The notes under the pieces were generated by a model. The model searched no databases and had not been told where the DNA came from. It saw nothing but the letters and a program-made list of their open reading frames with translations. Positions 1 to 64,000 of a stretch of DNA of 64,000 nucleotides are shown here, piece after piece. The position numbers and the translations under genes were made by a program. This DNA is from a virus. Numbering within the stretch: the stretch's first letter is position 1; each line of letters starts with the position of its first letter. The stretch lies in the UHGV virus genome UHGV-0367612; one strand, written 5' to 3'.

Positions 1-41
1 TGGAATTTCTTTCTAGGGTTTGAAAAATTTGCCATGTTGTT

Positions 42-1664
42 TTATGCTATTTCGATTCCTACTTCACCATCGCCTTGTACAAGCATGATGTTCAATGTTA
101 CTTCAATCATTGGTACAATCAACCAAAGTTTCAGATAAGCTTTGTACTTACCCATTTGTACATCGTTCTTCTGGTTAACAACCAAAGTATCCAGAGAACT
201 TGCATCCTGATCTCCCAAGTATTCATACTTCCAAAGAGCTCTGGAAGAAGTTCTTGCCAAGTTATCAAGGAACGGTCTGATTTGATTCCACATGTTTTTG
301 AATGTCACAGTATCACAAGGTTCTTTCAGATAAGAACGGTATACCGGCAACATGGTATTCTTGATGTAGAATACCAAGAACATGGATGATACAAATGAGA
401 GAGCTGAGTTTGTCTTCTGAGAAGTATAAGATGATGTCCACTCAATTGCACCATCACGGTAAACCATTGCATTGATTCCATGATTTGCAAGAGTATTCAA
501 CTCTGAGATCCTAGCTGGAGTACCAAAGTTTTGTACTACTCCAAGTGCATTCAATACAGTTGCACTTTGTTTTGATGCGGGATCAAACCAAGCTCCTCTG
601 TTGTTGTGAGTCCATACTGTCAAACCAATGGTATCGGCTATTTCGTCCAACTCAATCTCAGTATCGGTTGCGGTATCATAATGACGAATACCGCCGGTGG
701 AGATTTGAGCATACTCGGTATCTCCAATTGCTTCATCTTTCTCAGTACAAGCTTCTTCTGCTTTACCAGGTACTGCCAATACAGAACCATAGTATACCAT
801 ATCCTGTCTCAACGTTGCGTAGGCAACACCGGCAGTATGGATGGCATCAATTCTTGCCCCAGGTACTGCAACAATCATTGAATCTGATACAGTGTCAAAA
901 GCATGGAATCCATTGTCTGTACCATCTCCAATAAAGTCAGCATCAACTACTGCCGCACCATCTGACCCACCAGTAAATGCAGTGGTTGCCGGTACAATAG
1001 CAATTGTTGCCTCTGCAGGTACTGTAGGTTCTGTTTCAGCTTTTGTGAATGTGGCGATTGATGATAACTTGTTAAGGTTATTCAAAAAGGTTTGTTTTGC
1101 CCATTCAATATTCGGATCAGGAAGTGGTACTGCAGAATAACTCTCACTCAAGTCTGGGTTGTTAGGCCAAACCAATTTCAAGTCAAAAGCTTTCGGGTTA
1201 CCGTTCGTTGAAGCAGATACCACTACCTGAATACCATTGTAATCTGCTCCGGCATATTTGGGTTGTACCTTGAAAATTTCTGTGGGTGTTGCTGAACCAC
1301 CTTTTGGGGTGATATTCATCTTCACTGAAATGGCAGTGGCTTTCTTTGCCTCAACTTCTTCTGCCGTTTCACTCTGTCCGGCTCTATGAGTTATACGGTT
1401 AATTCTCAACCGAGCTCCATAAGCCAACATTCTCTGTACGTAGATATGGAACTTATCCAATCCTTTCGCATCTGCAGCGAACATGCTTTTTGGAGCGGCA
1501 CCACCATAGAGAGCCTCAAATTGATTCATTGTGGAAATTAAGATTGAGGGATCATTGATAGGCCCTCTTCTCGTAACTCCACTTACACAAACTATCCCAG
1601 TGGCTGGTGTCGATGCCTGTTGGGTAAAGTCCTGTACGTTTACATTAACTACTGGAGTATTCAT
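42..1664 (-). CDS. putative tail sheath protein
   Basis: 540 aa. N-terminus 'TGIVCVSGVTRRGPINDPSILISTMNQFEALYGG' fits the conserved sheath N-terminal pattern (G.a.rGP.n.P.l..S...F...fG). Lies at the distal end of the structural block. Confidence 0.5.
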   Translation of the reverse strand: MNTPVVNVNVQDFTQQASTPATGIVCVSGVTRRGPINDPSILISTMNQFEALYGGAAPKSMFAADAKGLDKFHIYVQRMLAYGARLRINRITHRAGQSETAEEVEAKKATAISVKMNITPKGGSATPTEIFKVQPKYAGADYNGIQVVVSASTNGNPKAFDLKLVWPNNPDLSESYSAVPLPDPNIEWAKQTFLNNLNKLSSIATFTKAETEPTVPAEATIAIVPATTAFTGGSDGAAVVDADFIGDGTDNGFHAFDTVSDSMIVAVPGARIDAIHTAGVAYATLRQDMVYYGSVLAVPGKAEEACTEKDEAIGDTEYAQISTGGIRHYDTATDTEIELDEIADTIGLTVWTHNNRGAWFDPASKQSATVLNALGVVQNFGTPARISELNTLANHGINAMVYRDGAIEWTSSYTSQKTNSALSFVSSMFLVFYIKNTMLPVYRSYLKEPCDTVTFKNMWNQIRPFLDNLARTSSRALWKYEYLGDQDASSLDTLVVNQKNDVQMGKYKAYLKLWLIVPMIEVTLNIMLVQGDGEVGIEIA

Positions 1665-1710
1665 CTTTAACTTTTTAAGGGTTTATGATATTTAATTTTA
1701 GTATTGTCAT

Positions 1711-2427
1711 TTACTTCACTTGGAAGTATAGATTTGATTCGTTTATTTGTACCAAGTCCATGAAAAGGTTAACCTCCAAAAGTGGTGATATCTTATCAGG
1801 ATAAGTCTTAACTATAACTACATCCCAAGCATCTGGTATGTTATACCGGTATACATCTTCTTGGCAGTTGTTCTCTGGACTAGGGTACATGTTAGAGGTT
1901 AATAATTCACAGAAAAAGGTTGGTAACTCTTCAGGTAACTCTATACCATCATATACCATTTTTGTTATCTTATGGAATCCCCTTCTTGGTATTGCCTTAG
2001 CTAATATAGCATTCAATACCCTGCCTTGGTCTATACTGTTGTAGACAAGGTGGATGTTCATCACATAATTAACTGGTTGCGGTGGTAGTTCATGTCTTCT
2101 GAAATTACCATCTGTGTCCAATGTATATTGGGTTCTACCCCATTGTCCGAATTCACCAGGAATACATTGTACTGTCCTTACTACCATCCTGGCAAATTTC
2201 TTCTCTCCCATTTCAACTGGGCTAAGGTTACTCAACACATCAATACAAAAACCCTTATCACTAACCACCCTCTCCTGAGCTTTGACATAATCTGCATACC
2301 CTTGTTTAGTTCTTGGATACTTTGTGATATCAGGCATGTAGCCATAATTCACTGCTTCTAGTCTTAAGTTCTCAACTAAAGTTCTCTCTATTAATGTTTG
2401 AGTAATTGATAAACTAGTTTCAGCCAT
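1711..2427 (-). CDS. hypothetical virion/tail protein
   Basis: 238-aa ORF in the structural operon. No recognisable motif. Confidence 0.3.
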   Translation of the reverse strand: MAETSLSITQTLIERTLVENLRLEAVNYGYMPDITKYPRTKQGYADYVKAQERVVSDKGFCIDVLSNLSPVEMGEKKFARMVVRTVQCIPGEFGQWGRTQYTLDTDGNFRRHELPPQPVNYVMNIHLVYNSIDQGRVLNAILAKAIPRRGFHKITKMVYDGIELPEELPTFFCELLTSNMYPSPENNCQEDVYRYNIPDAWDVVIVKTYPDKISPLLEVNLFMDLVQINESNLYFQVK

Positions 2428-2432
2428 TGGGA

Positions 2433-3032
2433 TTATAATTTTTTAAATGCTCGAACTCTCTGAGCAATAGATCTATTCAAATATTGGGATAACCCTCTAT
2501 TACCACCGAGTTTCTCGTATGTTCTACTAAAGAATGGTCTGGCTGGAGTTCTCCCAGTTCCACCTTCCAAGAACCTCGCATATTCATCTACAGTTACCTG
2601 GTTAGCATACACTTCAGAAATCATGGCATTAGGAGGAATTATATCACGAGGAGTATTCTTTAAAATACCAACCTGTACTAACCCATACCTACCACCCTGA
2701 ATCTTTCTGATAGAGTTTAGTAAATTACCCATCATGTAACCGGCATGATCTGCTCTTTGATCACTCACATAGGTTTTTTTCTTGGCAGCATACAATGGAG
2801 AGTTTTCATCTATACCTATCTCAGCTCCCCCAGTTCTAATATACCTTTTAAGTTGGTGATAATATTTATCTGCGAATGAGGATTGACCTTCTCTAACAGC
2901 ATTAGAAATCTCAGGACCCATGTTCATAAAACGATCAAGGGTATTGAGATCTCCCAATACCCTAATCTCTAAACTTCCAAAGCCTAGATTCCTATTCGAT
3001 ATTTTCCTATAATTAGGATCTTCACGTGCCAT
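2433..3032 (-). CDS. hypothetical virion/tail protein
   Basis: 199-aa ORF, tightly packed in the structural operon. Confidence 0.3.
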   Translation of the reverse strand: MAREDPNYRKISNRNLGFGSLEIRVLGDLNTLDRFMNMGPEISNAVREGQSSFADKYYHQLKRYIRTGGAEIGIDENSPLYAAKKKTYVSDQRADHAGYMMGNLLNSIRKIQGGRYGLVQVGILKNTPRDIIPPNAMISEVYANQVTVDEYARFLEGGTGRTPARPFFSRTYEKLGGNRGLSQYLNRSIAQRVRAFKKL

Positions 3033-3589
3033 TATATTTCAGTGTTTTCTTTCTCAGCTCTTTTTAAGATTAACCGATAAAGAAGTGGGTTGTCCCCTGC
3101 CTGAGCAACTGGTTTATCTCCAGAAGGCCTGTACTTAATACCATCAAGGTAAAAGTAATCCCTTACAGAGTCCATATCCATCGCAAGGTCTTCTTCTGTT
3201 TCCCCACGAGTATATCCCAATTCTTTAAGGTATTTAAGGTTTATATACACTACCACATGTTCTTCATCAAAAGTACCAGTGGTAGTCTCGGTATTTAGAG
3301 GCCAATTCTTTATGGTATCATACATCACGAGAACTTTTATTTCTCGTTGTTCCCATTTAGAATTTTTATCTGTATTCTCACCAAACTGGTTCATTGAGAA
3401 AAGGTAATGATACCAAGTCAACTTATTCCTGAAAGCATCATGTCGGAATTTGTTGATGATATTCTTATACCTATTCCAATTCTTAATACCTACGTAAGCC
3501 ATGGAACCTCCTCCTGTTTCCAGTGAATTTTTGTACTCGTGGGCCAGATACTTTGAATCTGTTGTTATATAGGCTTCTATCATCATCAC
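3032..3589 (-). CDS. hypothetical virion/tail protein
   Basis: 185-aa ORF. Starts with MMM inside the 3' end of the upstream ORF, overlapping it by 107 nt. Confidence 0.3.
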   Translation of the reverse strand: MMMIEAYITTDSKYLAHEYKNSLETGGGSMAYVGIKNWNRYKNIINKFRHDAFRNKLTWYHYLFSMNQFGENTDKNSKWEQREIKVLVMYDTIKNWPLNTETTTGTFDEEHVVVYINLKYLKELGYTRGETEEDLAMDMDSVRDYFYLDGIKYRPSGDKPVAQAGDNPLLYRLILKRAEKENTEI

Positions 3590-4052
3590 AGTAAGGTACT
3601 TTAATACCTATCCTACTTGCCATAGAACATATTCCCTTAAACAACATATCCATCACAGAACCATTTTGCCCATTTGAAGATAATAAATCTTTCAATGCTG
3701 TAGAGGTAGAATAGAACTCTACCTTAGTTGGGCCAGTCTCAATACTTTTAATATTTCCCCCATCAGGTTCTGAGTCTGGGTCTACCTCTGTTTCTCTGTT
3801 TGTATTACTACTTCCCCCTATGAAAGCTATGAATGATCCCATAGCTGCCATCTGAAAAGCATCATATACTACTAACTTCGCGATTAATGAGTTACACATA
3901 TCCTCGAAGTTTTCGCAACGTAACTCCTCTGGAATTGATTTGAAGCCTGGCTCCATAAACAATTCCCAATATTTCTTTTTACCTTGTACCCATTTAGAAT
4001 CAAGGGATAGGTTACCAGGAACCTCAAGGTCTATGTATTCATTAATTGTCAT
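3483..4052 (-). CDS. hypothetical virion/tail protein
   Basis: 189-aa ORF. Its 3' end overlaps the next ORF in the +1 frame. Confidence 0.3.
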   Translation of the reverse strand: MTINEYIDLEVPGNLSLDSKWVQGKKKYWELFMEPGFKSIPEELRCENFEDMCNSLIAKLVVYDAFQMAAMGSFIAFIGGSSNTNRETEVDPDSEPDGGNIKSIETGPTKVEFYSTSTALKDLLSSNGQNGSVMDMLFKGICSMASRIGIKVPYCDDDRSLYNNRFKVSGPRVQKFTGNRRRFHGLRRY

Positions 4053-4459
4053 AAGTCTATCTCAATCCAAACTTGTTCTTTTCTTTCGATGGCCTCATTG
4101 ATTCTCTTGTTCAACTCATCTGAGTATTTCCTTGAGTTAATCAATTGGCCTTTTTTCTTGTTCTCTCCCACCAAGATACATCCTAAAGTATCCTTAGGAG
4201 TATTACCAGGGTGTATCATGATACCGGTGAATTGTGGTACATTCTCTAAGTAAGGCATTACCCTTTTAAACTTAGAAGACATAGACATCACCACCTTATA
4301 TTTACCAGCTGGGATAGCTGTTTCTCCATAGACCTTCTTCTCACTGTTCAGGTCTCTTACCTTATCCTCTAACGTATCAGAGAATTTCTCACCATCTACC
4401 ATCAGAACTCCAATAGTATAGGTATCTTTTTTGTATAGCCTTTTAACTTCTAGCAACAT
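4049..4459 (-). CDS. hypothetical protein, possible cell-wall-active enzyme domain
   Basis: 136 aa. Segment 'IMIHPGNTPKDTLGCILVG' with His...Gly-Cys loosely resembles the His/Cys catalytic loop of L,D-transpeptidase/YkuD-type folds. Weak evidence. Confidence 0.2.
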   Translation of the reverse strand: MLLEVKRLYKKDTYTIGVLMVDGEKFSDTLEDKVRDLNSEKKVYGETAIPAGKYKVVMSMSSKFKRVMPYLENVPQFTGIMIHPGNTPKDTLGCILVGENKKKGQLINSRKYSDELNKRINEAIERKEQVWIEIDL

Positions 4460-5198
4460 TTTTGTATATATTATCTATGAACTCTGATCTTAATTGCTTG
4501 TAGAATATCTCTACGTTATTTTTAGCAACACGAGCATTATACCCGTCTTCGCAATATATTTGTTTTAACATTACTTCTTTCAATCTCTCTTTCCAGTTCT
4601 CTGGGATAAAGAAGCTTAATGGAGAGCCCTTGAATTTAAAACTCAAGGCTCTCTCTCGATCGTAAGCGACTATATTTGATGACAAAAGCTCAACTTTCTT
4701 TTCTATAGCTTCTCTGTTATCTATATGATTATCCCTTATAATTTGCTCCAAATAATTCACAACCCTTAATTGGCTTTTAGCAAAAAACATATCAGATAGA
4801 TCATCTACTTGCTTTGAAGAAATCTCATCTGATACCCCCTCTACTAAAGTTCTCAGTAACTGGGTGTGACCTTGTAAAAGGTTTCCTTGATCAATTAAAG
4901 TATTTCTCAACTCAGTTAACTGACCAATGTATTCCTTGTTAAAGGCATCTGATTTCCTGTTGTCCCTTATCATGTTAAGGAACATCACTATAAATCCTAT
5001 AAACAGGATTGCCATGGCAACTACCATGGCTGATTGTTCGTTTATTAACTTTGACATATTACCAACAGCATCTACTGTCTGTTGTAATCCTTCTTGTGGT
5101 GACAGTTGTAAAATCATTTTAGTTTGGTTATTAAAAGATTGGGAGGAGTATAAAAACCAGGCTAAAACTCCTCCCAAGTGGTGTGTGAAAGAACTCAA
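4443..5198 (-). CDS. membrane-anchored coiled-coil protein
   Basis: 251 aa. Hydrophobic helix 'AMVVAMAILFIGFIVMFLNMI' near the N-terminus, followed by a long predicted coiled-coil. Confidence 0.3.
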   Translation of the reverse strand: MSSFTHHLGGVLAWFLYSSQSFNNQTKMILQLSPQEGLQQTVDAVGNMSKLINEQSAMVVAMAILFIGFIVMFLNMIRDNRKSDAFNKEYIGQLTELRNTLIDQGNLLQGHTQLLRTLVEGVSDEISSKQVDDLSDMFFAKSQLRVVNYLEQIIRDNHIDNREAIEKKVELLSSNIVAYDRERALSFKFKGSPLSFFIPENWKERLKEVMLKQIYCEDGYNARVAKNNVEIFYKQLRSEFIDNIYKNVARS

Positions 5199-5224
5199 TT
5201 ATAATTTTTAAAGTCTCGTATCAG

Positions 5225-7024
5225 TTATATTTGCCTAAACCCATCTTCAAAGTTGGATTGTTTAATTACTGTGAATTGGTTCATGTCGTAATAAGTATTT
5301 AAAAGTAACATGTATAATAATATTGTTTTACCATCAGTCTCAGTAATACTATCCCAAGCACCCTCTGTAGTTTCTGCCCCAGATTGTACATTACCTCTTA
5401 GAGCACCTGGGTTTACAAGAAATACCACTGGGTAGTTATTTGTCCATGGTCTATGGGCTGTTACAACTCCTCCCATATTCTTATCTGTATCACCAGTTGA
5501 ATCATACAGAATAGTTAATAGTGCTACTGGATCCTCTACGTCAGTGAATACAAGTTCTTGATTTAAGAGGTCCATAAATACTATTGAACCACTTATCAAA
5601 TTTGTACTACCACCGTTTCTATGATAAGCTGGTAAAGCTTGTAATACCCAATTACTCAAAGTTTGTTGGGTATATGATGATTGTCCACCATATAATATCC
5701 TTAATCTAATATCATATAGTTTGGATGTCTGGGTAATCTTTACAGTGATTGTCTGCTCAGAATCAAATCCAGGTAAGTATGCTACAACTGTGTTGTTACC
5801 AACAATAAAAGCATTCTTTGGTATTAAGAAAACTGTACCAGAACCATCTACATTGAAATTCAATCTACCAAGGTTACAAGCTGTATGTATGTACTCTGTA
5901 CCTCTCACAGTAAACTTATACCCAGTTGCCCCACCTCCCCTTATACTTGAATCTAGAGACCTGTTAATATAAAATTTAATATAATCATCTGTGACAGTAG
6001 ATATGTCAAGTTCTATGGTTGTTGCTTTTTCTCCATTAGGTTTAACCCTGTTATCAATACAATCAAACCTATTGGTTATCATACTAGATATAGACCCACC
6101 ACTACATACAAAAACCCCACTGTGTTTTAAACTATTTATAGGTAAATATCCTCCTGTATATGAACCTATCATATTACCTATATACCTGTTAAATACAATC
6201 TTCTTCTCTGCATCTGTTAATTTTCTATTCCATAATACAAAATCCTGTATATCTCCACACCACCAGTCCTTTGGAGTACCTGTAGTTTGAAAACATCTCC
6301 CTAACCAGATGTTACCGTCCCAACCTCTATCTCTATCATTATAGTTCACATTACCTTTTTGGGCAGTTGTTAAATAAGTACCATACCTATACCCATTAAG
6401 ATACATACCTCTTCCTTCTAATGTACTATCAAACTCTAATAACAGGTGCATCCATATACCCAAAGTTTGTGGCCATACATCTGAGTTTATACAATAACTG
6501 CCATTAACGTTTGGACTCACTTGGTTTTTTGGATATTGTTGGAATTGAAATCCTTTAGATAAATCTTTACCATCTCTTGCTGCTACAGCGTAACCTAATC
6601 CAATAGAATTGTTACCAGAAATAACTCCTCCCATTAATCCATTCCTTGTAGTTTCTTGAGTTACTACTTGAGGATTTATTAACACTGATATAGTGAATGG
6701 TCCAACTACTTTCGCTGCGGCATTTAAGGCTACAGCAAATTGGCACATACATTGAAGTGACTTTCTACCATCTATACCCTCACCCCAAAAGGTAGTACCT
6801 GTAGAACCAATTGGGTTGTTATTATTACCAGAGTAATCTAATAAATCTCCATTTAATGGCATTAATATAGTTGGATTTAATCCTATAATAGGATCGTCTG
6901 GCCACACTTGTACCACCGTGTTACCGGTGGTACATATCCCTATCTTCTTTATGGTTTTCTTTGCCCCAGTGGAATCTACTAACATCCCAGCTTTGAGCGA
7001 TTGATTTGCTATCTTTATTCCCAT
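5225..7024 (-). CDS. tail fiber / receptor-binding protein
   Basis: 599 aa, Gly/Asn/Thr-rich and beta-rich. Sits immediately downstream of the giant fiber gene. Confidence 0.4.
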   Translation of the reverse strand: MGIKIANQSLKAGMLVDSTGAKKTIKKIGICTTGNTVVQVWPDDPIIGLNPTILMPLNGDLLDYSGNNNNPIGSTGTTFWGEGIDGRKSLQCMCQFAVALNAAAKVVGPFTISVLINPQVVTQETTRNGLMGGVISGNNSIGLGYAVAARDGKDLSKGFQFQQYPKNQVSPNVNGSYCINSDVWPQTLGIWMHLLLEFDSTLEGRGMYLNGYRYGTYLTTAQKGNVNYNDRDRGWDGNIWLGRCFQTTGTPKDWWCGDIQDFVLWNRKLTDAEKKIVFNRYIGNMIGSYTGGYLPINSLKHSGVFVCSGGSISSMITNRFDCIDNRVKPNGEKATTIELDISTVTDDYIKFYINRSLDSSIRGGGATGYKFTVRGTEYIHTACNLGRLNFNVDGSGTVFLIPKNAFIVGNNTVVAYLPGFDSEQTITVKITQTSKLYDIRLRILYGGQSSYTQQTLSNWVLQALPAYHRNGGSTNLISGSIVFMDLLNQELVFTDVEDPVALLTILYDSTGDTDKNMGGVVTAHRPWTNNYPVVFLVNPGALRGNVQSGAETTEGAWDSITETDGKTILLYMLLLNTYYDMNQFTVIKQSNFEDGFRQI

Positions 7025-7035
7025 AATATTTCTAT

Positions 7036-10000
7036 TTATCCTACTTCAAAATAGATGTTCCCTGCCGTACCAGTTGTGGGTAATGTAGTTACTATATTTA
7101 AAGTATAACCACCCCACTTTGTTGAATTATCAGCCTTACCATTAAGATCACCTATAAATTTATTAGCGTAAATACTAGCCAAATTATTTGACCTATCACC
7201 TTTCAAGAACCTGTAGTATGATATAGGGTTTGTTACTGCTTTTGTCTTACCTGAAAAGTTAATGTTAAGTATTGTTCCAGCACTACCACTCCCGTTTAAT
7301 ATCCCCACATCTGGGATGAAATTAAATTGGTTCTCACCTACTATAAAATCATTATTGGCATCTTCTCTAGCCACCCCAGATATCTCGGAAGCTGTGTATG
7401 TGGGTTTTGTTGCTGCTTTAGCCCAACTATATACATCACTTGCAGGCATAGATGAAGGGAAATCAGTGATTTGTGATTTGGTATGAGTATGAGCTGATGG
7501 CGTAAAGGTTGATGGTTTTCCAGTTATAGAACCCCAGGCTATTGATGGTTTCACTACAGGAGGAGTTGTCAACTGTGTTACAGCAGATAGATCAGTTAAG
7601 AAACTTACTGTAACTCCAGATAATACAGTATTATATGCTGAGTAACCCCTATCTATCTCATTAACCCATACTTGTGGATAAGCCCATGAGTCACCAGATG
7701 AACCGATTATGATAGCACAATGTCCATTATAATAACCTAACCTTACAGTATACTCATATCCTTCTATTGTACATGTGGTATTCACCCATGAGGAACCTGA
7801 GTAATTATAACCCCAAATATGTATACGTGAAGATTTACCAGTAAAGTAATGAAATATTGTCACAATATAGTGGGCCATCGTTGAAATCCAACCGTACGGA
7901 AGCTCTATTACTATTGCCCCGGTTTTATCTGTACTAGCTACATGTCCCCCTAAATCATGGAATATAGCATTCTCCTCGAATGTATCTGGATTTAATCCCC
8001 TAATAGCTATTTGTTTACCAGCTATAAATCCTCTAGCATCACCTGAAGCTTTACTTATCTCAAAGTCGGGTGTCCTACCCATCATTGAGTTAGCAGTAAC
8101 TCCATTAGTTAAATCCAACCCTGCGTGCCACCTTAACCTTGTCACATTATTTTTTGCCCAAATAGCAACACACTCATTACCTTGAGTATCATACCCTATA
8201 CCTCCACCATAAGCACCTCCCAAATCATTACCCCTAAAGTTTAAGGTTTTACCATTATTAATATTGATATTCCCTTTTGAATATATACCCAATGAAGGTA
8301 CTTTAGTGTAATCTGCCCAACTATCTGATACAAGTAAGTCCTTGATATTAATCCCTTTAGCAGTGTTTCTACCAGCAACTATACGACCTCCACCATCTGA
8401 ATAAGAATACCAACCAAAGTCTGCTGTTGCCCCGATCTGTAATCCAGATATAGCTCTTATTAATCCAGCTGTTATTCCAGCATAAGTACCACCAGTACCG
8501 TTATAAAAATTATAGGTAGTAATGGCTGCTCCATCCTGAGTACCTAACCCATTTCTATAGTTAATAGCTACGGTTGTTTGAGTTTTATTGGCAAAGTTAA
8601 ATTCATTACCATGAGATATCATGTTATTGTCACTTGCTCTAATAGCGAAATCTACATCTCTAGTTAACTCAGATACCTTACTTGGAATTGCCACTGAAAC
8701 AGCTGCAGAACCATTATAGGTTTTGGATTGATATCCTGTAAATGTAAGGGCATAAGGATTGGGTAATGATCCTGGTATACTTGGGATTGTAGGCTTATCA
8801 CTTAAGTCATTATAACTACCAGAAGTAGCTACAGTAGCAAATGTGGGTTTCCCTTGTAGTGTTGCCCAAGTAGGATATGCTGGAAGGTTTCCTGAATGGT
8901 AGATGATTTTTGATCCCCATTGTACTTTATCAGGATACACTCTCAATGTATTTTCACTGCTGTACTCATTACCCTCAGTACCAAAAAATAAGTAATTAGG
9001 TACTTCTCCATTTCCAAAAATACCCAATGTACCTATAACATCCCTACTACCAGTTGCAGCCTTGGTATGTCTAAAATAAAACCCATAAGACCAACCTCCA
9101 GTTCTAGTACACAATGCACTAACAGATTCCCCAAACATGGGGGAGTCACCCTCTTTATAATATTTTGTTAGGTCAGAAGTCTGTACTGGATTAGGTAGGT
9201 TGTAAGCATCCCAAATTTTGTAGTTAACATTATTCCTTCTGTGGATAAGGTCGTTAGCCGCTGATCTTATGTAAGTTGTACCTAGGGATGTACTAATGTA
9301 ATTCTCACTACCATTAAAGGCTAATAGAGCATATCCAGAAGCGTTATATATACCCCCAGTTGTTAAATTTGCCCCACCATCTTTTAACCATAGAGGTCCT
9401 ATATTCCTTCCACCTGCAATAGGGATGTAATTAGCTAAGTCGGTTGTACTTGCAGGAGATGGAAGGTTTAAGGCATCCCAAATGGCATAATTTGTACTAC
9501 CAATCTTGTGTTGTAAAGCTGTATTATTTGCTGATTCTATGTATGTACCACCAGAATTAGAACCAAAGTACTTATTCCCAACACTATCTACACTTAATAA
9601 TTGTTCTGATCCATTACGGAGAGTCCAAGATCTTTGTGGTACATACAAATCACCAGTCATGGCATGAGAAGATCCACCTGATCTAGGGATATAATTAGTT
9701 CTAATATCTGTTAAATCATCAAGGATATTCTGGATAATGTCTGGGTTATTTTGTAAAGCCTCAGCTAATTCTCCCAAAGTATCCAATACATCTGGAGCAT
9801 CACCTATAAGGTCTTGGATTTTCTGAAGTACAAAATCCTCGGTAGCCTTAGCATCCCATGTATCTTTATCCTGTTTGGTTACGTGAACGTTGGCATTTGC
9901 TATGTGAGTAAGTATGGGTTGAATCCTACTCAACTCTGATTGAGTGATAACATCCAGAGTGGTGTCGTCTATTGGGTCTACAGAGATACATACTCTATCA

Positions 10001-11856
10001 ACTTTGTTTGTTGACCAATCAGCCGGCTTGGTTACAACAGCTTCTCCCTCCCCATCAGGTACCTCTACATCAGGCATTTTAGCTGTGGGAGTGAATACCA
10101 TCTCTATCGTCAAGAAGTTATTAGTAGATGAATCCAATGAGGTTGTATTCAATTCCACGTATCCATTGTATACACCCTCTAAATCACCAGTCAATAGAGA
10201 AATTGCTCCTAATGTTGTACCAGATTTACCATTCTTAATTGTGATTTTTACAGAAGCCTGCTCATTCACTAGTGTATCAAAATCCATAGAACAATATAAC
10301 TTGTTAGTTAATTTTATTCTATCCACTAGTGAACCAGTTAGGATTACTGTACCAACTACAGAGTTAGTAGTCCCAACCATCTCACTGTTCTGTTTTAAAA
10401 GGATTGAGTTATTATCTCCCCCACAACATTCGGTTAATCCAACTGAATAATCCCAGAAGGGTGTTACTGGTCTACCAGTCCCAGTACTACCACTATTATA
10501 AATAGCCTTAATTGGGTTACTCATATCAAGGATAGAGTAATTTACCCCTACTCTGGCAAGATCTAGAATTTGTTGGATTTGTTCATATATTAATACCTCT
10601 CCATCTGATGTGGCAGAGGCTCCTGATTTCAATTTACTCTCTGATGTGTACTTGGGAATGATCCCAGCTGCTGGAGTAGAAGATGCTCTACTCACGTCAT
10701 AGAAATGTTCTTTCGGATATAAACCAGTGACTGTGTCAGAGGCTAAAGGTATCTCAAACCCAGTACCAGCTGTATTGGTTATGGTTGCTTTCTTATTGGG
10801 TTCACTATATGAATAAGCCAAGTTAACCCACCACATAGTTTTTCCGATAACTCTCCATTGAGTACCATCTTTCATCACTACATCACATGATGTAAAGTTT
10901 TGTCCTGTTACAGCATCTGTGATAGTGGTTGTGGGAGTTGCTAACTTACTTACGTAAAATACTGCTCCGTCTTTCTGGCTATTTATATCTGGTATTCCGG
11001 CAGAGTTACCAGCTTCTCCAACAAAGTGTAATACTTTACCCATGTCAGATATAGCTGAGTCTACCAGGTCAAGTACTGCCTTTTGAATTGTGGCTCGGTA
11101 ATACTTACCATCTGCTCCCATGACAAGTATCTCATCATTAGCCACTACGCTTGTTTTTGACCCTTGTCTACCTATTATGGTATCAATGTAAGCTTTTACT
11201 ATCTTGTTAGAGATTGCCTTTGTAGATGTATCTGACATTGTCTGATCCACAATCTCGGGATGAGCGTTGGGATCCTTCATGTGGTTAATTAACTCTTGTC
11301 CAATCTCCTCTCCTGAAGTTTCAAGGTCATTTATTTGGTTTTGTAAATCAACATCTTTAGCATCTAGCCTAGCCATCTCACTATCATGTTTTGATTCTAG
11401 GTTATCTAAAGCCTCTTGAGTGGCAGTAGATATGGGTTTATCTAAGTCTGAAGTGTTGTCTACATTTCCAAGGCCAACATCAGACTTGTTTAACCAAATA
11501 TCTTTATCTAAAGCATACCCATTCACTTTTCTTGTGATAGGAACATACTTCAGTAACTCTTTATATACTTGATCACCCGTAACAAATCCTTGTGAATCCT
11601 GAACTACAGAACCACTGAAATACTCTTTGATTTGGTTAGGTGTTAATATCTCTGGTTCAGGTAGTTTACCTTGAACCATCAACATCTCTTCTCCTGTTAG
11701 TGGCATCCCAATATTGGGGAAACTATCAGGAAATATTACATAGTCTCTTCCGCCAATGGGTTCAGTAGCTCGGCTACTTCTTAAGAAATAAGGAACGAAC
11801 GGCTCATCGGAAGAAGGTTCTATTGGATATTTTGAATTATTCTTAAAATTACTCAT
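7036..11856 (-). CDS. large tail fiber / tail spike protein
   Basis: 1606 aa. Gly/Ser/Thr/Asn-rich repetitive beta-structure composition. A coiled-coil segment ('LDAKDVDLQNQINDLETSGEEIGQELINHMKD') sits near the N-terminus. Confidence 0.55.
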   Translation of the reverse strand: MSNFKNNSKYPIEPSSDEPFVPYFLRSSRATEPIGGRDYVIFPDSFPNIGMPLTGEEMLMVQGKLPEPEILTPNQIKEYFSGSVVQDSQGFVTGDQVYKELLKYVPITRKVNGYALDKDIWLNKSDVGLGNVDNTSDLDKPISTATQEALDNLESKHDSEMARLDAKDVDLQNQINDLETSGEEIGQELINHMKDPNAHPEIVDQTMSDTSTKAISNKIVKAYIDTIIGRQGSKTSVVANDEILVMGADGKYYRATIQKAVLDLVDSAISDMGKVLHFVGEAGNSAGIPDINSQKDGAVFYVSKLATPTTTITDAVTGQNFTSCDVVMKDGTQWRVIGKTMWWVNLAYSYSEPNKKATITNTAGTGFEIPLASDTVTGLYPKEHFYDVSRASSTPAAGIIPKYTSESKLKSGASATSDGEVLIYEQIQQILDLARVGVNYSILDMSNPIKAIYNSGSTGTGRPVTPFWDYSVGLTECCGGDNNSILLKQNSEMVGTTNSVVGTVILTGSLVDRIKLTNKLYCSMDFDTLVNEQASVKITIKNGKSGTTLGAISLLTGDLEGVYNGYVELNTTSLDSSTNNFLTIEMVFTPTAKMPDVEVPDGEGEAVVTKPADWSTNKVDRVCISVDPIDDTTLDVITQSELSRIQPILTHIANANVHVTKQDKDTWDAKATEDFVLQKIQDLIGDAPDVLDTLGELAEALQNNPDIIQNILDDLTDIRTNYIPRSGGSSHAMTGDLYVPQRSWTLRNGSEQLLSVDSVGNKYFGSNSGGTYIESANNTALQHKIGSTNYAIWDALNLPSPASTTDLANYIPIAGGRNIGPLWLKDGGANLTTGGIYNASGYALLAFNGSENYISTSLGTTYIRSAANDLIHRRNNVNYKIWDAYNLPNPVQTSDLTKYYKEGDSPMFGESVSALCTRTGGWSYGFYFRHTKAATGSRDVIGTLGIFGNGEVPNYLFFGTEGNEYSSENTLRVYPDKVQWGSKIIYHSGNLPAYPTWATLQGKPTFATVATSGSYNDLSDKPTIPSIPGSLPNPYALTFTGYQSKTYNGSAAVSVAIPSKVSELTRDVDFAIRASDNNMISHGNEFNFANKTQTTVAINYRNGLGTQDGAAITTYNFYNGTGGTYAGITAGLIRAISGLQIGATADFGWYSYSDGGGRIVAGRNTAKGINIKDLLVSDSWADYTKVPSLGIYSKGNININNGKTLNFRGNDLGGAYGGGIGYDTQGNECVAIWAKNNVTRLRWHAGLDLTNGVTANSMMGRTPDFEISKASGDARGFIAGKQIAIRGLNPDTFEENAIFHDLGGHVASTDKTGAIVIELPYGWISTMAHYIVTIFHYFTGKSSRIHIWGYNYSGSSWVNTTCTIEGYEYTVRLGYYNGHCAIIIGSSGDSWAYPQVWVNEIDRGYSAYNTVLSGVTVSFLTDLSAVTQLTTPPVVKPSIAWGSITGKPSTFTPSAHTHTKSQITDFPSSMPASDVYSWAKAATKPTYTASEISGVAREDANNDFIVGENQFNFIPDVGILNGSGSAGTILNINFSGKTKAVTNPISYYRFLKGDRSNNLASIYANKFIGDLNGKADNSTKWGGYTLNIVTTLPTTGTAGNIYFEVG

Positions 11857-11865
11857 GGCTTTAAG

Positions 11866-11910
11866 ACTTAAAACGAAAAAACCGAGTTAACTGACAAGAG
11901 CAACTCGGTT
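11866..11910 (-). terminator. Rho-independent terminator between head block and fiber gene
   Basis: Perfect 8-bp stem accgagtt/aactcggt (11881-11910). On the minus strand it is followed by TTTTTCGTTT. Confidence 0.6.
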
Positions 11911-11938
11911 TCTTACGCATGTAATTGGAAATAATATA

Positions 11939-12502
11939 TTACTTCTCTCCCTCTTCAGGGTCTTCTTCGGAATTTTTTTCGAGCTGATAAGCATAGTCTA
12001 ACTTTTCTTCGAAACTCATAGCCTTGTAAGCTTTTTGCTCTTTCTTTTCAAGGTCATAGGTTTCCAGGATGTACTTATCCAATTCGGTTTCGTCTTTTGC
12101 AAAGACATCCTCCTTACCGGTGGAGAGTAACTCGATACGAGCTTCAAAAATGGCTTTCTCTTTCTCAAGGGTAGAAACTCTTTCTAAGGCTTCTGTAAGA
12201 AGTTGAGATTTCTCTGAGTTCTCATTTCTCAAGGATTCTACCTCTGCAAGAATCTCAGATACATCTTCTTTATCTACCTTCACTCCTTGTGGTCTTTCTT
12301 GGCCCATCTTTTCCATATAAGCCTCTACCTCTTCAGGAGTTGCTATACGAATATGGCCATTACCAAGTGCTGTCATGAACGTACCGTCCATCATAGCTTT
12401 TTCCGGAAATTCTTTTATTTCACCGGGAAGGAGCTTAAATCTAAGGACTGAAGAATAAAAGCTTGCAGCCTTTGCTCCTAATCTAGCATATTGTTTTGCC
12501 AT
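11939..12502 (-). CDS. acidic coiled-coil head-associated protein
   Basis: 187 aa, Glu/Lys-rich coiled-coil. Sits between the capsid gene and the fiber gene. Confidence 0.3.
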   Translation of the reverse strand: MAKQYARLGAKAASFYSSVLRFKLLPGEIKEFPEKAMMDGTFMTALGNGHIRIATPEEVEAYMEKMGQERPQGVKVDKEDVSEILAEVESLRNENSEKSQLLTEALERVSTLEKEKAIFEARIELLSTGKEDVFAKDETELDKYILETYDLEKKEQKAYKAMSFEEKLDYAYQLEKNSEEDPEEGEK

Positions 12503-12537
12503 AATTATAATAATCTTGTTTACACTCTAAATATTTA

Positions 12538-12576
12538 CTAGAAATAAGAATAGGGAGAGAATTTTCCCTCCCTAAA
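12538..12576 (-). terminator. Rho-independent terminator after capsid gene
   Basis: Hairpin tagggag-N9-ctcccta at 12551-12574. On the minus strand it is followed by TTCTTATTTC. Confidence 0.55.
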
Positions 12577-12583
12577 ACTCATT

Positions 12584-13705
12584 TTAGTTTTTCAATTCAA
12601 CAATTTGTTTTGAATTGATATCGAAAGCAGCCGGGAATCCGTTGGTAGCAAAGTCTTTGGTCTTATCCAAGATGATCACTGAATCTTTCCAAAGCTTAGC
12701 AAACCCAATTTGCAATGAAGCATAGAATGCTTCCGTTTGGTTAGAAACGATTCTCTCAGATTCAACCTTCAACGGGAACCCATTCAATTTCAGCAAACCT
12801 GCTGATTTGTCAAGCATAAGGATTTGATCTTCGTCAACTCCACCATGGATGAAGAAATCCAAGTTTTGAGGGATCGGAGTTTTGATGTTCAGGTTAGCCC
12901 GAGTGGTACCTGATTCACGTTGACTGAATTCCGGAAGATCCAATACATCGATTGCCATTTCCTCCCCACCAATCAAGGTAGACGGAGTACGTCCAAGACG
13001 AGACATACGAACCAAGATTTTCAAAAGGTCACGATAGGCAACAGTTCCCACCGTCTTAACTCCAATTACAGGAGCAGCTTCTGAACCATCTTTCTGTTCT
13101 CCATTGATTGCACACTCAATTGCTAATCCATCAACCACGTGACCAAGCAATACCCCGAAATCTTCCAAGAAAATGGAAACAAGGTTCAGAGATGAATACA
13201 TCTTGATTTCATCGGTAAGAGAGATACCACGTCCAATCTTGAACATAGTGTATTCTTTCTGACCGAAAGAAACAGCTCCCAATGGAATTGTCTCAGCTTC
13301 ATTTACTTTACGAGGAGCAGCATCTGACATATTGATGTACGGTACTTTCATTACCGGGCCAGACATTTGCTCTTCTCCACGAATAATGTTCGGATAAATA
13401 GGTGCTCCCCGATATCCTTTTCTCAATGCTGCACGGAAGATTTCCGGAACGATCCAACGAATTTGGTCAACCTCTGCCTGATTCAAGATCATGGCAACGG
13501 TATCTTGGTTCGGGTTGATTCCCATCTTGTACAAGTAAGAATCAAACTCCATATTGTATTTCAGTTTGATGTAATCTTCAACCAACACATCGTTGGGTCT
13601 TTGAGCATCAAAACGCAAGGCATTCAATTCATCGAATACCGTCTTAACTTCTTGGCGGAGTTTGGTTCTCTCAGCCTTTTGCTCTGCTGTTAATTCAAGT
13701 GCCAT
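12584..13705 (-). CDS. putative major capsid protein
   Basis: 373 aa. Position after portal/protease/scaffold-like genes and followed by a strong terminator. Size typical of an HK97-fold MCP. The call rests on position and size only. Confidence 0.45.
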   Translation of the reverse strand: MALELTAEQKAERTKLRQEVKTVFDELNALRFDAQRPNDVLVEDYIKLKYNMEFDSYLYKMGINPNQDTVAMILNQAEVDQIRWIVPEIFRAALRKGYRGAPIYPNIIRGEEQMSGPVMKVPYINMSDAAPRKVNEAETIPLGAVSFGQKEYTMFKIGRGISLTDEIKMYSSLNLVSIFLEDFGVLLGHVVDGLAIECAINGEQKDGSEAAPVIGVKTVGTVAYRDLLKILVRMSRLGRTPSTLIGGEEMAIDVLDLPEFSQRESGTTRANLNIKTPIPQNLDFFIHGGVDEDQILMLDKSAGLLKLNGFPLKVESERIVSNQTEAFYASLQIGFAKLWKDSVIILDKTKDFATNGFPAAFDINSKQIVELKN

Positions 13706-13737
13706 TTTTATTTGGTATTATAAAGTTTCACAATTTG

Positions 13738-14235
13738 TTACGCAACCGTAATATTCATCGGTGCATCTAACACAAGGATACGCATTTCCGGAGTGTTGTC
13801 ATTCTCACAAGGTTCCATAGCGATAGCTACTACAGCACCAGTTGCAGCAATCTTGGTTGCAATCAAGTGAGGATATGCTCTGATATCAGTTTCCGGGAAT
13901 GTTGCCGGTACTCCATCTTCTCTCGTAACTGTAACACCATCACCGGCTTTGAATGCTCCGGCAGATTCTGCGTAAAGGATAACGTGTCCTACAAGGATTG
14001 ATACTGTAGTGATACCACCTGCAACAGCACCATCCAAAAGGTTGATACCGATATATTTACCGGAACCATCATTCACGTATGACTTGATTGAACCATCTTG
14101 CAATAACATTACAGGTTCACCCGGAAGAATCGGTTTTGCTTGAGTAGTTGAAACAAGGAATTGGTTTGCCAACTTATCCTGTTCTCTTTTGTAAATCGCG
14201 GTAAACGAAAGTCCACCAAATTGGTCTCCGTACAT
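13738..14235 (-). CDS. hypothetical head protein (decoration/scaffold?)
   Basis: 165 aa. Lies between the protease/scaffold-like ORF and the MCP candidate. Confidence 0.3.
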   Translation of the reverse strand: MYGDQFGGLSFTAIYKREQDKLANQFLVSTTQAKPILPGEPVMLLQDGSIKSYVNDGSGKYIGINLLDGAVAGGITTVSILVGHVILYAESAGAFKAGDGVTVTREDGVPATFPETDIRAYPHLIATKIAATGAVVAIAMEPCENDNTPEMRILVLDAPMNITVA

Positions 14236-14301
14236 AATTGTCTATTTTTATTTGTTATTAATTTCCTGCAATTAAACTAAGTTAAGGTCTGGAAGTTTAT
14301 T

Positions 14302-15753
14302 TTACTTCTTCTCTCCCTTAAAATCTCTCCGGTAAATCAACTCTTCTTTGATACTCTCGAAAGAACGAATTTCTTTGTCATCATTGTTCTCGTTGTCGTT
14401 TGAGTTGGATTTGAAAGAAGAACGAGAGATATCGTGGCCTCCACAATTCTTGCAAGTTAAGGGAGCATCTTTCTCCAGCTGAGCTTGGTATTGAGCAAGC
14501 ATTGATTTTGCCTCTTTGGCATCGGCTTTGTTGATAAGAGCAACAATAGCTTCATCCTCTGTTTTACCCTCTTCTAAGGTCATCTTGTAAAGATTGATAG
14601 CCTCTTCTCTCAATTCTTTCAGATGATCTTCACCAATCTGAATAAACTCTGCTTTCTCTTTCAGAGCTCTCAATTCGGTTAACTCCGTGGTCATTGCATT
14701 GAATGACTCTTGAATCTTATCCCAACCGGTAACATCACCTAACTTCAGAGAAGCAGGGTCTACCAGTTTATCCATGTTCGCCTTGAAAGCATCCAAGGTC
14801 GTTTTAAAGTTCTCAGTGGTCATTCCTGATAAACCCAAAGCCTGAGAAGCTAAATTAATGATTTCTTCTGGGGTCATAACTTTTTGATTATTTTGGTTAC
14901 TGTTAATTCTGAATAGTCCGTTGAAAGAGTTTGTCTCTTCATTTAGAACAGACTTAAGGTTCCTCCAATCTACATTGTAAGCAAAATTGGTCTGGTCTAC
15001 TTTTACTGACTGTTTCTCTGCAAAGTTGGGTAACACGATTTTACCATTCTCATCAAGTTTTTTTGCAAAGGGGTCTGCTCCATGAGGGACTAAAGATAAC
15101 TCCATGTAATAAACTATCTCAGTAGCTATCTTACGAACGAGTTGTCCTTTCTCATCATAGGTACCCATCTTCTCGTAAAATTCCCATTCTTTCTCAAATG
15201 AGTGAGAAGGTTTCCACCGATAAACAACAGTACATGATACCGAGTGAATTGATGGAGGGGTCATATTCAACCCACGTGCAATATTGGGATGAGATTTGGC
15301 ATCAATCTTTAAACGAGCGTTAATTCCAGCCGGAATAGTTTTGTCGCCCACCTTGTAAGATTCTTGCCAAACATTATCTACTACTGCACCCAGCTCGTTA
15401 CCCACTTGCATATCATGGTTAGGATAAATTGATTGACCAACCATAAGTCCCATAGATTTCTTAAGAACATCAACTGGAAACTCAATCAATCCTCTATCTG
15501 ATATAACAACTGTGTTAGATAACATCCGGAATAGTGGTTGGATGAACTCACCATCCTTGGCAGTGAAATCTTCTTCCTTTGCTTCAGGATAATAAGTGTT
15601 AAATGCAGGTGGATCATTCCAGAATCCGAAACTTGATTGATCTTTCATGTTTTGACCCAGCTCCTCTTTTAATGGAAGTTGGGTCGGTATATTAGAAGCA
15701 ATCAGAGATCGAATCCCACAAAGTGTAACCTGCTCTTCATAAATCTCTTTCAT
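14302..15753 (-). CDS. putative prohead protease/scaffolding protein
   Basis: 483 aa, immediately downstream of portal. C-terminal third is a long Glu/Lys/Ala coiled-coil typical of scaffold. The N-terminal region is globular. Confidence 0.35.
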   Translation of the reverse strand: MKEIYEEQVTLCGIRSLIASNIPTQLPLKEELGQNMKDQSSFGFWNDPPAFNTYYPEAKEEDFTAKDGEFIQPLFRMLSNTVVISDRGLIEFPVDVLKKSMGLMVGQSIYPNHDMQVGNELGAVVDNVWQESYKVGDKTIPAGINARLKIDAKSHPNIARGLNMTPPSIHSVSCTVVYRWKPSHSFEKEWEFYEKMGTYDEKGQLVRKIATEIVYYMELSLVPHGADPFAKKLDENGKIVLPNFAEKQSVKVDQTNFAYNVDWRNLKSVLNEETNSFNGLFRINSNQNNQKVMTPEEIINLASQALGLSGMTTENFKTTLDAFKANMDKLVDPASLKLGDVTGWDKIQESFNAMTTELTELRALKEKAEFIQIGEDHLKELREEAINLYKMTLEEGKTEDEAIVALINKADAKEAKSMLAQYQAQLEKDAPLTCKNCGGHDISRSSFKSNSNDNENNDDKEIRSFESIKEELIYRRDFKGEKK

Positions 15754-15754
15754 G

Positions 15755-17191
15755 TTATTTCACTTTTGGTTGTGGTTTATTCTTTTCACGAGTTCTTTTA
15801 TCTGACTCGTCTTTCTCTTTCTCTCTCGTTTGTTGAGCTCCATTCTCTTCAATAGGTGCTCTTGGTTCTTTCTCAGCTGGGGCATCGTATCCCAGCTCAT
15901 CAGCAGCTTGCTCTTGAGAAATGATACCCATCATGTACTTATTAGAGGTATTCCTGATCTTGTACTCGTTGGCTTGTTCTGTTTTCAAGATATCAGTGAT
16001 TGTTGAAGGATTAAACTCTACCTTCAGAGTTTTAAAATTAAACCCAGCTAACAATAATTCATACCTATACCCTATCTCAAGGTCTGCAGCCACTATACTT
16101 TGTACTGCTCTAAGTTGAGATAACATCTTGGTAAAGATGATACTTAACCCAGTTTCAGTTCCCCCAGTAGTATTTAACCCCATGAATGTTCCAGGATATT
16201 TCAACGAGTTTGCCACTTTCCGTTGAGCTTCTGAGTATAGTTCAGATACTCCATTCATATCCTTAGTAGCTGTATGGAAATTAAACTCATGATCATCCTG
16301 GAATCCGGTTACCACTCCATTAGATACCCCTTTCATAATCTCCTTTTGAGTTTTCAGTAGGAAACTATCTAACTTGGATATGTAAGCGTTATCACTCTCA
16401 CCATCTTCTTGTGTAGGTTTAGCAACCTTAACTTCAAGAAAACCTACCAACCCCATAAGAGTTAACAAGTTATCAACGTTCTGATCCATCCGGTATAACT
16501 TTGCTATGGTTCTCAAAGCCGGTAACCAAGGTGGAATACCATATGGAACTTCTGAGTAACCATTGATGGCAAAGTATTTGTAGGTCTTTGGGTTTAACTT
16601 CATGTAAAAATCCTTTACATTACTCCCAATAGGTGTATCACCCTTTGTACCCACTATGTATTGATATGGGAAATACCTTTGTTTCCTTTTATCATACACC
16701 CAACGAATATTCTCAGGTTCAACCATGAAACAGGATTTAATTCCTTTCAAATCATTGTCTATCACCCATTCATTGGATATACAACCGGTAAGGTATGCTT
16801 GAGCTATAAGCTTACTGACAAAGTTATCAGTATTGGCTATACCATCAACCCATGTTTTACATTTCTCGTTTAGATGATCTCTCATCTTCTTTACCTGGTC
16901 AGCTGGAACCTGTGGGTCAAATTTTATCTTGTGCCCAGTATTGGTCAGTAAAACCAAATCGTTCAGGGCTAAAGATAAATTGTCATCAAGCATAGCTAAC
17001 TTTCTGATCTGCGGAAGTACCTTCAAGATAAGTTCTGGTACAATGAGCTTCTTGTTTGGAGATAGCTCATTGACAACAAAATCCCCACCAATATCCAAAT
17101 AACTATCCCTACCTGCTGATAAGGATTTTGGGTTGGTAGAGACATCCGTTACAGAACCTCCTGCAAGGGCTTTGTCTTTTAGCTTTACCAT
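15755..17191 (-). CDS. putative portal protein
   Basis: 478 aa. Immediately downstream of large terminase (2-nt gap). Acidic/basic C-terminal tail. Confidence 0.5.
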   Translation of the reverse strand: MVKLKDKALAGGSVTDVSTNPKSLSAGRDSYLDIGGDFVVNELSPNKKLIVPELILKVLPQIRKLAMLDDNLSLALNDLVLLTNTGHKIKFDPQVPADQVKKMRDHLNEKCKTWVDGIANTDNFVSKLIAQAYLTGCISNEWVIDNDLKGIKSCFMVEPENIRWVYDKRKQRYFPYQYIVGTKGDTPIGSNVKDFYMKLNPKTYKYFAINGYSEVPYGIPPWLPALRTIAKLYRMDQNVDNLLTLMGLVGFLEVKVAKPTQEDGESDNAYISKLDSFLLKTQKEIMKGVSNGVVTGFQDDHEFNFHTATKDMNGVSELYSEAQRKVANSLKYPGTFMGLNTTGGTETGLSIIFTKMLSQLRAVQSIVAADLEIGYRYELLLAGFNFKTLKVEFNPSTITDILKTEQANEYKIRNTSNKYMMGIISQEQAADELGYDAPAEKEPRAPIEENGAQQTREKEKDESDKRTREKNKPQPKVK

Positions 17192-17192
17192 A

Positions 17193-19655
17193 TTAAATCG
17201 GATTTGTTACTAAGTTTTTCTTACCTTTTCTGATATAGTTAGTTATGGCTTCAGCCATTATGCAGTCATCTGTGTATACTGCATCATCATCGTAGATGTT
17301 ATCATCGTTTGCCTTATCTTTACCCATTGCCACTGGCCTATTTCTGGAATCGAATATGAATGTATATGACTCATCCACAAAGAATTTGTTACATATATTC
17401 ACTTGGTCAAAACGGATATCTTCTTCTAACTCATCTATAATAATTGGTCTAGTGGATGTGGTTGTATACCAACCTGGGATATCTTCTACCTCAGGCTTAC
17501 TTTTACCTTTCTTTTTCAAGAGTTTTTTGGCGTAATACAAGTTAGGATAACCGTGATCCTGAATCTTAGAAGTTACTGCCAACCCAATATCATTTGATTC
17601 TGGTGCTATCAAAGCATTGTTGAAACGTTTACCGGTATGCATGAGGAGGTTTGCATACTTAGAGGGATTTATCTTTCCCCTAAAATAAGCTAACTCCTCC
17701 CCATACCGGTTCATAACAGAAAATGCAGAATAGTCGTTTGCTCTACCAATAGCAACGTCTGCTCCGATAAAGCATCTCTCACCAGGTTTAGCGAAACGTC
17801 GTATGAAAAGTTTCCCATTCTGTTCAATGGAAATATAATCATCTGGATAAGGTAAGCATTCCTCTATTGCTCTGATACAATTCAAATCGAATACCGTATT
17901 ACCTGAAGAAAGGAAGTCACCATCAATCTCCTGTGCTGTTCTCCTTGGACCCAGTGACTTAGCCATCGAGTTATACCACTCCTCGTTTCTTTCAGGGTGC
18001 ATTTGCCAATACAACCGAATAGGATTGAAATAACTATCTCCATTTTTGGCATCAACCCATTGTTTGTGAAAGAAGTTCCCAATACCCATTGGCGTGTTAT
18101 GGTTGATATACAGCGAGTTACATATATAAGATTGATCCTCTTCTACTGAAATATCATATATGTTCTCATAGGTGACGTTCACTAATTTTAACTTAGAAAT
18201 ATTCACCTTTGTAACCCTCTTGTTGTTTATAACTCTACTGATATATGAAGCATTTACTCTTAACCCTAATTCATCTTCAATCTCTCTCATAATAATCTTA
18301 GATGAACCATAGGAGTTACCATACTTTTGATACTTCTCTTTTATCTTACCTATCAATAAGATATCTGGAAATTTATCACCCACACTTGGAGCAACTTTAA
18401 ATGTGGGGGAAAGGTTTACTGCTCTCTTAGTATTTTCTGATTGAGATAGTATTTGTAAGTTTGTTACATAATTATGAGAATGGTCACAATCTATATGGTC
18501 TACTACATAACCTTCTGGAATATCACCTATAAATAATTTAGCTACTAATCTTGATACTGAAAAGTTCTTACTCTCCCCATTTGCCCAAAGCTTAAACCTA
18601 TAATACCCAGAATTACCTAGTATGGGTTCTTTCTCTATCAGAGAATCACCATCCTTTATATATAACTTACCCCAGTTAGATAACATATATTTTGGATAAC
18701 CAGGTATATTCTTGAATATCTCAATACTTGGTTTCTCGGTTTTTTTTGTTTCTAACTTCTTAAACCCTGTATCAAAGGTTATTATATTTAAACCTTCTCT
18801 AACAATTCTACCTACTGACCTCCAACCCTCTGTAGTATATAATTTATGAGCTGGAGTACATCTCAAAGTATTTCCTTGTTCATCTTCTACTTCCCAGGTT
18901 TTCAATATACCTTTGTTCACAGAGTGTGTTACTTTTCTCCACTTACCAGTATGTGATAATACTTCTATCCCTAAATGAGATATATCTTTTATCCCCATTT
19001 CTTTTGGGCATACAGTATCAATTCTCAATGGTCCTTCTTTTGTAACTATTTCAGTATCACCTGTAACGCAAGAGTTTAGGATAGCACTACCTCCAGTTGA
19101 TAGAGTGGGGAATGCTGCTGCCCAGATCCTATCAGCCCATCTTACAATTGCCGCCTCGTCTATCACAAGAAGAGAAACTGCCTCTGAACGACCGGCTTCT
19201 TCTGTTGTGGGGACTGATGTTATTGATGACCCATTCACAAACTCAAGTACTGTGGCAGTACCAAATGAGTCTCCACGTATTTGAGTTACAGGAGTTTGTA
19301 ACCATTCTGGCAGGTTTTTGTACATGTACTTAATCCTTTTCAAAACTCTCTTTGCAACCATATCCTTGATCGAGATAATCTGGATATTCTTGTTGTCATT
19401 AAACATGGCTAACCATAAGCAAAAGAAAGCGATAAGCTCTGTTAAACCTGCCTGACGAAACTTAAGTATGATGTTGAAACGGTTGTTCAGAAAATTCCAG
19501 AGAACTGCTCTCTGGTATTCGTAGAGTTTGAATTGTACTTTACCCTTAACAGGATGAATGATATACACAAAGTTTGCAAGGTAGAATGGATTTACCTTGC
19601 ATGTCCTGTATATTTCAAATTGTTCCTTCGTAAGAGTTACTATCTTTTTCTCCAT
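17193..19655 (-). CDS. terL: terminase large subunit interrupted by an intein
   Basis: Walker A-like 'KFRQAGLTE' and Walker B 'LLVIDEAA' at the N-terminus. The C-terminal nuclease/extein part resumes after 'HN|T'. A 325-aa insertion begins 'CVTGDTEI' and ends '...SLYINHN'. An 820-aa TerL is plausible only once the intein is accounted for. Confidence 0.8.
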   Translation of the reverse strand: MEKKIVTLTKEQFEIYRTCKVNPFYLANFVYIIHPVKGKVQFKLYEYQRAVLWNFLNNRFNIILKFRQAGLTELIAFFCLWLAMFNDNKNIQIISIKDMVAKRVLKRIKYMYKNLPEWLQTPVTQIRGDSFGTATVLEFVNGSSITSVPTTEEAGRSEAVSLLVIDEAAIVRWADRIWAAAFPTLSTGGSAILNSCVTGDTEIVTKEGPLRIDTVCPKEMGIKDISHLGIEVLSHTGKWRKVTHSVNKGILKTWEVEDEQGNTLRCTPAHKLYTTEGWRSVGRIVREGLNIITFDTGFKKLETKKTEKPSIEIFKNIPGYPKYMLSNWGKLYIKDGDSLIEKEPILGNSGYYRFKLWANGESKNFSVSRLVAKLFIGDIPEGYVVDHIDCDHSHNYVTNLQILSQSENTKRAVNLSPTFKVAPSVGDKFPDILLIGKIKEKYQKYGNSYGSSKIIMREIEDELGLRVNASYISRVINNKRVTKVNISKLKLVNVTYENIYDISVEEDQSYICNSLYINHNTPMGIGNFFHKQWVDAKNGDSYFNPIRLYWQMHPERNEEWYNSMAKSLGPRRTAQEIDGDFLSSGNTVFDLNCIRAIEECLPYPDDYISIEQNGKLFIRRFAKPGERCFIGADVAIGRANDYSAFSVMNRYGEELAYFRGKINPSKYANLLMHTGKRFNNALIAPESNDIGLAVTSKIQDHGYPNLYYAKKLLKKKGKSKPEVEDIPGWYTTTSTRPIIIDELEEDIRFDQVNICNKFFVDESYTFIFDSRNRPVAMGKDKANDDNIYDDDAVYTDDCIMAEAITNYIRKGKKNLVTNPI
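18096..19070 (-). mobile_element. intein with HNH homing-endonuclease domain inside terL
   Basis: Splicing block A 'C-VTGDTEIV', C-terminal block 'IYDISVEE...LYINHN' followed by the +1 Thr. The internal HNH motif is 'VVDHIDCDHSHNYVTNLQILSQSENTKRAV'. Confidence 0.75.
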
Positions 19656-20326
19656 ATCCTAAACTTTAATCCAACCTCTAATCTTGGTTTTTCGTTAAAC
19701 AATAGAACCTCAGAAGCCCGGAGAAACATGAATGAATTGTTATTAAACCGATAATCTAACTGAAACTCTCCGAATGGCTTTTCCCGTAAAAAATCCAAAC
19801 CGAAAACAAGAAAATAGGAAAGCCTTGGCTCCTGAGGTCTGTATTTTGTTTTCGAATACCCCATAACTCCTGATGCCCAATGATAGTTGTAATCCTGGTA
19901 AAACAGGTTATAGTGTTCCGAATAAACTTGTCCGTTAATTCCAAGAAGAGAAATGTTAAGTGAATCTCTGAATAAACTCATTTCCACTAACTTTGGGTTT
20001 TGGGGATAAAGCTTTAGGAAATTCTCAGAAATCTCTATCTCTTCCTGTAATCCTTGGATGATGAAACTGTAATGAAGGCTGTCCTTCAAAATCCTTAATT
20101 CCAATTCCTTTATTCTGGATGAATCTTCCCGGTAAATCGTTACTCTATCAGGTTTCAGTGTATCTCTGATGATTTTGATTTCAGGATAAGGTTTTGAAAT
20201 GAAGATTGTATCTGTAACCACCTTTACATGGGGATTTGGTGATTCAGATTTGTTGGTTCTGAATCCGAGATAAAAGGTTAAAGCCAGTATCCCAATGATG
20301 GTTATGATTTTGATTGTTGTCTTCAT
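19640..20326 (-). CDS. secreted/outer-membrane-like protein (possible moron)
   Basis: 228 aa. N-terminal signal/TM segment 'TIKIITIIGILALTFYLGF'. C-terminal alternating hydrophobic beta-strand pattern ending in an aromatic-rich motif. 16-nt overlap with the terL start. Confidence 0.35.
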   Translation of the reverse strand: MKTTIKIITIIGILALTFYLGFRTNKSESPNPHVKVVTDTIFISKPYPEIKIIRDTLKPDRVTIYREDSSRIKELELRILKDSLHYSFIIQGLQEEIEISENFLKLYPQNPKLVEMSLFRDSLNISLLGINGQVYSEHYNLFYQDYNYHWASGVMGYSKTKYRPQEPRLSYFLVFGLDFLREKPFGEFQLDYRFNNNSFMFLRASEVLLFNEKPRLEVGLKFRIWRKR

Positions 20327-20480
20327 CCATGTTTCCTGTTTGGTTTCAGTGTATTAGAACCTCGAAAGTAAAATTTTATCAGTTCTAGAAATCAGGGAAA
20401 GGATATCGCGTGTATGCGTATAGACTAGGCTTAGGATTAAGCTTAAAGATAGAGTTAGAGAAAGAGTAAGGTAATAATTT

Positions 20481-20571
20481 TTAGGCTTTAGCCTAAAAAT
20501 ACTTAGGATACGTAGTATCCTAAGTTTATACTCTTTTCTCTTTCTAAAAAGGATATTACGTAGTAATATCC
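20481..20571. promoter_or_regulatory. cluster of three perfect palindromes (operator/terminator candidates)
   Basis: Three palindromes: ttaggctttagcctaa (20481-20496), cttaggatacgtagtatcctaag (20502-20524) and ggatattacgtagtaatatcc (20551-20571). The last two share a TACGTAGTA core. Confidence 0.5.
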
Positions 20572-20592
20572 CAAAAAGGTTTTCTCTTCTCT

Positions 20593-21603
20593 CTAAATAA
20601 ACTTTTTGTGTCTGAAAATCCATTCCAATGATTGTTTTATCCATGTCCCTACTTCATAAGGGGGGCACTTAGCTACTGTAGTACGGCCTTTGTTTATCCA
20701 ATAGTTGATGTTCTCCCTCTCTGCATGGATTATGAATTCATCAGGTATTCCCTGTATCCTAGCTAATTCTCTAGGACTCATCTGATAACCATCGGGATTG
20801 AATTGTCTGTTTGATTTCCTAGCTACTTGAGGATATGAATGCTTCAGGTTTCTGTAAACACCCGGTGCAGAAGAGTATTTACGTTTACTAGCTATGAATC
20901 TCTTTTCATTCGGATGATCTATCCAATACCTTCTTACTTCAGATAATGTCATCTTAAATCCGGCATACATAGTTACTTCAGAATTTATCAACTCAGTGAT
21001 ATGTCCCCAAGGTATAGAATGGTTGTTGGATTTTAATCCTTTTAACAAAATTCCAGTAGTTTTAGGCTTATGTTCTTTAAATTTCGTGATGTGTTTCCAT
21101 ATCAGTTTATGATTAACTGGGAAATCTTTCCTTATACCCATCACTATAAGCCTTATTCTCCCAACTTGAGAATTCCCAAACTTTAACACTGAGCCAGTTA
21201 AGTAATGTAAGTGGTATTCTTCACTAAGCCATTTTATCTCCTTAACAGAATATTTGGCTTTCGGTAAATTCTCCATGAAAAATATACTCGGTTTATAGGT
21301 TTTTATCTGGTCAAAGAACATGGCAAATGAATCATTATCAAGAGGATTAGAGAATTCTTTTGCCCTTGTTAAAGCCATCATTGATGATGATCCACAATCT
21401 GGTGCTCCCACTATCACATCTGGGAAATCAAATACTTCTTCAGGTTTTTTGTAGAATGGTATACCTTCAAAATTCCTATTCCACTGGATATTGTTTTGAG
21501 TATGGAATAAACTCCTACTCTCAATATTTCCAGTAAGGTTGTCTTTCATTGGGTATAACCAAGAACCATTACCCCCACATACTGCTAAAATTTTGTGTTT
21601 CAT
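20593..21603 (-). CDS. DNA (cytosine-5)-methyltransferase family protein
   Basis: Motif I 'LAVCGGNGS', ENV-like 'FFMENLP', motif VIII-like 'SQVGRIRLIVMG', motif IX/X 'SPRELARIQGIPDEF'. The catalytic PC motif is atypical ('GAPDCGSSS'). Confidence 0.6.
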   Translation of the reverse strand: MKHKILAVCGGNGSWLYPMKDNLTGNIESRSLFHTQNNIQWNRNFEGIPFYKKPEEVFDFPDVIVGAPDCGSSSMMALTRAKEFSNPLDNDSFAMFFDQIKTYKPSIFFMENLPKAKYSVKEIKWLSEEYHLHYLTGSVLKFGNSQVGRIRLIVMGIRKDFPVNHKLIWKHITKFKEHKPKTTGILLKGLKSNNHSIPWGHITELINSEVTMYAGFKMTLSEVRRYWIDHPNEKRFIASKRKYSSAPGVYRNLKHSYPQVARKSNRQFNPDGYQMSPRELARIQGIPDEFIIHAERENINYWINKGRTTVAKCPPYEVGTWIKQSLEWIFRHKKFI

Positions 21604-21777
21604 ATTAATTGTTTTTATTTTGCAATAGTTGGTATTGCCAAATCTATCATTTGGATGGGTAAATATTGAATCTAGAAGAAAATTATTGAGTAAAAGCTAA
21701 GTTAATTCATTGGCCCTAAAAAGTTTAAACTAGATAACTCTTTCTATCTTGGTTCTAATAATCCTAAAATCAAACAA

Positions 21778-22173
21778 ATGGAAACACAATTCAAGAATAG
21801 GCAGGATTTAGTGGATTACTTTGAGAATCTCCCAAGGATGTTATACATCGTTATGGGTGATAAACGAGTTACTTTACACTCATATAAATTCGCAAGGTTA
21901 ATCCTTTTCTCTATGGGTGCTGAAATGCACAGAGATGGTAAGTTAGATTTACTTGCATACACCAAATTAACTCGGATGTATTCCCAAGATTTCATTGACA
22001 ATCAAGGTGGAACAAACAGACAAGAATACCAATATGATGACAGTGAGATGGATTTCATTGAAGAAATGGTATCTCTATTCTCACTTGAGATATTGAGAGC
22101 TGGGTTTATATCTGATGTACAATTCAGAATCCTATTATGTAATGAGAATGTGATAGATGTTATACTCCAATGA
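21778..22173 (+). CDS. hypothetical protein
   Basis: 131-aa ORF, first gene of the plus-strand block. Divergent from the MTase gene. Confidence 0.35.
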   Translation: METQFKNRQDLVDYFENLPRMLYIVMGDKRVTLHSYKFARLILFSMGAEMHRDGKLDLLAYTKLTRMYSQDFIDNQGGTNRQEYQYDDSEMDFIEEMVSLFSLEILRAGFISDVQFRILLCNENVIDVILQ

Positions 22174-22718
22174 GAAAATGTAAGGATAAAAGGATGTATG
22201 AACCTCATGTAGAGGTTTTGAAGTATATACTTGATTTAGACCAAGACCCATTTTGTGGTTTTGTTTTACCTGATTGCACAAGGAACAATCTTATAAACCT
22301 TGACAGAGTGAATTACAGTATAACTGGGATAAGGATTATAGATGAGACTTACATGTGGCAGGATATTGAGGTTGATGGTAAGTTACACATAACAAGCCCG
22401 CTTTACATAGAAACTATTACAGAATACAACAAGTATTTAAAACACATATCAAAAGAGATGGCAGTAAATTACGAAATAGGGGATTTAAGACCAGTTGATT
22501 TCAAGGAGGCTAACAGATTATTACAAGGTAGTGATGAGAATATAGAACCCTTGAAAGTTTATAATGATGGTACAATGTCAGTATCCTGTTGGAAGATGAC
22601 ATTAAGAGATATACTTAGGTTATTATTTAATCCTAAGAAAAGATATATTTGGATGGGTATAAAAGCTGGACAATCGCAACCACCAGTATGGTTAACCACC
22701 AGATACCCGTTCAAATAG
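22170..22718 (+). CDS. hypothetical protein
   Basis: 182-aa ORF. 4-nt overlap with the upstream gene. Confidence 0.35.
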   Translation: MRKCKDKRMYEPHVEVLKYILDLDQDPFCGFVLPDCTRNNLINLDRVNYSITGIRIIDETYMWQDIEVDGKLHITSPLYIETITEYNKYLKHISKEMAVNYEIGDLRPVDFKEANRLLQGSDENIEPLKVYNDGTMSVSCWKMTLRDILRLLFNPKKRYIWMGIKAGQSQPPVWLTTRYPFK

Positions 22719-22801
22719 ATATCCATGAGTGTTAGATTTTACCCAGACTTTTACAGGAGTCTGGGTTTTCTTTGCGTGAACTAATTTAAAATAAACAAGT
22801 T

Positions 22802-23242
22802 ATGGAAATTCCAAAGAACCTACAAAAGTATCACAGTTATTTATGTAATAGCCTACAAAGGCTTAAAGATATGAAGTTAAAGCCTAAACAGATGAAAAAA
22901 GAAACTGTGGGTGTAGAGATAAGGTGTTATAAATGTGGTAAATCATTCAAGATGGTTTTCACCATTGCAGAGTGGGCAGCATACCTTGATACTCAAAGAA
23001 AACTGATAGAAGAGAAAGGTATTGTGATGAGTAATCAAGATACAGTGTCTATGTTCAGATACAAGAACATGAGATTCTTGAAACACCTATTCCTTGAATG
23101 TTGTGAATCCTGTTTACAGGAAGAAGAAAGGATTCAGGTAGATGGGTTAATGTCACTTGAGAATAACATCAAATTAATTCTCGGAACCTATGAAAAAGGA
23201 AAAGAAGAATACGAGAGAGCACCCATTACAAGTTTACTGTAA
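22802..23242 (+). CDS. hypothetical Cys-rich protein
   Basis: 146 aa with 'CYKCGKSF' and 'CCESC' pairs, a possible zinc ribbon. Confidence 0.3.
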   Translation: MEIPKNLQKYHSYLCNSLQRLKDMKLKPKQMKKETVGVEIRCYKCGKSFKMVFTIAEWAAYLDTQRKLIEEKGIVMSNQDTVSMFRYKNMRFLKHLFLECCESCLQEEERIQVDGLMSLENNIKLILGTYEKGKEEYERAPITSLL

Positions 23243-23441
23243 AACCTGTGGTAAACTGTTAGTAGAGGTAGAAGCTGATTGGTACCAGTTTAATTGGTAT
23301 TACGCTCCGTTAGAGATAAGACCACCATTAAGAGAACTGTTTCCTGGAATTACTCATGAACAGTTCTTGGGTTTGAAATACAGGAAATGTGAGCAATGCA
23401 GGAAACAAAAGAAACAAAAGAAACAAAGGATTTGCATTTAG
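23190..23441 (+). CDS. hypothetical zinc-ribbon protein
   Basis: 83 aa with CxxC...CxxC ('CKTCGK' ... 'CEQCRK'). The start may be internal because it overlaps the upstream ORF by 53 nt. Confidence 0.25.
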   Translation: MKKEKKNTREHPLQVYCKTCGKLLVEVEADWYQFNWYYAPLEIRPPLRELFPGITHEQFLGLKYRKCEQCRKQKKQKKQRICI

Positions 23442-23485
23442 TAAAACGGGATATTATATTTGCATTATAATTAAATAATAAAAAT

Positions 23486-23743
23486 ATGGTTATTAAGACT
23501 TTACTAAAATTGATTATCCTAATCCCCACTTTAAAAATCTTAAAATGGTGGTACAGGGGATTTAATATGTTTATTTGGGTTGGATGTGGTATCACATTTA
23601 GTTTTGCAAGGGTATCTGGAAATATGGATTTACTAGATAAAGGGTGGTATAAAACATTCACAGAAGTTTTGGGTTTTAGTTTATACATGATACTTCATGT
23701 ATTATGGATATTAGCTATCAGAGAATTAATCATTAAGTTATAA
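23486..23743 (+). CDS. small membrane protein
   Basis: 85 aa with two or three hydrophobic helices. Confidence 0.3.
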   Translation: MVIKTLLKLIILIPTLKILKWWYRGFNMFIWVGCGITFSFARVSGNMDLLDKGWYKTFTEVLGFSLYMILHVLWILAIRELIIKL

Positions 23744-23744
23744 T

Positions 23745-24809
23745 ATGTTACAGTACTTAGAGTTATTAAAGAAAGTCCATGTTTTAGGGACTTATAGAAA
23801 GCCGGCAAGAGAAGGGATGCCTGCTTCTAAGAATTTATTCGGTGAGATGATGGAAATTGATTTACGTGATGGGTTTCCATTATTAACTACTAAAAAGATG
23901 GCTTGGAATGCTATCAGGGTAGAGTTATTATGGTTCTTGAGAGGAATACCAAACCTAAGGTATTTATGGAGATATAATGTACATATCTGGGACCAAGATG
24001 CTTATAGGTTTTACAAGAGAAAATGTGAGACTTATACGAGGACTCCCATATCTACTTACATGAAGACTCCATTATCTTATGAGGGTTGGTTAGAGAGATT
24101 ATGGGTTATGAGAAATGGTTCTTTCTGGGAAAGAAATCAGGACTTTGACAAGATGACCTATATGGGAGCAGTTTACCCAGCTCAATGGAGAGGTACATTT
24201 GTTTTTGGAGGGTCTTCTCATACTGATCAAATCCTATACATGATAGAGAATATCCGAAATAATCCTACGAGTAGATACCATATAGTTGATGCTTGGAATC
24301 CTATGGATATTGACCTGAACAAAAGGACTCCAGTGTTAGCTTTACCACCTTGTCACATGAGCCACCAAATCTTGGTAGATGTGAAGAGTGGTGAGTTTGA
24401 TATGCTCATGTACCAGAGAAGTGCAGATATTTTCTTGGGAGTACCATTTAACATAGCTAGTTATGCTTTACTATGTTACTTCTATAGCATGATGACTGGA
24501 TATCAACCTAGGTATCTCAAAATGATTTTTGGAAGCGTTGATTTATATGAAACTCATTTTGAGCAAGCAAGAGTTCAATTGAACAGAGATCCCAAGTTAT
24601 TACCGAGATTAAAACTATTACCAAATGAGAATGGTGTTATGGATAGAGTGATGGAGTTCAATATGAAGGCTAAGGAGTATTATGATAACCCCACTCATTC
24701 GAAGTTAAATGAAGTGGTCAATACATTACAACCTTCAGACTTTGAGTTAGTGGGATATGACCCACATCCTGCAATAAAAGGGAAACTAGATACTGGGTTA
24801 GGAATCTAA
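23745..24809 (+). CDS. thyA: thymidylate synthase (ThyA) family enzyme
   Basis: Conserved ThyA blocks 'DGFPLLTTKK', 'ELLWFLRG', 'LPPCHMSHQ' (catalytic Cys) and 'YQRSADIFLGVPFNIASYALL' (Asn of the dUMP-specificity position present), plus C-terminal 'GYDPHP'. Carries a ~48-aa insertion in the folate loop and R->Y at the second Arg of the DSRR motif ('TSRYHIV'). Confidence 0.8.
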   Translation: MLQYLELLKKVHVLGTYRKPAREGMPASKNLFGEMMEIDLRDGFPLLTTKKMAWNAIRVELLWFLRGIPNLRYLWRYNVHIWDQDAYRFYKRKCETYTRTPISTYMKTPLSYEGWLERLWVMRNGSFWERNQDFDKMTYMGAVYPAQWRGTFVFGGSSHTDQILYMIENIRNNPTSRYHIVDAWNPMDIDLNKRTPVLALPPCHMSHQILVDVKSGEFDMLMYQRSADIFLGVPFNIASYALLCYFYSMMTGYQPRYLKMIFGSVDLYETHFEQARVQLNRDPKLLPRLKLLPNENGVMDRVMEFNMKAKEYYDNPTHSKLNEVVNTLQPSDFELVGYDPHPAIKGKLDTGLGI

Positions 24810-24870
24810 CATAATATGTTATAGAGGCATTGTTATTTATACTGTATCTAAGTTTTGAATCTAAACAACA

Positions 24871-24906
24871 AAGGGGACCGTCTAGATGACAGACCCCTTC
24901 TTTTTG
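24871..24906. terminator. bidirectional Rho-independent terminator between convergent genes
   Basis: Stem aagggg...cccctt with an inner gtc/gac pair, followed by CTTTTTG. Confidence 0.55.
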
Positions 24907-24909
24907 TGA

Positions 24910-25092
24910 TTACTTATTTACTGGACGGATGTACTTGTCATAGAACATCTTTGCCCACCAACCTATCACTACTCCCGCTGCAAATGATACCAGAGCATTA
25001 ACTGATACCCAGAAAGGAGCACACTTAACGAACACTAAAGCTACGATGATGATAGCTACTACCACCAACCAAAAAATCTGTTTCTTTTTCAT
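24910..25092 (-). CDS. small two-TM membrane protein
   Basis: 60 aa. Sequence 'IFWLVVVAIIIVALVFV' ... 'LVSFAAGVVIGWWA'. Holin-like size and topology, but no lysin is adjacent. Confidence 0.3.
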   Translation of the reverse strand: MKKKQIFWLVVVAIIIVALVFVKCAPFWVSVNALVSFAAGVVIGWWAKMFYDKYIRPVNK

Positions 25093-25105
25093 GATAAGAA
25101 TTTAT

Positions 25106-26452
25106 TTAGTTAACAAATGGATCTTCATTTGAGAATACCTGTACATTACCAATTACCCAACCAACTTGCTCACTTGGTTTTAATATAGTGGCTACATTCA
25201 CATAACTTATGGTTACTTGATTTTTACCATCAACCTGACTTACCTTGTGAACTGGAAAATATAACTGATACTCAGTGTCACTGATTTTAATTACTTGAGA
25301 ACAATTCAAAGTATAAACTTGGCCACTTGAGTTAGCTGTTTTGGGATAAGTTAGAATGGTATTTCTAAGAATTTCTTCTAAAGTATACCCAGCTTGTGTT
25401 AGTGTAGATATCCCACTAATAACTGTACCTCCAGAAGTACCTCTTTGACCAGTTCCAGTTACTGGATTGCCATTTACCATAAATATGGCTTGTATGGTTA
25501 ATTTCCTTGAAAGGAGCATAGCACTACTCAATATTCTCCCTTGGTTTGCTGATAATGGAGCCTGTTTATCGGCTGAACCAAGGTGATCTACCACTATATT
25601 ACCGGTTAAAACTGGGGTATTGTACCTTATTCCTCTCTCGACATACTCTAAACTCTTCTGATTGAAAGTAATGGATAGGTAATATGAAATACTGTTATAA
25701 ACAACAGTCAATACTAATTCACCGGTTTCCCATGCTTGAGGATTATCTTTAAGGTTTGTGATAGTTATATTAACAGGTATATATCCTCGTACATTATCTG
25801 AAGCCTTGATTAGGAATTGTGTTTCCTTCTTATTTAGTTCAGTAATCTCTTGTATAGTCCCAATCCTCTCATTAATAAAGGCAGCCCAAGAAGCTACACT
25901 ATCCTCTACCTCGTCATTGAACAGGTTATATAGGGTATTTGGTAATACATGGACCTCACCACTACCACCCCCTATATCCGATAAGTAGGCTATTTGGTTT
26001 GCCTCTTCTCCAGTTTGACCAGCTTCTTGAACAGTTGGTCGAACTCCCTTAGGAGTGTTCAGGTTAATGGGTAATTCTGAAGTACCGAGATCAACTACAT
26101 CCCACTCATTTACCATGGCAATGTTCACACTACCCAAACCCTCTTTCTTAGCCACTCCTGTGATAAGGTCACCATTCTTCAGTTGAATGGCTAACCTGTT
26201 TGGGTGTTGTTCATCCTTAGCTTCAACATACTTCACCACATCATCAGATGTAGTGGCTATCTTACCAGTATCTTCATATTCACCAGTTTCATTGTTGTAT
26301 ATCCACCAGTTATTATTCTCTCCAATCATTGGAGATTTACCTGGTGCTCCCTTCACTATATTACCCATAGTGATTTGAGCAAATACTCTCTCGTTTGTTA
26401 CAACTGGAAAGATATTTAGCTCTCCATTATAAATTTCTAGCTTACAAATCAT
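25106..26452 (-). CDS. fiber-like structural protein with short collagen-like stretch
   Basis: 448 aa. Contains 'GNIVKGAPGKSPMIGEN' (G-X-Y triplets), is Thr/Gly/Asn-rich, and has a beta-rich C-terminus. Confidence 0.3.
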   Translation of the reverse strand: MICKLEIYNGELNIFPVVTNERVFAQITMGNIVKGAPGKSPMIGENNNWWIYNNETGEYEDTGKIATTSDDVVKYVEAKDEQHPNRLAIQLKNGDLITGVAKKEGLGSVNIAMVNEWDVVDLGTSELPINLNTPKGVRPTVQEAGQTGEEANQIAYLSDIGGGSGEVHVLPNTLYNLFNDEVEDSVASWAAFINERIGTIQEITELNKKETQFLIKASDNVRGYIPVNITITNLKDNPQAWETGELVLTVVYNSISYYLSITFNQKSLEYVERGIRYNTPVLTGNIVVDHLGSADKQAPLSANQGRILSSAMLLSRKLTIQAIFMVNGNPVTGTGQRGTSGGTVISGISTLTQAGYTLEEILRNTILTYPKTANSSGQVYTLNCSQVIKISDTEYQLYFPVHKVSQVDGKNQVTISYVNVATILKPSEQVGWVIGNVQVFSNEDPFVN

Positions 26453-26458
26453 AGCAAA

Positions 26459-26863
26459 TTATATTTTTCCTATTACTGCATATTTTACCTCTAGAATGTT
26501 AGAGAATACACCTATGATTGAAGTCTCAACATTCTCAGCCTCTGATACCGTTACCTGCATCACTTGGATATCATAAACTCCATCCATATCCTTAGTCTCA
26601 TCAGGAGTGAAGTTTATGAGGAGTTTGTTCCCATTCACTCCCATTTTCCCGTATTGAAGGTCTGGGTATTCTGGAATTGGGTCTAAGATTAATGGCATGG
26701 GATTTTGGTATATAGCTACAACTTGTGAACCTTGAGCCACTACAACTCTCATTACCTTGTCTTCTAAAGTGATTGGGGTGAGTCCATCATCCTCATACAT
26801 AGCTAACACTATACCAACCGTCTCACCGGTATAAATGGTATGTTTTTTGTTACAACTGTTCAT
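26459..26863 (-). CDS. hypothetical protein
   Basis: 134-aa ORF upstream of and co-oriented with the fiber-like gene. Confidence 0.3.
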   Translation of the reverse strand: MNSCNKKHTIYTGETVGIVLAMYEDDGLTPITLEDKVMRVVVAQGSQVVAIYQNPMPLILDPIPEYPDLQYGKMGVNGNKLLINFTPDETKDMDGVYDIQVMQVTVSEAENVETSIIGVFSNILEVKYAVIGKI

Positions 26864-26993
26864 GTTCGTTAATATTTTAGTTTATATGATGATACAATAT
26901 GGTCTGGACAACCTACATAGGATAAAATATAGCCCTAGTAATGTTACAAGTGTACTTACTTCCCACTAATACATATAAATTAAAACCAGGATT

Positions 26994-27272
26994 ATGAAGT
27001 CAGTAGAAGAGTATTTCTATTTATACTATGATCTAAAAGATGAGATGATAAGGTTATCCAAAGAGGGTAATGATATAAGGAAAGCTTTTATCACCAAAAT
27101 TTACTGTGTCCCAAAGAATGAGGTTAAGAGTAATTATCAGGACCTGAAGAAAATTGTGAGGACTTTTAAACAAGATGGGTTTTGGGCAAAGGCTTCTAAA
27201 AATAGAAATGGGATTTTAAGGATAGTAGTATTTTTCAAAAAACCAAGTATAATAGTTAGGATATTAATATGA
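26994..27272 (+). CDS. hypothetical protein
   Basis: 92-aa ORF, first of the second plus-strand block. Confidence 0.3.
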   Translation: MKSVEEYFYLYYDLKDEMIRLSKEGNDIRKAFITKIYCVPKNEVKSNYQDLKKIVRTFKQDGFWAKASKNRNGILRIVVFFKKPSIIVRILI

Positions 27273-27664
27273 AAATTAAAGTTTTGATTAGGTACTTAGA
27301 CATTGATAAGAAAGGTAATAAGACTTACACTAAAAAACCCATAAGTAAGTTCTCTGCTAAAGTGATAGTTTTAAAAGGTGGGCCATGGCTTGATAAATTG
27401 ATACTGAAGTTTAACAATCAAGAGGTAATGGCGTTCGAGTATAACGAGCAAACTCTTACCTTCCTAAAGAAGATTACTAGTGAGTACTTTGCAGTAACTA
27501 AAGTGTATAGATGTCCATTTTACAGCTATTATCTAGTAAGTCGTTATTCGAAGGAGATAGTATCAAACTTGAGTGATTTACTGAAGCAATGTCATTACAT
27601 GGATTTAATAACAACAGAAGAATATTGGCAAAACCAAATACCCGTAAAGTTATGGAAAGAATAA
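27269..27664 (+). CDS. hypothetical protein
   Basis: 131-aa ORF, 4-nt overlap with the upstream gene. Confidence 0.3.
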   Translation: MKIKVLIRYLDIDKKGNKTYTKKPISKFSAKVIVLKGGPWLDKLILKFNNQEVMAFEYNEQTLTFLKKITSEYFAVTKVYRCPFYSYYLVSRYSKEIVSNLSDLLKQCHYMDLITTEEYWQNQIPVKLWKE

Positions 27665-28053
27665 GTATAGAAGAAGCTAGGGAGATAACCCAGGTAGCAA
27701 AAACAGAGTATGACAAAAAGGTATCTCAACGAATGAAGGATGAGATACTGTGCCTTACTAATAGTATCATTTACCAAGCTAATGGGGGAAAATATGATAC
27801 TCACAATAGTATACGTTTCAGAGATAAAGATGGTGTTACCCTTGACAAATACTGCATGAAAAGTATAGTGTCCTATTTCAAGGATCAAGGTTATAAGGTA
27901 GAATGGGGTGAAAATAACCAATCAGACAGGTACTGGATAAGGATATCTTGGTACAAATCTCCAAAGATCACCTGGTACCAATGGTTGATTCTTATTGGGA
28001 TACCAGCCATGTTAATTTATGGATTTATTAAATTATTGAGTTATGGGATATAA
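27589..28053 (+). CDS. hypothetical membrane-anchored protein
   Basis: 154 aa with C-terminal TM 'WYQWLILIGIPAMLIYGFIKLL'. The start may be internal. Confidence 0.3.
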   Translation: MSLHGFNNNRRILAKPNTRKVMERISIEEAREITQVAKTEYDKKVSQRMKDEILCLTNSIIYQANGGKYDTHNSIRFRDKDGVTLDKYCMKSIVSYFKDQGYKVEWGENNQSDRYWIRISWYKSPKITWYQWLILIGIPAMLIYGFIKLLSYGI

Positions 28054-28402
28054 TGCAAGAAAAGCCTACAAGGATGTAGTGAAATCTGGGATAAACTCCA
28101 AAAGGGATAAGGATAGGTATATTATGTTACAAGAAATCCTGACCAAGATTGAGGGAAGAGCCAAACAAGGTGAAAGGTCAATTGTGATAGAGGAACCCAT
28201 AAATAGTTGGGATTTTATTTTACCGGTAGTGGAGAAGCTAAGAGAATTGGGATTTACAGTAGACCCAAAATTCTTACAATCCAGAGGTTGGGTATTAGCT
28301 ATCTATTGGAATAACAAACCCAGGAATAAAGGAGAAAACGTGATCATTCTGGGATTGGTTTTATTAGTTTTAACCTGGTTAATTTGGTTGATATGGCTTT
28401 AG
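28043..28402 (+). CDS. hypothetical membrane-anchored protein
   Basis: 119 aa with C-terminal TM 'VIILGLVLLVLTWLIWLIWL'. Confidence 0.3.
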   Translation: MGYNARKAYKDVVKSGINSKRDKDRYIMLQEILTKIEGRAKQGERSIVIEEPINSWDFILPVVEKLRELGFTVDPKFLQSRGWVLAIYWNNKPRNKGENVIILGLVLLVLTWLIWLIWL

Positions 28403-28638
28403 ATAGAGATGAAAAACTCCTGAAGAAGATAGCTAAATTCCCATCAAAGAAACAGTGGGATGATTTGGCCTATTCTTGGTTGAAGGAAAGGTTTCCTAAT
28501 GCAGAGGATATAATGATCAGGGAAGCAAAATTCAACCAAGGGATATTCCACGTAGTGGCTTACATCGACTGGCAGAAGGTGAGTTTCACGGTTAATTCAA
28601 CAGCACTTTTGTTTCACCTTATTAAAAAGTATTTATAG
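28384..28638 (+). CDS. hypothetical protein
   Basis: 84-aa ORF. Confidence 0.25.
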   Translation: MVDMALDRDEKLLKKIAKFPSKKQWDDLAYSWLKERFPNAEDIMIREAKFNQGIFHVVAYIDWQKVSFTVNSTALLFHLIKKYL

Positions 28639-28639
28639 T

Positions 28640-28861
28640 ATGGCTTTAGAAATGGACAAGGTCTTAGGTAATATCCTAAAAGAAAGGTTCCCACAATATC
28701 CAATGAGGTTATTGTCCTATACCGATACAGGGACTGGATGGGAAGTAAGGGCTATGGTAAAGAACTCCAACATGGCTACAGTATTAGAGGATGGATTCAA
28801 TATCCTAATCTCAGATAGGGAGGTTTTAATTCACTTAATCCAAAATTATACCTGGATATGA
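28640..28861 (+). CDS. hypothetical protein
   Basis: 73-aa ORF. Confidence 0.25.
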   Translation: MALEMDKVLGNILKERFPQYPMRLLSYTDTGTGWEVRAMVKNSNMATVLEDGFNILISDREVLIHLIQNYTWI

Positions 28862-29067
28862 ACAGGGAAGTTAAATGTGAGTTGGTAGGATCCATATCCC
28901 CAATTATATGTGGGATGTTATTCATATTTGGATACTGGATTGGAGGTGGGAGTAGTGAAGACGTTTACGCTTCAGCAATCCTTTTAACCCTGATCTCAGC
29001 AGTTTGGGGAGGTTTAATGGGTAGTATTTACGGGTCACCAAACGATGGCCCCATTTGTGGGCCGTAA
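28858..29067 (+). CDS. small membrane protein
   Basis: 69 aa, Gly-rich with two hydrophobic helices. Confidence 0.3.
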   Translation: MNREVKCELVGSISPIICGMLFIFGYWIGGGSSEDVYASAILLTLISAVWGGLMGSIYGSPNDGPICGP

Positions 29068-29086
29068 AAAGTGGTGGAAATTTTTT

Positions 29087-29117
29087 GGAGGATATGGATA
29101 ACGTATCCTCTTTTTTG
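29087..29117 (+). terminator. Rho-independent terminator of plus-strand block
   Basis: Hairpin gaggata-N9-tatcctc followed by TTTTTTG. Confidence 0.6.
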
Positions 29118-29277
29118 TATGTATAGGGTGATGGGGTGGCTTTGAATCCTTGTCCTTGATCCTTGTTTGTGGGGCTTGGGAAAGTCGTAGCTGTAGGGGG
29201 GCCGGTCGGTAGGATATAATTAAAAAATAAGTGTTAATTTTTTAGGGGACAAATTAACACTTATCTAATTTAAAAAT

Positions 29278-29388
29278 TTAACGTTTTTCTTTCTTGAAAC
29301 ACACGTACAAAATGCAAACAATAACTAAAATAATAATCTGCATAATGAAAGAAAGTATTTCAATTAATGCGTTTAAAATAGCGTCCAT
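29278..29388 (-). CDS. 36-aa hydrophobic peptide with charged C-terminus (type I toxin-like)
   Basis: Not in the ORF track (below 60 aa). Minus-strand translation is MDAILNALIEILSFIMQIIILVIVCILYVCFKKEKR*. The stop is followed by an 11-bp perfect inverted repeat hairpin (29229-29262) and a T-run. Confidence 0.35.
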   Translation of the reverse strand: MDAILNALIEILSFIMQIIILVIVCILYVCFKKEKR

Positions 29389-29558
29389 ATCTAAAAACAA
29401 TTATAGATAAATATATCATATTTCTTTTTGAAAATTTTTTCATAGAAATATTTTTTTAGTTTTAAAATCTTTTTCTCCATTCTAAAATAATTGAATACAC
29501 GAAACAAATAAAAATGAGTAGTACAAATGTACTACTCACTAATGTAAAAATATTCATT

Positions 29559-29939
29559 TTATTTTGCGGTCTGTTTGAAATTCTTTGATTTTGCAGTCTG
29601 CAAACGTGCAAACAATTTTTTCATTGCGTCCTCTTTTTCGAGTGTCGAAGTATTATATAGCTCTTTTGCGCTATTATACTCTCCTTGCACTTCTACAATC
29701 GTGTCGTGTAGTTCTTTCAACTCGACTAACGTTTTTTTGTCAACGTTAAATGCAAAATCAAGAATGAATTTTTGATACAATTTGCGTACACTCTTTTTTT
29801 CGTGCGTTTTTGAATCCATTTTCGCTAAATTATTAGGAATCTCTAGTCCTAATAATTTATACAACTTTTCGTAGTTAATTTTACCTTTGTTGTTACTACG
29901 ATTTACAACGCTTTTAGAAAATTCTTGAAATAAACTCAT
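29559..29939 (-). CDS. hypothetical protein with non-phage codon usage
   Basis: The likely start is MSLFQEFSKS... because the annotated upstream extension overlaps a hairpin (ggtgaac...gtcacc). Coiled-coil, Lys-rich protein. Frequent ACG/GCG/TCG/CGC codons are absent from the rest of the window. A terminator hairpin agtagtaca-aa-tgtactact (29517-29536) with a T-run follows on the minus strand. Confidence 0.4.
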   Translation of the reverse strand: MSLFQEFSKSVVNRSNNKGKINYEKLYKLLGLEIPNNLAKMDSKTHEKKSVRKLYQKFILDFAFNVDKKTLVELKELHDTIVEVQGEYNSAKELYNTSTLEKEDAMKKLFARLQTAKSKNFKQTAK

Positions 29940-30232
29940 AATATAAATTATTAAAAATAAAAGGTGAACTTTTAAATTTGGTGTCACCTCATAGCCAAAT
30001 TATATTTTTACATTTTTTCAACATTTCAAAGAACTTGTTTTTTTATCGTTTTTCGATATACGAATGTACAATTAATTTTTGAACTACAAAAATATTTGCA
30101 AGAAAAAATCAAATTATTTTCATGAAAAAATTAATTTTATTTTCATTCTAAATTAAATAAAAATCGAAAAATTTTTGATTAAAAATTTGTTTTTGTCAAA
30201 AAAATTTCGTAGATTCAATATATAAAATATCC

Positions 30233-30400
30233 ACCTGCCCGCCTGCCCACCCTATTCCTAATTCCAATCTAGCTCTGGCTTCCGCTCCTAGTCCTGGTAT
30301 CTTCTGAGCCCGCCTACCTTCTTAGCCTTAAATTAAACCCGCCTTCCTATTCCTAACCTATTAACATTAACCCAATAGCTCTCACCTTTCAGTTCTCCGG
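30233..30400. repeat. polypyrimidine (plus-strand) tract with iteron-like direct repeats
   Basis: About 170 nt of almost exclusively C/T on the plus strand. CCCGCCT occurs three times (30238, 30309, 30338). CCTATTCCTAA occurs twice (30252, 30347). Confidence 0.5.
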
Positions 30401-30661
30401 TTAACTGATAAGAAGGCTTTAAGATAACTAGGATATAAGGCCTTATGACCACTAATTATGATATCTAGTTGATCAACTCTTATCAAACATGTAAATATTC
30501 TCATAGAATAACTACTTTTCTTCTAGAAATTCATTCTGGCTGTCCTAAAATGACAGAAAAGCGAGCTTTCATTCAGTCAAACTTTCTCACACAATCAATC
30601 ACAAAAATAGAGTGGCTGTATGGGTCACTCTATCATTACATCTAATACAGCTCTTACAGCC

Positions 30662-31177
30662 TCAGTTCTTTTTCTCAAGCATTTTCACTACCTGATATCC
30701 GACCTTTGCCTGGATAACATCCATCCGGTAATCCTGGAATTTACTGTAGTGGGTGTACTCTTCCAGTTCCCTTGTCTTGATAACCTTCTCAATCCTGTTG
30801 ATGAAATCCTGAACATCAACCTCATATTGTGCCTGATGTAGTACCTGATAGTACTGGGATATCAGATCCGGAATATAGTCGCAGAGCTCATCATCCTCTG
30901 TAACCTCCATAGCCCTCTCATAAACTAAGAGTCCCAACATATTCAGATAAGCTGTTAACCTTGTTTCCGGTACGTTGACTTCCCATATATTATCCGGTAA
31001 ACATCCAAATACATCCATTATGGGTTCCATCTCTTCCCAATCCTGAGGGTCGTAAATCTTGATAGCCTTGAGCCCTGTGATCTTCTCTGCCCAAGCTAAC
31101 AACTCATATTCTCCGGTTGAACCTACAGTTAATAACTTAATTTCCTTGATTCCCTGATTTGCTTGTTCGTTCTCCAT
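30662..31177 (-). CDS. hypothetical acidic protein
   Basis: 171-aa ORF, preceded by a conserved early promoter copy at 31205-31242. Confidence 0.4.
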   Translation of the reverse strand: MENEQANQGIKEIKLLTVGSTGEYELLAWAEKITGLKAIKIYDPQDWEEMEPIMDVFGCLPDNIWEVNVPETRLTAYLNMLGLLVYERAMEVTEDDELCDYIPDLISQYYQVLHQAQYEVDVQDFINRIEKVIKTRELEEYTHYSKFQDYRMDVIQAKVGYQVVKMLEKKN

Positions 31178-31204
31178 AATTTTATTTATTTTAAAAATTA
31201 ATAT

Positions 31205-31242
31205 ATTGCAAATATAATAAACCCTGATTGCTGATGCAAATC
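31205..31242 (-). promoter_or_regulatory. conserved early promoter copy (Bacteroidetes sigma-A type)
   Basis: Plus-strand ttgcaaatataataaaccctgattgctgatgcaaatcc. On the gene strand this reads GGATTTGCA-N-TATATTTGCAA. Confidence 0.55.
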
Positions 31243-31494
31243 CTTTTTAACCCTAATAGGGATCTGAAACCCGCCCACTTATCTTAGAGGCCTTAACATC
31301 ACCAAGCCGAGATTTAGGATAGGGCTGAAGGACCTATCCTCCATGGCTATGGTTCTCTATCCTAATTCTAATCCTTAGCCTGATATCCATAGCCTGACAA
31401 AGCCAAACACTAAAAGTTCTCCCAGTACATTATATAAGTACAAAGGAGAACTGATCAGGCTTGGGTTGTTGGCCTTGATTTGGGGATATGGCTC

Positions 31495-32988
31495 CTATTC
31501 TCTGTTAGGTAGTGAATCGTCCTCTATAACATCAACCTGTCTTCTGGCTAAGGATTTGAGATGTCTTTGGGCCTTTTTGTCCTTAGCCTTTAGAGGCTGT
31601 ATGGTATCACCATATTGGTATTTCCTTTTCTTCTTTGGTGATAAGGATATAGGGCCCTTATTCCCTGATACTGGATTAGGATTTAAGGCTGTTTGAGGCT
31701 TAGGATCAAGGTCCTTGAGGCCATCATGGCTATCCTGGCCTTTACTGTCATTGGGCCTCAGTGATCCCTTTCCCATCCCCAAAAATTGAGGCCCGGACTC
31801 CATCCTTGATCCTTGATTTGTGGCTAATAAATCCTCTACAGATCCCTGAATGTCTGATACAGCCTCAGTATAATCATTATCGGATACTGGAACACCATCC
31901 AAATAAGGAATCCCATTACCTAAACCCAAATCCATACCTATACTATTACTCTCTTTAGAATTACTCTTAGATAATGTACTTGTAGATTGATGAATTTCTT
32001 TGTTTTTTGTGGGTTTTTCTTTTTGTAGGCTATCAGGGATAAGGTCTTCATCCGTATCCTGGTCTATATCTTCCTCTTCCCAGTCCTCTACCTGATCCTT
32101 TATCCCTTTAGATTTTCTCTCTTCTGCTTTTTGTAATGTCAGGATTTTATCCTGGATCCTTTGTCTTAGGGTTTTGTCTTCTGTTTCTTGTAGTTGTTTT
32201 TGTAATTCTGGGATTGTGTCCTCTATCCAGTCAACGTCTTCGATTTGTTGCATTCTTTTCTCTGATCTGGCTTTGGATACAGAGTTGTCGATGTGATCAT
32301 ATTTATGTAGTATATCTAGGGAGATATGTTCTTTCTCTTCTAATAGTTTGAGCTGAGGTTGGTCTAGGATTTTAGCCTGTTTTATGTTATCTGTTTGTAT
32401 TTCTTTCGGTTGGGATGTTTGAACTATTTTGTAGGCTTCCTCTACAGTCAAGGATTGGGATTGGTTATTTTGAGTGAGGTTGTTGTTGATGTTGATGGTA
32501 GATCCTGAAGCATAGAAGGTCCTGAATATCTCTGCTACTTGTTTATTAGATTGTAGTAGAGTGGATAGGGTTCTGGATATCTCTCCTGATATGAAGGGTG
32601 CGTATTTATCTCCTTGTGATTTTAGTAGGATTTCTAGTTGATGTTGGATTGTACCTCTATCCTGAATAGCCCAAAGTGTGGACATGTTGGCTAAGGCTGC
32701 AGCAGTATCCTGTAACCTTTGAGGGTCTTTGAAGGCCTCTAATGTATGAGAGGTTCCGAGCATACATGATTGTATTGTTTCTACTTTGGTATTTAAAAGA
32801 TGGGCCAGTTGAGGGATGGATAGTGTCCTATCATTTAGCCTGAATCCTGACATTGTGTAGATATTGACAATGTGGGAAATCAGTTTCTCTTTCCTGGTTT
32901 TTCTTAACTTTTTGCTCTTTGCTTTATTCATTTGCTGAGCTAGGATTGTAACCCCAGTAGGTCTGGGCATTCTTTCAATTTGTGTCAT
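31495..32988 (-). CDS. hypothetical protein, basic N-terminal domain and long acidic Gln/Glu-rich C-terminus
   Basis: 497 aa. Basic N-terminus 'KAKSKKLRKTRKEKL'. The central and C-terminal parts are low-complexity, acidic and Q-rich, with a Gly/Asp/Ser-rich tail. Confidence 0.4.
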   Translation of the reverse strand: MTQIERMPRPTGVTILAQQMNKAKSKKLRKTRKEKLISHIVNIYTMSGFRLNDRTLSIPQLAHLLNTKVETIQSCMLGTSHTLEAFKDPQRLQDTAAALANMSTLWAIQDRGTIQHQLEILLKSQGDKYAPFISGEISRTLSTLLQSNKQVAEIFRTFYASGSTININNNLTQNNQSQSLTVEEAYKIVQTSQPKEIQTDNIKQAKILDQPQLKLLEEKEHISLDILHKYDHIDNSVSKARSEKRMQQIEDVDWIEDTIPELQKQLQETEDKTLRQRIQDKILTLQKAEERKSKGIKDQVEDWEEEDIDQDTDEDLIPDSLQKEKPTKNKEIHQSTSTLSKSNSKESNSIGMDLGLGNGIPYLDGVPVSDNDYTEAVSDIQGSVEDLLATNQGSRMESGPQFLGMGKGSLRPNDSKGQDSHDGLKDLDPKPQTALNPNPVSGNKGPISLSPKKKRKYQYGDTIQPLKAKDKKAQRHLKSLARRQVDVIEDDSLPNRE

Positions 32989-33165
32989 ATTATCATGGTT
33001 TTAGTAATCACTTATATGATATCTGGAAATCTGGGTCTTAGACCTACTTATGAGTAGTTTAAGATAAATCTCTACAAATTCTTTTTAGTTAACTAGATAC
33101 ACAAAAAGAAAGAGCCAAATCATTCAATTTGACCCTTTCCAGTTAATTCAAATTATGGAGTTTAC

Positions 33166-33432
33166 TCAAAAAGTCGCATCTATGTCGATATATACTAAAG
33201 TCCCAGGATTAAACCTGTATTCCTCTTCCTCCTCTGTTTCTATTACCAGTTCCTCAGTCTCATCATCCATGTATATAGATTGAACGTGATCTATGGTTTG
33301 TTCTTTACTGATTTCTGATATGGTTACTATTACTGATTCTTCCATGTTTGAGAAAGCCCATTCTATTATTCCTAGAATCTCAACCGTTTGTTCTAAGGTT
33401 TTCTCTCGTAGTTGTACTGTTAATTGATCCAT
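33166..33432 (-). CDS. hypothetical small acidic protein
   Basis: 88-aa ORF, last gene of an early operon. Confidence 0.35.
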   Translation of the reverse strand: MDQLTVQLREKTLEQTVEILGIIEWAFSNMEESVIVTISEISKEQTIDHVQSIYMDDETEELVIETEEEEEYRFNPGTLVYIDIDATF

Positions 33433-33448
33433 GATTAATCATTATTAA

Positions 33449-33754
33449 TTATAAAGCGTATTCTGATTTTGTAGTCAGAGATATCTGATCTATCTCATCA
33501 TATTCAAATATCTTTTTCTTACCTGCATCCCAGCAGAATGTGGTAAACTTGTTGGGCGTTATATCCGCTATTGTCGGATCTACCAGGTTAATTTTCATTG
33601 TACATCTCTTGGTTTCTTTGAGTTGAATTATCATTTTAATTTCAACTCTTTCATTGTCTTCTACCATCCTAAGGTATAATGCTAGCAACTTTATGAGTTG
33701 TTGCTTAGCATTATTACTTAAGTCTTTAAAGTCTAAAACTAGATTCTCATTCAT
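33449..33754 (-). CDS. hypothetical protein
   Basis: 101-aa ORF. Confidence 0.35.
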   Translation of the reverse strand: MNENLVLDFKDLSNNAKQQLIKLLALYLRMVEDNERVEIKMIIQLKETKRCTMKINLVDPTIADITPNKFTTFCWDAGKKKIFEYDEIDQISLTTKSEYAL

Positions 33755-33756
33755 GA

Positions 33757-34332
33757 TTACTCATTTTTGAGTTTATTCCAAACTTCCAGGACATTCTTGC
33801 AGGTAAGAACCTTATCATGGTTAGTACCAATGGCAGTTGAGGTCATCCATTGTACCATATCCTGAAGTTCATCATCAGAATTGATATAATCACTATCCTC
33901 ATTAGAGAGGTATTCTTCCCACATTCCCTGAACCCATTTATCAATGAGTGCATTCTTTTCCGGGCAATTTGGAATCTGATACAATAACATTTGGATTTGT
34001 TCGGATAGATCTGGTACATAATCATAATAGGAATCATCTCCACCGTCGAAGTTATCGAGCATTACCTCCAAGTATTTACCAGCCTCTTCTAATAGAGTTT
34101 TTAACATCTTATCCCCTGGAAACTCAGGATCCTCAAATGTCCTGACAAATATTTGGGTTGACATATCAATCTCTAACCCTTTCAAGGATTTTAAATACTC
34201 TTCGAACTGTTTATCCTTTTCTGGATTTTCTTCTAATTCGAATTTATCAAAAGCCTTTACCCATTGTTCTCCAATGAACTGATCAGGAGTGTATTCTCCA
34301 ATTTCTGTTAAAATATAAAACTTCTTTTCCAT
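33757..34332 (-). CDS. hypothetical acidic protein
   Basis: 191-aa ORF. Confidence 0.35.
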   Translation of the reverse strand: MEKKFYILTEIGEYTPDQFIGEQWVKAFDKFELEENPEKDKQFEEYLKSLKGLEIDMSTQIFVRTFEDPEFPGDKMLKTLLEEAGKYLEVMLDNFDGGDDSYYDYVPDLSEQIQMLLYQIPNCPEKNALIDKWVQGMWEEYLSNEDSDYINSDDELQDMVQWMTSTAIGTNHDKVLTCKNVLEVWNKLKNE

Positions 34333-34334
34333 AA

Positions 34335-34661
34335 TTAATCTCTAAATAAGGTTAAACTTTTACCTATCTCTTCCCAATCTTTTAGTACCGGAGAATCTGG
34401 TACAAATCTTGAGTTTAGGGCTTCATTTATTTTATCCCTATGTTCAATAACGAATTTTCTCATCTGATCATTTAGGTGATCTTCATATTCTGTTACAGCA
34501 GATTCGATGAAGTCGAATAAATTACCTACTTTTGTTTCGTCTGCATCCAGTAAGATATATTCCTCATGGTCGTTGAGAATCTGTTCTATTTTCCTAAAGT
34601 CTTCTCTTAATTCAAGTAATTCATTACCTGAAAAACTTAAGGTTTTAGTGAACTGTTCCAT
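34335..34661 (-). CDS. hypothetical protein, paralog of 34668..34964
   Basis: 108 aa. Shares a pattern with the adjacent ORF (ELL.L ... EY ... DWE ... L). Confidence 0.4.
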   Translation of the reverse strand: MEQFTKTLSFSGNELLELREDFRKIEQILNDHEEYILLDADETKVGNLFDFIESAVTEYEDHLNDQMRKFVIEHRDKINEALNSRFVPDSPVLKDWEEIGKSLTLFRD

Positions 34662-34667
34662 GGCTCA

Positions 34668-34964
34668 TTATGCTAAAGGTTGTAACAATTCTTTTACTCT
34701 CTCCCAATCTCTTTGGAATCCTGAATTGGGATACCCAACTGAAATAGCATTGCTGATTTCTTCTAAATGATCCTCAAGGAACTCCATGACATCATCGAAA
34801 ATACTTTCCTTATATTCATTTACTGTATCTTCGAGTGTCTCGAAAAATTCTCTTAAACATGGGGTATCACATCTTGAATTCGGGTTAACCTGGTCTTTAA
34901 TCTCCTTGTATAACCCTAATAATTGTGAGCCTTTTAACTCGATTGATCTTTTAATATTCTCCAT
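34668..34964 (-). CDS. hypothetical protein, paralog of 34335..34661
   Basis: 98-aa tandem paralog. Confidence 0.4.
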   Translation of the reverse strand: MENIKRSIELKGSQLLGLYKEIKDQVNPNSRCDTPCLREFFETLEDTVNEYKESIFDDVMEFLEDHLEEISNAISVGYPNSGFQRDWERVKELLQPLA

Positions 34965-34992
34965 AACTCTTTATATTTTAATTATTTAATAT

Positions 34993-35030
34993 ATGCAAAT
35001 ATATAAAACCTGTTTTACTTTTGCAAATCC
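34993..35030 (-). promoter_or_regulatory. conserved early promoter copy
   Basis: Plus-strand atgcaaatatataaaacctgttttacttttgcaaatcc. Identical 39-mer to the copy at 39.5 kb. Confidence 0.6.
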
Positions 35031-35043
35031 TAAATAACCAATT

Positions 35044-35520
35044 TTACTCATCCCTATTTGTGTAATCTACCACCCTAACATAGATATGTCTATTAGGATC
35101 TTTCATTTGGTGTACGTTCTTTTCCTCTTCTCCATCAATGATGAACGGGAATTGTACTGGAGACATGGTCATCTTGAAGGTGTACATCTCAACCCCAAAT
35201 TCATTTTCCAAGATTTCAATGGTTCTCTTAAATACCTGGAAATAGACAAACGGGTAATTCTTTTCAAATTGCCGGGTCTTAATGACAAACTTTTGCATTG
35301 CTGGTGTAGTATAGCTCATTTGACAAGCATCCCTCTCAGATACCTTGAGTGCTGCAGACTGAGCTATCACAACTATGGTGGGTTTATTCTCACCATGTCT
35401 CCCCTCGATTTCAGAGGTAAACAGATAATCTATTTCCTCTGCCTTTAAGGCGATTATCAACTGTTCAATGAATTGCTTAAACGTGCAATCGTAATTTAAC
35501 TGATCTAACTTAACTTCCAT
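35044..35520 (-). CDS. hypothetical protein
   Basis: 158-aa ORF. Confidence 0.35.
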   Translation of the reverse strand: MEVKLDQLNYDCTFKQFIEQLIIALKAEEIDYLFTSEIEGRHGENKPTIVVIAQSAALKVSERDACQMSYTTPAMQKFVIKTRQFEKNYPFVYFQVFKRTIEILENEFGVEMYTFKMTMSPVQFPFIIDGEEEKNVHQMKDPNRHIYVRVVDYTNRDE

Positions 35521-35523
35521 AAC

Positions 35524-35859
35524 TTAAATGTCTAAAATTAACTGAACTCCAACTAATTTGATTGAACCTTCATAAGGTTTCATATATACTCTCTCGTATT
35601 CCGGTAAAGTCATACCTAACATCTTGGCATCGTGTTCAAGCATATCCGTGGGCTCTACCTTAAGTATGTTATCGTCCTTTTGAACATAAACATAAACCCT
35701 CTCATGTTTTTGGGCGTTGGCGATAAAACTCTCAATAAAGTATTCCTTACCATAATGGTCATTACTATCGGATATTTGCTCATCCTTTACCCGTAAATAC
35801 TTATTGTTTAACTCATCCCAAATTAACTCAGCTGCCTGTTGTAACTCTTTTTGCTCCAT
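35524..35859 (-). CDS. hypothetical protein
   Basis: 111-aa ORF. A promoter copy lies at 35888-35923, overlapping a hairpin (acccaag...cttgggt). Confidence 0.35.
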   Translation of the reverse strand: MEQKELQQAAELIWDELNNKYLRVKDEQISDSNDHYGKEYFIESFIANAQKHERVYVYVQKDDNILKVEPTDMLEHDAKMLGMTLPEYERVYMKPYEGSIKLVGVQLILDI

Positions 35860-35954
35860 AACTTAAATATTATTAATTATTTAATTTATGCAAATATAAA
35901 AAACCCAAGTTGCTAATGCAAATCTTGGGTTTCCTTATTAACCTGAATAACCTT

Positions 35955-36320
35955 TTATTCTGTGATGATAACTCCTGACCTCATACCTTCATAAATAAGA
36001 TAAGAGATTAACTGAAGAGGGCAGTTTACCACTCTTTTTCCATATCTCTCCAAGTCCAGAGCATACATGGTTACAAGTGATACTGTGGTAAACGTGTCTG
36101 TTTCTGGGTCATAGCTCCCACGTCCTCCAACTTCTTCGTTAATCACATCCCAATCTACAATTTCGGGATTTTGTACTGTGATACCTTCTACCTGGTCTAT
36201 GTCTGGGATGGGTACTCCTCTCAAGAAATACCTATCATCTTTTTTCTCTAACATCTCATTATCTCTAAGATAATACTGTGTTTTCAGTAGGTCTTTACCC
36301 TTAAATTTCTTGATTGCCAT
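35955..36320 (-). CDS. hypothetical protein
   Basis: 121-aa ORF. Confidence 0.35.
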   Translation of the reverse strand: MAIKKFKGKDLLKTQYYLRDNEMLEKKDDRYFLRGVPIPDIDQVEGITVQNPEIVDWDVINEEVGGRGSYDPETDTFTTVSLVTMYALDLERYGKRVVNCPLQLISYLIYEGMRSGVIITE

Positions 36321-36585
36321 TTTCTACGATTTCTAAAATGTAAGTGTTATTATCCCATACAAATGTGGGATTGTTGATTGATTTCGCTTTACTTTGTAAT
36401 AACCTCAACCCTACTGATTGTGGTATTCTTATCATTACCTTATCACGTATCCTACCGCTCTCTACTACCTCTTGGTGTATTTTATTATCCCATAAGAAAA
36501 GCGTTTCCTTCTCAGAATCCATGTAAATGAAATCTCTGATTGGGATTTGCTCTAATAAATATTCAAAATCTTTCGTGATTAGCAT
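36301..36585 (-). CDS. hypothetical protein
   Basis: 94-aa ORF. A variant promoter and a hairpin (aaaggagta...tactccttt) lie upstream at 36601-36640. Confidence 0.3.
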   Translation of the reverse strand: MLITKDFEYLLEQIPIRDFIYMDSEKETLFLWDNKIHQEVVESGRIRDKVMIRIPQSVGLRLLQSKAKSINNPTFVWDNNTYILEIVENGNQEI

Positions 36586-36645
36586 ATCTAGTTTACATTA
36601 AAAAGGAGTAAAGCATAAACTCTACTCCTTTGCATAAATACTCGC

Positions 36646-37137
36646 TTATTGGATATTATAGGATGTCATATACCTTTTTATCAAATACAATAGCATGATA
36701 AAAGAGTATAACCCTTCTTCTTTAGAGGATACAACTCCATACCCAAATAAATCCATGAAGAAATTCTTATAGATTGATGTCATATTATCATCAATCATGA
36801 GTTGAACAATATTGATGATATCACCAATCCTGTCCTTTTGTACCAGGATAAACCGACGGTCAATGTCTATGTATAACCCATAACTCTTAAACAAGGTATT
36901 CAAGATTTCAGCTATATCCACCGTGTTAATCTTGAAGTCTGGGCTTATACCCTGAATTAACTCTACCGGAGTTATAGCTTTACCTGGATTTACATCACTC
37001 TCCATTGAGAATTCATACCCATCAACATCAAGAACATTGTTTATGCTATATTCTTTGATGATATAGTCCTTGAGTTCATCGATGTCAATGTAACTATTGT
37101 GCATCACCTTGGGTCCCTCCAGTGACCAATTGCTCAA
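36646..37137 (-). CDS. hypothetical protein
   Basis: 163-aa ORF. Confidence 0.35.
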   Translation of the reverse strand: MSNWSLEGPKVMHNSYIDIDELKDYIIKEYSINNVLDVDGYEFSMESDVNPGKAITPVELIQGISPDFKINTVDIAEILNTLFKSYGLYIDIDRRFILVQKDRIGDIINIVQLMIDDNMTSIYKNFFMDLFGYGVVSSKEEGLYSFIMLLYLIKRYMTSYNIQ

Positions 37138-37705
37138 GGATACATTTTAACCGGGTCAAAAGGTCGCAGATAACCTCTGGATTCTTTGCTACCCATGAGT
37201 GGTTGTTGATAACCCATTGCCGATGTTTGTGATATACCAGTAATGAATCAATCATCTCATTCACTGATAGGATAGCATATTCAATGGGTGCCCTGAACTC
37301 GAAATGGAGTGTAGGTTTTCTTGAACCTTGAGTCTCAGCCCATACTACTTGGAATGGGTCAAATTCCAATGAAATCAAATCCCATGGTAAATCATTTACC
37401 TGTTTCCAAAAATCCTCTTGGAATTGTCCCAAAGTCTCCTCTGCAATCCGATCATGTAAAGTGGCTTTACCTGATTTTACTTTGGATTGCAAGGTTCTCA
37501 TGGCAGCTAACGTGATTGCATCTGCCGAAAGTAAGAGTGGTTTTCTCTTCTCTTCTTGTACCGGAGCATCTTCTACTCCAGTATTCTCTGCTACTTCCTG
37601 AACTCCTGCTAATGGTGCCCCAGTTTCGGGGTCAAATTTTGGTTGTGGAATCTCAACCTTTCTTCCTCTTTTTGCCATTTCTTTTAATTTTAAGTTATAT
37701 AACAA
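37094..37705 (-). CDS. hypothetical protein
   Basis: 203-aa ORF. Confidence 0.35.
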   Translation of the reverse strand: MLYNLKLKEMAKRGRKVEIPQPKFDPETGAPLAGVQEVAENTGVEDAPVQEEKRKPLLLSADAITLAAMRTLQSKVKSGKATLHDRIAEETLGQFQEDFWKQVNDLPWDLISLEFDPFQVVWAETQGSRKPTLHFEFRAPIEYAILSVNEMIDSLLVYHKHRQWVINNHSWVAKNPEVICDLLTRLKCILEQLVTGGTQGDAQ

Positions 37706-37718
37706 TGGTTATTAGTTC

Positions 37719-38228
37719 CTATGCTTCACCCATGATTTTATTGGGTACATAGCCGGCTTTTGGTTTACCTATTTTCATAAATCCCTGAATCCATGCTTTA
37801 GCAGCATCTCCAACTGCCATAATGGCCAGATCATTTATATTTTCAATGGTCATGTTCTTACTTTTCTCATTTTGCTTATGAATAATGGGTAGTGCTCTCA
37901 ATACCAAGGCATGGTTATGGGTTTGATCATTCACTTCTTCCATTAACTTAACCATAATACTGATCTTATCATCCTCGTTAAACTCCTTGTGGTCTTTAAG
38001 GAAACCATCCACTGTATCTGTTAACATACTGTGTAATTCCTTATCCAGATCATCCATATCTCCCATAGTTGAGAAGTAATTTCTGAACAGATTCATCACT
38101 ACACTTACCATTAAACTATCTATAAAAGTCGGGGTTATAATACCCGACTCTATGAGTTCTTGAATTTTTCTGATTTCTTCCAACTCTTTATCTGGAAGAG
38201 AATCCAGACTATTTATTCTTTTTCCCAT
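37719..38228 (-). CDS. hypothetical protein
   Basis: 169-aa ORF. Confidence 0.35.
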   Translation of the reverse strand: MGKRINSLDSLPDKELEEIRKIQELIESGIITPTFIDSLMVSVVMNLFRNYFSTMGDMDDLDKELHSMLTDTVDGFLKDHKEFNEDDKISIMVKLMEEVNDQTHNHALVLRALPIIHKQNEKSKNMTIENINDLAIMAVGDAAKAWIQGFMKIGKPKAGYVPNKIMGEA

Positions 38229-38461
38229 TATTTATTCTTTAAGGTTTCATAATCTTCTTCTGTAATCTCTGAGCATCCGGTAATTTCTACTGTGTTACCG
38301 ATAGGAGCATATTTGGCTGTAGTCTCCACTCTAATCTGGTTTTTGATCTCTTCAATCTCTCCCATTGGGTGTTCTCCCTCGGTTTCTACATAGAAAATGT
38401 GTAGTGACTTTCTACCCCTGTAGTTTGTCACGTTTGCGAAAATCATAAAATAGCGTTTCAT
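38228..38461 (-). CDS. hypothetical protein
   Basis: 77-aa ORF. Confidence 0.3.
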   Translation of the reverse strand: MKRYFMIFANVTNYRGRKSLHIFYVETEGEHPMGEIEEIKNQIRVETTAKYAPIGNTVEITGCSEITEEDYETLKNK

Positions 38462-38465
38462 CTCT

Positions 38466-38876
38466 TTATCTTATTTTAGTCCATTCAATCGGTTTACCTT
38501 TTATCTCTGTAATAAAAGAGTCCCAGTTCTGATTGACAAGCAATATATCCATGGGCTCAACTTTTGAGAATTTTTCCAAGAACTCCTCAAAGTTGTTCAT
38601 GATATTCTGGGATAGCTCCTCATTCTTTCCAAAATGTTTGTGTAACTCTTGCCTGAGTAATTTCTCAGATTGGATTCGGAATTGGTCTCCAGCCACTTTT
38701 AATTTCCCAGACCAGATATTCGTGTATTTCAAATCATCCAGTTTTTCCATTAATACAGTGGATACCAGAACAAGCACCATGTATGATGATGCCTGTTCCA
38801 TTGTAATCTTAGTTCCCATAAGCTCTCCCCCTTTTAACCATTTTCTCATGGTGACCCTTAACTGCTTCTGGGTCAA
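38466..38876 (-). CDS. hypothetical protein
   Basis: 136-aa ORF. Confidence 0.35.
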   Translation of the reverse strand: MTQKQLRVTMRKWLKGGELMGTKITMEQASSYMVLVLVSTVLMEKLDDLKYTNIWSGKLKVAGDQFRIQSEKLLRQELHKHFGKNEELSQNIMNNFEEFLEKFSKVEPMDILLVNQNWDSFITEIKGKPIEWTKIR

Positions 38877-39165
38877 ACCCTTTCACTTTTTCCCTTATGG
38901 GCACGATGTGAGTCTTATATAAAGACTTCCATAAAAACTCAGGTAAGGGTCTAAATGAATTCTCTGATACCTTATCCCACTTTGCCCGGAGTGAGTTAAT
39001 GCAAAACCGGAATGTACTCATGTCCTCCATTGCATTAAAATTCGTTATCAGATCATCAAAATCCTTTTTCATGTCCTCAATAAAATTGTTATAAGGGAAA
39101 TTCTCAGTGTTCTCCAAATTATACTTTCCCAAATACTCTGTTACTTCCATGTACCTAACCTCCAT
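38809..39165 (-). CDS. hypothetical protein
   Basis: 118-aa ORF. Confidence 0.3.
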   Translation of the reverse strand: MEVRYMEVTEYLGKYNLENTENFPYNNFIEDMKKDFDDLITNFNAMEDMSTFRFCINSLRAKWDKVSENSFRPLPEFLWKSLYKTHIVPIREKVKGFDPEAVKGHHEKMVKRGRAYGN

Positions 39166-39458
39166 TAAGCTAAATATTTCTCTTGCAATTCTTTTAACTC
39201 TTTTTGTGCCTTTCTCAACTCTTTTGCATCCTCTCCACCAGATGCTCGGAATACCCTTAATTCGGCTTTCTCAATTTGATTCCGAACCTTTTGCCGGTAA
39301 GACTTCCTTTTAACCGTGTCAATCATACCCTTTGGGTATTTGTACCTGAGTTCTTTTCTCACTACCACTTCCTTAACAACCTCTAACTCCATTTGTTCTT
39401 TGGCAGACTTGGTTTCCTTAACCTGTTCTTCCTTTTTTGTTTTGACTTTTGTTTTCAT
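39165..39458 (-). CDS. hypothetical Lys/Glu-rich protein
   Basis: 97-aa ORF. Promoter copy upstream at 39496-39537. Confidence 0.35.
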   Translation of the reverse strand: MKTKVKTKKEEQVKETKSAKEQMELEVVKEVVVRKELRYKYPKGMIDTVKRKSYRQKVRNQIEKAELRVFRASGGEDAKELRKAQKELKELQEKYLA

Positions 39459-39495
39459 AACTTACTCATTATTAATTATTATAATTATTATTAAA

Positions 39496-39537
39496 TGCAA
39501 TGCAAATATATAAAACCTGTTTTACTTTTGCAAATCC
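39496..39537 (-). promoter_or_regulatory. conserved early promoter copy
   Basis: Plus-strand tgcaatgcaaatatataaaacctgttttacttttgcaaatcc. Confidence 0.6.
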
Positions 39538-39541
39538 TTTG

Positions 39542-39736
39542 TTACCCAATTATCAATCCGATAATCATTATTATCAGGAAGAATAAGAAGGCGATCCCCA
39601 CTATGGTGTCAGCTCTTTTCTTATTCTTTTCCCTGATCTCTTCCATGGTCATGGGTTTGGTTATTTTTGAACCTCCATCCACTATAGCCCCGTAAATTAC
39701 AGCTACCACTATTATTACTAAGATGATTGTAATCAT
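39542..39736 (-). CDS. small two-TM membrane protein
   Basis: 64 aa. Sequence 'IILVIIVVAVIYGAIV' ... 'IVGIAFLFFLIIMIIGLIIG'. Confidence 0.35.
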   Translation of the reverse strand: MITIILVIIVVAVIYGAIVDGGSKITKPMTMEEIREKNKKRADTIVGIAFLFFLIIMIIGLIIG

Positions 39737-40041
39737 GATTTCTTTGTTTTAAGTTTGTAAATCTTGTCAATCTCAGTTTGAGATACCACCAATACGTTAT
39801 TCTCTTCATTGAATGTCCAATCCAATTCCTTAAATAATGGATCCATTCTTAAACTCTCTATCAACCTTTTCATGGGTAGTTTATCTGAAAAATAGATAAT
39901 ATTGTTGGTGATGTCTATGGATACCCTTATACGATTATGAGAATCCTCTATCCCATGATTTAACTCTGAACTCTCTACGATGTAGTCTAAGAAATCACTT
40001 AAACTCTCATCTAAAACTGCATTACCTGTTGAGCCTTTCAT
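39733..40041 (-). CDS. hypothetical protein
   Basis: 102-aa ORF. Confidence 0.3.
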   Translation of the reverse strand: MKGSTGNAVLDESLSDFLDYIVESSELNHGIEDSHNRIRVSIDITNNIIYFSDKLPMKRLIESLRMDPLFKELDWTFNEENNVLVVSQTEIDKIYKLKTKKS

Positions 40042-40385
40042 AATCCTAAATACTTTTCTAGTTCTGCTTCTTCTTTTAATTCACGTAATTGCTTACGAGT
40101 CGTTTTCTTTTTACTTTGAAGCTCTTTAATTTGTCTCTGTAAATCCTCCACTGCCGCTTCAATATCATAAGGATCATTCCCATCCACTGAAGTCCCAGTA
40201 TAAATCTCACCCTTGGGAACCTTAATCCCATAATCAGATAAACTCTTGTCCCGATATGGATAGGGAATAGTAATCTTCCCGTAATTCTTTGGAGCATCCC
40301 ACTTTTTCTTCATCTCGGTTTCATTAATCCCATATACACATGATATGAGAATCCCTATCAATACTGCCACTACGTATTTCATCAA
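40038..40385 (-). CDS. putative lipoprotein with coiled-coil
   Basis: 115 aa. Signal peptide with lipobox-like 'ILISC', then a coiled-coil C-terminus. Confidence 0.3.
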   Translation of the reverse strand: MMKYVVAVLIGILISCVYGINETEMKKKWDAPKNYGKITIPYPYRDKSLSDYGIKVPKGEIYTGTSVDGNDPYDIEAAVEDLQRQIKELQSKKKTTRKQLRELKEEAELEKYLGL

Positions 40386-41191
40386 TAATTGAATAAGTGA
40401 TCCAAGACCTGTCTATCTAACCCAATCTCTTTTGCCGGTTTCAAGTCAAACTCATGGTTTAACTGGTAGTTAAATCCATTATAGACGTAATAGTCATTGC
40501 AAATGGCTATCTTGTTTTTCTCCATTTCCAATTTGATCCGATCTACAATATTCTCTCTATAAGTTCCCGGGAATCCAGTTTCTTCAATAACATCCACTAC
40601 CCGATCTTCAAATGATCTTCTAACCTTTTGAGATTCTAATTCTCGGAATGGGTAAATTGCCTCTTCAAACCTGTTGATAAGGTCATTGGCTGAGTCCAAG
40701 AGATATTCCGGATTGAGCATCTTTTCTAAGGCTTCTGTGTGTAACCCCTTGACATGAATCCCAGCACCTTCCGGAATGCACATCCCATTAGTGCATATTT
40801 GCCGGTAAATGGCTGCGGTCATTTGGAATTTCATTGACCCATCATAGGAATTGTAAAAACTCAATTTCGGGTGTAATGAATCTACTCCCTCCATTTTAAC
40901 CTTTTGGTCTTTGAGAATCAAATCCAATCGAGTGATAGCCCCACCCTTAATGAGTTTAGCCTGAGGTTCTACCTTGAATTTATCAGAAAATAATTCAATG
41001 ATAGGTTGAAATACTACCTTATTCTCAACCAAGTGGTATTTCTCAGAGCAAAAATTCACTATTCGTGCATTCTCTGTTCCTGGATTGACAATCACTGCAT
41101 ACTCATTGCTGGAATTAACCTGAATCCCCGGTATCAATTCTGATACCTTTCTTTTAATAACTGGTTGGTAAATCTGTTCTAACGTACTCAT
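40382..41191 (-). CDS. hypothetical protein (DUF932-like?)
   Basis: 269 aa. 'SFYNSYDGS' resembles the NSxDGS signature I recall for the phage/plasmid DUF932 family. Weak evidence. Promoter copy at 41218-41259. Confidence 0.25.
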   Translation of the reverse strand: MSTLEQIYQPVIKRKVSELIPGIQVNSSNEYAVIVNPGTENARIVNFCSEKYHLVENKVVFQPIIELFSDKFKVEPQAKLIKGGAITRLDLILKDQKVKMEGVDSLHPKLSFYNSYDGSMKFQMTAAIYRQICTNGMCIPEGAGIHVKGLHTEALEKMLNPEYLLDSANDLINRFEEAIYPFRELESQKVRRSFEDRVVDVIEETGFPGTYRENIVDRIKLEMEKNKIAICNDYYVYNGFNYQLNHEFDLKPAKEIGLDRQVLDHLFNY

Positions 41192-41271
41192 AATTAATTA
41201 TTTTATTTATTATTAAATGCAATGCAAATATAATATACTCATATTCACATTGCAAATCCTATTTTACTTTA

Positions 41272-41700
41272 TTAACTTTCCCATCTCTCTGTTACGAAGA
41301 TGAAATCGGCTGCAAAGGTAACATCTACCCCATTCTCGAAAAATTGACTGATACCTCTTTGACATTGGTACTCATCAAAATCATAATACTCATCTCCATC
41401 TATATCAAAGTCCTCATTAACAGATTCAAATACCCATTGGTGAAAACCATAACCTCTGGCATCATTCTCGAAGGTATCGAAATGACATAACTGCCAATTC
41501 CTATCTCTGAACCATTTGAAGAAATCCTTCCAGTAAATATTGTTTTTCTCCAATTTCCCATTAATTAAAGTGTAACCCGTTATATATTCCCATACTCCGG
41601 TTCTATTCTGAGAATCATTCCGGATGAATCTTTTGATTGCATCCTCTGTAGTCTTCTTTGCTAATTGCAAGCTTAACTGGTTTAAATCTTGTATCTCCAT
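41272..41700 (-). CDS. hypothetical protein
   Basis: 142-aa ORF. Promoter copy at 41723-41759. Confidence 0.35.
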   Translation of the reverse strand: MEIQDLNQLSLQLAKKTTEDAIKRFIRNDSQNRTGVWEYITGYTLINGKLEKNNIYWKDFFKWFRDRNWQLCHFDTFENDARGYGFHQWVFESVNEDFDIDGDEYYDFDEYQCQRGISQFFENGVDVTFAADFIFVTERWES

Positions 41701-41794
41701 ATATTTATTATTAAAAATTATAATGCAAATATATAAATCCTCAGTTTCCTATGCAAATCTCTTGTTACGTGATTAACATGAAAAGAGGCTCATT

Positions 41795-42214
41795 TTACTG
41801 AGCCTCTGGTTTTAGTCCAAATTTAAGATTGAAATCTCTGAGCTTCTCTCGTGCTCTCTCTTTATAAAAGATCTTTTCCCACCATTTTAGTTTCCCAATA
41901 AAGAAATCTAGTATTGGTTGTTGGTTTTTCAATATAACTTTATGTAGCAATGAAAATTGCTCACTAGATAAATCGTGCATGATATTAGCCATAGCCCCTG
42001 TATTGATCCCCAATTTGGTGTACAAACTGATAGAATCTAGGTTGAGGTCTGTCCAATCATCAACTGATATCCCGGGTATAACACATTCTACTGATTTACC
42101 TAAAACCTTTTTATTAGCGGCTGCTATAACCTGAGCCAGAGTTTTAATAACTGCCAACTCATCCTGGTTAAAAGGAGGCCTATTCTTCATCGCTGTCCTC
42201 GGCATAACTTTCAA
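41795..42214 (-). CDS. hypothetical protein
   Basis: 139-aa ORF. Confidence 0.35.
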   Translation of the reverse strand: MKVMPRTAMKNRPPFNQDELAVIKTLAQVIAAANKKVLGKSVECVIPGISVDDWTDLNLDSISLYTKLGINTGAMANIMHDLSSEQFSLLHKVILKNQQPILDFFIGKLKWWEKIFYKERAREKLRDFNLKFGLKPEAQ

Positions 42215-42989
42215 GTTGTTTAAGTGGTTGTGACGTAGTTACCCATTTATTCCATCGTAAATAGAAAGGAGTGGGTTCTTTCTCCGGGTCTCTCTCCATT
42301 TCTCTATACTCTTTCCGGAATCTCTCTTTCTCTTTCTCACTCATGAATTCTGGGAAAATGTGGAGTTTCTGTGTTGTGAAGGATTCTTGAGCTTTTCCTG
42401 GAACCTTGATCTCAAGTGTACCAGTAAATTCTCCAAACCTGTATACTTGGACTTCATCTGTCCTTTTCTTGTATATCTTTATCCCCACTATAATGGTTGG
42501 GTCGAATTTATCTAACATGGGGTTCTTTGATTCTTTGATTAACCGAACCATGTATTGGAACTTGTCTGTTCTCCAATCATCATTCTCCCACTCTACCTTT
42601 TCAAACCTCTCCATTTGGTGAAGTAAATCTCGAGTCACGAATACAAATCCCTGTTCTCGTAAAGCCTTGATTAATTCATCTTGATCCTGAGAACTGTTAA
42701 TGATCTCCATGATCTCTTCTACATAGCTCTCTGAATCTGAATCGATCTTACCAACCTTTTTAGCCTTTTTCTCCTTAGCTTCAAGTGGCAATAACCCGGA
42801 TAACTTCTTGAGATATGTGATAGCTTTCTCCACATCTTCCTGATTATCCATTGTAACCTCAATTCTCATTGGACCGTTGTGGGTAAACTTTGGTCCAGTT
42901 GCAAACTCTGATCCCTGTTTATAGAGTTTATCTGATATGAGCCTTGACTCTTCATCAAATAATTGTACTCTTATTCTTTTCTCTTCCAT
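42180..42989 (-). CDS. hypothetical protein
   Basis: 269-aa ORF. Confidence 0.35.
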   Translation of the reverse strand: MEEKRIRVQLFDEESRLISDKLYKQGSEFATGPKFTHNGPMRIEVTMDNQEDVEKAITYLKKLSGLLPLEAKEKKAKKVGKIDSDSESYVEEIMEIINSSQDQDELIKALREQGFVFVTRDLLHQMERFEKVEWENDDWRTDKFQYMVRLIKESKNPMLDKFDPTIIVGIKIYKKRTDEVQVYRFGEFTGTLEIKVPGKAQESFTTQKLHIFPEFMSEKEKERFRKEYREMERDPEKEPTPFYLRWNKWVTTSQPLKQLESYAEDSDEE

Positions 42990-42990
42990 A

Positions 42991-43287
42991 TTAATATCTC
43001 TTTTTACTAATTACTTTAAAATCTTTTGGATAACCCTCTCTCCATATAATCAACATGGATTGATCCTGAATCTCAGTCTCAATTACTATGAATTTAGTAC
43101 CACTACTGTAAGGAATAATCCATTCTCTTATGGGATTTTTCTGAAATTGGGGGGTTGAATCTCTTTTGGAGTTTACCTCTACTATCGTGTTATCTCTTAC
43201 TATGGGTTTTGAAATATATACCCCCATGAATACCCCTATTAACCAGGATACCACCATTCCGATAATTAAAACTGTTTTGAAATTCAT
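42991..43287 (-). CDS. hypothetical N-terminally anchored protein
   Basis: 98 aa with N-terminal TM 'VLIIGMVVSWLIGVFMGVYI'. Confidence 0.3.
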   Translation of the reverse strand: MNFKTVLIIGMVVSWLIGVFMGVYISKPIVRDNTIVEVNSKRDSTPQFQKNPIREWIIPYSSGTKFIVIETEIQDQSMLIIWREGYPKDFKVISKKRY

Positions 43288-43414
43288 AATCTTAAATTTT
43301 GGTTTGTGGGCTGTTGAGACTCGAACTCAACTAAAAACCACTTTAGCCCTTATAATAAATGGCCAGTTCATTATTAAAATCCCTGGCCATTCCTGAAATT
43401 ATGAAGTTACCTGA

Positions 43415-43945
43415 TTAATCTTCATCTTCCTCTGCCTCAACTTCTTTGGCTTCCTTCTTAGCCTTTTTCTTAGCCTTTTTGTCGGCTTTTGATTCTTTTG
43501 GAGCTTCTTCCGCTTTTTCCTCTTTGGCTTCTTTCTTAGCCTTTTTGGATTTCTTCTCTGCCTTTTCTTCTCCATCTCTGGCTTCTGCCTTCTCAGCTGC
43601 TGCCTTCTCCCGTCTCATTTTTGCCCGCCATTTTTTACGTTCTGCTTTGTCATCCATTCCCTCCGGATACTCATATTTTTGAGCGAATGCACCGGTTCCT
43701 GCAGGTTTCAGTTCTTTGCATTGGTCATTGATATTGTCCAATTCTTCTGAAGCAACATCCACTGCCTTTTGCAGTTTGTCGAATTCTTTGCGGATTTTCT
43801 TGTCTTCGATTTCTTCCGGATCTTTGATTGAGTTCTCTTTCTTAAAAGTTCTCAACTCAGCTTTCGCAGTTTTTAACGTTTCCTTTGCGGTTTCCTTTGC
43901 AGCTTTTGCATCTTCGTAATTCTCAAACTTTTTCATCTTATTCAA
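43415..43945 (-). CDS. Lys/Glu/Ala-rich low-complexity protein (histone H1-like tail)
   Basis: 176 aa. C-terminal sequence 'KKSKKAKKEAKEEKAEEAPKESKADKKAKKKAKKEAKE'. Confidence 0.35.
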   Translation of the reverse strand: MNKMKKFENYEDAKAAKETAKETLKTAKAELRTFKKENSIKDPEEIEDKKIRKEFDKLQKAVDVASEELDNINDQCKELKPAGTGAFAQKYEYPEGMDDKAERKKWRAKMRREKAAAEKAEARDGEEKAEKKSKKAKKEAKEEKAEEAPKESKADKKAKKKAKKEAKEVEAEEDED

Positions 43946-44041
43946 ATTTTAAATTAATATATCCTATCTTTGTATTAACCATTAGTCCTTGACCTTGATT
44001 CTCGTGTTCTAGATGCTCATTATTTTTATTTATTATTTAAT

Positions 44042-44082
44042 TGCAATGCAAATATAATATCCTATAATATCATTTGCAAATC
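44042..44082 (-). promoter_or_regulatory. conserved early promoter copy
   Basis: Plus-strand tgcaatgcaaatataatatcctataatatcatttgcaaatc. Overlaps the last codons of the upstream ORF. Confidence 0.5.
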
Positions 44083-44427
44083 TAAAGTTTCTGAGGTTTC
44101 TATTTTAATCACCTTATAATCAATGATTTCCATTCTGTTTAACAGATACCTAATCTCTGATTCTTTGAGTTTACTCACATAGAGAACTTTATTCTCCCTA
44201 TTATCTCTAGTTGGAATGATCACTTTATAAATATCTTGCAAGCTGATCATCTCTAAAAACTGATCCAGGTAATCTTTGCAAGCTTTTCGGTATTGGTTAT
44301 ACCTTTTGGCGTACATCTCTCCTTTGGTTTGTCCCCGATATTCATCCTCTAACGTGTAGAGATTTCTCTTTTGTTGCATTAGGCTCTCAACTACCAGTTC
44401 GACCCTATTCATCTCTTCTACTCCCAT
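44062..44427 (-). CDS. hypothetical protein
   Basis: 121-aa ORF. Confidence 0.35.
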   Translation of the reverse strand: MGVEEMNRVELVVESLMQQKRNLYTLEDEYRGQTKGEMYAKRYNQYRKACKDYLDQFLEMISLQDIYKVIIPTRDNRENKVLYVSKLKESEIRYLLNRMEIIDYKVIKIETSETLDLQMIL

Positions 44428-45011
44428 TTTAAAATCCTCCTGTGTTTGTATTCATTAGTAATTGCACATTTAATCCTTTTCCTTGGAGTATCTGTTTTCA
44501 GATTATACCTCTTGAAGTTCAGTTTCTCCATGAGAATCACATTCTCACATAGATTGTACATGTATTCGTTTTTACTCACGTCATCAATGAGACTTTCTTT
44601 TAAACCTGACCTGAAAATTTTGATTTTCTCATCTATGGCTTTGGCCATCAATTTCTCAGCTAGTTTAATGGGGTCTCCCTTAACCAACTTATAGTTCTCC
44701 ACTCTATTCTTTAACTTAGTAATGAGCTTGTATACCCCTCCAAAGCTGTAAATAAAGTGAGATACATTATCCTGTAAACCATATACCCGGAAATTCTGGT
44801 CTATTTCCTTTTCCCCAGAATAACCAATAGTGTCCAAGCATACAAGGATAACCCCACATCTGGAAGAACAGAGTTGGGCCAATCCCAACTCCTTTCCCTT
44901 CAACCCATGTTTGAGTTTGAATTCCTTGCATATCATATCTTTGCATACTGGTCTTTGATCCCAGTTTACAGAAGCCTGATATCCTTCAAAATTACTTTTT
45001 AGTTTTTCCAT
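44418..45011 (-). CDS. hypothetical protein
   Basis: 197-aa ORF. Confidence 0.35.
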   Translation of the reverse strand: MEKLKSNFEGYQASVNWDQRPVCKDMICKEFKLKHGLKGKELGLAQLCSSRCGVILVCLDTIGYSGEKEIDQNFRVYGLQDNVSHFIYSFGGVYKLITKLKNRVENYKLVKGDPIKLAEKLMAKAIDEKIKIFRSGLKESLIDDVSKNEYMYNLCENVILMEKLNFKRYNLKTDTPRKRIKCAITNEYKHRRILKWE

Positions 45012-45429
45012 AATAACTATCTGACATTAATTCATGTTCCCATTTCTTAATTACTTTAGCATAACCCATATTGGTTCTCATTAACCAATTAACTTCATCT
45101 CGATGAGATTCTAAATCACATTTAGAATCATCATCTTCATCTGTATCTTCAATCTTTTCCAGTTCCTCATCATCGCAGAATTTTACATCGCAAATGGTAA
45201 TTGGTTTCTCCTCTCCTACATTGGTCATGTTGTAGAATACCTTGTATAAAAGTTTTAGAGAATCGTCTGAAGCCATCAGATTTTCAAGGGTGTGTTCATC
45301 TCCATTAGCTAGGCTACCTATAAAATCCCAAAATAAAATCCGATACCGATAAAACTTGGGTAATCTGGGGATTAAGAAGTCGTATGCTTCCCAACCATCT
45401 TCCCTTCCATAAAATAACTTATTATCCAT
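44992..45429 (-). CDS. hypothetical protein
   Basis: 145-aa ORF. Promoter copy at 45453-45489. Confidence 0.35.
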   Translation of the reverse strand: MDNKLFYGREDGWEAYDFLIPRLPKFYRYRILFWDFIGSLANGDEHTLENLMASDDSLKLLYKVFYNMTNVGEEKPITICDVKFCDDEELEKIEDTDEDDDSKCDLESHRDEVNWLMRTNMGYAKVIKKWEHELMSDSYYGKTKK

Positions 45430-45569
45430 GATAAATGTTTTTAATTATTATATGCAAATATATAATCTCGTTATCTTGTTTGCAAATCCCCATTTACTAA
45501 AATAGGGAGCTTGTTGCTCCCTATTCCAAACATAAAATTCTCTAGGCTGATTTTAAAACTGGCAACAGT

Positions 45570-45995
45570 TTACTTTTTACCTTTCTTTCCTTTTTTCGGA
45601 ACCTCAATATCAAGTTCTTTGGCAATTGCAACCCGGAGCTTCTCAACTTCATCCTCATCATCTTCGTCGTAGTCCTCGACATCGATGTCCTCCAGCTCTT
45701 CATCGTCAACCAATTCGGAAAGTTCGTCGTAATCCATGTCTTTGATGTCGTCCCAGGTATATTCGTCGTCATCATCGTCATCGTCTTCTGGTTCTTCCTT
45801 CTTTGCTGGTTTTTTGGTTTCCTTTTTGTGTTCTTCTTTTTTACCTTTTTTCGGAGCTTCTTCCTCCGGATCCTCTTCATCTGCCAAAGCCTCTGCCAAA
45901 GCTTCCAAGTCCAAATCTTTCACTGCCAAAAGAACTTTCTCTCCATCCTCTTCTCCGAGGAAATGTTTGTCATCAATTTTCTTTACAATTTTCAT
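45570..45995 (-). CDS. extremely acidic protein (possible DNA mimic)
   Basis: 141 aa. Asp/Glu runs ('EDDDDDDDEYTWDD', 'DIDVEDYDEDDEDE') with a short basic KKGKKGKK C-terminus. Confidence 0.4.
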   Translation of the reverse strand: MKIVKKIDDKHFLGEEDGEKVLLAVKDLDLEALAEALADEEDPEEEAPKKGKKEEHKKETKKPAKKEEPEDDDDDDDEYTWDDIKDMDYDELSELVDDEELEDIDVEDYDEDDEDEVEKLRVAIAKELDIEVPKKGKKGKK

Positions 45996-46067
45996 TTTTC
46001 TCTGTTTTTAAGTTATTTAATTAACCTTATATCCTAATTTCAAGGTATATTAGCACTTCCAGTATTT

Positions 46068-46739
46068 TTAATATTCTAGGCTTTTTACTGATAAATCCTT
46101 AGTTACATCCACTGCCTCAATAAATTCCTTTGAGAACATTGTCCAGAGGGATAAGGATAAGTGATATCTGTAAAAAGGTCCGTTGTCATATTTCCATTCT
46201 GTTAATGTTTTAAGGATATTAGTTCCATAGACAAAGTCTTTAAGAGGGACCTTATCCCACTTCCTGGTTTTGGTTCTACCACCACCCAGAAATTCTATAA
46301 TATGTTGGGCTCCTTTTACACTATTTAGCTCTGCCAAATTGGTTGTAAATCCTTCTTTAAATCTGGCTATAAATAAGGGAAGATCGTCCTCTACACACCT
46401 TAACAACCAAACTCGATTCTCCAACCTTGCAGTGGCTTGTCGTTTTCTCCTAACTCTCAACCGTTTACTAGTCCTTTCTGCATGAGCTTTGTCTATAAGG
46501 TTAGAAGGTTTGACATCATTTCTAGCTTCACTTATAAGAGGGAGTTTCCTTACCTCAAATAAGGCCTGATCTAACTTGGTTATTTGATAGCCTGGTTTGA
46601 CTTTGAACTCATAATCCTTGAAATAAACCTTGGCTATCTCCAAAGCCTGTTCCTTGAATTGGAATGGCTTATTGATAATCCCAGGCTTTAAAACATCTCT
46701 AAAGTCTAGGATATAATAATGGAGATACTGTATTTTCAT
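46068..46739 (-). CDS. hypothetical protein
   Basis: 223-aa ORF. Confidence 0.35.
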   Translation of the reverse strand: MKIQYLHYYILDFRDVLKPGIINKPFQFKEQALEIAKVYFKDYEFKVKPGYQITKLDQALFEVRKLPLISEARNDVKPSNLIDKAHAERTSKRLRVRRKRQATARLENRVWLLRCVEDDLPLFIARFKEGFTTNLAELNSVKGAQHIIEFLGGGRTKTRKWDKVPLKDFVYGTNILKTLTEWKYDNGPFYRYHLSLSLWTMFSKEFIEAVDVTKDLSVKSLEY

Positions 46740-47272
46740 CCTTTCGCCTTTCTTTTAGCTTTGTTGTACCATATTCCAATTGATTTAGGTGAAGCATCTG
46801 GGAATTGTTCCAATACTGCTTTCTCAGCTTCTTGTTTACTCATTTTTAACCGGAAACACTCAAATGTTTTGGCTTTTGCAGTTCCAGCCATAACTCCATC
46901 AGATGTTTTCTGTTTCTTTTTTCTCGGAGGTTTTTTACTCATCCCGGCAATCCTCTTCATTTTGATAACCATACCGTCATCATCTCTCTCCCCAATAAAT
47001 CCCAACCTCAATGATGGGTGTATCAATTCTTCTGCATCCTCTCCTAAAGTCATTCGGAGTTGTTTCTCCACCCAATCATCAAAATCATCCAATAATTGAG
47101 GATTCTTGGGTTTGTGTAAGTTCTCTATCCAGAATGAATATAACCGGGGAACATCCGCATCAATTACCTCACTGAAAGGCATACCCCTTACAACGCATTC
47201 TCTTTTAAAATCCTTGATGCTCATCTTATCCGCCTTGGAATAAGCATGGGCTCTTCCCTTATCTTTTGCCAT
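46736..47272 (-). CDS. hypothetical protein
   Basis: 178-aa ORF. Confidence 0.35.
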   Translation of the reverse strand: MAKDKGRAHAYSKADKMSIKDFKRECVVRGMPFSEVIDADVPRLYSFWIENLHKPKNPQLLDDFDDWVEKQLRMTLGEDAEELIHPSLRLGFIGERDDDGMVIKMKRIAGMSKKPPRKKKQKTSDGVMAGTAKAKTFECFRLKMSKQEAEKAVLEQFPDASPKSIGIWYNKAKRKAKG

Positions 47273-47275
47273 TGT

Positions 47276-47617
47276 TTAAAAATCTTCGTGATCAATATCC
47301 TCAACCTCTATTTTATTATCTGGGAATTTATAATTCCAGAAATCCCTATAAACCTTTTTGAAATCCTCATTCTCAGGCCCAACCAATTCTGTGTATACAT
47401 ATAATACCCAGTTTATCTTTGGACAAGGAATCTCATGTACTATCTTATCCACCACCCATTCCCAAAATTCCTTTTGAGTGTTTGAGAATCTGGGAAAACT
47501 TGGAGTGATTTTCTCTAACTCATCCTTAAATAGGTGAGAGAACATGAAAACAAGGTCATCTCTATTTAATTCTCTGATTCCCTTGTAATGCTCTATTAAT
47601 ACTTTACTTGTTGCCAT
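47276..47617 (-). CDS. hypothetical protein
   Basis: 113-aa ORF. Promoter copy at 47643-47684. Confidence 0.35.
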   Translation of the reverse strand: MATSKVLIEHYKGIRELNRDDLVFMFSHLFKDELEKITPSFPRFSNTQKEFWEWVVDKIVHEIPCPKINWVLYVYTELVGPENEDFKKVYRDFWNYKFPDNKIEVEDIDHEDF

Positions 47618-47688
47618 GTTTTATTTATTATTAAATATTAAATGCAATGCAAATATAATAAACTTGTTTTTCTCATGCAAATCCTTTG

Positions 47689-48591
47689 TTACCCTTTTTG
47701 CCCTTGTATCCTCGCAATAACATGTTTTCTGAAAACGTTTACGTTTTCTATCTCCTGGAAGTTGATAGCGTATTGTCTTATATCCCTGAATTTAGGCCAG
47801 AACTTCTGACCTGATTTTGCTGACTTATCCTCAGCTGTCAGGTATTCAACAACCAAGCCAGCAAAGTTATTTGCTAGCGTCTCGTTATCAAATACATATA
47901 AATATAGATGTGAGAGTGCTTTTATATTCTTCTGGGTATATCTAACGGGCACTAAGATATACCCATTTGGAAAATCTAAATGTATTAACGGGAGAAACAT
48001 CTTTTGGTACTTCCCATTATACTCGTATAAATCCTTGATATACTCTATTGAGGCCATTGGGATCTTAGAGATATTCCTTAAATGCTTTGCTTCCCTAGCC
48101 TTATTGCGTCTTTTATATGCTGATGGCTCCTGAAGATTGTCTGGAAGAACTCTGAAATTGTTCCAGGCATCAAACTCCTTGATTAGGTTGTATAGGTCTC
48201 TATCACAATCATTCCTGGATTCCATGAGTTTATCCATACCTTCAGTTATAAGCCTTGTCCTACTCTCTTTGATACTCCACACATCATTATTGAACATCCT
48301 TCTTATAGCTTCCTTCACTGGTAACCTCAACTCCATTACACCTTGGAAATACTCCCTAAAATCTTTACCTACCACTGATTCATCTGGAAATAATTCCCCA
48401 TAGGTTTCATAATGAGTGGTGAACATCTCGAAGAATTTCACACATCTTTTCTGAATCTCCAACAATTTGAAATGGGCTTTCTGAACTATCTCCCCTATCT
48501 CCCATGAAGATTTCCCATGTACAGCTGTTAGGTTTAGAACTAACTTCTCTTCATCTGTCAGTATATTCCAGGCTTTATCATTTTTCTTCAT
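47689..48591 (-). CDS. putative HTH transcription regulator (sigma region-4/LuxR-like helix-turn-helix)
   Basis: 300 aa. N-terminal 'LTDEEKLVLNLTAVHGKSSWEIGEIVQKAHFKLLEIQKR' resembles a region-4-type HTH. Confidence 0.3.
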   Translation of the reverse strand: MKKNDKAWNILTDEEKLVLNLTAVHGKSSWEIGEIVQKAHFKLLEIQKRCVKFFEMFTTHYETYGELFPDESVVGKDFREYFQGVMELRLPVKEAIRRMFNNDVWSIKESRTRLITEGMDKLMESRNDCDRDLYNLIKEFDAWNNFRVLPDNLQEPSAYKRRNKAREAKHLRNISKIPMASIEYIKDLYEYNGKYQKMFLPLIHLDFPNGYILVPVRYTQKNIKALSHLYLYVFDNETLANNFAGLVVEYLTAEDKSAKSGQKFWPKFRDIRQYAINFQEIENVNVFRKHVIARIQGQKG

Positions 48592-49255
48592 AATCCTCTG
48601 TTTCTAGTGATATGGTTGCATAAGCTTTATTTAATTTCCTTTCTCCTACCTCTTCAAATCCATTCTCAAGGTAATCAGTACTGTTCATATCGTAATGATA
48701 CATCGTGTAGTATATATTAAAGAAAGGGACAGTTATCTTGAGTGGTGCTCCGTTAGAGATTTCAACTGCGATAATCATGTTCTGTTTCTCCTTGTTTATT
48801 TTCTCAACTACTCCATATAGTCCCTCAAAGGGATACCCACTCAATTTTATACTGTCCCCAACTTTAATGTTCTCCTCTTGATGTTCACTGTATATAGATG
48901 ACTGGCCTGCATCCCTTATTATACGGTTAACCTCTTTAGAGGAGATCATAGCGTAATTAAAACCCTGACTAGGTAATGTCGTATCTCTCAAGAATCCCAA
49001 CAATATTGGGATTTCTCTTTTCAATTTCACTAAGTAATCTATATCATATCTCCTGAACTTAGGTACCCTCATGAACCCAAAATTAAAGAGGTATGGTACA
49101 TCCTCGTAATTATTTCTTCCCCGGTGTTTTCCCTTGAGAACTCGAGTCACTGGGATAACTATCTCTATCCCATACTCTTTCTCAACTTTCTCTATATCTG
49201 TATCAAGGAATTTATTCCTATCGATATATATGATCATCCATGGCCAGTTTTTCAT
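48578..49255 (-). CDS. NusG/RfaH-like transcription elongation/antitermination factor
   Basis: 225 aa. Clear KOW motif 'IKVGDSIKLSGYPFEGLYGVVEKINKEKQNMIIAVEI' and an NGN-like N-terminal domain. Confidence 0.5.
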   Translation of the reverse strand: MKNWPWMIIYIDRNKFLDTDIEKVEKEYGIEIVIPVTRVLKGKHRGRNNYEDVPYLFNFGFMRVPKFRRYDIDYLVKLKREIPILLGFLRDTTLPSQGFNYAMISSKEVNRIIRDAGQSSIYSEHQEENIKVGDSIKLSGYPFEGLYGVVEKINKEKQNMIIAVEISNGAPLKITVPFFNIYYTMYHYDMNSTDYLENGFEEVGERKLNKAYATISLETEDYEEK

Positions 49256-49267
49256 AAGTTTCTCAGT

Positions 49268-49831
49268 TTAATATATGGATTTACAGTATGGTTTTAGAAC
49301 CTTCTTATGTAAATCCTTGTAGTTTATCTGTTTCAAATCCTCTGAATTTAATATTACCAATCCATAATACATGGACAAGTAAGCAAGTTGCCCGTATTTC
49401 TCCGGGTAAAAATTTAACTCTCTCACTATCTCATTATATAACTCGTTGCTTATGACTACAAAAAAGGTACCCTTTGCCATACCGTTTCTGTGGATGAATA
49501 ACATGGGTACCTTCTGAACAGCTTTAGCATCACTGTTACATTGGTTCCAATAGTGATTTAGCTTATCTGTGTTCTTTCCCTTAGTGGGAAGTAGTAAGTG
49601 TTCAAAGGCTATCTCTTTTGGAGCTTTCACCTCTATACTTATCCTACAATTTCTCTCATGTTTAGCATCTGTACAAATTACATCACCAGCTATAGATTTA
49701 CGATTCTGCCAACGTAATCCACCAGATTGGGGGACCCGAGAGAATTCATACCCAGTCCATTCTTTCATGAACTTAGTAACATCCCTCTCGCATTTATTAC
49801 CTTTGTTTTTACTATTAATCCTTTCAGCCAT
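49268..49831 (-). CDS. putative PD-(D/E)xK-family nuclease
   Basis: 187 aa. 'GDVICTD...ISIEVKA' gives a D...ExK arrangement. Cys-rich. Adjacent to Rad50/Mre11 genes. Confidence 0.3.
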   Translation of the reverse strand: MAERINSKNKGNKCERDVTKFMKEWTGYEFSRVPQSGGLRWQNRKSIAGDVICTDAKHERNCRISIEVKAPKEIAFEHLLLPTKGKNTDKLNHYWNQCNSDAKAVQKVPMLFIHRNGMAKGTFFVVISNELYNEIVRELNFYPEKYGQLAYLSMYYGLVILNSEDLKQINYKDLHKKVLKPYCKSIY

Positions 49832-49870
49832 ATTGTCTTGTTATTAATTACTATACCAGTTAGCATCATG

Positions 49871-51748
49871 CTAGCTGAGTAAGGTCGTGATACCATTCAC
49901 ATTCTCAAGCTTTATGACTTCTGAATTTTGGATGTTGAAATCTAACAAATGGGTTACTAAGAAGATAGATTGTTTCTCAGCTCTATCTTGCAAGATATTG
50001 GCCACCACTTCTACATTAGTTTTATCCAGTGACTCAAATAACTCGTCCCCGATAAATAACCCACATGGCTTGGTCTCCTGTATCACTTCATTTATGGCGA
50101 AAATGGTTGTCAGGTTTATTAACTGTTGTTGGCCTCCCGATAAGTCTTCATAGGGGACTTCAATACCGAACCTGTTGACCAATACTCTGATATCTCCATT
50201 AGCTGATCCCATATCTACCCAGAATACTACCTTGAATCCGGATAGTTGTTCGTAATTTTCTAACCTCTCATTCACCTGTTCAAGAAGGATATTAAACAAC
50301 CAAGGTTTTATCCCCTTATTAGAGAATGATTCCATAGCGAACTGGTAACGGTTCTTCTCCACTCTTCTCTTGATGAGTTCCTTTTTCAGGTTGTTAATGA
50401 ACTTCTCTGTTTTACCTATACAGTTCCTGATCTCTTCTATATTTAAGCCTTCATCTGGTACATATCTCTCTTCTTTACATTCTTTCAGGTTTTTCTTGGC
50501 TCTCTTCACTTTTTTAGTTAGGATTTCTCCCATTTGAGTGTTATCCTCTTCTTTTTGGAGGGCATTTTCTAGTGACTCAATTTTGCTATCTAAAGAGTTT
50601 ACTTGGTTTAACTGTTCTTTTAAACTAGAAAGTTTTTCTTTAGCATCCAAAAGGCTTTTCTCATGTTGTTTTTTTGCAAGAGTATAAGCTTTCTTATCCC
50701 TATTGAATCCCTCAATCTTTTGTTTATAGGTATCAACTGATTTCCGTAAATCCTCTTTATTATATGGTCTACCACATTCTGGACAGGAGGTTGGAAGGTT
50801 TGCTATATTCTCTTCATTAGCCTCTATTATCTTATCACAGTTGCTTATAGACTTCTCATCTAATTTGATATCTGATTCCAACCGGATAACATTAGAGTTG
50901 GCTTCATGGTATTTTGTGAATACATCACCTAATTCCTTTCTCTGTTTCTTTAGCTCCTTGATCTTACCTCTGAGCTCTACTAGGGAATCATCTTTTTTAT
51001 CTTCCCATTCTTCTAACTCTTCTCTGGCCTCTTCTAAAGCGTTCTCTAGAAAACCAATCCTTTTTACATGTTCATCAATCCACCTATCCTCTAATCTCTT
51101 CGCCATTTCAATCTTCTCTTCCATGGCTTTAATGGATTTATTCTTAACATCAATATCTGTTTTAAGACTGGTCACCTCATAACTCACTTTCTCAAACTTA
51201 GCCTTAGCTTTGGTATAGGCATCTTGAAATATACCAACCTCAAAGGCCTCTTCAAAAAACCTTTTCTTGTTGGCAGATTTATCATCCATTAATCTGGCTT
51301 GCTTTTGTCCAAAAACCACTGAATTGAGAAATAGTTCTGGTGAGTATCCCAGGATTTTATCAATTCTTTCCTGTATCCCTCGTTTATCTCTTCCTGTATC
51401 GAGATTTCCCTCTTGATAGAAGAAGAGTCCATTTTTACCTGTTCTTCCTTCGACTTTTCCGGTGTATCCTTGGCACCTGATGACTTTATAGTGTCTTCCA
51501 TCCTTTTCAAATTCAAGTTCAACTTTCACTCCCTTGTAATCTTTGGGTCTTATAGATTCCCACATCTCCACTGCTCCACTCATGGTTTTCCCATATAAAG
51601 CCCAGAAAAGTGAGTTTATCAATTTTGATTTACCTGACCCATTACTGGCAGATATAATGACTATACCTCTATCCTGGGAATTCCAATTAAATTCCATGTA
51701 CTGGATAGAAGCAAACCCCTCTATTTTTGTGTTAAGAAATCTCAGCAT
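49871..51748 (-). CDS. Rad50/SbcC-like recombination ATPase (T4 gp46-like)
   Basis: Walker A 'SASNGSGKSKL', long central coiled-coil with zinc-hook 'CPECGRP', signature 'LSGGQQQL', Walker B/H-loop 'IFLVTH'. Confidence 0.8.
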   Translation of the reverse strand: MLRFLNTKIEGFASIQYMEFNWNSQDRGIVIISASNGSGKSKLINSLFWALYGKTMSGAVEMWESIRPKDYKGVKVELEFEKDGRHYKVIRCQGYTGKVEGRTGKNGLFFYQEGNLDTGRDKRGIQERIDKILGYSPELFLNSVVFGQKQARLMDDKSANKKRFFEEAFEVGIFQDAYTKAKAKFEKVSYEVTSLKTDIDVKNKSIKAMEEKIEMAKRLEDRWIDEHVKRIGFLENALEEAREELEEWEDKKDDSLVELRGKIKELKKQRKELGDVFTKYHEANSNVIRLESDIKLDEKSISNCDKIIEANEENIANLPTSCPECGRPYNKEDLRKSVDTYKQKIEGFNRDKKAYTLAKKQHEKSLLDAKEKLSSLKEQLNQVNSLDSKIESLENALQKEEDNTQMGEILTKKVKRAKKNLKECKEERYVPDEGLNIEEIRNCIGKTEKFINNLKKELIKRRVEKNRYQFAMESFSNKGIKPWLFNILLEQVNERLENYEQLSGFKVVFWVDMGSANGDIRVLVNRFGIEVPYEDLSGGQQQLINLTTIFAINEVIQETKPCGLFIGDELFESLDKTNVEVVANILQDRAEKQSIFLVTHLLDFNIQNSEVIKLENVNGITTLLS

Positions 51749-52700
51749 CGTTCAATAGGTCTTTAAGTAATTTTTTACGTTTCTTTCCCTTTTCCCCAAT
51801 ATAACTGGTGTACTCATCCACCATGGATGACCAGTCATTGAGTTTTATCTCATTAGCAATGGCTCCATCCTTTTCCTTAGTCTTGACGACTTTTCTTTTA
51901 ATGTAAATATCAAAATTTTTTCCAGGTTCACCCTCATACCGAAATTCGGGTAGTTCTGCCTTTTCGAAAGTAAAACCATCCCTATCTAATACCCAATACC
52001 CCATATCCGTTCCCATGTCACAGGTTCTCATCTGCATGGGTGACCCACACATTAAAATATTTTTCCGGAGAAGTTGGGGTTTATGTATATGTCCACATAC
52101 TACGTAATCGAAATGTTGGAAGAAGGTACTTAACTTAGTTTGTTTTCCCTTATTCTCGCATTTCATACCGTTAGTATCCTCTGCACCTGGTAATTCCTTG
52201 TGGATAACCAATATTCTGGGTACATCATGTTTACTCCTCTCCACCACTTTCATAGCATTCTCCAATCCCACATCATCTTTAAGATAAGGTATCCCAATCA
52301 CTTCATAAAATATCCCATCCACTGTTGTGAAATCAATACACCTGAAAAATGGATATAACTCTGAAAAAGTTTTGACCCAGCTCGGAGATTTCCTAGGATC
52401 ATCTCCATCCCTATCATGATTCCCAGTTATACAATATACCACTTCTCCACATACCTTCTGATATATGTAGTGGAAATATTCATTCACTAACCTAAAGAGT
52501 TCATTAGACATGTGGCTTGGGTTATGAAAAAGGTCCCCAGCAATGAGGACCTTAGCTTTTTCATCAGAAGCTTTTACAACCAATTTCGAGAACCAATTAA
52601 GTAGCATCTTTGTCCTGTACAAATCTTGGTTAAATGTGTTCCAATCGTGGATGTGTAAATCACCAAGACAGTAGAATTTACTTGTAAGCTTCATAATCAA
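51732..52700 (-). CDS. Mre11/SbcD-like nuclease (T4 gp47-like)
   Basis: Calcineurin-like phosphoesterase motifs 'GDLHIHD', 'AGDLFHN', 'GNHDRDG', 'CGHIHKP'. Confidence 0.75.
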   Translation of the reverse strand: MIMKLTSKFYCLGDLHIHDWNTFNQDLYRTKMLLNWFSKLVVKASDEKAKVLIAGDLFHNPSHMSNELFRLVNEYFHYIYQKVCGEVVYCITGNHDRDGDDPRKSPSWVKTFSELYPFFRCIDFTTVDGIFYEVIGIPYLKDDVGLENAMKVVERSKHDVPRILVIHKELPGAEDTNGMKCENKGKQTKLSTFFQHFDYVVCGHIHKPQLLRKNILMCGSPMQMRTCDMGTDMGYWVLDRDGFTFEKAELPEFRYEGEPGKNFDIYIKRKVVKTKEKDGAIANEIKLNDWSSMVDEYTSYIGEKGKKRKKLLKDLLNDAEIS

Positions 52701-53421
52701 ATTTGTTGTAGGTTATATACTCGTGGAGTCTCACATACTCATCACCTTCAAAGCAACCCACATTCTCAATAATATGAGCTACTGCCAATACTCTATGTTT
52801 AAAATCCTTGGCATCTATCTTGGCACTATAGATGATATTCTTTCTCCCTAAGAATCTCAACTCTCCCCAACTGAAAGGTAATACCTGTTCATGGTAATAA
52901 TGTTTCACGTTCTCCATGAAATACCGGAAATCAAATCCACTGAACAATAGGTTGGATTTTAATTGGTATGACTCATCAGATATCCTTTTACCATCAGCTT
53001 CTGTTTCCCATGAGAAAGGTCTTATCAATCTGATAAAGATTGTCGTGTAGTTGTGATTTTCCAAATCACTTCTCAACATCTCCATACATTTCTCACAGTA
53101 CTCTCTATGTAAAGAATATGGCTTTGGCATATCCATATAATAAATCAGGTTGTCAATGATTGACCTGTCTGTGATAAAGTTTACCTTATCACCCAATACT
53201 TTCTTCCGGTTTTCAAGAATAGCCATTTGGTATTTGTGAGCCCAATTATAATCTCCTGATAACTGGAGAGCATGTTCATGGGATTTTATTCCAAACTCTT
53301 CCCAAACATTGCTGGCAGAAGTGTTCACGTATTCTAAACCAAGTTCTTGGGAAATACATTTAGCCAATGTTGTTTTTCCTAGACCTGATGCTCCGCTGAG
53401 ATAAATTCTTAAAGGTTTCAT
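52678..53421 (-). CDS. P-loop nucleotide kinase (putative dNMP kinase)
   Basis: Walker A 'SGASGLGKTT' at the N-terminus. 247 aa. Sits in the nucleotide-metabolism/replication block. Confidence 0.45.
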   Translation of the reverse strand: MKPLRIYLSGASGLGKTTLAKCISQELGLEYVNTSASNVWEEFGIKSHEHALQLSGDYNWAHKYQMAILENRKKVLGDKVNFITDRSIIDNLIYYMDMPKPYSLHREYCEKCMEMLRSDLENHNYTTIFIRLIRPFSWETEADGKRISDESYQLKSNLLFSGFDFRYFMENVKHYYHEQVLPFSWGELRFLGRKNIIYSAKIDAKDFKHRVLAVAHIIENVGCFEGDEYVRLHEYITYNKFDYEAYK

Positions 53422-54295
53422 AGAAGTTCTTGTCTTTTAAAAATGATTTCAATGTAAAAGATCCACAGTAGTTCTCAAATAGAGTTTTATTGGGCTTTGG
53501 AAATGGTTCATTCTTATACCAATTGATTTTAACATCCCTCATAAACTTAAGGTGATACGCTTTCAATGATATAAGGAAATGGTTTTTCTTGTATAGCTTA
53601 GCCAAGGCATTCTTACTTACCACTGAGTTGGATTCTCCCTCTCTCAAAAATTTCTTGATTGACCCATACTTCTCAAGGAATTGGATAGCCCTCTTCTCAC
53701 CCACTAGAGGATAACCTTTGATGTTATCTGAATCATCTCCTACCAGAGTAAGGTAATCCACTGTTTGCTTTGCTTCATACCCTTTGAAATGCTTACAGGT
53801 ATTTACTGTAATCTTCTCTTGGTTGTGTGGGTTATATATCACCACATCCTTGGTAGTGGCTAACTGATTGAAATCCTTGTCTGATGAGATGATTATGATT
53901 GTCCCTACATTTTGTTTTTGTAGGAGTTTGACCACAGAATATATCATATCATCAGCTTCCTGATCATCATTGTACACTACTGATATACCCAAGTTGTATA
54001 GGCATTCAAGGACTTCATCTCTCTGCCTTAAGAAATCTTCCCTGTCAAAGTCAATTTTCTGAGTCCTTGAACCCTTATACTCGGGACATAGTTTCAACCT
54101 ATGTTTACTTCTTGCCCCATCAAACACTGCAATTACAAGGTCAGGTTGAAATTTCCTGACCTGTGATTCTATCACGAAAGGTACCCCATATATCACTGAA
54201 GTTGGTCTACCACTGATATCAGTAAAATTACTGAACCTATGGTATGACCTGTGCATAAGGTTATTCGCGTCAAATATTAAGGCTGTTTCTACCAT
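53360..54295 (-). CDS. 5'-3' exonuclease / flap endonuclease (T4 RNase H-like)
   Basis: 'LIFDANNLMHRSY', 'AVFDGARSKHRLKLCPEYKGSR', 'QEADDMI', 'ISSDKDFNQL', 'LVGDDSDNIKGYPLVGEKRA' match FEN/Pol I 5'-exo motifs. Confidence 0.8.
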   Translation of the reverse strand: MVETALIFDANNLMHRSYHRFSNFTDISGRPTSVIYGVPFVIESQVRKFQPDLVIAVFDGARSKHRLKLCPEYKGSRTQKIDFDREDFLRQRDEVLECLYNLGISVVYNDDQEADDMIYSVVKLLQKQNVGTIIIISSDKDFNQLATTKDVVIYNPHNQEKITVNTCKHFKGYEAKQTVDYLTLVGDDSDNIKGYPLVGEKRAIQFLEKYGSIKKFLREGESNSVVSKNALAKLYKKNHFLISLKAYHLKFMRDVKINWYKNEPFPKPNKTLFENYCGSFTLKSFLKDKNFYETFKNLSQRSIRSRKNNIG

Positions 54296-55413
54296 TACTC
54301 TTCCTCCTCTCCTACTGGGAATAGGTTTATCTCCTTATCATTGAGATCTTCTAGTATCTTTTTAGTATTACTAAAAGTGTTTATTCCAGCAAGTTTAATT
54401 AGTTTACTTCTCATTTCTTTATTCTCTTCCAAAAGAGATTGTAAAGCGTCTTCTCCCCTTGCAATTTTATTACCCTCTTTATCGTAATAAATTGAAGAGC
54501 CTTTCTCCCGTTTCACTGCTCCAGATGATTCCAATACCTCAGCTAATCCAGCATATCTGGAGAATCCAGGTTGGCAATAATCAGCCAAGAAATATACCTC
54601 AGTCTCCATCGTTGGCCTAGGAGGAGCTACTTTGTTTTTCTTCATTCTCAAGGAAACGTAATTACCTACCCAGGTTTCTTTCCCGTGTACCTTTTCCTTG
54701 ATTTGTTTCTTTCTATAAAATCCCATGCGTATGTGTGCGAAAAACTTCATAGCCTCTCCCCCGGGTGTTGTCTCTGGATCCTCAAACATAGTTCCCAACT
54801 TCTTCCTAAGCTGATTGATAAAGATACAGGTTACTCCCAAATCTGCAAGTTCTTTACTTCGTTTCCGAAGAAAGTTACCCATGGCTTTGGCTCGAATACC
54901 CATCTCAGCTTTCTCATCTGTTTGTTCCATTTCCAATCTCTCAATTGTATCTAACGCTGCAATGGAATCCAGTACATATAGGATAGGTTCATTGTGAGTT
55001 AACTTCTTTCTCAAAGCCCTTGCTGTTTCTATAGTCCAATCAGAGATAACCTCTATGGCATTCTCATGGAATACCAACACCTTACTTAGGTCAATACCAT
55101 TTGTAGTCCACCAATCCTTTGAGTAAGAACTCTCAGCATCAACCCACATTCCCCAACCTCCAAGCTTTTGACATACTGCTAAGAAGTCCAAAGCCACAAG
55201 AGATTTACCTGAACTCTCTTGACCAAATAACTCAAGTACTTTACCGAAAGGTATACCACCTCCCATAACCCAATTCATCACTAAACTTCTGGAAGGTAGC
55301 CAAGGCATATTCTCCACCTCATTATACATTTCAGAAGCCAGTGATACCTGTGAGTATTTATTCATAATACTTTGCAGGCTCTTGGTCTTTTTACTCTTTG
55401 TTTTCTTTGCCAT
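54295..55413 (-). CDS. RecA/UvsX-like recombinase
   Basis: Walker A 'LFGQESSGKS', similar to RecA 'GPESSGKT'. 372 aa. Confidence 0.65.
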   Translation of the reverse strand: MAKKTKSKKTKSLQSIMNKYSQVSLASEMYNEVENMPWLPSRSLVMNWVMGGGIPFGKVLELFGQESSGKSLVALDFLAVCQKLGGWGMWVDAESSYSKDWWTTNGIDLSKVLVFHENAIEVISDWTIETARALRKKLTHNEPILYVLDSIAALDTIERLEMEQTDEKAEMGIRAKAMGNFLRKRSKELADLGVTCIFINQLRKKLGTMFEDPETTPGGEAMKFFAHIRMGFYRKKQIKEKVHGKETWVGNYVSLRMKKNKVAPPRPTMETEVYFLADYCQPGFSRYAGLAEVLESSGAVKREKGSSIYYDKEGNKIARGEDALQSLLEENKEMRSKLIKLAGINTFSNTKKILEDLNDKEINLFPVGEEEE

Positions 55414-55664
55414 TAATCACACCTTTCAAATATTACTACTATACCTACATCACTTTTTAGATCAATAGGTGTCATTGTTTTTACTAACCAACCATCCTTT
55501 AACCTAGAATCTATTTCCTCTTCATAATTATAGAAAAATTCTTTGACCATTTGCCGGTATACAGGTACCCTTATCTTAGATGATTCAATATTACCGGCTA
55601 CTGTATTTCCAGGAGGAATGAGGGGCCATTCACCCCTCATTTTCTCGATATGTTCTTTACTCAT
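55413..55664 (-). CDS. hypothetical protein
   Basis: 83-aa ORF. Confidence 0.3.
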   Translation of the reverse strand: MSKEHIEKMRGEWPLIPPGNTVAGNIESSKIRVPVYRQMVKEFFYNYEEEIDSRLKDGWLVKTMTPIDLKSDVGIVVIFERCD

Positions 55665-56445
55665 CGTCGTCCTCTGATTTTGATTTGTGTTTCTTAGACT
55701 TCTTTGCTTTTTTCAAGGTAGCCTTTTCCTTTTTTACTTTCTTCTTACTACCCATGTCATCGTCGTCCTCTTCTGTATCTTCGGGTTCTTCCTTACCACC
55801 GAGATATTGTTCGATGTATTCCTGAGTTTTCTCGTAAGTTGGGATAACCTCTTTTACCAAAGCCTCAATATCTATATCCTCTTTAGGCCTACACTTTGTA
55901 GGAATTGAGTTTGGTTTGCAAGGTTTAACTGTATACTCGGTATCATTTTTACCGGAACCAGTTCTCTTCAACTTAAGGTCATAACCTTCATCCAAATCAG
56001 TCATATCCCCCCACTCTTCTTCATCAAGGTAAAGGTCAATGATCTCTGAGTATTGAGATTGGGCCAACTGAATGAGTTTGGGTTCCGGATCATAGTCTTT
56101 ACCTTTCCCATCATTGCATACCAATACAGCAGCCATGTATTTTTTCTTGGGAGAAAGGTCTTTGGCAAGTTCCTTGTCATCTGGGTCTTTGGATTTCTTT
56201 AGCTCCTCATACTTCTCATAGATAGCACAAGGCTCATCAAAGGTCATGGGAGAATAAACTCCTTTGATATCTCCTCCTAAGTAGAATTGTACTACCTCTT
56301 TGATAAACTCTTGTTCTTCTCCAGCAGAGAGTAATCTTACTCTCAGTTCTTCATCTGCCTTTTGGAATAGTACTTTACCGTTTCCCTTACTCTTCAGGGA
56401 CTTTTGTCTTTCTCTTAATCTCTCTTTCAAATTTTTCTTTGCCAT
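55657..56445 (-). CDS. putative ssDNA-binding protein (gp32-like)
   Basis: 262 aa. Sits between the recombinase and ligase genes. Has the highly acidic C-terminal tail ('TEEDDDD...SEDDDE') characteristic of phage SSBs. Confidence 0.35.
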   Translation of the reverse strand: MAKKNLKERLRERQKSLKSKGNGKVLFQKADEELRVRLLSAGEEQEFIKEVVQFYLGGDIKGVYSPMTFDEPCAIYEKYEELKKSKDPDDKELAKDLSPKKKYMAAVLVCNDGKGKDYDPEPKLIQLAQSQYSEIIDLYLDEEEWGDMTDLDEGYDLKLKRTGSGKNDTEYTVKPCKPNSIPTKCRPKEDIDIEALVKEVIPTYEKTQEYIEQYLGGKEEPEDTEEDDDDMGSKKKVKKEKATLKKAKKSKKHKSKSEDDDE

Positions 56446-56459
56446 AACATAAAATTTAA

Positions 56460-56924
56460 TTATACTTTATCCCGCCTAATATTAGCGGATACTGTTTGCA
56501 TTAACATAGAACGTTGCTCGAATGCTCTAACACATACTTCTAGTATGTCAACATCTGCACTAACTGATAAGAACTCCTTGTACTTATCTTGATACTCTTT
56601 ACTCTTCATTACCATAGCCTCAGCTAAGTCATTTGCCATCTTCTCTTGGCTTTTGTATTGGGAGAAAAGTCGGGACCTAGTTTTCTCTAAGACCCGTTCC
56701 TTCTCCCTTTTTAATACTAAAGCTTTTTTATGTAGCATGGCAATGAATGCGTAATGATTTGGTTGGTCTTTTAACTCCGAGTTTACTGAGTCATTGTTAA
56801 ATGATAATTCATCCTTCAAGTTAAAGACTATCCTTTCTTCACCGAGTTGAATATCAACCACTGTTATGTTGGTGTTTGTTTCCCAATACTTTAGCTTCTT
56901 TATTTTCCTTAGGTTGACAGCCAT
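56460..56924 (-). CDS. hypothetical protein (possible recombination mediator)
   Basis: 154 aa. Size and position are reminiscent of UvsY, but the sequence evidence is weak. Confidence 0.25.
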   Translation of the reverse strand: MAVNLRKIKKLKYWETNTNITVVDIQLGEERIVFNLKDELSFNNDSVNSELKDQPNHYAFIAMLHKKALVLKREKERVLEKTRSRLFSQYKSQEKMANDLAEAMVMKSKEYQDKYKEFLSVSADVDILEVCVRAFEQRSMLMQTVSANIRRDKV

Positions 56925-56955
56925 ATCTTTTTATTTAAAATAGCACCAGACCAAG

Positions 56956-58308
56956 TTAGATATCCCTCTTCTTATCATAGAAGGTTTTCACTGTTGGAAA
57001 TCTTAAACTTATATTTCCCAATTTGTTAGTGGTTTCTTCAAAATATTTAATGGTTGCCCATTTCCCTATAATAAGTTTAGGATTCTTAAACCATTTCTTC
57101 CTATCTTCTATGGTATACCCAGAACCAACTGATACTCTGAATCCCTTATGTTCTATGATAAGATTGGTTACCATATCCTCTACCTTTCTTTTCTTGATTG
57201 GTTTTCCTTGGTTATCAAGAGAATCAAAGTAATAAGTAAATGGTCCCGTCTCAACATCTAGGATTTGGTATTCTGCATCAGAGAATGATTTGATCTTTAA
57301 TACTACATTGGTTTTTATCCCCACATATCCCACGTTCTTATGAATTACTAATCCTTCCCATCCCTTATTATTGGCCTCTTCAAAGTCTTTCATAAGTTCA
57401 TCCATATTCTCTACTTTAGTTTGTTCAAGCATGAATATATGAGGGTATTTCATGGTTTTTAAATCCTTCTCTAATTGAGATAACCTATCCAAGAATGGTC
57501 GAGTACCCTTTGCTGAGTTATGTTCTTCCCAAGTAACATAATCATAAAGAGCATAATGTGGTTCTGGAATAGTGTAATCCTTTTTCTTTACATCTCCCAC
57601 TACCTTTTGAAAATCTTCGTTACCATCTTCTCCAATAAGGAATATCTCTCCCACTAAAACCATGTTCCTTATCTTAGATTGTTTTACAGCATCCTTTATA
57701 ACCTGTAAAGTTGTGAACTCATTCCCCTCTCTTGAGTATGTTTTACAATCCCCTTTCCCATCTACAAAGGTTTCACATCTTACTCCATCAAGCTTCCTTG
57801 ATTTTAACCATGTATCTTTCTTGAAATCCAATTTCTTCTGATACTCGAAGAAATTCTTGGCTCTGGTAATAGAGAATTGTGGGATAAGGTTCTTCTTTAA
57901 AACTGTGAAGTAGGCAGCATTTATATTAGCTACGTTCACTCCTTGCTTTAACCCCTTGTCAAGGATACTTAATAATGTATCTTGATAAGCTGAGTACTTA
58001 TCCAGGAATGCAACACATTTGTGGAGAGCGTTATGACCAGTTAACTTTCTATTGCACAAGTCTCTAAACAAATCATATATGCTATAGTCTTCTGGTAAAT
58101 CCTCTACCGTTTCATGAGAATCCCTAAATTTAAGTATCCCATTTTTAGTAACACCAAACTTCTTGAATGGGTTATAGGTCCACCAAAGAAGTTTCTTACA
58201 TTCTGGATAACTCAAAAGGACATTGGTTTTGACCGAGGCAGTATTTGTCTGCCTTAGGTCATCCACCAATCCTTCCAAACTATCTAATAATCTCTCATTA
58301 TAATCCAT
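56956..58308 (-). CDS. ATP-dependent DNA ligase
   Basis: Motif I 'KLDGVRC', motif IV-like 'WEGLVIHK', motif V-like 'VVLKIKS'. 450 aa. Confidence 0.7.
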   Translation of the reverse strand: MDYNERLLDSLEGLVDDLRQTNTASVKTNVLLSYPECKKLLWWTYNPFKKFGVTKNGILKFRDSHETVEDLPEDYSIYDLFRDLCNRKLTGHNALHKCVAFLDKYSAYQDTLLSILDKGLKQGVNVANINAAYFTVLKKNLIPQFSITRAKNFFEYQKKLDFKKDTWLKSRKLDGVRCETFVDGKGDCKTYSREGNEFTTLQVIKDAVKQSKIRNMVLVGEIFLIGEDGNEDFQKVVGDVKKKDYTIPEPHYALYDYVTWEEHNSAKGTRPFLDRLSQLEKDLKTMKYPHIFMLEQTKVENMDELMKDFEEANNKGWEGLVIHKNVGYVGIKTNVVLKIKSFSDAEYQILDVETGPFTYYFDSLDNQGKPIKKRKVEDMVTNLIIEHKGFRVSVGSGYTIEDRKKWFKNPKLIIGKWATIKYFEETTNKLGNISLRFPTVKTFYDKKRDI

Positions 58309-58507
58309 ACTTAATTCCTAAATCGTCCAAGATTGTTTTACCATACCAGTTCATGGGTACTGATTCTCCAGTCTCTTCACTCATCTCCATGTTTCTTTCA
58401 AAAATGGTTTTCCCCCTGTATAGGATTTGTAACTCCTCACATTCAATACTTATCAAATGGTCAAATAATTCCTGAGTTAGCTTTTCTCTGTATATCTGTA
58501 TAATCAT
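58298..58507 (-). CDS. hypothetical protein
   Basis: 69-aa ORF. A variant promoter copy at 58542-58578 overlaps the 3' end of the polymerase gene. Confidence 0.3.
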   Translation of the reverse strand: MIIQIYREKLTQELFDHLISIECEELQILYRGKTIFERNMEMSEETGESVPMNWYGKTILDDLGIKYGL

Positions 58508-58557
58508 GGTTAAATATTTTAATGGTTAAATATTTTATTTATTGCAAATATAATATC

Positions 58558-61500
58558 TTAAGAAGCCTCTTGCAAAGCCACAATTTCCTTATTTTCCCAC
58601 CAATGGTCAATGTAGCAATCTTTATATACTTCTGCATAATCTGTTCCCCTCTTATACCCCTTCAGTTTTGACCACCTTAATCCTAACTCAAAGTCAACTG
58701 CCATTGTGATTCCTTTCAGTTTAAATCCAAAATACTTTTGAGTATCTGGGTCCTTACAGATATTGAATAAGTGGTCTACCACTTCATCATTCATATCCTT
58801 GGGATCAAGGTAGAACATGATAGAGTCATGGATTGTACCTATCTGTTCTATAGATGCTGGTAGTTTACCTTGCATGATTTGCTCTCGGATTAATATACTG
58901 GAGAATAGAGCAAAGTCAGAAGCTGTACCTTGGATAGGGGCATTTACAGCATCACGTAGTGCTTTAGCATACTTACCTTGTTCTCTCTTATTACGTGCTT
59001 CTGGAAGTCTTCTTTTCCTTCCAAACGGAGAAACCACATACCCATGTTCTTCAGCGAATTTCTGTTGTTTCTTTACAAACTTTCTAATTCTTGGGAATGT
59101 ATCAAACCACTCATCCAAGAACTCAATAGCCTCTTCCTTGGTTGCTTTATGATCTGGAGTAGATAGTGATTCTTTCAGGTGATTGGGTCCCTGTTGATAT
59201 AATACCCCAAACCCTATGGTATTTCCAGATAGTACTATCTTATTGTCCTTTCTCACTAATAGGTTATGATCATCTACTGTTACCCCCCACATATCTCTTC
59301 CTCCTTCTGTTTTTGTTAAGATAGAATTATTAAGATCAACTCTAGTAAGATGAGTATCCCTTCTTAAATTATACCCCAAGTGATACCTAGTCCTATCTCC
59401 TACTTTAGTCTCACTGAATGATACCATTATACCATTCATATGTCCCATAGCTTGCATAACTTGAGCAGTCTGTTTCACTACAGTACTGAAAGATACATAC
59501 CCAGTTTTATTACTAATATTTGAATCCCAATATTGAGCTTCTTCTAAGTATATCTTACCGGATATATGGCTTAAACATTCCCAACTTAATTCCTTACCCA
59601 TACTTACCCAGTTAGATAACCACTGATACAACGGTTGGTTAGTTTTCTTTATGATACAGAAGTAATGTTTTCCATTTCTTATAGCTTCTGTATAATCTAT
59701 GTTACATAAAGCTAATAACTCTCTACATCTGTTTGCCTTATGTTCTTTACTAAACCCAAACCTGATCTTTTCCCATTGATTTTTGATATTACCATCAGCA
59801 GTGAACATTGCTAAAAACCTAGTTAAGTTCTCATCCTCAAACTCAAAATTAACTTTACCAGCTACTGGCATATATCCAGACTTATTTACTAGGTTCTTGA
59901 AATCTGTCCTAATCTTTTTCTGGTGTCTTGTTACAAATAAAGTCTTATGAGTAGAAGTTACATCTAAACTTACAGTCCTTGATTTGTAAGTATAATTATT
60001 CTTAGAAATCACCTTACCATAAGCTGAAGGTTTGACCCAGCTTATCTCCTCTGTATCAAAATTATATTGGGCCACCAAGGATTTACCATCGTAAGAATCT
60101 AATCTTTGCCAACCAGTAGGTGTTAATATCTCGGTATCACCTGAATAACATTTAGCTTGTTTTCTCCTTACTTTCCAAGTTTTATAGTTGGGATCATCCT
60201 CGTTAGAGTATATCTTATAAGCATCCTCATAGGATATCTTGTATTTTTTACAAGCTGTAGCCAAGTGAATATCATGTCCAACCCTAAACCATTCAAGCAT
60301 CTGTTTATCCTGTGACCAACCTGCAACTACTCGTAGCTCTGCCTGAGAATAGTCTAACTGCATCATCACTTTCCCTTTCGGACAAACGAACATATATTTA
60401 ATATCCTTTGCCGTAGTATCTCGTGGCATATTCTGCAAGTTGGGGTTCCTTGAACTCAACCTACCAGTAACTGTACCATGTATTAAGAATGAACCATGAA
60501 GAGTGTTATCTGGGTTAAGTATATCTCTGATACCGACTATATAGGTTGAGTAGAGTTTTGTTATCTCTCGATACTTCAAAAGGGTTTCTATAAACCCAGT
60601 CTCATCCTTATCCTTCAACTCTAATAATACATCCTCACTTGTTGCTGGATTCTTGGTGGGTTTCTTGGTTTTCTTATCCTCCGTGTACTTTATGATTGGT
60701 AACCTCAATCCATACTTGTTATAGTATAGGAAGTCAATCAATTGTTTAACTGACTTCAGGTTCAGTGGTTGTAAAGATTCTTTATCTTTCTTTGTTAACC
60801 CAACTCCAGCTGAGTAATTATCATACTTTTTCTGGAGGTTTGTGATACTCCTTTGTAGGCTACCTAGTTTCTTCTTGTCAGTTGTGTTATCTAACTCGTT
60901 AGTCTTTATCTCAATTTGTTCTAGAAGACCATCCAAAAGTGCCTTTTTAGCAGCCTTAACTCTCTTCTTATTATACTTAACAAGAGATGGTACTGCATAC
61001 ATCTTGGCTTCTGCTTCCTCTATCTTGATTTTGTATGATTCACAAAGCCCATCAAGGTATGGTCTATCAACTAGATAACCCCTACTCTCTACTTCTGCTA
61101 GGTTATAAGAAGCCATTTCCAAAAGGTTTCTGTATAACTGGTAGAATCCACATTCTCTAATTCTCTGTTCAAGGTATATTGATAACCGAAGACAGAGATC
61201 AGAGTCCAAAGCATTGTAAGGTGCTAACGTTTCCAACGGTACATTTGACCAGAACTGAACAACCTCTTCTGGAGTTCTCTCAGTATCTTCTCCCTTGATT
61301 GAGTAATTCGCATATTGTGGGAAAAATGAATAAGCCAATGACTTTAAGTCATGTGGTCTTTTCTCATTCAAGAGATACTTCATTAACATGGTATCAAGGA
61401 TAACCCCTCTTGGTCTTATCCCATACTTTAACCACCAACCATGCTCGAATTTAAAGTTGTGTGCTACCTTTACTATCCTGTCATTTTGTATAAGTTCCCT

Positions 61501-61767
61501 ACCTATATATTTTAATACCCTTTTCCACTTATTCCCTTTTCTCAATGGAGAATCTTTATGAGCTAAAGGTATTACATAAGCATACCCAGGTTGGAATGCT
61601 ATAGATATACAAGTAGGATATCCTCTATGATCAGAACTATGATGACCGGATGTCTCATAGTCATGGGCACAATATCCGGTCATCTTGCAGTACTTAACAA
61701 CTTTCTTTACATCGGCCATGGTTTTGGCCCAACTAAAGTGATAGTTATCTAGTACGTCCTTGTTCAT
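58558..61767 (-). CDS. family A DNA polymerase with 3'-5' exonuclease, interrupted by an intein
   Basis: Exo I 'AHDYETSG'. Pol motif A 'LDYSQAELRV'. Motif B is split: 'RRKQAK' [310-aa insert 'CYSGDTEIL ... IVLSGN'] 'TIGFGVLYQQG'. The C-terminal part carries the motif C region. Confidence 0.85.
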   Translation of the reverse strand: MNKDVLDNYHFSWAKTMADVKKVVKYCKMTGYCAHDYETSGHHSSDHRGYPTCISIAFQPGYAYVIPLAHKDSPLRKGNKWKRVLKYIGRELIQNDRIVKVAHNFKFEHGWWLKYGIRPRGVILDTMLMKYLLNEKRPHDLKSLAYSFFPQYANYSIKGEDTERTPEEVVQFWSNVPLETLAPYNALDSDLCLRLSIYLEQRIRECGFYQLYRNLLEMASYNLAEVESRGYLVDRPYLDGLCESYKIKIEEAEAKMYAVPSLVKYNKKRVKAAKKALLDGLLEQIEIKTNELDNTTDKKKLGSLQRSITNLQKKYDNYSAGVGLTKKDKESLQPLNLKSVKQLIDFLYYNKYGLRLPIIKYTEDKKTKKPTKNPATSEDVLLELKDKDETGFIETLLKYREITKLYSTYIVGIRDILNPDNTLHGSFLIHGTVTGRLSSRNPNLQNMPRDTTAKDIKYMFVCPKGKVMMQLDYSQAELRVVAGWSQDKQMLEWFRVGHDIHLATACKKYKISYEDAYKIYSNEDDPNYKTWKVRRKQAKCYSGDTEILTPTGWQRLDSYDGKSLVAQYNFDTEEISWVKPSAYGKVISKNNYTYKSRTVSLDVTSTHKTLFVTRHQKKIRTDFKNLVNKSGYMPVAGKVNFEFEDENLTRFLAMFTADGNIKNQWEKIRFGFSKEHKANRCRELLALCNIDYTEAIRNGKHYFCIIKKTNQPLYQWLSNWVSMGKELSWECLSHISGKIYLEEAQYWDSNISNKTGYVSFSTVVKQTAQVMQAMGHMNGIMVSFSETKVGDRTRYHLGYNLRRDTHLTRVDLNNSILTKTEGGRDMWGVTVDDHNLLVRKDNKIVLSGNTIGFGVLYQQGPNHLKESLSTPDHKATKEEAIEFLDEWFDTFPRIRKFVKKQQKFAEEHGYVVSPFGRKRRLPEARNKREQGKYAKALRDAVNAPIQGTASDFALFSSILIREQIMQGKLPASIEQIGTIHDSIMFYLDPKDMNDEVVDHLFNICKDPDTQKYFGFKLKGITMAVDFELGLRWSKLKGYKRGTDYAEVYKDCYIDHWWENKEIVALQEAS
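59221..60150 (-). mobile_element. intein with LAGLIDADG-type homing endonuclease in DNA polymerase motif B
   Basis: Starts at Cys after 'RRKQAK' and ends 'VLSGN' before Thr. The internal 'LTRFLAMFTADGNIK' is LAGLIDADG-like. Coordinates are approximate (plus or minus 3 nt). Confidence 0.7.
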
Positions 61768-62530
61768 CTTCTATACAATTTTTAAGTATATCCCAATCTT
61801 TCCTGTAAGAGTGGAGTGATGCAATATTATGGTACAGGTATCCAGGTTTTAAATCCTTCATACCCTTTGATCTCAATACCTGGGTAATGTATTCTTTCAA
61901 CTGCCAAGCCAGGAATACATCATTACCAAAGTGAGTTACTACATCCGCTGAACGTTGGTTGTAAATAATATGCAACCTGTTTTCTCGGATAATTAGTTGG
62001 TAATACATTGAGCATGGTACCCTTCTCTTTCCTCCAATATATGCTCCATCATTTTCCAAATCCCAGATAGGTAAAATACCTTGACGAGTATCTGGGTTAC
62101 GGAATAATTCATCTACCACTCTCTCAAGATTACCTACTTCATCTTCCTCTTCTCCACCTGGGCAGAAGTTCATCCTCTCTCCATAGGCATAATCGAATTT
62201 CCCATTTACCAAGAACTCTTCCCAAATCTCTTTTCTGATTTTCCAAGCTTCACCTGGGTTTAATCTTGCAGGATTTACTCTCTCATTAAACTCTGCAATA
62301 GCCCACTTCTTGGTGGTTTCAATATCTGTTTGGGTTCCATTGAAAAGGTACTCTTCTCTGTTCAATGTCAATAAACAGTAAGAGTAATTCAGAATTTCCC
62401 GGGTCTCAAAGTTAATGTCACCTTCAATATTTTTATTCTGCATTGACTTTGGCCTAACTATAGATGACATCTCCCACACCTCACGTCTTATTTCAGACAT
62501 TAACTGATAGCAATCATCGTATATCCTCAT
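61745..62530 (-). CDS. deoxynucleotide hydroxymethylase (T4 gp42 / dCMP hydroxymethylase family)
   Basis: 'RRVPCSMYYQLIIRENRLHIIYNQRSADVVTHFGNDVFLAWQ' aligns with T4 gp42 'FMC(148)TNTVQYLIRDKKINAVVNMRSNDVVFGFRND(179)YAWQ', as recalled from memory. The catalytic Cys and the Asn-Asp pair are both present. Confidence 0.7.
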   Translation of the reverse strand: MRIYDDCYQLMSEIRREVWEMSSIVRPKSMQNKNIEGDINFETREILNYSYCLLTLNREEYLFNGTQTDIETTKKWAIAEFNERVNPARLNPGEAWKIRKEIWEEFLVNGKFDYAYGERMNFCPGGEEEDEVGNLERVVDELFRNPDTRQGILPIWDLENDGAYIGGKRRVPCSMYYQLIIRENRLHIIYNQRSADVVTHFGNDVFLAWQLKEYITQVLRSKGMKDLKPGYLYHNIASLHSYRKDWDILKNCIEDEQGRTR

Positions 62531-62533
62531 CCC

Positions 62534-62890
62534 TTACTCCTCCACCTTTTCGATTGTACCCCAAATATCAATGTCAGTGATAAGTTTGAAAGGCTTTGCA
62601 TCTTTCAATTCTTCACCAACTCTTGTCTTCATCCTCAGTTTCATTTCAACTCCTGAATAATGAGAGAAGATAACCAAATCCCCAATCTTCCAATCCTCAA
62701 CTGCAGAACCAATTCTCACGATTTCTCCAAGTACTGGTTTGTTCTCTTGTGCAGCTCCCGGGATTATGATACCACTTTTTAATATCTCTTCTCCGTCTAC
62801 TACCTCTACTAATACTTTACTTGCCCCAATCTTTGGGATATCAACCTGATCTCTTAATAATGAAATCTTCGCTTTCTTTGTATTTTCCAT
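62534..62890 (-). CDS. GroES-like co-chaperonin (gp31-like)
   Basis: 118 aa. 'SKVLVEVVD...SGIIIPGAAQENKPVLGEIVRIG...KIGDLVIFSHYSG' follows the GroES pattern (mobile loop, GD.V.F). Confidence 0.5.
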   Translation of the reverse strand: MENTKKAKISLLRDQVDIPKIGASKVLVEVVDGEEILKSGIIIPGAAQENKPVLGEIVRIGSAVEDWKIGDLVIFSHYSGVEMKLRMKTRVGEELKDAKPFKLITDIDIWGTIEKVEE

Positions 62891-62936
62891 ATCTCTTTAA
62901 GTTTTTAATTAAATAGTACTCAACATGTTAGTGGGT

Positions 62937-63719
62937 TTATTGACCCGGTAGTTTGCAATTCTTTGCAAGAGTTTTAAGTTTTGCTTTGTAACCAATAAAA
63001 CCATCCTCTGCTATCAATTGCCTACATATCCTTATATGTACTTTATATTTCAGGCTAGAGGCATATTTTTTATCAGTAAACTTTTCAAGCAAGTCTAACA
63101 TCTTGTCTGTTACATCATTCTCTTTACCCTTCACAAGTTTACGTAAATCCTTATGAATGTGGTATCCAGTTAATAACTCGATTGATGACCACATGTTCCC
63201 GCAGAATAAGGTAACTGCCAAGTCTACATCCTTACCATAGATATACTCTCCCATTCTCTGGATAAGTAAGAAGTCAAAGATCAACCTCTTGGTAACTTCT
63301 GAAGACCTGATACTTACTACCATCCTTCTTACATCGTCCTTGTGTCTTTTCTGAAATACCACTGAAAGAAGGCAACCTTTTCCTGAATCGTGTTGGTTAG
63401 AGAATTTGTAAGCTATGTTATATGATCCGGCATTTACTTTCTCTTTGGCTTGTACCTGTGACTTTACTAAATCCAAGTGATTCAGGTCAAGGTAGTTTGC
63501 TATAAGACGAGTCCATTTTTGTTCGTGATACCCAAAAAGCTTAGCAAAATCAAATTCTGGATCAACCCATGCTTTGGTTATATCAAACATCACATCATAA
63601 GCGATGAGTTGTGATGATACTCTAACACCACTCTTGAGTAGCTTTTCGCCACTCAAGATAAGGTATTCATTAATTGCCTCCCATGCTGCCTGTGTAGTTG
63701 GTGCTGTGAATGTAAGCAT
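62937..63719 (-). CDS. hypothetical protein
   Basis: 260-aa ORF. Adjacent to the hydroxymethylase, so possibly nucleotide-metabolism related. Confidence 0.3.
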   Translation of the reverse strand: MLTFTAPTTQAAWEAINEYLILSGEKLLKSGVRVSSQLIAYDVMFDITKAWVDPEFDFAKLFGYHEQKWTRLIANYLDLNHLDLVKSQVQAKEKVNAGSYNIAYKFSNQHDSGKGCLLSVVFQKRHKDDVRRMVVSIRSSEVTKRLIFDFLLIQRMGEYIYGKDVDLAVTLFCGNMWSSIELLTGYHIHKDLRKLVKGKENDVTDKMLDLLEKFTDKKYASSLKYKVHIRICRQLIAEDGFIGYKAKLKTLAKNCKLPGQ

Positions 63720-63720
63720 A

Positions 63721-63990
63721 TTAATATTTTGATTGGATTCTGAAGCGATTTACCAAATTCTTCTTGTAATAAATGTGATGCAAACTCTTTGCAGTCATAC
63801 CTGAGAAAGCAAAGAACCCGAACATGTATAGGGTTCCCTCCATCAATCTCAACCGGTAAGTAGATTCATCTGTCATCATTTGGGTTTGCTTCCAAGGTTT
63901 GTTCTTCAGACAATTCCTTGCAATTTGGAATTTGTAAGTGGCTCTCCATAAGAGTTGGCACATTTTCTGATCTCTCTCAATCCCAAGCAA
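63721..63990 (-). CDS. hypothetical protein (5' end probably beyond window)
   Basis: The ORF runs to the window edge. Confidence 0.25.
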   Translation of the reverse strand: MLGIERDQKMCQLLWRATYKFQIARNCLKNKPWKQTQMMTDESTYRLRLMEGTLYMFGFFAFSGMTAKSLHHIYYKKNLVNRFRIQSKY

Positions 63991-64000
63991 GTTACCACCA

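Follow-up and report, generated by a model that had tools for sequence, protein, structure and literature searches.

Iteron origins of replication carry at least three near-identical direct repeats of approximately 17–22 bp, which are usually helically phased. The lactococcal phages c2 and sk1 have a non-coding, AT-rich origin region with repeats and a promoter at the early/late boundary, and in T4-type phages the PeSL cassettes, which are repeated regulatory units, mediate gene shuffling. In the pac sites of SPP1 and P1, too, repeats adjoin bent AT-rich DNA, close to the terS gene. In T4 itself, oriF (uvsY) and oriG (gene 34) combine a middle-mode promoter with a downstream DNA unwinding element and are primed from an R-loop (PMC4412123).

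The ‘Flandersviridae’-like phages are among the most prevalent Bacteroides phages of the human gut, and the literature examined on them contains no origin, regulatory map or culture system (PMC8008677). Here we consider a G-rich tract in a 64,000-nt stretch of viral genome UHGV-0367612 (the window, to which all positions refer; Table 1). The tract is a selected, single-locus, non-coding element made of diverged direct repeats. Its sequence is new and restricted to this phage group; the kind of region, intergenic control or origin DNA, is ordinary for a phage. It is probably the protein-binding part of an origin or of a promoter control region, a function that we regard as putative.

In its mode of working the locus would be closest to origins of the iteron-plus-DUE type and to T4 oriF/oriG. 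When set beside the latter, it likewise has a conserved candidate promoter of non-early type reading into an AT-rich 5′ UTR (~140 nt of ~80% AT, up to the ATG at 29939) and serving a small gene, and the phage likewise carries UvsX-, gp32- and gp46-47-type genes and no recognisable initiator. However, the promoter here is preceded by G-rich repeats, which T4 origins do not need, and the host is a member of the Bacteroidota with other promoter rules. The T4-type pairing of a promoter with a downstream unwinding element is seen at the sequence level only, in the element at 30081-30104 and its AT-rich leader. The lambda ori, P1 oriR and theta plasmids resemble the locus in that direct repeats adjoin the most meltable DNA near a highly conserved gene, and the locus is single-copy in the genome, as iteron origins are. 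In contrast to iterons, there are two to three repeats of 45–55 nt, which are 60–70% alike, irregularly spaced and variable in their number of sub-motifs, and no initiator, DnaA boxes or skew switch were found. The iteron proposal of an earlier sequence-only reading, which was built on the heptamer CCCGCCT, is therefore not supported, as this motif occurs one to three times per relative with spacings of 29 and 71 nt. Since the repeats depart from iterons in number, length, identity and phasing, and since the T4 model omits upstream repeats, we file the tract under neither. With c2 and sk1 the locus has in common that a long AT-rich, non-coding stretch between gene modules holds a promoter as well as direct and inverted repeats, but there is no sequence similarity. 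The PeSL cassettes are similar in that a promoter-gene-terminator cassette is gained or lost between short repeats in a genome with many near-identical early promoters. They differ in that the cassette flanks here are G-rich modules, not promoter-stem-loop units, and in that the proximal module is selected independently of the cassette.

Table 1. Features of the tract and its surroundings, with positions in the window.
Feature	Position	Strand	Basis or remark
Bidirectional terminator	29513-29540	both	Downstream of 126-aa gene
126-aa gene, monocistronic	29559..29939	-	ORF; predicted helical protein
AT-rich block, 83% AT	29990..30232	-	TTTTTYGAY repeats and 20-nt inverted repeat
Unique promoter-like element TTCTTGCAAATATTTTTGTAGTTC	30081..30104	-	Conservation; single copy in genome
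G-rich, purine-skewed non-coding tract	30233..30400	-	Minus strand 69% purine, G64/C19
Module copy 2, promoter-proximal	30238..30288	-	GGAGCGGAAGCCAGAGCTAGATTGGAATTAGGAATAGGGTGGGCAGGCGGG, including hexamer-phased GAGCYN repeats
Middle AGGCGGG copy, between modules	30309..30315	-	Motif count
Module copy 1, distal	30338..30385	-	GTGAGAGCTATTGGGTTAATGTTAATAGGTTAGGAATAGGAAGGCGGG; internal duplication test
Intrinsic terminator hairpin ATAGAGTG..CACTCTAT and T-run	30602..30633	-	Closes cassette gene; read from sequence
171-aa variable cassette gene	30662..31177	-	Own early promoter at 31209-31240
Probable third, diverged module-like copy CAGGCTAAGGATTAGAATTAGGATAG	31330..31400	-	Intergenic, just past terminator of 497-aa gene
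Terminator hairpin of 497-aa gene	~31412-31455	-	Downstream of 497-aa gene
497-aa gene	31495..32988	-	Immediately upstream of cassette; N-terminal ~290 aa almost invariant

The phage genome and the end of its early region

In its gene content and Bacteroidota-type promoters this phage agrees with the ‘Flandersviridae’ proposed by Benler et al. (PMC8008677), and we take it to be a ‘Flandersviridae’-like phage of human-gut Bacteroides with a circular genome of approximately 84.9 kb. Of this circle (84,863 bp), 98.6% was reconstructed from an identical ENA scaffold, whose two ends share a 16-nt overlap within the AT-rich block; the break is thus an assembly artefact and no terminus. Contig ends were likewise rejected as genome termini, given that the break positions are scattered and that the end in the AT-rich block belongs to a circular assembly. 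Almost all genes of the window lie on the minus strand, and the whole minus strand of the genome is rich in purines and in G, with C exceeding G on the plus strand. The replication and recombination genes comprise PolA, an ATP-dependent ligase, SbcC/SbcD, a RecA/UvsX-like protein, a gp32-like protein, a FEN-type exonuclease and DnaB; a capsid gene and a large terminase are also present, the latter split by an intein with an HNH domain. A search of INPHARED in near and distant mode gave no nucleotide match to the region, the capsid reaches only ~47% identity to unannotated gut phage records, and all relatives come from human-gut metagenomes.

The early region is marked by 11 near-identical host-type promoters (TTTGCA-N16-TATATTTG), which are found on the minus strand from 31.2 to 58.6 kb; the tract locus thus sits at the downstream end of this region. 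The promoter-like element TTCTTGCAAATATTTTTGTAGTTC differs from all 11; its -7 box (TATTTTTG, 30094-30087) is of the Bacteroidota type, a canonical -33 box is missing, and the promoter is therefore probably factor-dependent. No other element of the intergenic region is as conserved; its identity across three clades is 0.8–0.93. With a host from the Bacteroidota, a sigma-70 scan is uninformative. The tract is part of a 722-nt gap (29940-30661), the longest real intergenic region of the window, and gene calls on the fetched remainder of the genome contain no larger one. Read along the minus strand, the order is the 497-aa gene, its terminator, a purine-rich stretch with the probable third module copy, an early promoter, the 171-aa gene, a terminator, ~200 nt of conserved non-coding blocks, the tract, the AT-rich block with its promoter and finally the 126-aa gene. 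The terminator that separates the cassette from the conserved blocks is unlisted by a consensus scanner and is kept in relatives, with compensatory changes in its stem and an inverted loop.

The 126-aa protein has 148 homologues, all within this phage group, and its structure model (pLDDT 69.6) gave no fold match, while cassette proteins gave no match in Pfam. The 497-aa protein is identical to a public entry labelled ‘Ackermannviridae sp.’ and has 377 representative relatives without annotation; searches of Pfam and PDB returned nothing and the model is unusable (pLDDT 40). Matches in Pfam, PHROG or PDB pointed to no initiator, and the intergenic region has no DnaA boxes at up to one mismatch.

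Composition, modules and conservation of the tract

The tract had been described from its letters as almost purely C/T, which proved wrong. The plus strand consists of A33 C64 G19 T52, that is 69% pyrimidine and 31% purine, and the longest uninterrupted pyrimidine run is 7 nt. In pyrimidine content it ranks at about the 98th percentile among 168-nt windows, below several stretches of coding sequence (up to 81.5%). The G/C skew of the plus strand (-0.54, at 49% G+C) ranks within the top 0.4% genome-wide; all windows found with a stronger skew are coding sequence. The tract itself has stops of all three types in every frame and carries a 1-nt indel in relative L046, which together rule out a hidden or recoded gene. 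A micro-ORF ATG of variable ORF length is present in most relatives and missing from the window and from L002.

Other parts of the sequence-only reading were sound. CCCGCCT (AGGCGGG on the minus strand) does occur at 30238, 30309 and 30338, and the extended direct repeat CCTATTCCTAA lies at 30251 and 30346, 95 nt apart; it is in fact longer than first noted, as the two tract halves align over the whole module. A further CCCGCCC is present as well, starting at 31270 and not at 31269. The neighbouring DNA is as extremely AT-rich as had been claimed: positions 29997-30196 (84.5% AT) are the AT-richest 200 nt of the genome, and of the window, and jointly the least stable 200 nt, with 30030-30229 sharing the window's lowest nearest-neighbour stability. 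The window holds four copies of AGGCGGG where 1.27 would be expected, and three of them are in the tract, spaced by 29 and 71 nt. Among dinucleotide shuffles of the tract, 8% contain some 7-mer at least three times and 1.5% contain an exact repeat of at least 11 nt.

The tract is an internal duplication of a module of ~45–55 nt (AGAGCTA..TTGG / TTAGGAATAGG / AGGCGGG), its halves aligning as AGAGCTA(GA)TTGG..TTAGGAATAGG..AGGCGGG. Within a module the GAGCYN hexamers come first, followed by GATTGGRATTAGGRATAGG and then AGGYGGG. The units are only ~60–70% alike, and the observed half-versus-half score was reached by 10/500 shuffles for the window, 1/300 for L002 and 0/300 each for L003 and L014. 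Copies 1 and 2 are ~95–106 bp apart, or ~9–10 helical turns, and the module centres lie ~165 and ~270 bp upstream of the -7 box. Upstream of the cassette, the third copy is probably real, judging from a shuffle test that is modest but repeated: its local alignment with copy 2 was beaten by 12/300 shuffles in the window, 11/300 in each of L014 and L024, and 2/300 in L029. An earlier, broader comparison gave no significant result, and the tract showed no significant similarity to the 3′ end of the 497-aa gene. In the AT-rich block, TTTTTYGAY is found at 30203 and 30171 on the minus strand and at 30049 on the plus strand, three of the four occurrences in 84.9 kb (L002 has up to six copies), and the arms of the 20-nt inverted repeat are at 30165-30184 and 30190-30209. 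Genome-wide, the motifs of the locus are essentially confined to it, namely AGGCGGG (3/4), TTTTTYGAY (3/4), TTAGGAATAGG, AGAGCTA..TTGG and the single promoter.

Approximately 30 loci from relatives were compared and fall into three clades (A, B and C). The core of copy 2, CCAGAGCTARATKGG, is present in every relative with fetched DNA that reaches it, including L007, which lacks both the cassette and copy 1; in L025, of the most divergent clade, its retention is weaker. Clades A and B are 0.76–0.81 identical in copy 2, 0.66–0.70 over the tract and 0.61–0.63 in copy 1, as against 0.43–0.53 at four-fold sites of the flanking genes, values that optimised non-coding alignments inflate somewhat for the non-coding part. 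Copy 2 thus evolves more slowly than four-fold sites as well as its own flanks, and the excess over four-fold sites indicates that selection acts on the promoter-proximal module. The strand composition is also maintained, at ~68% purine and a G/C skew of ~+0.5 on the minus strand in clades A and B and at 61% and +0.29 in clade C (L025). Individual motif copies are less constant: the number of GAGCCA copies varies (L017 has one extra), the middle AGGCGGG is lost in clade B and reads AGGTGGG in L024, and a 9-nt deletion in L027 removes the promoter-proximal AGGCGGG. Conservation of the CCCGCCT repeats, proposed beforehand as a check, is therefore seen at the level of the proximal module core and not of single copies, of which each genome has one to three. 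Searches for the core and the promoter elsewhere gave the same four contigs and one chance AT-rich match in IMG/VR, and one chance match inside a CorA gene (MPELDWDYGYP) in GTDB.

Origin, promoter control and other readings

As the only large conserved non-coding region of these phages, the locus is the obvious first target in the search for a replication start or an early-to-later switch. In our preferred reading, an origin or control region has the tract as its protein-recognition arm; binding, melting and a role in replication are inferred, and we give this reading a probability of roughly one in three. A phage DNA-binding protein would bind the module copies, above all the promoter-proximal one, and would thereby position melting of the adjacent AT-rich block. 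The 497-aa protein is one candidate for the binder, a speculative one. Transcription from the conserved promoter into AT-rich DNA would help to open or prime the DNA, a role with parallels in T4 oriF/oriG and in the transcriptional activation of lambda ori, and initiation would be followed by T4-like recombination-dependent replication. Several observations speak for an origin. The locus is the largest intergenic region and stands at the end of the early gene block, and the AT-richest 200 nt of the genome, identified by a compositional test only, adjoin the tract. The tract is duplicated, with the probable third copy nearby and a proximal copy conserved across three clades, and its purine bias and G>C skew are kept despite sequence divergence. 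The set of UvsX/RecA, gp32, SbcCD, FEN, ligase, PolA and DnaB without a recognisable initiator fits the origin strategy of T4 (PMC4412123).

The classic origin architecture that the sequence-only reading had seen here is compatible with the data in so far as conserved repeats lie beside the AT-richest DNA, but neither classical iterons nor a skew switch were found, nor an initiator or DnaA boxes. An R-loop of the T4 type starting at the conserved promoter would also leave out the tract, which lies upstream of that promoter and directly past the terminator. Cumulative GC skew, which had been named as a check, runs over the 84.9-kb reconstruction without a replication-type switch, and its reversals are plus-strand genes only. 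Early and late genes differ in the A/T skew of their four-fold sites, and plus-strand genes are late-like on their own coding strand, so the asymmetry follows transcription and gene class and not the direction of replication. The missing switch is uninformative, as it lends an origin no support and would not refute one in a phage with T4-like recombination-dependent replication. If the locus does act as an origin, it could supply a cis-element for replicons or for interference tools of the Per type against these phages; as a promoter control region only, it would be an ordinary feature.

The evidence from the locus would fit a control region of transcription alone equally well, in which the modules would be far-upstream operator or activator sites for the unique promoter. 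Here the modules and TTTTTYGAY would time the 126-aa gene as a middle/late switch and take no part in replication. Doubtful when taken by itself, this role is nearly as likely as an origin. The strongest conservation of the region is that of the promoter itself, which, unlike the 11 early promoters, has no -33 box and probably depends on a factor. Furthermore, the gene it serves is monocistronic with terminators on both sides, and the spacing of the two module copies would suit DNA looping. However, the modules are rather distant from the -7 box for activators of the usual bacterial kind, inspection by eye shows no sigma-54-type promoter at the locus, and the AT-rich repeats between modules and promoter are better operator candidates. 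The conserved strand composition would also be left unexplained.

Whether the tract could act as RNA was raised early, as a purine-rich 5′ leader or ncRNA of the minus-strand genes. This suggestion is not supported, since the conserved promoter lies downstream of the tract and a terminator just upstream of it, and since Rfam, folding and covariation are negative. The region has no tRNA or tmRNA, and Rfam gives no hit to the tract at the gathering score and chance-level matches only at E up to 10. Folding is no more stable than in shuffles, with z-scores of +0.14 (minus strand) and -0.65 (plus strand), and the RNAalifold consensus is weak (-28.7 kcal/mol over 394 columns), with the tract unpaired and almost no covariation. 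The same results weigh against a related proposal, in which a G-rich read-through transcript would form an R-loop that primes DNA synthesis, or the tract would serve as a 3′-UTR or small RNA. A hybrid on the C-rich template could extend into the AT-rich block in the manner of ColE1 or of mitochondrial CSB. In its favour are the strong G>C skew and the 5–11 GGG runs per tract, conserved in all relatives, the FEN/RNase-H-like 5′-3′ exonuclease gene of the phage and a strong early promoter ~600–1000 nt upstream of the tract; G-rich transcripts are a known determinant of R-loops (PMC4412123). Against it, every relative has an intrinsic terminator directly upstream of the tract (~20 nt off in L007), and no promoter was found between terminator and tract, so that we consider an RNA or RNA-DNA hybrid role improbable. 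On the plus strand the composition (C 38%, G 11%, RNA unstructured) would suit the rut site of a Rho-dependent terminator, which calls for unstructured, C-rich and G-poor RNA of at least ~80 nt past a transcribed unit; however, no conserved plus-strand promoter feeds the tract, and C exceeds G along the entire plus strand.

An origin without a classical initiator, of a kind particular to ‘Flandersviridae’-like phages and formed by module and AT-rich block together, is quite unlikely in our estimate. In such an origin, opening might be nucleated by a G-rich read-through transcript or by a new DNA-binding family, represented by the N-terminal domain of the 497-aa protein, and the repeats might double as a recombination substrate that swaps accessory cassettes.

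Non-B DNA, as an intramolecular triplex or a minus-strand G-quadruplex, is so improbable as to be almost negligible. H-DNA requires an uninterrupted homopurine-homopyrimidine mirror repeat of roughly at least 15 bp. The triplex-forming element that had been proposed for the tract is excluded by its longest homopyrimidine run of 7 nt, in a plus strand that is 31% purine. The tract does reach a G4Hunter score of 1.44 at 30231-30255, about the fifth highest in the window, and L002 has a canonical G4 motif, GGGATTAGGGATAGGGTGGG. Such a motif consists of four runs of at least three G with short loops, and as a functional feature it should be shared by relatives. However, none occurs in the window even with loops of up to 12 nt, only 5/11 relatives have one and L027 has its G-runs deleted, and we rejected the G-quadruplex as a conserved feature.

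A pac-type packaging site bound by the 497-aa protein as small terminase is very improbable. Residues 17-81 of this protein match the PHROG ‘terminase small subunit’ weakly (E = 0.0087), and repeats by bent AT-rich DNA beside a terS gene would recall the pac sites of SPP1 and P1. In a scan of 1.8 billion proteins, however, none of 41 remote homologues of the protein matched any PHROG at 1e-3, and the absence of Pfam and PDB matches points the same way. The gene is 12 kb away from TerL, which is overlapped at its start by a 228-aa ORF with its own hairpin-rich intergenic region before it. The scattered contig breaks, and the circular nature of the scaffold that ends in the AT-rich block with its 16-nt overlap, also argue against packaging from this site.

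Cassette exchange beside the tract

A variable promoter-gene-terminator cassette sits between the module copies. Other genes take the place of the 171-aa gene in L003, L024, L025 and L017, and in L007 the cassette gene is absent, the terminator of the 497-aa gene being followed, within ~20 nt, by a G-rich tract of ~110 nt, to which the AT-rich block adjoins. This arrangement allows for the view that the tract has no sequence-specific function and is a spacer or a recombination scar of cassette exchange, with a purine bias that mirrors the sense strand of a genome whose entire minus strand is rich in purines and G. The cassette lies exactly between the module copies, individual motif copies are mutable, and L007 resembles a deletion between GATAG.GGATT words, which are found after the first terminator and inside the tract; its identity to L005 rises from ~91% to 98.5% at this junction, exactly at the left edge of the tract. 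We nevertheless regard a scar as unlikely. The proximal copy evolves far more slowly than four-fold sites and its own flanks, the core is kept in the cassette-free L007 and more weakly in L025, and the G/C skew of the tract is exceeded, among the windows found, by coding sequence alone. As the L007/L005 junction falls in repeated words, the module copies also behave as short homologies for the gain and loss of cassettes. The locus may thus be seen as a fixed landmark beside a hot-spot of accessory-gene swapping.

Early promoters and cassette slot

The early region is delimited by a family of Bacteroidota-type promoters whose copies in the window are near-identical (GGATTTGCA-N16-TATATTTGCAT), with start codons lying 25-35 nt downstream, and the structural gene block contains none. 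Two of the copies (35027, 39534) share an identical stretch of 32 nt, and this pair could mediate gene shuffling.

The tract and the 497-aa gene are separated by a hypervariable slot for accessory cassettes, which has a promoter and a terminator of its own. Cassette gene content varies from relative to relative, one relative (L007) lacks the cassette altogether, and none of the genes in the slot matched Pfam. Three partial contigs (L004, L006, and L013) end beside it. Three GCTGTA repeats precede the terminator hairpin upstream of the tract, the stem of which is kept among relatives while the loop is reverse-complemented (ACCCATACAGC vs. GCTGTATGGGT).

Coordinates of features in the window and in fetched database loci (L numbers)
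Feature	Position	Strand	Remarks
497-aa gene	31495-32988	-	
Large terminase gene with intein	17193-19655	-	Terminase_6N, Intein_splicing, HNH_3, NUMOD4 matches
Intergenic region upstream of 228-aa ORF and TerL	20327-20592	-	
Thymidylate-synthase-like, DNA methyltransferase-like, Cpn10/GroES-like genes	61745-62530, 20593-21603; L054 10830-11186	-, -; 	
Bacteroidota-type promoters	31240, 35027, 35922, 39534, 41256, 41757, 44080, 45486, 47681, 58576	-	
Promoter of the same family	23431	+	
Cassette slot	30662-31240; L002 6775-7776; L003 6852-7427; L005 6664-7761		
Cassette slot, further relatives	L017 5700-6855; L024 2230-2787; L025 2431-2781		
Terminator hairpin	30602-30633	-	Homologous positions in L014, L017, L024, L027, L029

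Surroundings and conservation of the tract

On the other side of the 126-aa gene lies a second long and very AT-rich non-coding stretch (29068-29558; 82% AT across 29316-29515), which is kept among relatives. The genome's two most AT-rich segments therefore lie on either side of this small gene. A match to the tract's conserved 20-nt core also occurs in a Veillonellaceae MAG contig (L032, CAWDTA010000005.1, 3611-3630), within the MPELDWDYGYP-coding part of an apparent CorA-type transporter gene. It is a chance match, and the similarity does not extend outside the core.

Phage-encoded proteins and the terminase region

In the 497-aa protein, the N-terminal ~290 residues hardly change across clades, whereas the last ~200 are variable and of low complexity. 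The N-domain family comprises 377 representatives (50% clustering), mainly of 250-300 aa, in which an N-terminal R..R..G pattern is invariant; no library gave an annotation for it. The phage also encodes a DNA methyltransferase-like protein, a Cpn10/GroES-like co-chaperonin, and a divergent enzyme similar to thymidylate synthases that may be a base-modifying hydroxymethylase. The intein within the large terminase gene carries an HNH_3 homing-endonuclease domain. Upstream of the 228-aa ORF and TerL, three palindromic hairpins occur in succession, two of which have GGATA(T)TACTACGTA..TATCC in common; this region could be a pac-site or a terminator cluster.

Follow-up and report, generated by a model that had tools for sequence, protein, structure and literature searches.

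Eleven near-identical repeats in the non-structural half of a human gut phage genome as putative strong promoters of the Bacteroidota type

Promoter-early stem-loops (PeSLs) have been described in the T4-like phages phi1/RB49, PST and nt-1 (Arbiol et al. 2010, PMC2839356; Comeau et al. 2014, PMC4122927). In Bacteroidota, promoters of the primary sigma factor follow the consensus TTTG (-33) / TAnnTTTG (-7), the latter refined to TAHHTTTG with its G numbered -5, whereas F. johnsoniae has a -33 element that is weak or hardly discernible (Baez et al. 2019, PMC6847099). Promoters of this type are also known from phages. For instance, P_BfP1E6, taken from a phage of B. fragilis, serves as the strongest constitutive part for Bacteroides (10.1101/2023.12.14.571725), and host-type -7/-33 promoters were predicted in the early, middle and late classes of the lytic B. 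fragilis phage Bf12P1 (PMC13139388). Furthermore, Benler et al. (2021, PMC8008677) proposed the candidate family Flandersviridae, whose hosts, according to CRISPR spacers, are Bacteroides and Parabacteroides; promoters are not mentioned in that work.

Here, we analysed a 64-kb stretch (hereafter, the window) of UHGV-0367612, the complete genome (84,879 bp) of a contractile-tailed human gut phage. The window contains 11 copies of the sequence aGGATTTGCA-N18-TATATTTGCAt, 10 on the minus strand and one on the plus strand. Judged from their sequence, these near-identical repeats are probably strong promoters of the Bacteroidota type, a kind of element that is already known. In every copy, the TTTG-N20-TAnnTTTG spacing is invariant, exactly 17 nt separate GGATTTGCAA from TATATTTGCAT, and the -7 element reads TATATTTG, which fits both TAnnTTTG and the refined TAHHTTTG. 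All 11 copies thus agree with the published consensus, with its canonical spacing of 20 nt. Conservation extends upstream of the -33 box (G..A), and ATTTGCA is present in both boxes, the two repeats being 28 bp apart. When scored with a PWM made from the copies themselves, they reach 35-51 bits; the best score obtained in 10 shuffles is 8.1 bits and, copies aside, no further site above 8 bits was found in the window. Since nothing lies between these values, the family is sharply bimodal and far above chance. In all copies, an ATG follows the first T of the -7 box at a distance of 31-45 nt; for 10 of them, it is the start codon of the downstream gene.

The plus-strand copy (AGGATTTGCATTTAGTAAAACGGGATATTATATTTGCAT, 23427-23465, 45.9 bits) lies 31 nt, counted from the first T of its -7 box, before the ATG of gene 23486-23743 and is conserved at the syntenic site of two relatives, L013 and L003. 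The minus-strand copies at 31206-31244 (48.5 bits) and 35888-35926 precede the ORFans 30662-31177 and 35524-35859, respectively. The copies at 34993-35031 and 39500-39538 (50.9 bits each; also labelled 35003 and 39510) precede genes 34668-34964 and 39165-39458, and the TAA of the gene upstream of the second one is located 5 nt before its -33 box. The copy at 41222-41260 (41232) is upstream of a DUF932 gene (40382-41191), and those at 41723-41761 (41733), 45452-45490 (45462) and 47647-47685 (47657; 50.5 bits) are upstream of genes 41272-41700, 44992-45429 and 47276-47617. The copy at 44046-44084 (44056), whose -33 box shares bases with the 3' end of ORF 44062-44427, is the exception for the start codon: the ATG at +36 opens an ORF of three codons only, and a leader of ~110 nt precedes gene 43415-43945. 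The most divergent copy (58542-58580, 35.4 bits) has TGGCTTTGCAA at -33, a box located inside the coding end of PolA, and heads the ligase/gp32/RecA/exonuclease/SbcCD gene run.

A previous sequence-only reading of this DNA had listed 10 copies, all on the minus strand. All of them were recovered on that strand, at 0-4 nt from the positions given, but the total was too low by the plus-strand copy, and the gap of 17-19 nt that it reported is 17 nt throughout. The identity that it noticed between the 39-mers at 34993 and ~39499 was confirmed, the second one starting at 39500. The upstream extension described as 25 nt identical at three sites is a 24-nt sequence (ATTATTAAATGCAATGCAAATATA), exact at two of them (39487 and 41209) and with one mismatch at the third (47634). 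The degenerate copy proposed at 36601 has to be abandoned: it has no TAnnTTTG, scores below 8 bits and corresponds to a hairpin followed by a T-run (AAAGGAGTAGAGTTTATGCTTTACTCCTTTTT, 36602-36631, minus strand) that resembles a terminator and is not a promoter copy. Hairpins had also been said to overlap several copies. Terminator-like hairpins do accompany three of the 11 copies, but only the one at 35898-35935 overlaps its promoter: it encloses the -33 box of the 35888 copy and its T-run merges into the -7 box. The two others lie just upstream on the minus strand. One, resembling an intrinsic terminator (AGAGGCTCAGTAAAATGAGCCTCT followed by TTTC, 41784-41807), is ~22 nt upstream of the 41723 promoter and shows a compensatory U-A to C-G change in the relative L082. 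The other (GGAATAGGGAGCAACAAGCTCCCTATTTT, 45498-45528, z = -2.8) precedes the 45452 promoter; in L106 and L243, compensatory changes maintain its stem although the sequence differs. At the other eight copies, a stem-loop is absent or weak.

All 11 copies lie within 23.4-58.6 kb, which corresponds to the half of the genome that holds the ORFans and replication genes. Nine of them are grouped in the 31-48 kb region, where 17 of the 18 proteins scanned have no Pfam or PHROG match, the exception being the DUF932 protein. No copy was found in the structural module or in the ~19.7 kb covered beyond the window, and the motif is absent from the replication genes upstream of PolA. Since the copies are missing from the structural module and precede ORFans and replication genes, the sequence supports a non-late (early or middle) activity. 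Host-type motifs were predicted in all three temporal classes of Bf12P1 and therefore do not by themselves mean early expression. The former description of these promoters as early is narrower than what the sequence supports.

The extended pattern GATTTGCA-N18-TATATTTGCA (18 bases) was searched in 185,579 bacteria and archaea, with one genome per species. Bacteroidota account for 73 of the 80 matches among the record titles listed, and Ignavibacteria for one more. Moreover, 32 of 118 matches (27%) are located 10-66 nt upstream of a tRNA gene on the same strand, and others precede rpmH, rplU, rpsF or efp. Since this pattern is almost exclusive to Bacteroidota among these titles and precedes tRNA and ribosomal-protein genes, it corresponds to the strong housekeeping promoter of the phylum. 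At these bacterial loci, the -33/-7 spacing is 19 or 20, in roughly equal proportions. The sequence-only reading had considered the repeats to be conserved well beyond the consensus elements. Part of this conservation is in fact generic in Bacteroidota, as CA follows the -7 TTTG (GCA extension) at 27 of 53 independent sites against a background of 10%, whereas the extended -33 box, found at only eight of these 53 sites, is not.

Translation signals of the phage point to the same phylum. A Shine-Dalgarno 4-mer is found at -20 to -4 of 10 of 74 ATG genes, against 12% of random 17-mers, and the pairing of gene starts with the anti-Shine-Dalgarno sequence is weaker than random, in line with the lack of such motifs seen in the sequence-only reading. 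At these starts, the frequency of A is 0.58-0.65 at -14 to -11, and at -3 that of A is 0.59 and that of T 0.07. In comparison with published data (PMC6847099), an A-rich -14 to -11 stretch and A at -3 without Shine-Dalgarno sequence support translation signals of the Bacteroidota type. The attribution of both promoters and host to Bacteroidetes, made previously from the letters alone, is therefore supported by three independent lines, namely the consensus, the search in species genomes and the translation signals; promoter type and translation signals together support a Bacteroidota host.

The repeats probably act as strong promoters that the host RNA polymerase, unmodified and carrying the Bacteroidota primary sigma factor, recognises; initiation, strength and timing are what we infer from the sequence. 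Neither an RNA polymerase nor a sigma factor turned up among the ~50 phage proteins scanned or the Pfam marks on the remaining genome. Each copy would constitute a complete expression unit of ~75 nt. This unit would begin with an upstream G..A/TAA stretch, in which the preceding gene often has its stop codon, and continue with the -33 box (GGATTTGCA) and, after a variable spacer of 18 nt, the -7 box (TATATTTGCAT). Transcription is predicted to start ~5 nt after the -7 G, giving an A/T-rich leader of 19-33 nt that lacks a Shine-Dalgarno sequence and ends at the ATG. The copies would drive the non-structural half of the genome, i.e. the ~20-kb block of small ORFans and the replication and recombination run from ligase to SbcCD, most likely in early or middle infection, while the structural module would be served by some other signal. 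The intrinsic terminators coupled to three copies may insulate neighbouring units. Furthermore, because they are nearly identical, the copies could recombine with each other, which would homogenise their spacers and cause genes to be gained, lost or replaced immediately after them.

Comparison with relatives bears on this last step. At syntenic sites, the two boxes are invariant and the spacers vary, even where the flanking proteins are only 23-63% identical. For instance, both boxes are kept with a variable spacer in the orthologues of the 44046 copy (L065, L082, L106, L243 and L244), and L013 and L082 share the 39-mer of the 35888 copy at 100% identity despite flanking proteins of 23-63% identity. 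At least eight ATTTGCAT...TATATTTGCAT sites are also present in the distant relative MT121964. The copies may thus behave, in addition to being promoters, as mobile regulatory cassettes of the PeSL type, inter-copy homologous recombination inserting, deleting or swapping the ORFans that follow them. We advance this addition to the best explanation tentatively, as somewhat short of probable. Some spacers are shared by non-orthologous sites: the 41723 site of L244 and L049 carries the 39-mer of the 34993/39500 type, and the 47647 site of L244 carries a spacer of the 41222 type. Moreover, of the six gene-scale replacements or indels that distinguish the promoter-bearing region of the window from close relatives, four have an end no more than ~10 nt from the start codon of a promoter-first gene (rough binomial estimate, p ~0.01, taking 10 of ~55 genes as promoter-first). 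ORFan 30662-31177 is replaced in L244 and L100 (breakpoint of homology at 31172), gene 35524-35859 is missing from L244, L100 and L245 (35855), gene 44992-45429 from L243, L244 and L106 (45423) and the small ORF 58298-58507 from L247 and L099 (58527). The variable segment 44170-45423 has a promoter on each side. In other IMG/VR phages, breakpoints fall exactly at the -7 box (the L053 chimera; L014 compared with L016; L055 compared with L031). The architecture as a whole parallels that of PeSLs (PMC2839356, PMC4122927). However, these events are few, the promoter-first genes may simply be the most dispensable ones, a stem-loop accompanies only three of the 11 copies and two replacements (34332-34759 and 39850-40038) are not beside a promoter.

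Another explanation would make the sites dependent on a phage factor, either an activator or sigma appropriator binding the extended -33 box, like MotA/AsiA at the middle promoters of T4, or a repressor for which the direct ATTTGCA repeats would be the operator. The copies would then be middle or regulated promoters and not plain host promoters. Since the extended -33 box exceeds what generic promoters display (eight of 53 sites), a phage or host factor may indeed bind there. The conservation of GGATTTGCA and of the upstream G..A past the generic consensus, as well as the presence of ATTTGCA in both boxes, would fit such a factor, as would the weak 'antiterminator' PHROG match of gene 48578-49255 and the many early ORFans of unknown function. 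Nevertheless, we consider this dependence unlikely. Uninfected Bacteroidota genomes carry the extended pattern, together with its -33 extension, ahead of tRNA and ribosomal-protein genes, so that the host polymerase alone evidently uses it. In addition, the ATTTGCA repeats, 28 bp (~2.7 helical turns) apart, are out of phase for a dimeric binder, and no recognisable DNA-binding regulator was found beside the sites. Finally, ordinary sigma-70-type promoters of a non-Bacteroidota host (TTGCAA-N17-TATATT, 9/12 against TTGACA/TATAAT) are highly improbable, although a simple sigma-70 scan flags several copies at 9/12 and the closest cultured relatives of PolA are from Bacillus SPO1-like phages (~29% identity): they would leave the invariant TTTG after TATA and the TTTG of the upstream box unexplained, the pattern is ~90% Bacteroidota-specific among the genome matches listed, the phage lacks the Shine-Dalgarno sites of phages of Firmicutes or Proteobacteria, and a search with the TerL extein, which retrieved only uncultured gut contigs at 56-58% and then Microcystis and Flavobacterium phages at 34-39%, places Flavobacterium phages second among cultured phages, after a Microcystis phage.

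Promoters recognised by the Bacteroidota primary sigma factor are among the closest known elements. Those of sigma-ABfr resemble the phage copies in both elements, in the spacing (19-21 nt, and 20 nt in the phage), in the non-G variable positions of the -7 element and in A-rich leaders devoid of a Shine-Dalgarno sequence. Compared with cellular promoters of the phylum, the phage copies are far more uniform and their -33 box is lengthened to GGATTTGCA. Likewise, P_BfP1E6 and the promoters of Bf12P1 come from phages and have the TTTG elements of host -33/-7 promoters, a likeness drawn from motif descriptions in different phages; those of Bf12P1 were predicted by the same motif rule and belong to early, middle and late classes, whereas the copies described here are confined to the non-structural half. 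The phage itself, compared by description only, resembles Flandersviridae (PMC8008677) in genome size (84.9 kb against a median of 85.2 kb), in its structural modules (MCP, portal, sheath, baseplate, TerL and protease), in the presence of DnaB, primase (DnaG) and PolA followed by ~20 kb of ORFs of unknown function, and in its frequency in human gut assemblies. On the other hand, the TerL search did not specifically give Ackermannviridae as nearest cultured relatives.

Like the phage copies, PeSLs are repeated host-consensus promoters located immediately before ORFans in a plastic, ORFan-rich region. In both, one copy borders the DNA polymerase gene and some copies carry a stem-loop terminator, either ahead of the two boxes or between them. 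Indels or replacements between related phages end at PeSLs, as do four of the six events counted here at the promoters. They differ in having sigma-70 -35/-10 instead of Bacteroidota -33/-7 boxes and a Shine-Dalgarno component that the phage copies lack, in their number (~50 per genome against 11 here) and in the stem-loop, found here at only three of 11 copies. It is conceivable, although we would not yet call it probable, that the copies are the Bacteroidota-phage counterpart of the PeSLs of T4-type phages, i.e. portable cassettes of promoter and leader, sometimes with a terminator, which recombine within and between co-infecting phages of an abundant, Flandersviridae-like gut family. If so, recombination would homogenise the spacers and bring ORFans into, or remove them from, the positions that follow the promoters directly, and this promoter family could be viewed not only as a switch of the ~20-kb hyperplastic ORFan block but also as its engine.

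Searching the window with either half of the motif as query recovered all ten promoter copies that had been claimed from the sequence alone, the matches being 3-5 times those in shuffles. An eleventh copy, overlooked in that sequence-only reading, lies on the plus strand at 23427-23465, upstream of the gene 23486-23743. Aligned on the gene strand, the copies share a single fixed layout, aGGATTTGCA(a/t) - N17 - TATATTTGCA(t/a), and the gap between TTTG and TAnnTTTG is exactly 20 nt in all of them (11/11). This family is discrete, since a position weight matrix gives 35-51 bits to the 11 copies and at most 8 bits to the rest of the 64 kb (shuffle maximum 8.1 bits, n=10). The degenerate copy proposed at 36601 falls outside it: this site has no -7 box, stays under 8 bits and corresponds to a hairpin followed by a T-run. 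An extension described as identical at three sites is 24 nt long and located downstream; it is exact at two of them but has one mismatch at the third. In all 11 copies, an ATG is found 31-45 nt past the first T of the -7 box, and it is the gene start in 10. In the remaining one, the 44056 copy (39-mer starting at 44046), this ATG begins a mere 3-codon ORF and the gene leader is ~110 nt. The analysis defines a compact promoter-plus-leader unit of ~75 nt. If these units are promoters, primary 5' ends of transcripts would be expected 4-7 nt after TATATTTG.

The primary-sigma consensus of Bacteroidota consists of TTTG at -33 and TAnnTTTG at -7, refined in F. johnsoniae to TAHHTTTG with G at -5 (PMC6847099), and all 11 copies fit this published consensus. 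A search for the exact pattern GATTTGCA-N18-TATATTTGCA in 185,579 bacteria and archaea (one genome per species) found at least 120 stretches. Among the matches listed, 73 of 80 titles are Bacteroidota (Bacteroidales, Sphingobacteriales, Flavobacteriales, Chitinophagales and Saprospiraceae); the other seven are one Ignavibacteria, two 'bacterium' bins whose downstream genes are of Bacteroidales type, and four other taxa. A same-strand tRNA gene is located 10-66 nt past the pattern in 32 of the 118 matches listed, and other matches lie upstream of rpmH, rplU, rpsF and efp. By this placement, the phage repeat is the sequence that Bacteroidota cells put before their most heavily transcribed genes. 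In several Bacteroidales genomes (L119, L157, L166, L185, L186 and L224), the pattern also lies upstream of a conserved AAA-ATPase-like gene (MAKxxNPFxVTGKIxxxYFCDR...), with a spacer that forms a palindrome with the -33 box (GATTTGCATTAT...ATAAT).

Translation signals of the phage are of the same type. Shine-Dalgarno (SD) motifs are absent, as had been noticed from the sequence: an SD-like 4-mer is found in 10 of 74 ATG genes versus 12% of random 17-mers, and anti-SD pairing is weak, below random. In these genes, A reaches a frequency of 0.58-0.65 at -14..-11, and at -3, A is found in 59% and T in 7%; such an A-rich upstream pattern without SD is the one described for Bacteroidetes (PMC6847099). 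A reading as an ordinary sigma-70-type promoter, TTGCAA-N17-TATATT, agrees with 9 of 12 consensus positions in a sigma-70 scan, but it leaves the invariant TTTG bases without explanation and is at odds with the absence of SD sites. The Bacteroidota promoter reading, and with it a host of this phylum, is thus supported by the consensus fit of all copies, the specificity of the genome scan and the translation signals. Conservation had also been claimed beyond the canonical bases, and part of it can be explained. Among 53 independent promoter-like sites taken from the same bacterial loci, CA follows the -7 TTTG in 27 (background 10%) but the -33 TTTG in just 8. The -7 extension is a generic Bacteroidota feature, whereas the -33 extension, unsupported as such in this small independent sample, characterizes this phage lineage and the strongest promoters of cells. 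A search for weaker generic Bacteroidota promoters was unproductive, TAHHTTTG being at chance level in the window (54 versus 48.7 +/- 6.7) with just one plausible intergenic same-strand site, 30094, beyond the 11 copies.

The window belongs to a tailed phage and codes for a tail sheath, portal, protease, major capsid protein (MCP) and intein-containing large terminase (TerL). Its other proteins include a family-A DNA polymerase, a ligase, a gp32-like protein, RecA/UvsX, a 5'-3' exonuclease, SbcCD, a PD-(D/E)XK nuclease, thymidylate synthase and Cpn10. Where compared, the window shows 100% identity with an 84,879-bp ENA metagenome scaffold (ERZ28567999 scaffold_116). Its MCP is recorded in 46 assembly-collection blocks, of which 28 include a contig of 50-200 kb (typically 79-85 kb). 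TerL (17193-19655, minus strand) harbors an intein at aa 196-520 that starts with C, ends with HN|T and carries an HNH/NUMOD4 homing endonuclease. PolA (58558-61767, minus strand) contains an in-frame insert of ~309 aa (aa 540-848; window 59223-60152) that begins with CYSGDTEIL and ends with SGN|T; it is probably a second intein, since it is cleanly missing from a relative (L099).

All 11 promoter copies are confined to 23.4-58.6 kb. Nine belong to a block of small ORFs, where Pfam and PHROG gave no match for 17 of 18 scanned proteins (the remaining one matches DUF932); one directly follows PolA and heads the ligase-to-SbcCD run, and one lies in a plus-strand cluster. Outside the window, the ~19.7 kb examined of ~20.9 kb contain no further copies; genes for tail and baseplate occupy one side, those for DnaB, primase and helicase the other. 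Since the family is absent both from the structural module (window 1-21600) and from these replication genes upstream of PolA (positions 1-10000 of L246, the same genome beyond the window end), at least one other promoter class must exist for them. The designation 'early promoter' is better read as non-late, probably early or middle. Pfam and PHROGs on the scanned proteins, and Pfam marks on the rest, revealed neither a phage RNA polymerase nor a sigma factor.

A divergent region (L246 3276-3436) has the -7 box alone (TATATTTGCAC), on the other strand. The 225-aa protein encoded by 48578-49255 (minus strand) weakly matches a PHROG 'transcription antiterminator' (phrog_6386, E = 9e-5) and may regulate the switch from early to late genes. 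The large non-coding stretch 29068-30661 contains G-rich blocks as well as an AT-rich one and may represent an origin, an invertible segment or a further promoter region. It includes a 35-nt inverted repeat (29434-29468 / 30075-30109, 83% complementary) on either side of the gene 29559-29987, one arm of which contains a -7-like TATTTTTG. The intergenic region 43288-43414 holds a string like a tRNA 3' end (GTTCGAGTCTCAACAGCCCACAAACCA); ARAGORN found no tRNA in the window, and tRNA and Rfam scans of the window gave nothing.

Protein homology is uninformative for the host, since the best cultured matches of PolA are SPO1-like Bacillus phages (~29%). The TerL extein matches Microcystis and Flavobacterium phages (34-39%), and both similarities are too deep for a host call; MCP and portal match uncultured gut contigs only. 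Near-DNA searches of GenBank phages with the promoter region and the replication module gave no match. The call of Bacteroidota as host phylum comes from regulatory sequence alone; it concerns a gut phage lineage of ~85 kb that is abundant and uncultured.

More than 116 stretches of IMG/VR have the promoter pattern. Twelve loci fetched from it are related to the window (72-93% DNA identity) and have syntenic promoters, and both boxes are invariant over 42 distinct sequences while the spacer varies. At the 35898 site (39-mer starting at 35888), the complete 39-mer is identical although the flanking proteins are only 23-63% identical; there, a hairpin encloses the -33 box and its T-run merges with the -7 box. 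Pairing of the terminator hairpins adjoining the 41733 and 45462 copies (39-mers starting at 41723 and 45452) is preserved by compensatory changes in relatives. A distant gut phage, MT121964.1 (L250/L251; human feces, Ireland), whose MCP and TerL are 47% and 56% identical to those of the window, has at least eight ATTTGCAT-N-TATATTTGCAT sites, one of which is duplicated (74062 and 75412). A second, larger IMG/VR group of 50-88-kb viral contigs (L053, L014/L016, L055/L031, L036, L074, L092, L116) carries repeated promoters of its own types, built around the same two boxes, and the TerL regions in some of these contigs share 66-69% identity with the window.

The copies also seem to exchange sequence. 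In one relative, L244, the 39-mer type of the 35003 and 39510 copies (starting at 34993 and 39500) is found at the 41733 site, and the spacer type of the 41232 copy (starting at 41222) at the 47657 site (starting at 47647), both with unchanged flanks. Since spacer types move between sites in this way, ectopic conversion, not selection on the spacer, would explain the identical 39-mers. Moreover, six differences of gene scale separate the promoter-bearing region of the window from that of close relatives. Four of them (30662-31177, 35524-35859, 44992-45429 and 58298-58507) end ~10 nt or less from the start codon directly behind a promoter, and one variable segment has promoters at both ends. 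An apparent replacement of the gene 47276-47617 in L243 and L244, suggested by blastx best hits, was discarded, blastn homology being contiguous there. In the second IMG/VR group, homology between otherwise unrelated flanks stops exactly at the -7 box TATATTTGCA, giving chimeric promoters (L053, L014 versus L016, L055 versus L031).

This kind of element is already known, -33/-7 promoters being textbook for Bacteroidota. Bacteroides phage promoters have been predicted by the same rule (PMC13139388), and one of them is a standard strong part (10.1101/2023.12.14.571725). Our promoter unit matches tRNA and ribosomal-protein promoters near-perfectly, which suggests that it could likewise be used for very strong expression in engineered Bacteroides, as with the phage-derived P_BfP1E6. 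Compared by description, the phage is like the candidate family 'Flandersviridae': its size, its module order, its ~20-kb ORFan block and its prevalence in the gut all correspond; this family is tied to Bacteroides and Parabacteroides through CRISPR spacers, and promoters are not mentioned in the describing paper (PMC8008677). The copies delimit transcription units of the phage's 20-kb block of unknown, putatively early genes, and so indicate which of its ORFans are likely to be expressed first. T4-like phages also have repeated host-consensus early promoters in plastic regions (PMC2839356), and their promoter-early stem-loops (PeSLs) show the recombination behaviour seen here (PMC2839356, PMC4122927), whereas only 3 of the 11 window copies have a stem-loop. 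A PeSL-like role in recombination, added to promoter function, is plausible from this small sample, if still somewhat short of probable. If true, modular shuffling mediated by promoters, hitherto documented for T4-like phages of Proteobacteria, would also occur in Bacteroidota phages of the gut.

Follow-up and report, generated by a model that had tools for sequence, protein, structure and literature searches.

A conserved, uncharacterised pair of enzymes with the thymidylate synthase (TS) fold, here called TS1 and TS2, is encoded near the end of the window, by which we mean the whole stretch of 64,000 nucleotides analysed from UHGV virus genome UHGV-0367612. TS1 is the half of the pair that can be recognised by sequence. 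The two genes lie between a pyrophosphatase of the T4 gp56 family and a family-A DNA polymerase, with a kinase-like gene near (Table 1), and we hold with moderate confidence that they form a pathway to C5-modified dCMP for DNA. The TS1/TS2 module probably makes a modified cytosine nucleotide, and pre-replicative pyrimidine (cytosine) modification is the best reading of it.

Table 1. Features of the window considered in this analysis
Feature	Coordinates	Strand	Length and basis
TS1, divergent thymidylate-synthase-superfamily enzyme	61745..62530	minus	261 aa; PF00303 58 bits, TS fold in AF2 model
TS2, second highly divergent TS-fold protein	62937..63719	minus	AF2 model, residue invariance
All-alpha NTP pyrophosphatase, C-terminal part, T4 gp56 (dCTPase/dUTPase) Pfam family	63721..64000, cut by window end	minus	PHROG 12184
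Family-A DNA polymerase	58558..61767	minus	DNA_pol_A 244 bits in two stretches, 3'-5' exonuclease domain
P-loop NMP-kinase-like protein	52678..53421	minus	PHROG 2107, PHROG 761, AAA_28
GroES (Cpn10)-like co-chaperonin	62534..62890	minus	Pfam Cpn10 40.9 bits
Canonical ThyA	23745..24809	plus	Pfam 238.6 bits; TIGR03284 240 bits (cut-off 108)
C5-cytosine DNA methyltransferase homolog	20593..21603	minus	Pfam PF00145 57 bits (cut-off 22)

TS1 and TS2 in the thymidylate synthase superfamily

The preliminary description had read TS1 as a T4 gp42-like hydroxymethylase, and had proposed a profile search with the Thymidylat_synt family and a structural comparison as checks. The ORF is real, and its product scored 58.1 bits on Pfam PF00303 (gathering threshold 24.3), which places it in the superfamily. 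A placement within canonical ThyA was refuted by scores below all NCBIfam ThyA equivalog cut-offs (TIGR03283, 49.8 versus 174.6; TIGR03284, 27.1 versus 108.4). The residues Asn177, Leu143 and His147 of canonical ThyA (E. coli numbering) are also missing from TS1, which has D204, R170 and S174 instead.

T4 dCMP hydroxymethylase (dCH, gp42) was the top PDB sequence match of TS1 (HMMER E 1.4e-8). The TS1 motifs 'VPCSMYYQ', which contains Cys173, and 'YNQRSADVVTHFGNDVFLAWQ' pair with 'FMCTNTVQ' and 'NMRSNDVVFGFRNDYAWQ' of the T4 enzyme. The block-for-block match claimed previously holds for these motifs, but the sequence alignment is confined to residues 128-247, and the N-terminal half is similar at the fold level only. 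The AF2 model of TS1 (pLDDT 93.9) has the TS fold, with Foldseek TM-scores of 0.61-0.76 to MilA, TS and T4 dCH; MilA was the best match (TM 0.75), and AfhB ranked third. The structural comparison did confirm a TS fold that matches T4 dCH, but it could not tell hydroxymethylase, hydroxylase and TS apart, as MilA, AfhB, TS and T4 dCH were all found at E 1e-15 to 1e-13.

The TS1 family profile scored T4 gp42, RB69 gp48, SPO1 gp29, the Xp12 enzyme and E. coli ThyA nearly equally, from 55 to 44 bits. T4 gp42, at 55 bits versus 44-50 for the other TS relatives, has no specific clade tie to TS1. What stands of the hydroxymethylase claim is that TS1 is a non-canonical TS with the Asp for cytosine; what does not is its membership of the gp42 clade, in view of these near-equal scores. 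Judged by its sequence, TS1 is a genuine cytosine-type TS relative and not a T4-type hydroxymethylase.

The ORF next to it, rightly suggested earlier as a candidate missing component of the pathway, exists and encodes TS2. Its AF2 model (pLDDT 91.2) has the TS fold, and AfhB is its best structural neighbour. TS2 has no Pfam (including PF00303) or NCBIfam match, and its families PHROG 34294 and 13667 carry the label 'unknown function'. The hhalign probability between the TS2 and TS1 families is only 0.06, yet the alignment is in catalytic register. Cys116, Arg138 and Asp149 of TS2 never vary in a set of 195 sequences that reaches down to 16% identity. Glu141 occurs in 190 of the 195 and Asp in five; actinophages have Tyr here. 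These four residues occupy the TS catalytic positions 146, 166, 177 and 169, respectively. Residue invariance in both the TS1 and TS2 families indicates purifying selection.

Residue signature of the TS1 active site

The alignment of diagnostic residues was calibrated on six reference enzymes and reproduces the published rules (PMC13326640, PMC8670742). At positions 143/169/177 (E. coli numbering), the residues are L/D/N in E. coli ThyA, D/D/N in SPO1 gp29, D/D/D in T4 gp42, E/N/D in RB69 gp48, N/D/D in the Xp12 enzyme and R/D/D in TS1, which also has S (S174) at position 147. The Asp equivalent to T4 Asp179 that had been reported is indeed present: three independent alignments each put Asp204 in one column with T4 Asp179 and E. 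coli Asn177, and this Asp is found in 178/178 TS1 sequences. R170, P172, C173, R193, S194, D196, H200 and H240 are likewise invariant in this set, which extends down to 31% identity. The TS1 counterparts of the catalytic residues Cys146, Arg166, Ser167, Tyr94 and Glu58 (C173, R193, S194, Y116 and E80) vary little or not at all in the 178 sequences. The clade signature is R143, C146, S/T147, D169, H173, D177 and a short C-terminus. By these residues TS1 is classed as cytosine-type (D177) and folate-type (D169, versus D169N in the flavin 5-hydroxylases), and we predict a transferase of a distinct clade that is specific for dCMP and adds one-carbon units at C5 in the folate-type manner.

By experiment, hydroxymethylation by T4 dCH needs Asp or Glu three residues before the catalytic Cys, D145N being inactive, and Ser or Thr two residues before the catalytic Tyr (PMC6400193); in T4 these are Asp145 and Ser94, which were shown to activate the substrate water. 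The first of these criteria is also given in PMC13326640. TS1 lacks this signature. Arg170 stands at the position of T4 Asp145 in 178/178 sequences, and Arg is also found there in CPD4, P744, Serbin, PMBT14, Muddy and Zuko. Tyr114 replaces T4 Ser94 in 176/178 sequences, and this position is His in phages of Proteobacteria and Actinobacteria. Since SPO1 gp29, which has Ala here, is also without Ser/Thr, this part of the signature is a feature specific to the T4 family. His200, invariant in the TS1 family, takes the place of T4 Gly175, a position that is Gly or Val in all characterised enzymes. With Asp145 and Ser94 replaced, water activation would need other residues, and hydroxymethyl is therefore a plausible rather than a predicted product of TS1.

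TS1 does agree with T4 dCH in being without the TS C-terminal tail, which seals the active site and whose absence blocks hydride transfer in T4 dCH (PMC6400193). After Y209, TS1 has 19 residues and its clade 8-35, compared with 28 in T4 dCH and 12 in RB69; methyl-forming enzymes have 55-86, among them E. coli ThyA (55), the ThyA of the window and the Xp12 enzyme (61). The rule that a hydrophobic L143 means methyl proved imperfect, as the Xp12 enzyme has Asn, and tail length separates the classes better.

The TS homolog of Xanthomonas phage Xp12, a presumed dCMP methyltransferase for 5mC DNA, has Asp177 and Asp169 in common with TS1. Its residue at 143 is non-hydrophobic too, so Arg at this position is compatible with methylation, and like the module it has a dCMP deaminase and a family-A polymerase close by. 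TS1 could be an enzyme of this kind, making 5-methyl-dCMP either for 5mC DNA or for deamination as an alternative dTMP route with canonical DNA, and the dCMP deaminases inside the modules of Serbin, PMBT14, Zuko and Muddy would agree with this. We nevertheless find it very doubtful, because the Xp12 enzyme, unlike the TS1 clade, carries the full tail that closes the active site for hydride transfer (PMC6400193). It further differs from TS1 in its Gly173, its neighbouring DHFR and its lack of a TS2 partner, and the scanned window ORFs and flanks yielded no recognisable DHFR.

The verified 5-hydroxy-dCMP synthases have a diagnostic D169N (PMC13326640). This replacement is missing here: RB69 gp48 has Asn in our alignment, but TS1 has D196 in 178/178 sequences, and TS2 has Glu, or Tyr in actinophages. 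It is thus highly improbable that TS2 (or TS1) carries out a flavin-dependent 5-hydroxylation, as RB69 gp48 and HY126 AfhB do, to give 5-hydroxy-dCMP as a handle for decoration. Such a reaction would be consistent with the rank of AfhB among the best structural neighbours of both proteins, and with the D177 and the short or non-TS C-termini of TS1 and TS2. RB69 gp48, DLP3 gp80 and AfhB (PDB 9iqc/9iqu) resemble the module enzymes in their TS fold, Asp177 and short C-terminus, and in being phage-encoded and pre-replicative. They differ at position 143, which is Glu in these synthases, Arg in TS1 and Gly or Met in TS2. Nor does an arabinose or sugar-nucleotide cluster accompany the module, and no sugar-nucleotide or glycosyltransferase genes were recognised alongside it in the scanned window ORFs and flanks.

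Two further hydroxymethylases are like TS1 in their TS fold and would share its non-reductive one-carbon transfer. SPO1 gp29, the dUMP hydroxymethylase of a Bacillus phage, differs from TS1 in having Asn177 (uracil) and, as aligned here, Asp at 143. The CMP hydroxymethylase MilA, which acts on a ribonucleotide in antibiotic biosynthesis, has Asp at 143 according to PMC13326640.

Gene neighbourhood and distribution of the module

The preliminary description had found no recognisable dCTPase. This was wrong, because the ORF cut by the window end encodes a gp56-family NTP pyrophosphatase. Its product matches PHROG 12184 'nucleotide pyrophosphohydrolase' (3.4e-15) and the C-terminus of gp56 (BLASTP E 3.4e-4), and the full-length protein has 261 aa in a 98%-identical contig (L003:7461-8246). 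On Pfam dUTPase_2 (cut-off 22.9), this ortholog scored 28.1 bits, CPD4 gp73 44.6 and T4 gp56 itself 25.4. By Pfam family membership, the product is a pyrophosphatase of the dCTPase/dUTPase family.

Directly downstream of TS1, and overlapping its end, is the family-A polymerase gene, which is split by an intein-like insert of about 310 aa; the ortholog in contig L003 has 759 aa. The GroES-like gene sits between TS2 and TS1 in the window lineage and downstream of the polymerase in other relatives, and because its position varies between loci it is probably outside the chemistry.

Other genes named in the preliminary description were found as stated, including the ThyA-family gene elsewhere in the window and the P-loop ORF, which is NMP-kinase-like. 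The latter matches PHROG 2107 'thymidylate kinase' over residues 1-176 (6.6e-13), PHROG 761 (2.7e-6) and Pfam AAA_28 (36.8 bits, above threshold), with only 18 bits on Pfam dNK. Its Walker A, D85-R86-S87 and lid Arg146 are kept in 44 homologs, while against the PDB sequences of solved kinases the P-loop alone matches. Muddy gp49 matches PHROG 761 at 2e-22, and the ORF of the window is linked to kinases inside the module at E about 1e-4. Its product is a weak candidate for the kinase of the modified dNMP.

The order pyrophosphatase, TS2, TS1 and polymerase on one strand recurs in about 80 IMG/VR loci. Among 83 loci, TS2 is present upstream of TS1 in 82 and the polymerase lies downstream of TS1 in 80; the pyrophosphatase is present in 78, its absences falling at contig ends, and a kinase-like gene is found within 10 kb of TS1 in 53. 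Hundreds of gut-phage contigs carry the module. It is also present, accompanied by a kinase and in most cases a dCMP deaminase, in the cultured phages Clostridium CPD4, Serratia Serbin, Pseudomonas PMBT14, Yersinia P744, Streptomyces Zuko and Mycobacterium Muddy. Its carriers are thus phages of three bacterial phyla, the Firmicutes, Proteobacteria and Actinobacteria.

The canonical ThyA of the window has L143, C146, H147, D169, N177 and a long C-terminus. Since it supplies dTMP, TS1 and TS2 are extra paralogs. The C5 methylase homolog aligns with M.HaeIII and keeps the motif IV Cys. A pattern-based IMG/VR search for this methylase retrieved none, but a later homolog search showed it to be common in the lineage, with at least 500 homologs on contigs as long as those of the TS1/TS2 carriers; it adjoins the terminase in the contig L093 too. 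It is a conserved core gene of the gut-phage lineage of the window, and this argues against complete cytosine replacement, because no substrate would be left if every cytosine were C5-substituted.

That no glycosyltransferase is recognisable, as stated before, held for all scanned ORFs. Neither this nor a carbamoyltransferase, DHFR or other decorating or hydroxymethyl-using enzyme was recognised in the scanned window ORFs or recurrent flank families; the scan left out some small ORFs, and in the stretch from 36 to 49 kb about twelve ORFs match nothing. A literature search on DNA modification or composition in C. perfringens phages, P744, Serbin, PMBT14 and Muddy found nothing in the library searched.

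Two features of base composition were considered and set aside. The window has fewer GATC sites than expected (O/E 0.52, z about -8), but this is uninformative as evidence against cytosine protection, because the fully cytosine-modified T4 (0.39) and RB69 (0.14) avoid GATC too. CpG depletion (window 0.39, gut relatives 0.34-0.44, CPD4 0.10, P744 0.47) was rejected as a module signature: it is weak in Serbin (0.77) and absent in PMBT14 (1.0), and therefore tracks lineage or host.

The module might leave DNA unmodified and instead reshape nucleotide pools (extra dTMP, dCMP turnover or dCTP depletion against host processes), with virion DNA canonical except for site-specific 5mC from the phage methylase. 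The conservation of this methylase, which implies unsubstituted cytosines, would suit such a role, as would the normal assembly of these genomes from ordinary metagenomes and the lack of downstream decorating enzymes in our scan. However, two extra cytosine-Asp TS-fold paralogs beside canonical ThyA are hard to square with pool maintenance, and in three host phyla the module stays closely linked with the replicative polymerase. A metagenome association study also found Asp177 to be strongly associated with cytosine-modified phage DNA (PMC8670742). We therefore regard this reading as very unlikely.

The module has its closest parallel to a known gene set in T4, where the gp56 dCTPase, gp42, gp1 dNMP kinase and cd dCMP deaminase correspond to the gp56-family pyrophosphatase, TS1, the kinase-like gene and the dCMP deaminase that many carriers encode; both phages have a separate canonical ThyA. 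In a plain T4-type pathway, TS1 would be an orthodox 5-hydroxymethyl-dCMP synthase, virion cytosine would be fully 5-hydroxymethylcytosine, and TS2 would be structural or regulatory with no chemistry of its own. These parallels would fit, as would the rank of T4 dCH in the PDB sequence search and the features that TS1 shares with gp42, namely the fold, catalytic Cys, Glu58-type acid, Tyr94, Arg166/Ser167, Asp169, Asp177 and truncated C-terminus. Still, we consider such a pathway unlikely, given the replacement of the essential water-activating Asp145 by Arg and of Ser94 by Tyr/His, the near-equidistance of the profile from the T4, RB69, SPO1 and Xp12 enzymes, and the conserved C5 methylase. 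The invariant catalytic-type Cys, Arg and Asp of TS2 would also be unexpected in a passive partner. T4 differs further in its family-B polymerase and glucosyltransferases, whereas the module has a family-A polymerase, always the additional TS2 and no recognised glucosyltransferases.

Proposed pathway and its wider meaning

What was observed of the TS1/TS2 module is its folds, its residue signatures and their invariance, and the order and distribution of its genes; its substrate, cofactor and product, the entry of that product into DNA and how far it replaces cytosine are inferred. The pyrophosphatase would convert dCTP (and dUTP) to the monophosphate. TS1 would then bind dCMP, whose cytosine Asp204 would read and protonate; Cys173 would attack C6, and the methylene of 5,10-methylene-tetrahydrofolate would be added at C5, Glu80, Tyr116 and Asp196 being retained. 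Hydride transfer needs the TS C-terminal lid, which TS1 is without, and the exocyclic-methylene intermediate would therefore not be reduced to methyl. It would be trapped by a nucleophile, most likely water, to give 5-hydroxymethyl-dCMP. Trapping would proceed via Arg170, His200 and Tyr114 instead of T4 Asp145/Ser94, and with these different residues another 5-(X-methyl) product is possible. TS2, which keeps the equivalents of the catalytic Cys, Arg166, Glu169 and Asp177, may convert the TS1 product further or make a second C5-substituted dCMP. The candidate kinase, together with the host NDP kinase, would yield the triphosphate, which would be incorporated by the family-A polymerase, the presumed user of the modified dNTP.

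A more far-reaching version, which we put forward only tentatively and think unlikely, is that TS1 and TS2 make a cytosine derivative new to viruses through two successive TS-type reactions on the free nucleotide. TS1 would put a one-carbon unit on dCMP, with Arg170 and His200 positioning a nucleophile other than Asp-activated water, and TS2 would regenerate the intermediate with its exocyclic methylene and join another group to it. The conserved C5-methylase-fold protein of the gut-phage lineage might process the base further in DNA. If this were true, phages of Firmicutes, Proteobacteria and Actinobacteria would all use the same chemistry, Muddy among them.

Pre-replicative pyrimidine modification by TS homologs helps phages to evade restriction and CRISPR systems, and the established product chemistries for cytosine are methyl, hydroxymethyl and hydroxyl. 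The module looks like a fourth branch of TS-based cytosine modification, and a widely distributed one. Its TS1 signature departs from the published predictive rules, and its obligatory second TS-fold enzyme is unrecognised by Pfam, NCBIfam and PHROGs. Since the carriers include easily grown phages, the base identity in their DNA is directly testable. Muddy, one of these carriers, has been used in phage therapy. Base identity bears on phage engineering, on sensitivity to restriction enzymes and Cas nucleases, on sequencing accuracy and on the annotation of TS-like genes in viromes.

Active-site residues of TS1

The flagged ORF (TS1), whose product had been called a T4 gp42-like dNMP hydroxymethylase, is present as described. 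TS1 contains the motifs 'VPCSMYYQ' and 'YNQRSADVVTHFGNDVFLAWQ' and scored 58 bits against the Pfam Thymidylat_synt model (threshold 24). It is not a canonical ThyA, as it fell below the cut-off of every NCBIfam thymidylate-synthase (TS) equivalog model. Its top HMMER match among solved structures was T4 dCMP hydroxymethylase (PDB 1b49; TS1 residues 128-247, E 1.4e-8), closely followed by the bacterial thymidylate synthase 6auj (2.5e-7). The TS1 family profile scored almost equally against T4 gp42 (55.5 bits), RB69 gp48 (50.3), SPO1 gp29 (49.2), the Xp12 TS homolog (48.6) and E. coli ThyA (43.7), which places TS1, by sequence, in a clade of its own outside any gp42 clade. Its AlphaFold2 model, built from 48 homologs (pLDDT 93.9), has the TS fold and matched ordinary TS, T4 dCMP hydroxymethylase, the CMP hydroxymethylase MilA and the flavin-dependent phage dCMP hydroxylase AfhB alike (E 1e-15 to 1e-13). 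The chemical class of TS1 cannot be separated by comparing such predicted folds.

Residue rules have been published for this superfamily (PMC13326640, PMC8670742). In E. coli numbering, the nucleophile is Cys146 and ordinary TS have His147. At position 177, Asn goes with uracil and Asp with cytosine, while position 143 is Leu in methyl-forming and Asp or Glu in hydroxymethyl-forming enzymes. Folate enzymes have Asp at position 169, where flavin-dependent 5-hydroxy-dCMP synthases have Asn. An alignment with reference genes fetched from T4, SPO1, RB69 and Xp12 agreed with these rules for the characterised enzymes; the one exception was position 143 of Xp12, which is Asn and not hydrophobic. The proposed equivalent of T4 Asp179 was borne out: in three alignments, one from HMMER and two made by MAFFT with the reference enzymes included, Asp204 occupies the column of T4 Asp179 and E. 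coli Asn177.

Residues at diagnostic positions (E. coli numbering)
Enzyme	143	147	169	173	177	Residues past Tyr209
E. coli ThyA	L	H	D	G	N	55
Window ThyA	L	H	D	G	N	86
Xp12 (5mC DNA)	N	P	D	G	D	61
SPO1 gp29	D	N	D	G	N	157 (long unrelated extension)
T4 gp42	D	T	D	G	D	28
RB69 gp48	E	T	N	V	D	12
TS1	R170	S174	D196	H200	D204	19

By these positions TS1 is predicted to be cytosine-type and folate-type. It also lacks the C-terminal lid that, in TS, closes the active site so that hydride can be transferred (PMC6400193). Taken together, this points to one-carbon transfer onto dCMP without reduction.

In ternary complexes of T4 dCMP hydroxymethylase, the substrate water was found to be activated by Asp145, which precedes the Cys by three residues (D145N abolishes activity), and a second catalytic water to be held at Ser94, two residues before Tyr96; the authors of that study proposed these two residues as the hydroxymethylation signature (PMC6400193). 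TS1 instead has Arg170 for Asp145 and Tyr114 for Ser94. At these defining catalytic residues, the assignment as a T4 gp42-like hydroxymethylase is not supported. Across 178 distinct family members (identity down to 31%), Arg170, Asp196, His200 and Asp204 were each found in all 178 and Tyr114 in 176. Homologs in phages of Proteobacteria and Actinobacteria keep the Arg and His, and their counterpart of Tyr114 is also a His. The twelve residues that lie within 6 Å of C5 in E. coli TS include positions 143 and 173 (PMC13326640), so the TS1 clade has swapped the known water-activating apparatus for a different, strictly conserved polar set. The nucleophile could still be water, with His acting as the base; alternatively, it may be something other than water.

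A second TS-fold protein and the conserved module

The adjacent ORF (TS2) is present and was rightly put forward as a missing component; it encodes a TS-fold protein, a putative enzyme paired with TS1. It had no match in Pfam or NCBIfam and belongs to PHROG 34294; both PHROG families of TS2 are labelled 'unknown function', and two GenBank records name their own copy 'pyrimidine hmase synthase'. On visual inspection, 'GKGC116L' and 'R138-S-S-E141...D149', both invariant, look like TS catalytic motifs. These were in register with the TS1 family in hhalign, at a non-significant P of 0.06. The AlphaFold2 model (pLDDT 91.2) decided the question in favour of a second TS-fold protein. Cys116, Arg138 and Asp149 never vary among 195 distinct homologs with identity down to 16%, and 190 of these have Glu141. 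An exhaustive profile search of 1.84 billion proteins returned 198 cluster representatives (E <=1e-3), so the TS2 family is modest in size.

TS1 relatives are encoded on 313 IMG/VR contigs. We scanned gene order in 83 loci, comprising 80 fetched from IMG/VR, the window, a 98%-identical contig (L003) and Clostridium perfringens phage CPD4. In 82 of the 83, TS2 shares the strand of TS1 and precedes it (upstream), and a family-A polymerase lies downstream in 80. An all-alpha NTP pyrophosphatase (PPase) is found in 78, the absences being at contig ends, and a kinase-like gene within 10 kb in 53.

Cultured phages carry the same module. Its order is PPase (gp73), TS2 (gp74), TS1 (gp75) and Pol I in CPD4, and kinase, PPase, TS2, TS1, dCMP deaminase and Pol I in Yersinia phage P744, Serratia phage Serbin and Pseudomonas phage PMBT14. 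Mycobacterium phage Muddy (L091) has the module in full, with a kinase (gp49), PPase (gp48), TS2-like protein (gp47), TS1 (gp46), dCMP deaminase (gp45) and Pol I (gp44), and Streptomyces phage Zuko shares the module order. In profile-profile comparison, Muddy gp47 and Zuko gp75 matched TS2 (P 2.5e-4) with the equivalents of Cys, Arg166 and Asp177 aligned. The TS1 signature is identical across all six phages, with R143/H173/D177 in Muddy gp46. A literature search for the DNA composition of module carriers, Muddy included, found no report. The cassette is also an insertion hotspot in relatives, with HNH homing endonuclease genes in two loci and a canonical ThyA gene in a third (table below).

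Features of the window and of related loci
Feature	Contig	Coordinates	Strand	Length (aa)
Large terminase subunit	window	17193..19655	-	820
C5-cytosine DNA methyltransferase homolog	window	20593..21603	-	
Canonical ThyA	window	23745..24809	+	354
About twelve ORFs (e.g. 42180..42989, 47689..48591, 46068..46739)	window	about 36000..49300	-	160-300
P-loop protein	window	52678..53421		247
Family-A DNA polymerase	window	58558..61767	-	1069
TS1	window	61745..62530	-	261
TS2	window	62937..63719	-	
PPase, C-terminus	window	63721.. (window end)		
HNH endonuclease between GroES and TS1	L003	9433..10017		
HNH endonuclease upstream of PPase	L094	1599..2093		
Canonical ThyA between PPase and TS2	L051	7203..8120		
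PF00692 gene upstream of PPase	L083	6940..7494		184

Pyrophosphatase, kinase and other window genes

The preliminary description recognised no dCTPase, yet a gp56-family ORF sits at the window end. It is the C-terminus of a 261-aa protein that is whole in L003 (83.8 kb). The full-length ortholog there scored 28.1 bits against Pfam dUTPase_2 (threshold 22.9), a model that T4 gp56 dCTPase/dUTPase also matches (25.4 bits), and the gp56 C-terminus aligns with the final 49 PPase residues (E 3.4e-4). In L083 and 41 other related loci, a trimeric dUTPase/dCTP-deaminase-family gene (PF00692) lies directly upstream of the PPase. This gene occurs in roughly half of the related gut-phage loci, so in those phages two unrelated (d)NTP-hydrolysing enzymes adjoin the TS pair.

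The P-loop ORF described as a nearby kinase is also present. Its product has conserved lid arginines, Walker A and D-R-S motifs, and matches Pfam AAA_28 as well as the 'thymidylate kinase' families PHROG 2107 and 761. Solved kinases match it in the P-loop only, and it resembles the in-module kinases of CPD4, P744 and RB69 weakly (E ~1e-4). It is a plausible candidate dNMP kinase.

The ThyA-family gene noted elsewhere scored 239 bits in Pfam and 240 bits against TIGR03284 (cut-off 108). It is unusually long, with an insert of about 50 aa past the Trp80 region, and still passes the ThyA equivalog model with altered dUMP-contact positions (Arg127 to Tyr, His207 to Asp). Genes for a tail sheath, major head protein, portal, protease and terminase indicate that the window, with a GC content of 36.8%, is a tailed-phage genome. 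Its polymerase is longer than that of L003 (759 aa) by an insert of about 310 aa, which starts 'CYSGDTEILTP', divides the Pfam DNA_pol_A match in two and resembles an intein that carries an endonuclease domain. The terminase contains an HNH_3 endonuclease domain, together with a match to the intein splicing domain that falls just short of the Pfam cut-off (32.6 bits), and is probably the site of a second intein. The ORFs at about 36000..49300 had no Pfam or PHROG match and could include hidden pathway components.

Possible extent of cytosine modification

The window also encodes a C5-cytosine DNA methyltransferase homolog (PF00145, 57 bits) that keeps the motif IV Cys ('GAPDCG') and an ENV-like motif. 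Its homologs fall off in identity as those of TS1 do, occur on contigs that match TS1/TS2 carriers in length, always close to the terminase, and include one in the related pig-gut phage MT121964. It is therefore a core gene of the gut-phage lineage; in other lineages it lies outside the module. C5 methylases require an unsubstituted C5, and such a gene is not easily squared with cytosine that is fully substituted at C5. Either cytosine replacement is incomplete or the methylase homolog is non-canonical. As previously described, no glycosyltransferase was recognisable, nor any similar enzyme, in the scanned window ORFs and recurrent flank families.

Strong compositional biases were noted for the whole window, L004 and L086. 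In the window, GCGC occurs once in 64 kb, GATC at half the expected count, and the CpG odds ratio is 0.39 (CPD4, 0.10; P744, 0.47). GATC avoidance and CpG depletion were uninformative as clues to modification; the biases are absent from some module carriers and thus probably reflect lineage or host.

The original observation was essentially right, and it is best explained by a pyrimidine-modification pathway that is based on TS homologs and acts on cytosine. The specific form proposed, a T4 gp42-like hydroxymethylase, is not supported by the defining catalytic residues. The module, which pairs two TS-fold enzymes and has an active-site signature of its own, is a widespread uncharacterised variant of a known strategy. 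It could make 5-hydroxymethyl-dCMP or a new product, and which of these it makes is directly determinable in several cultured phages.
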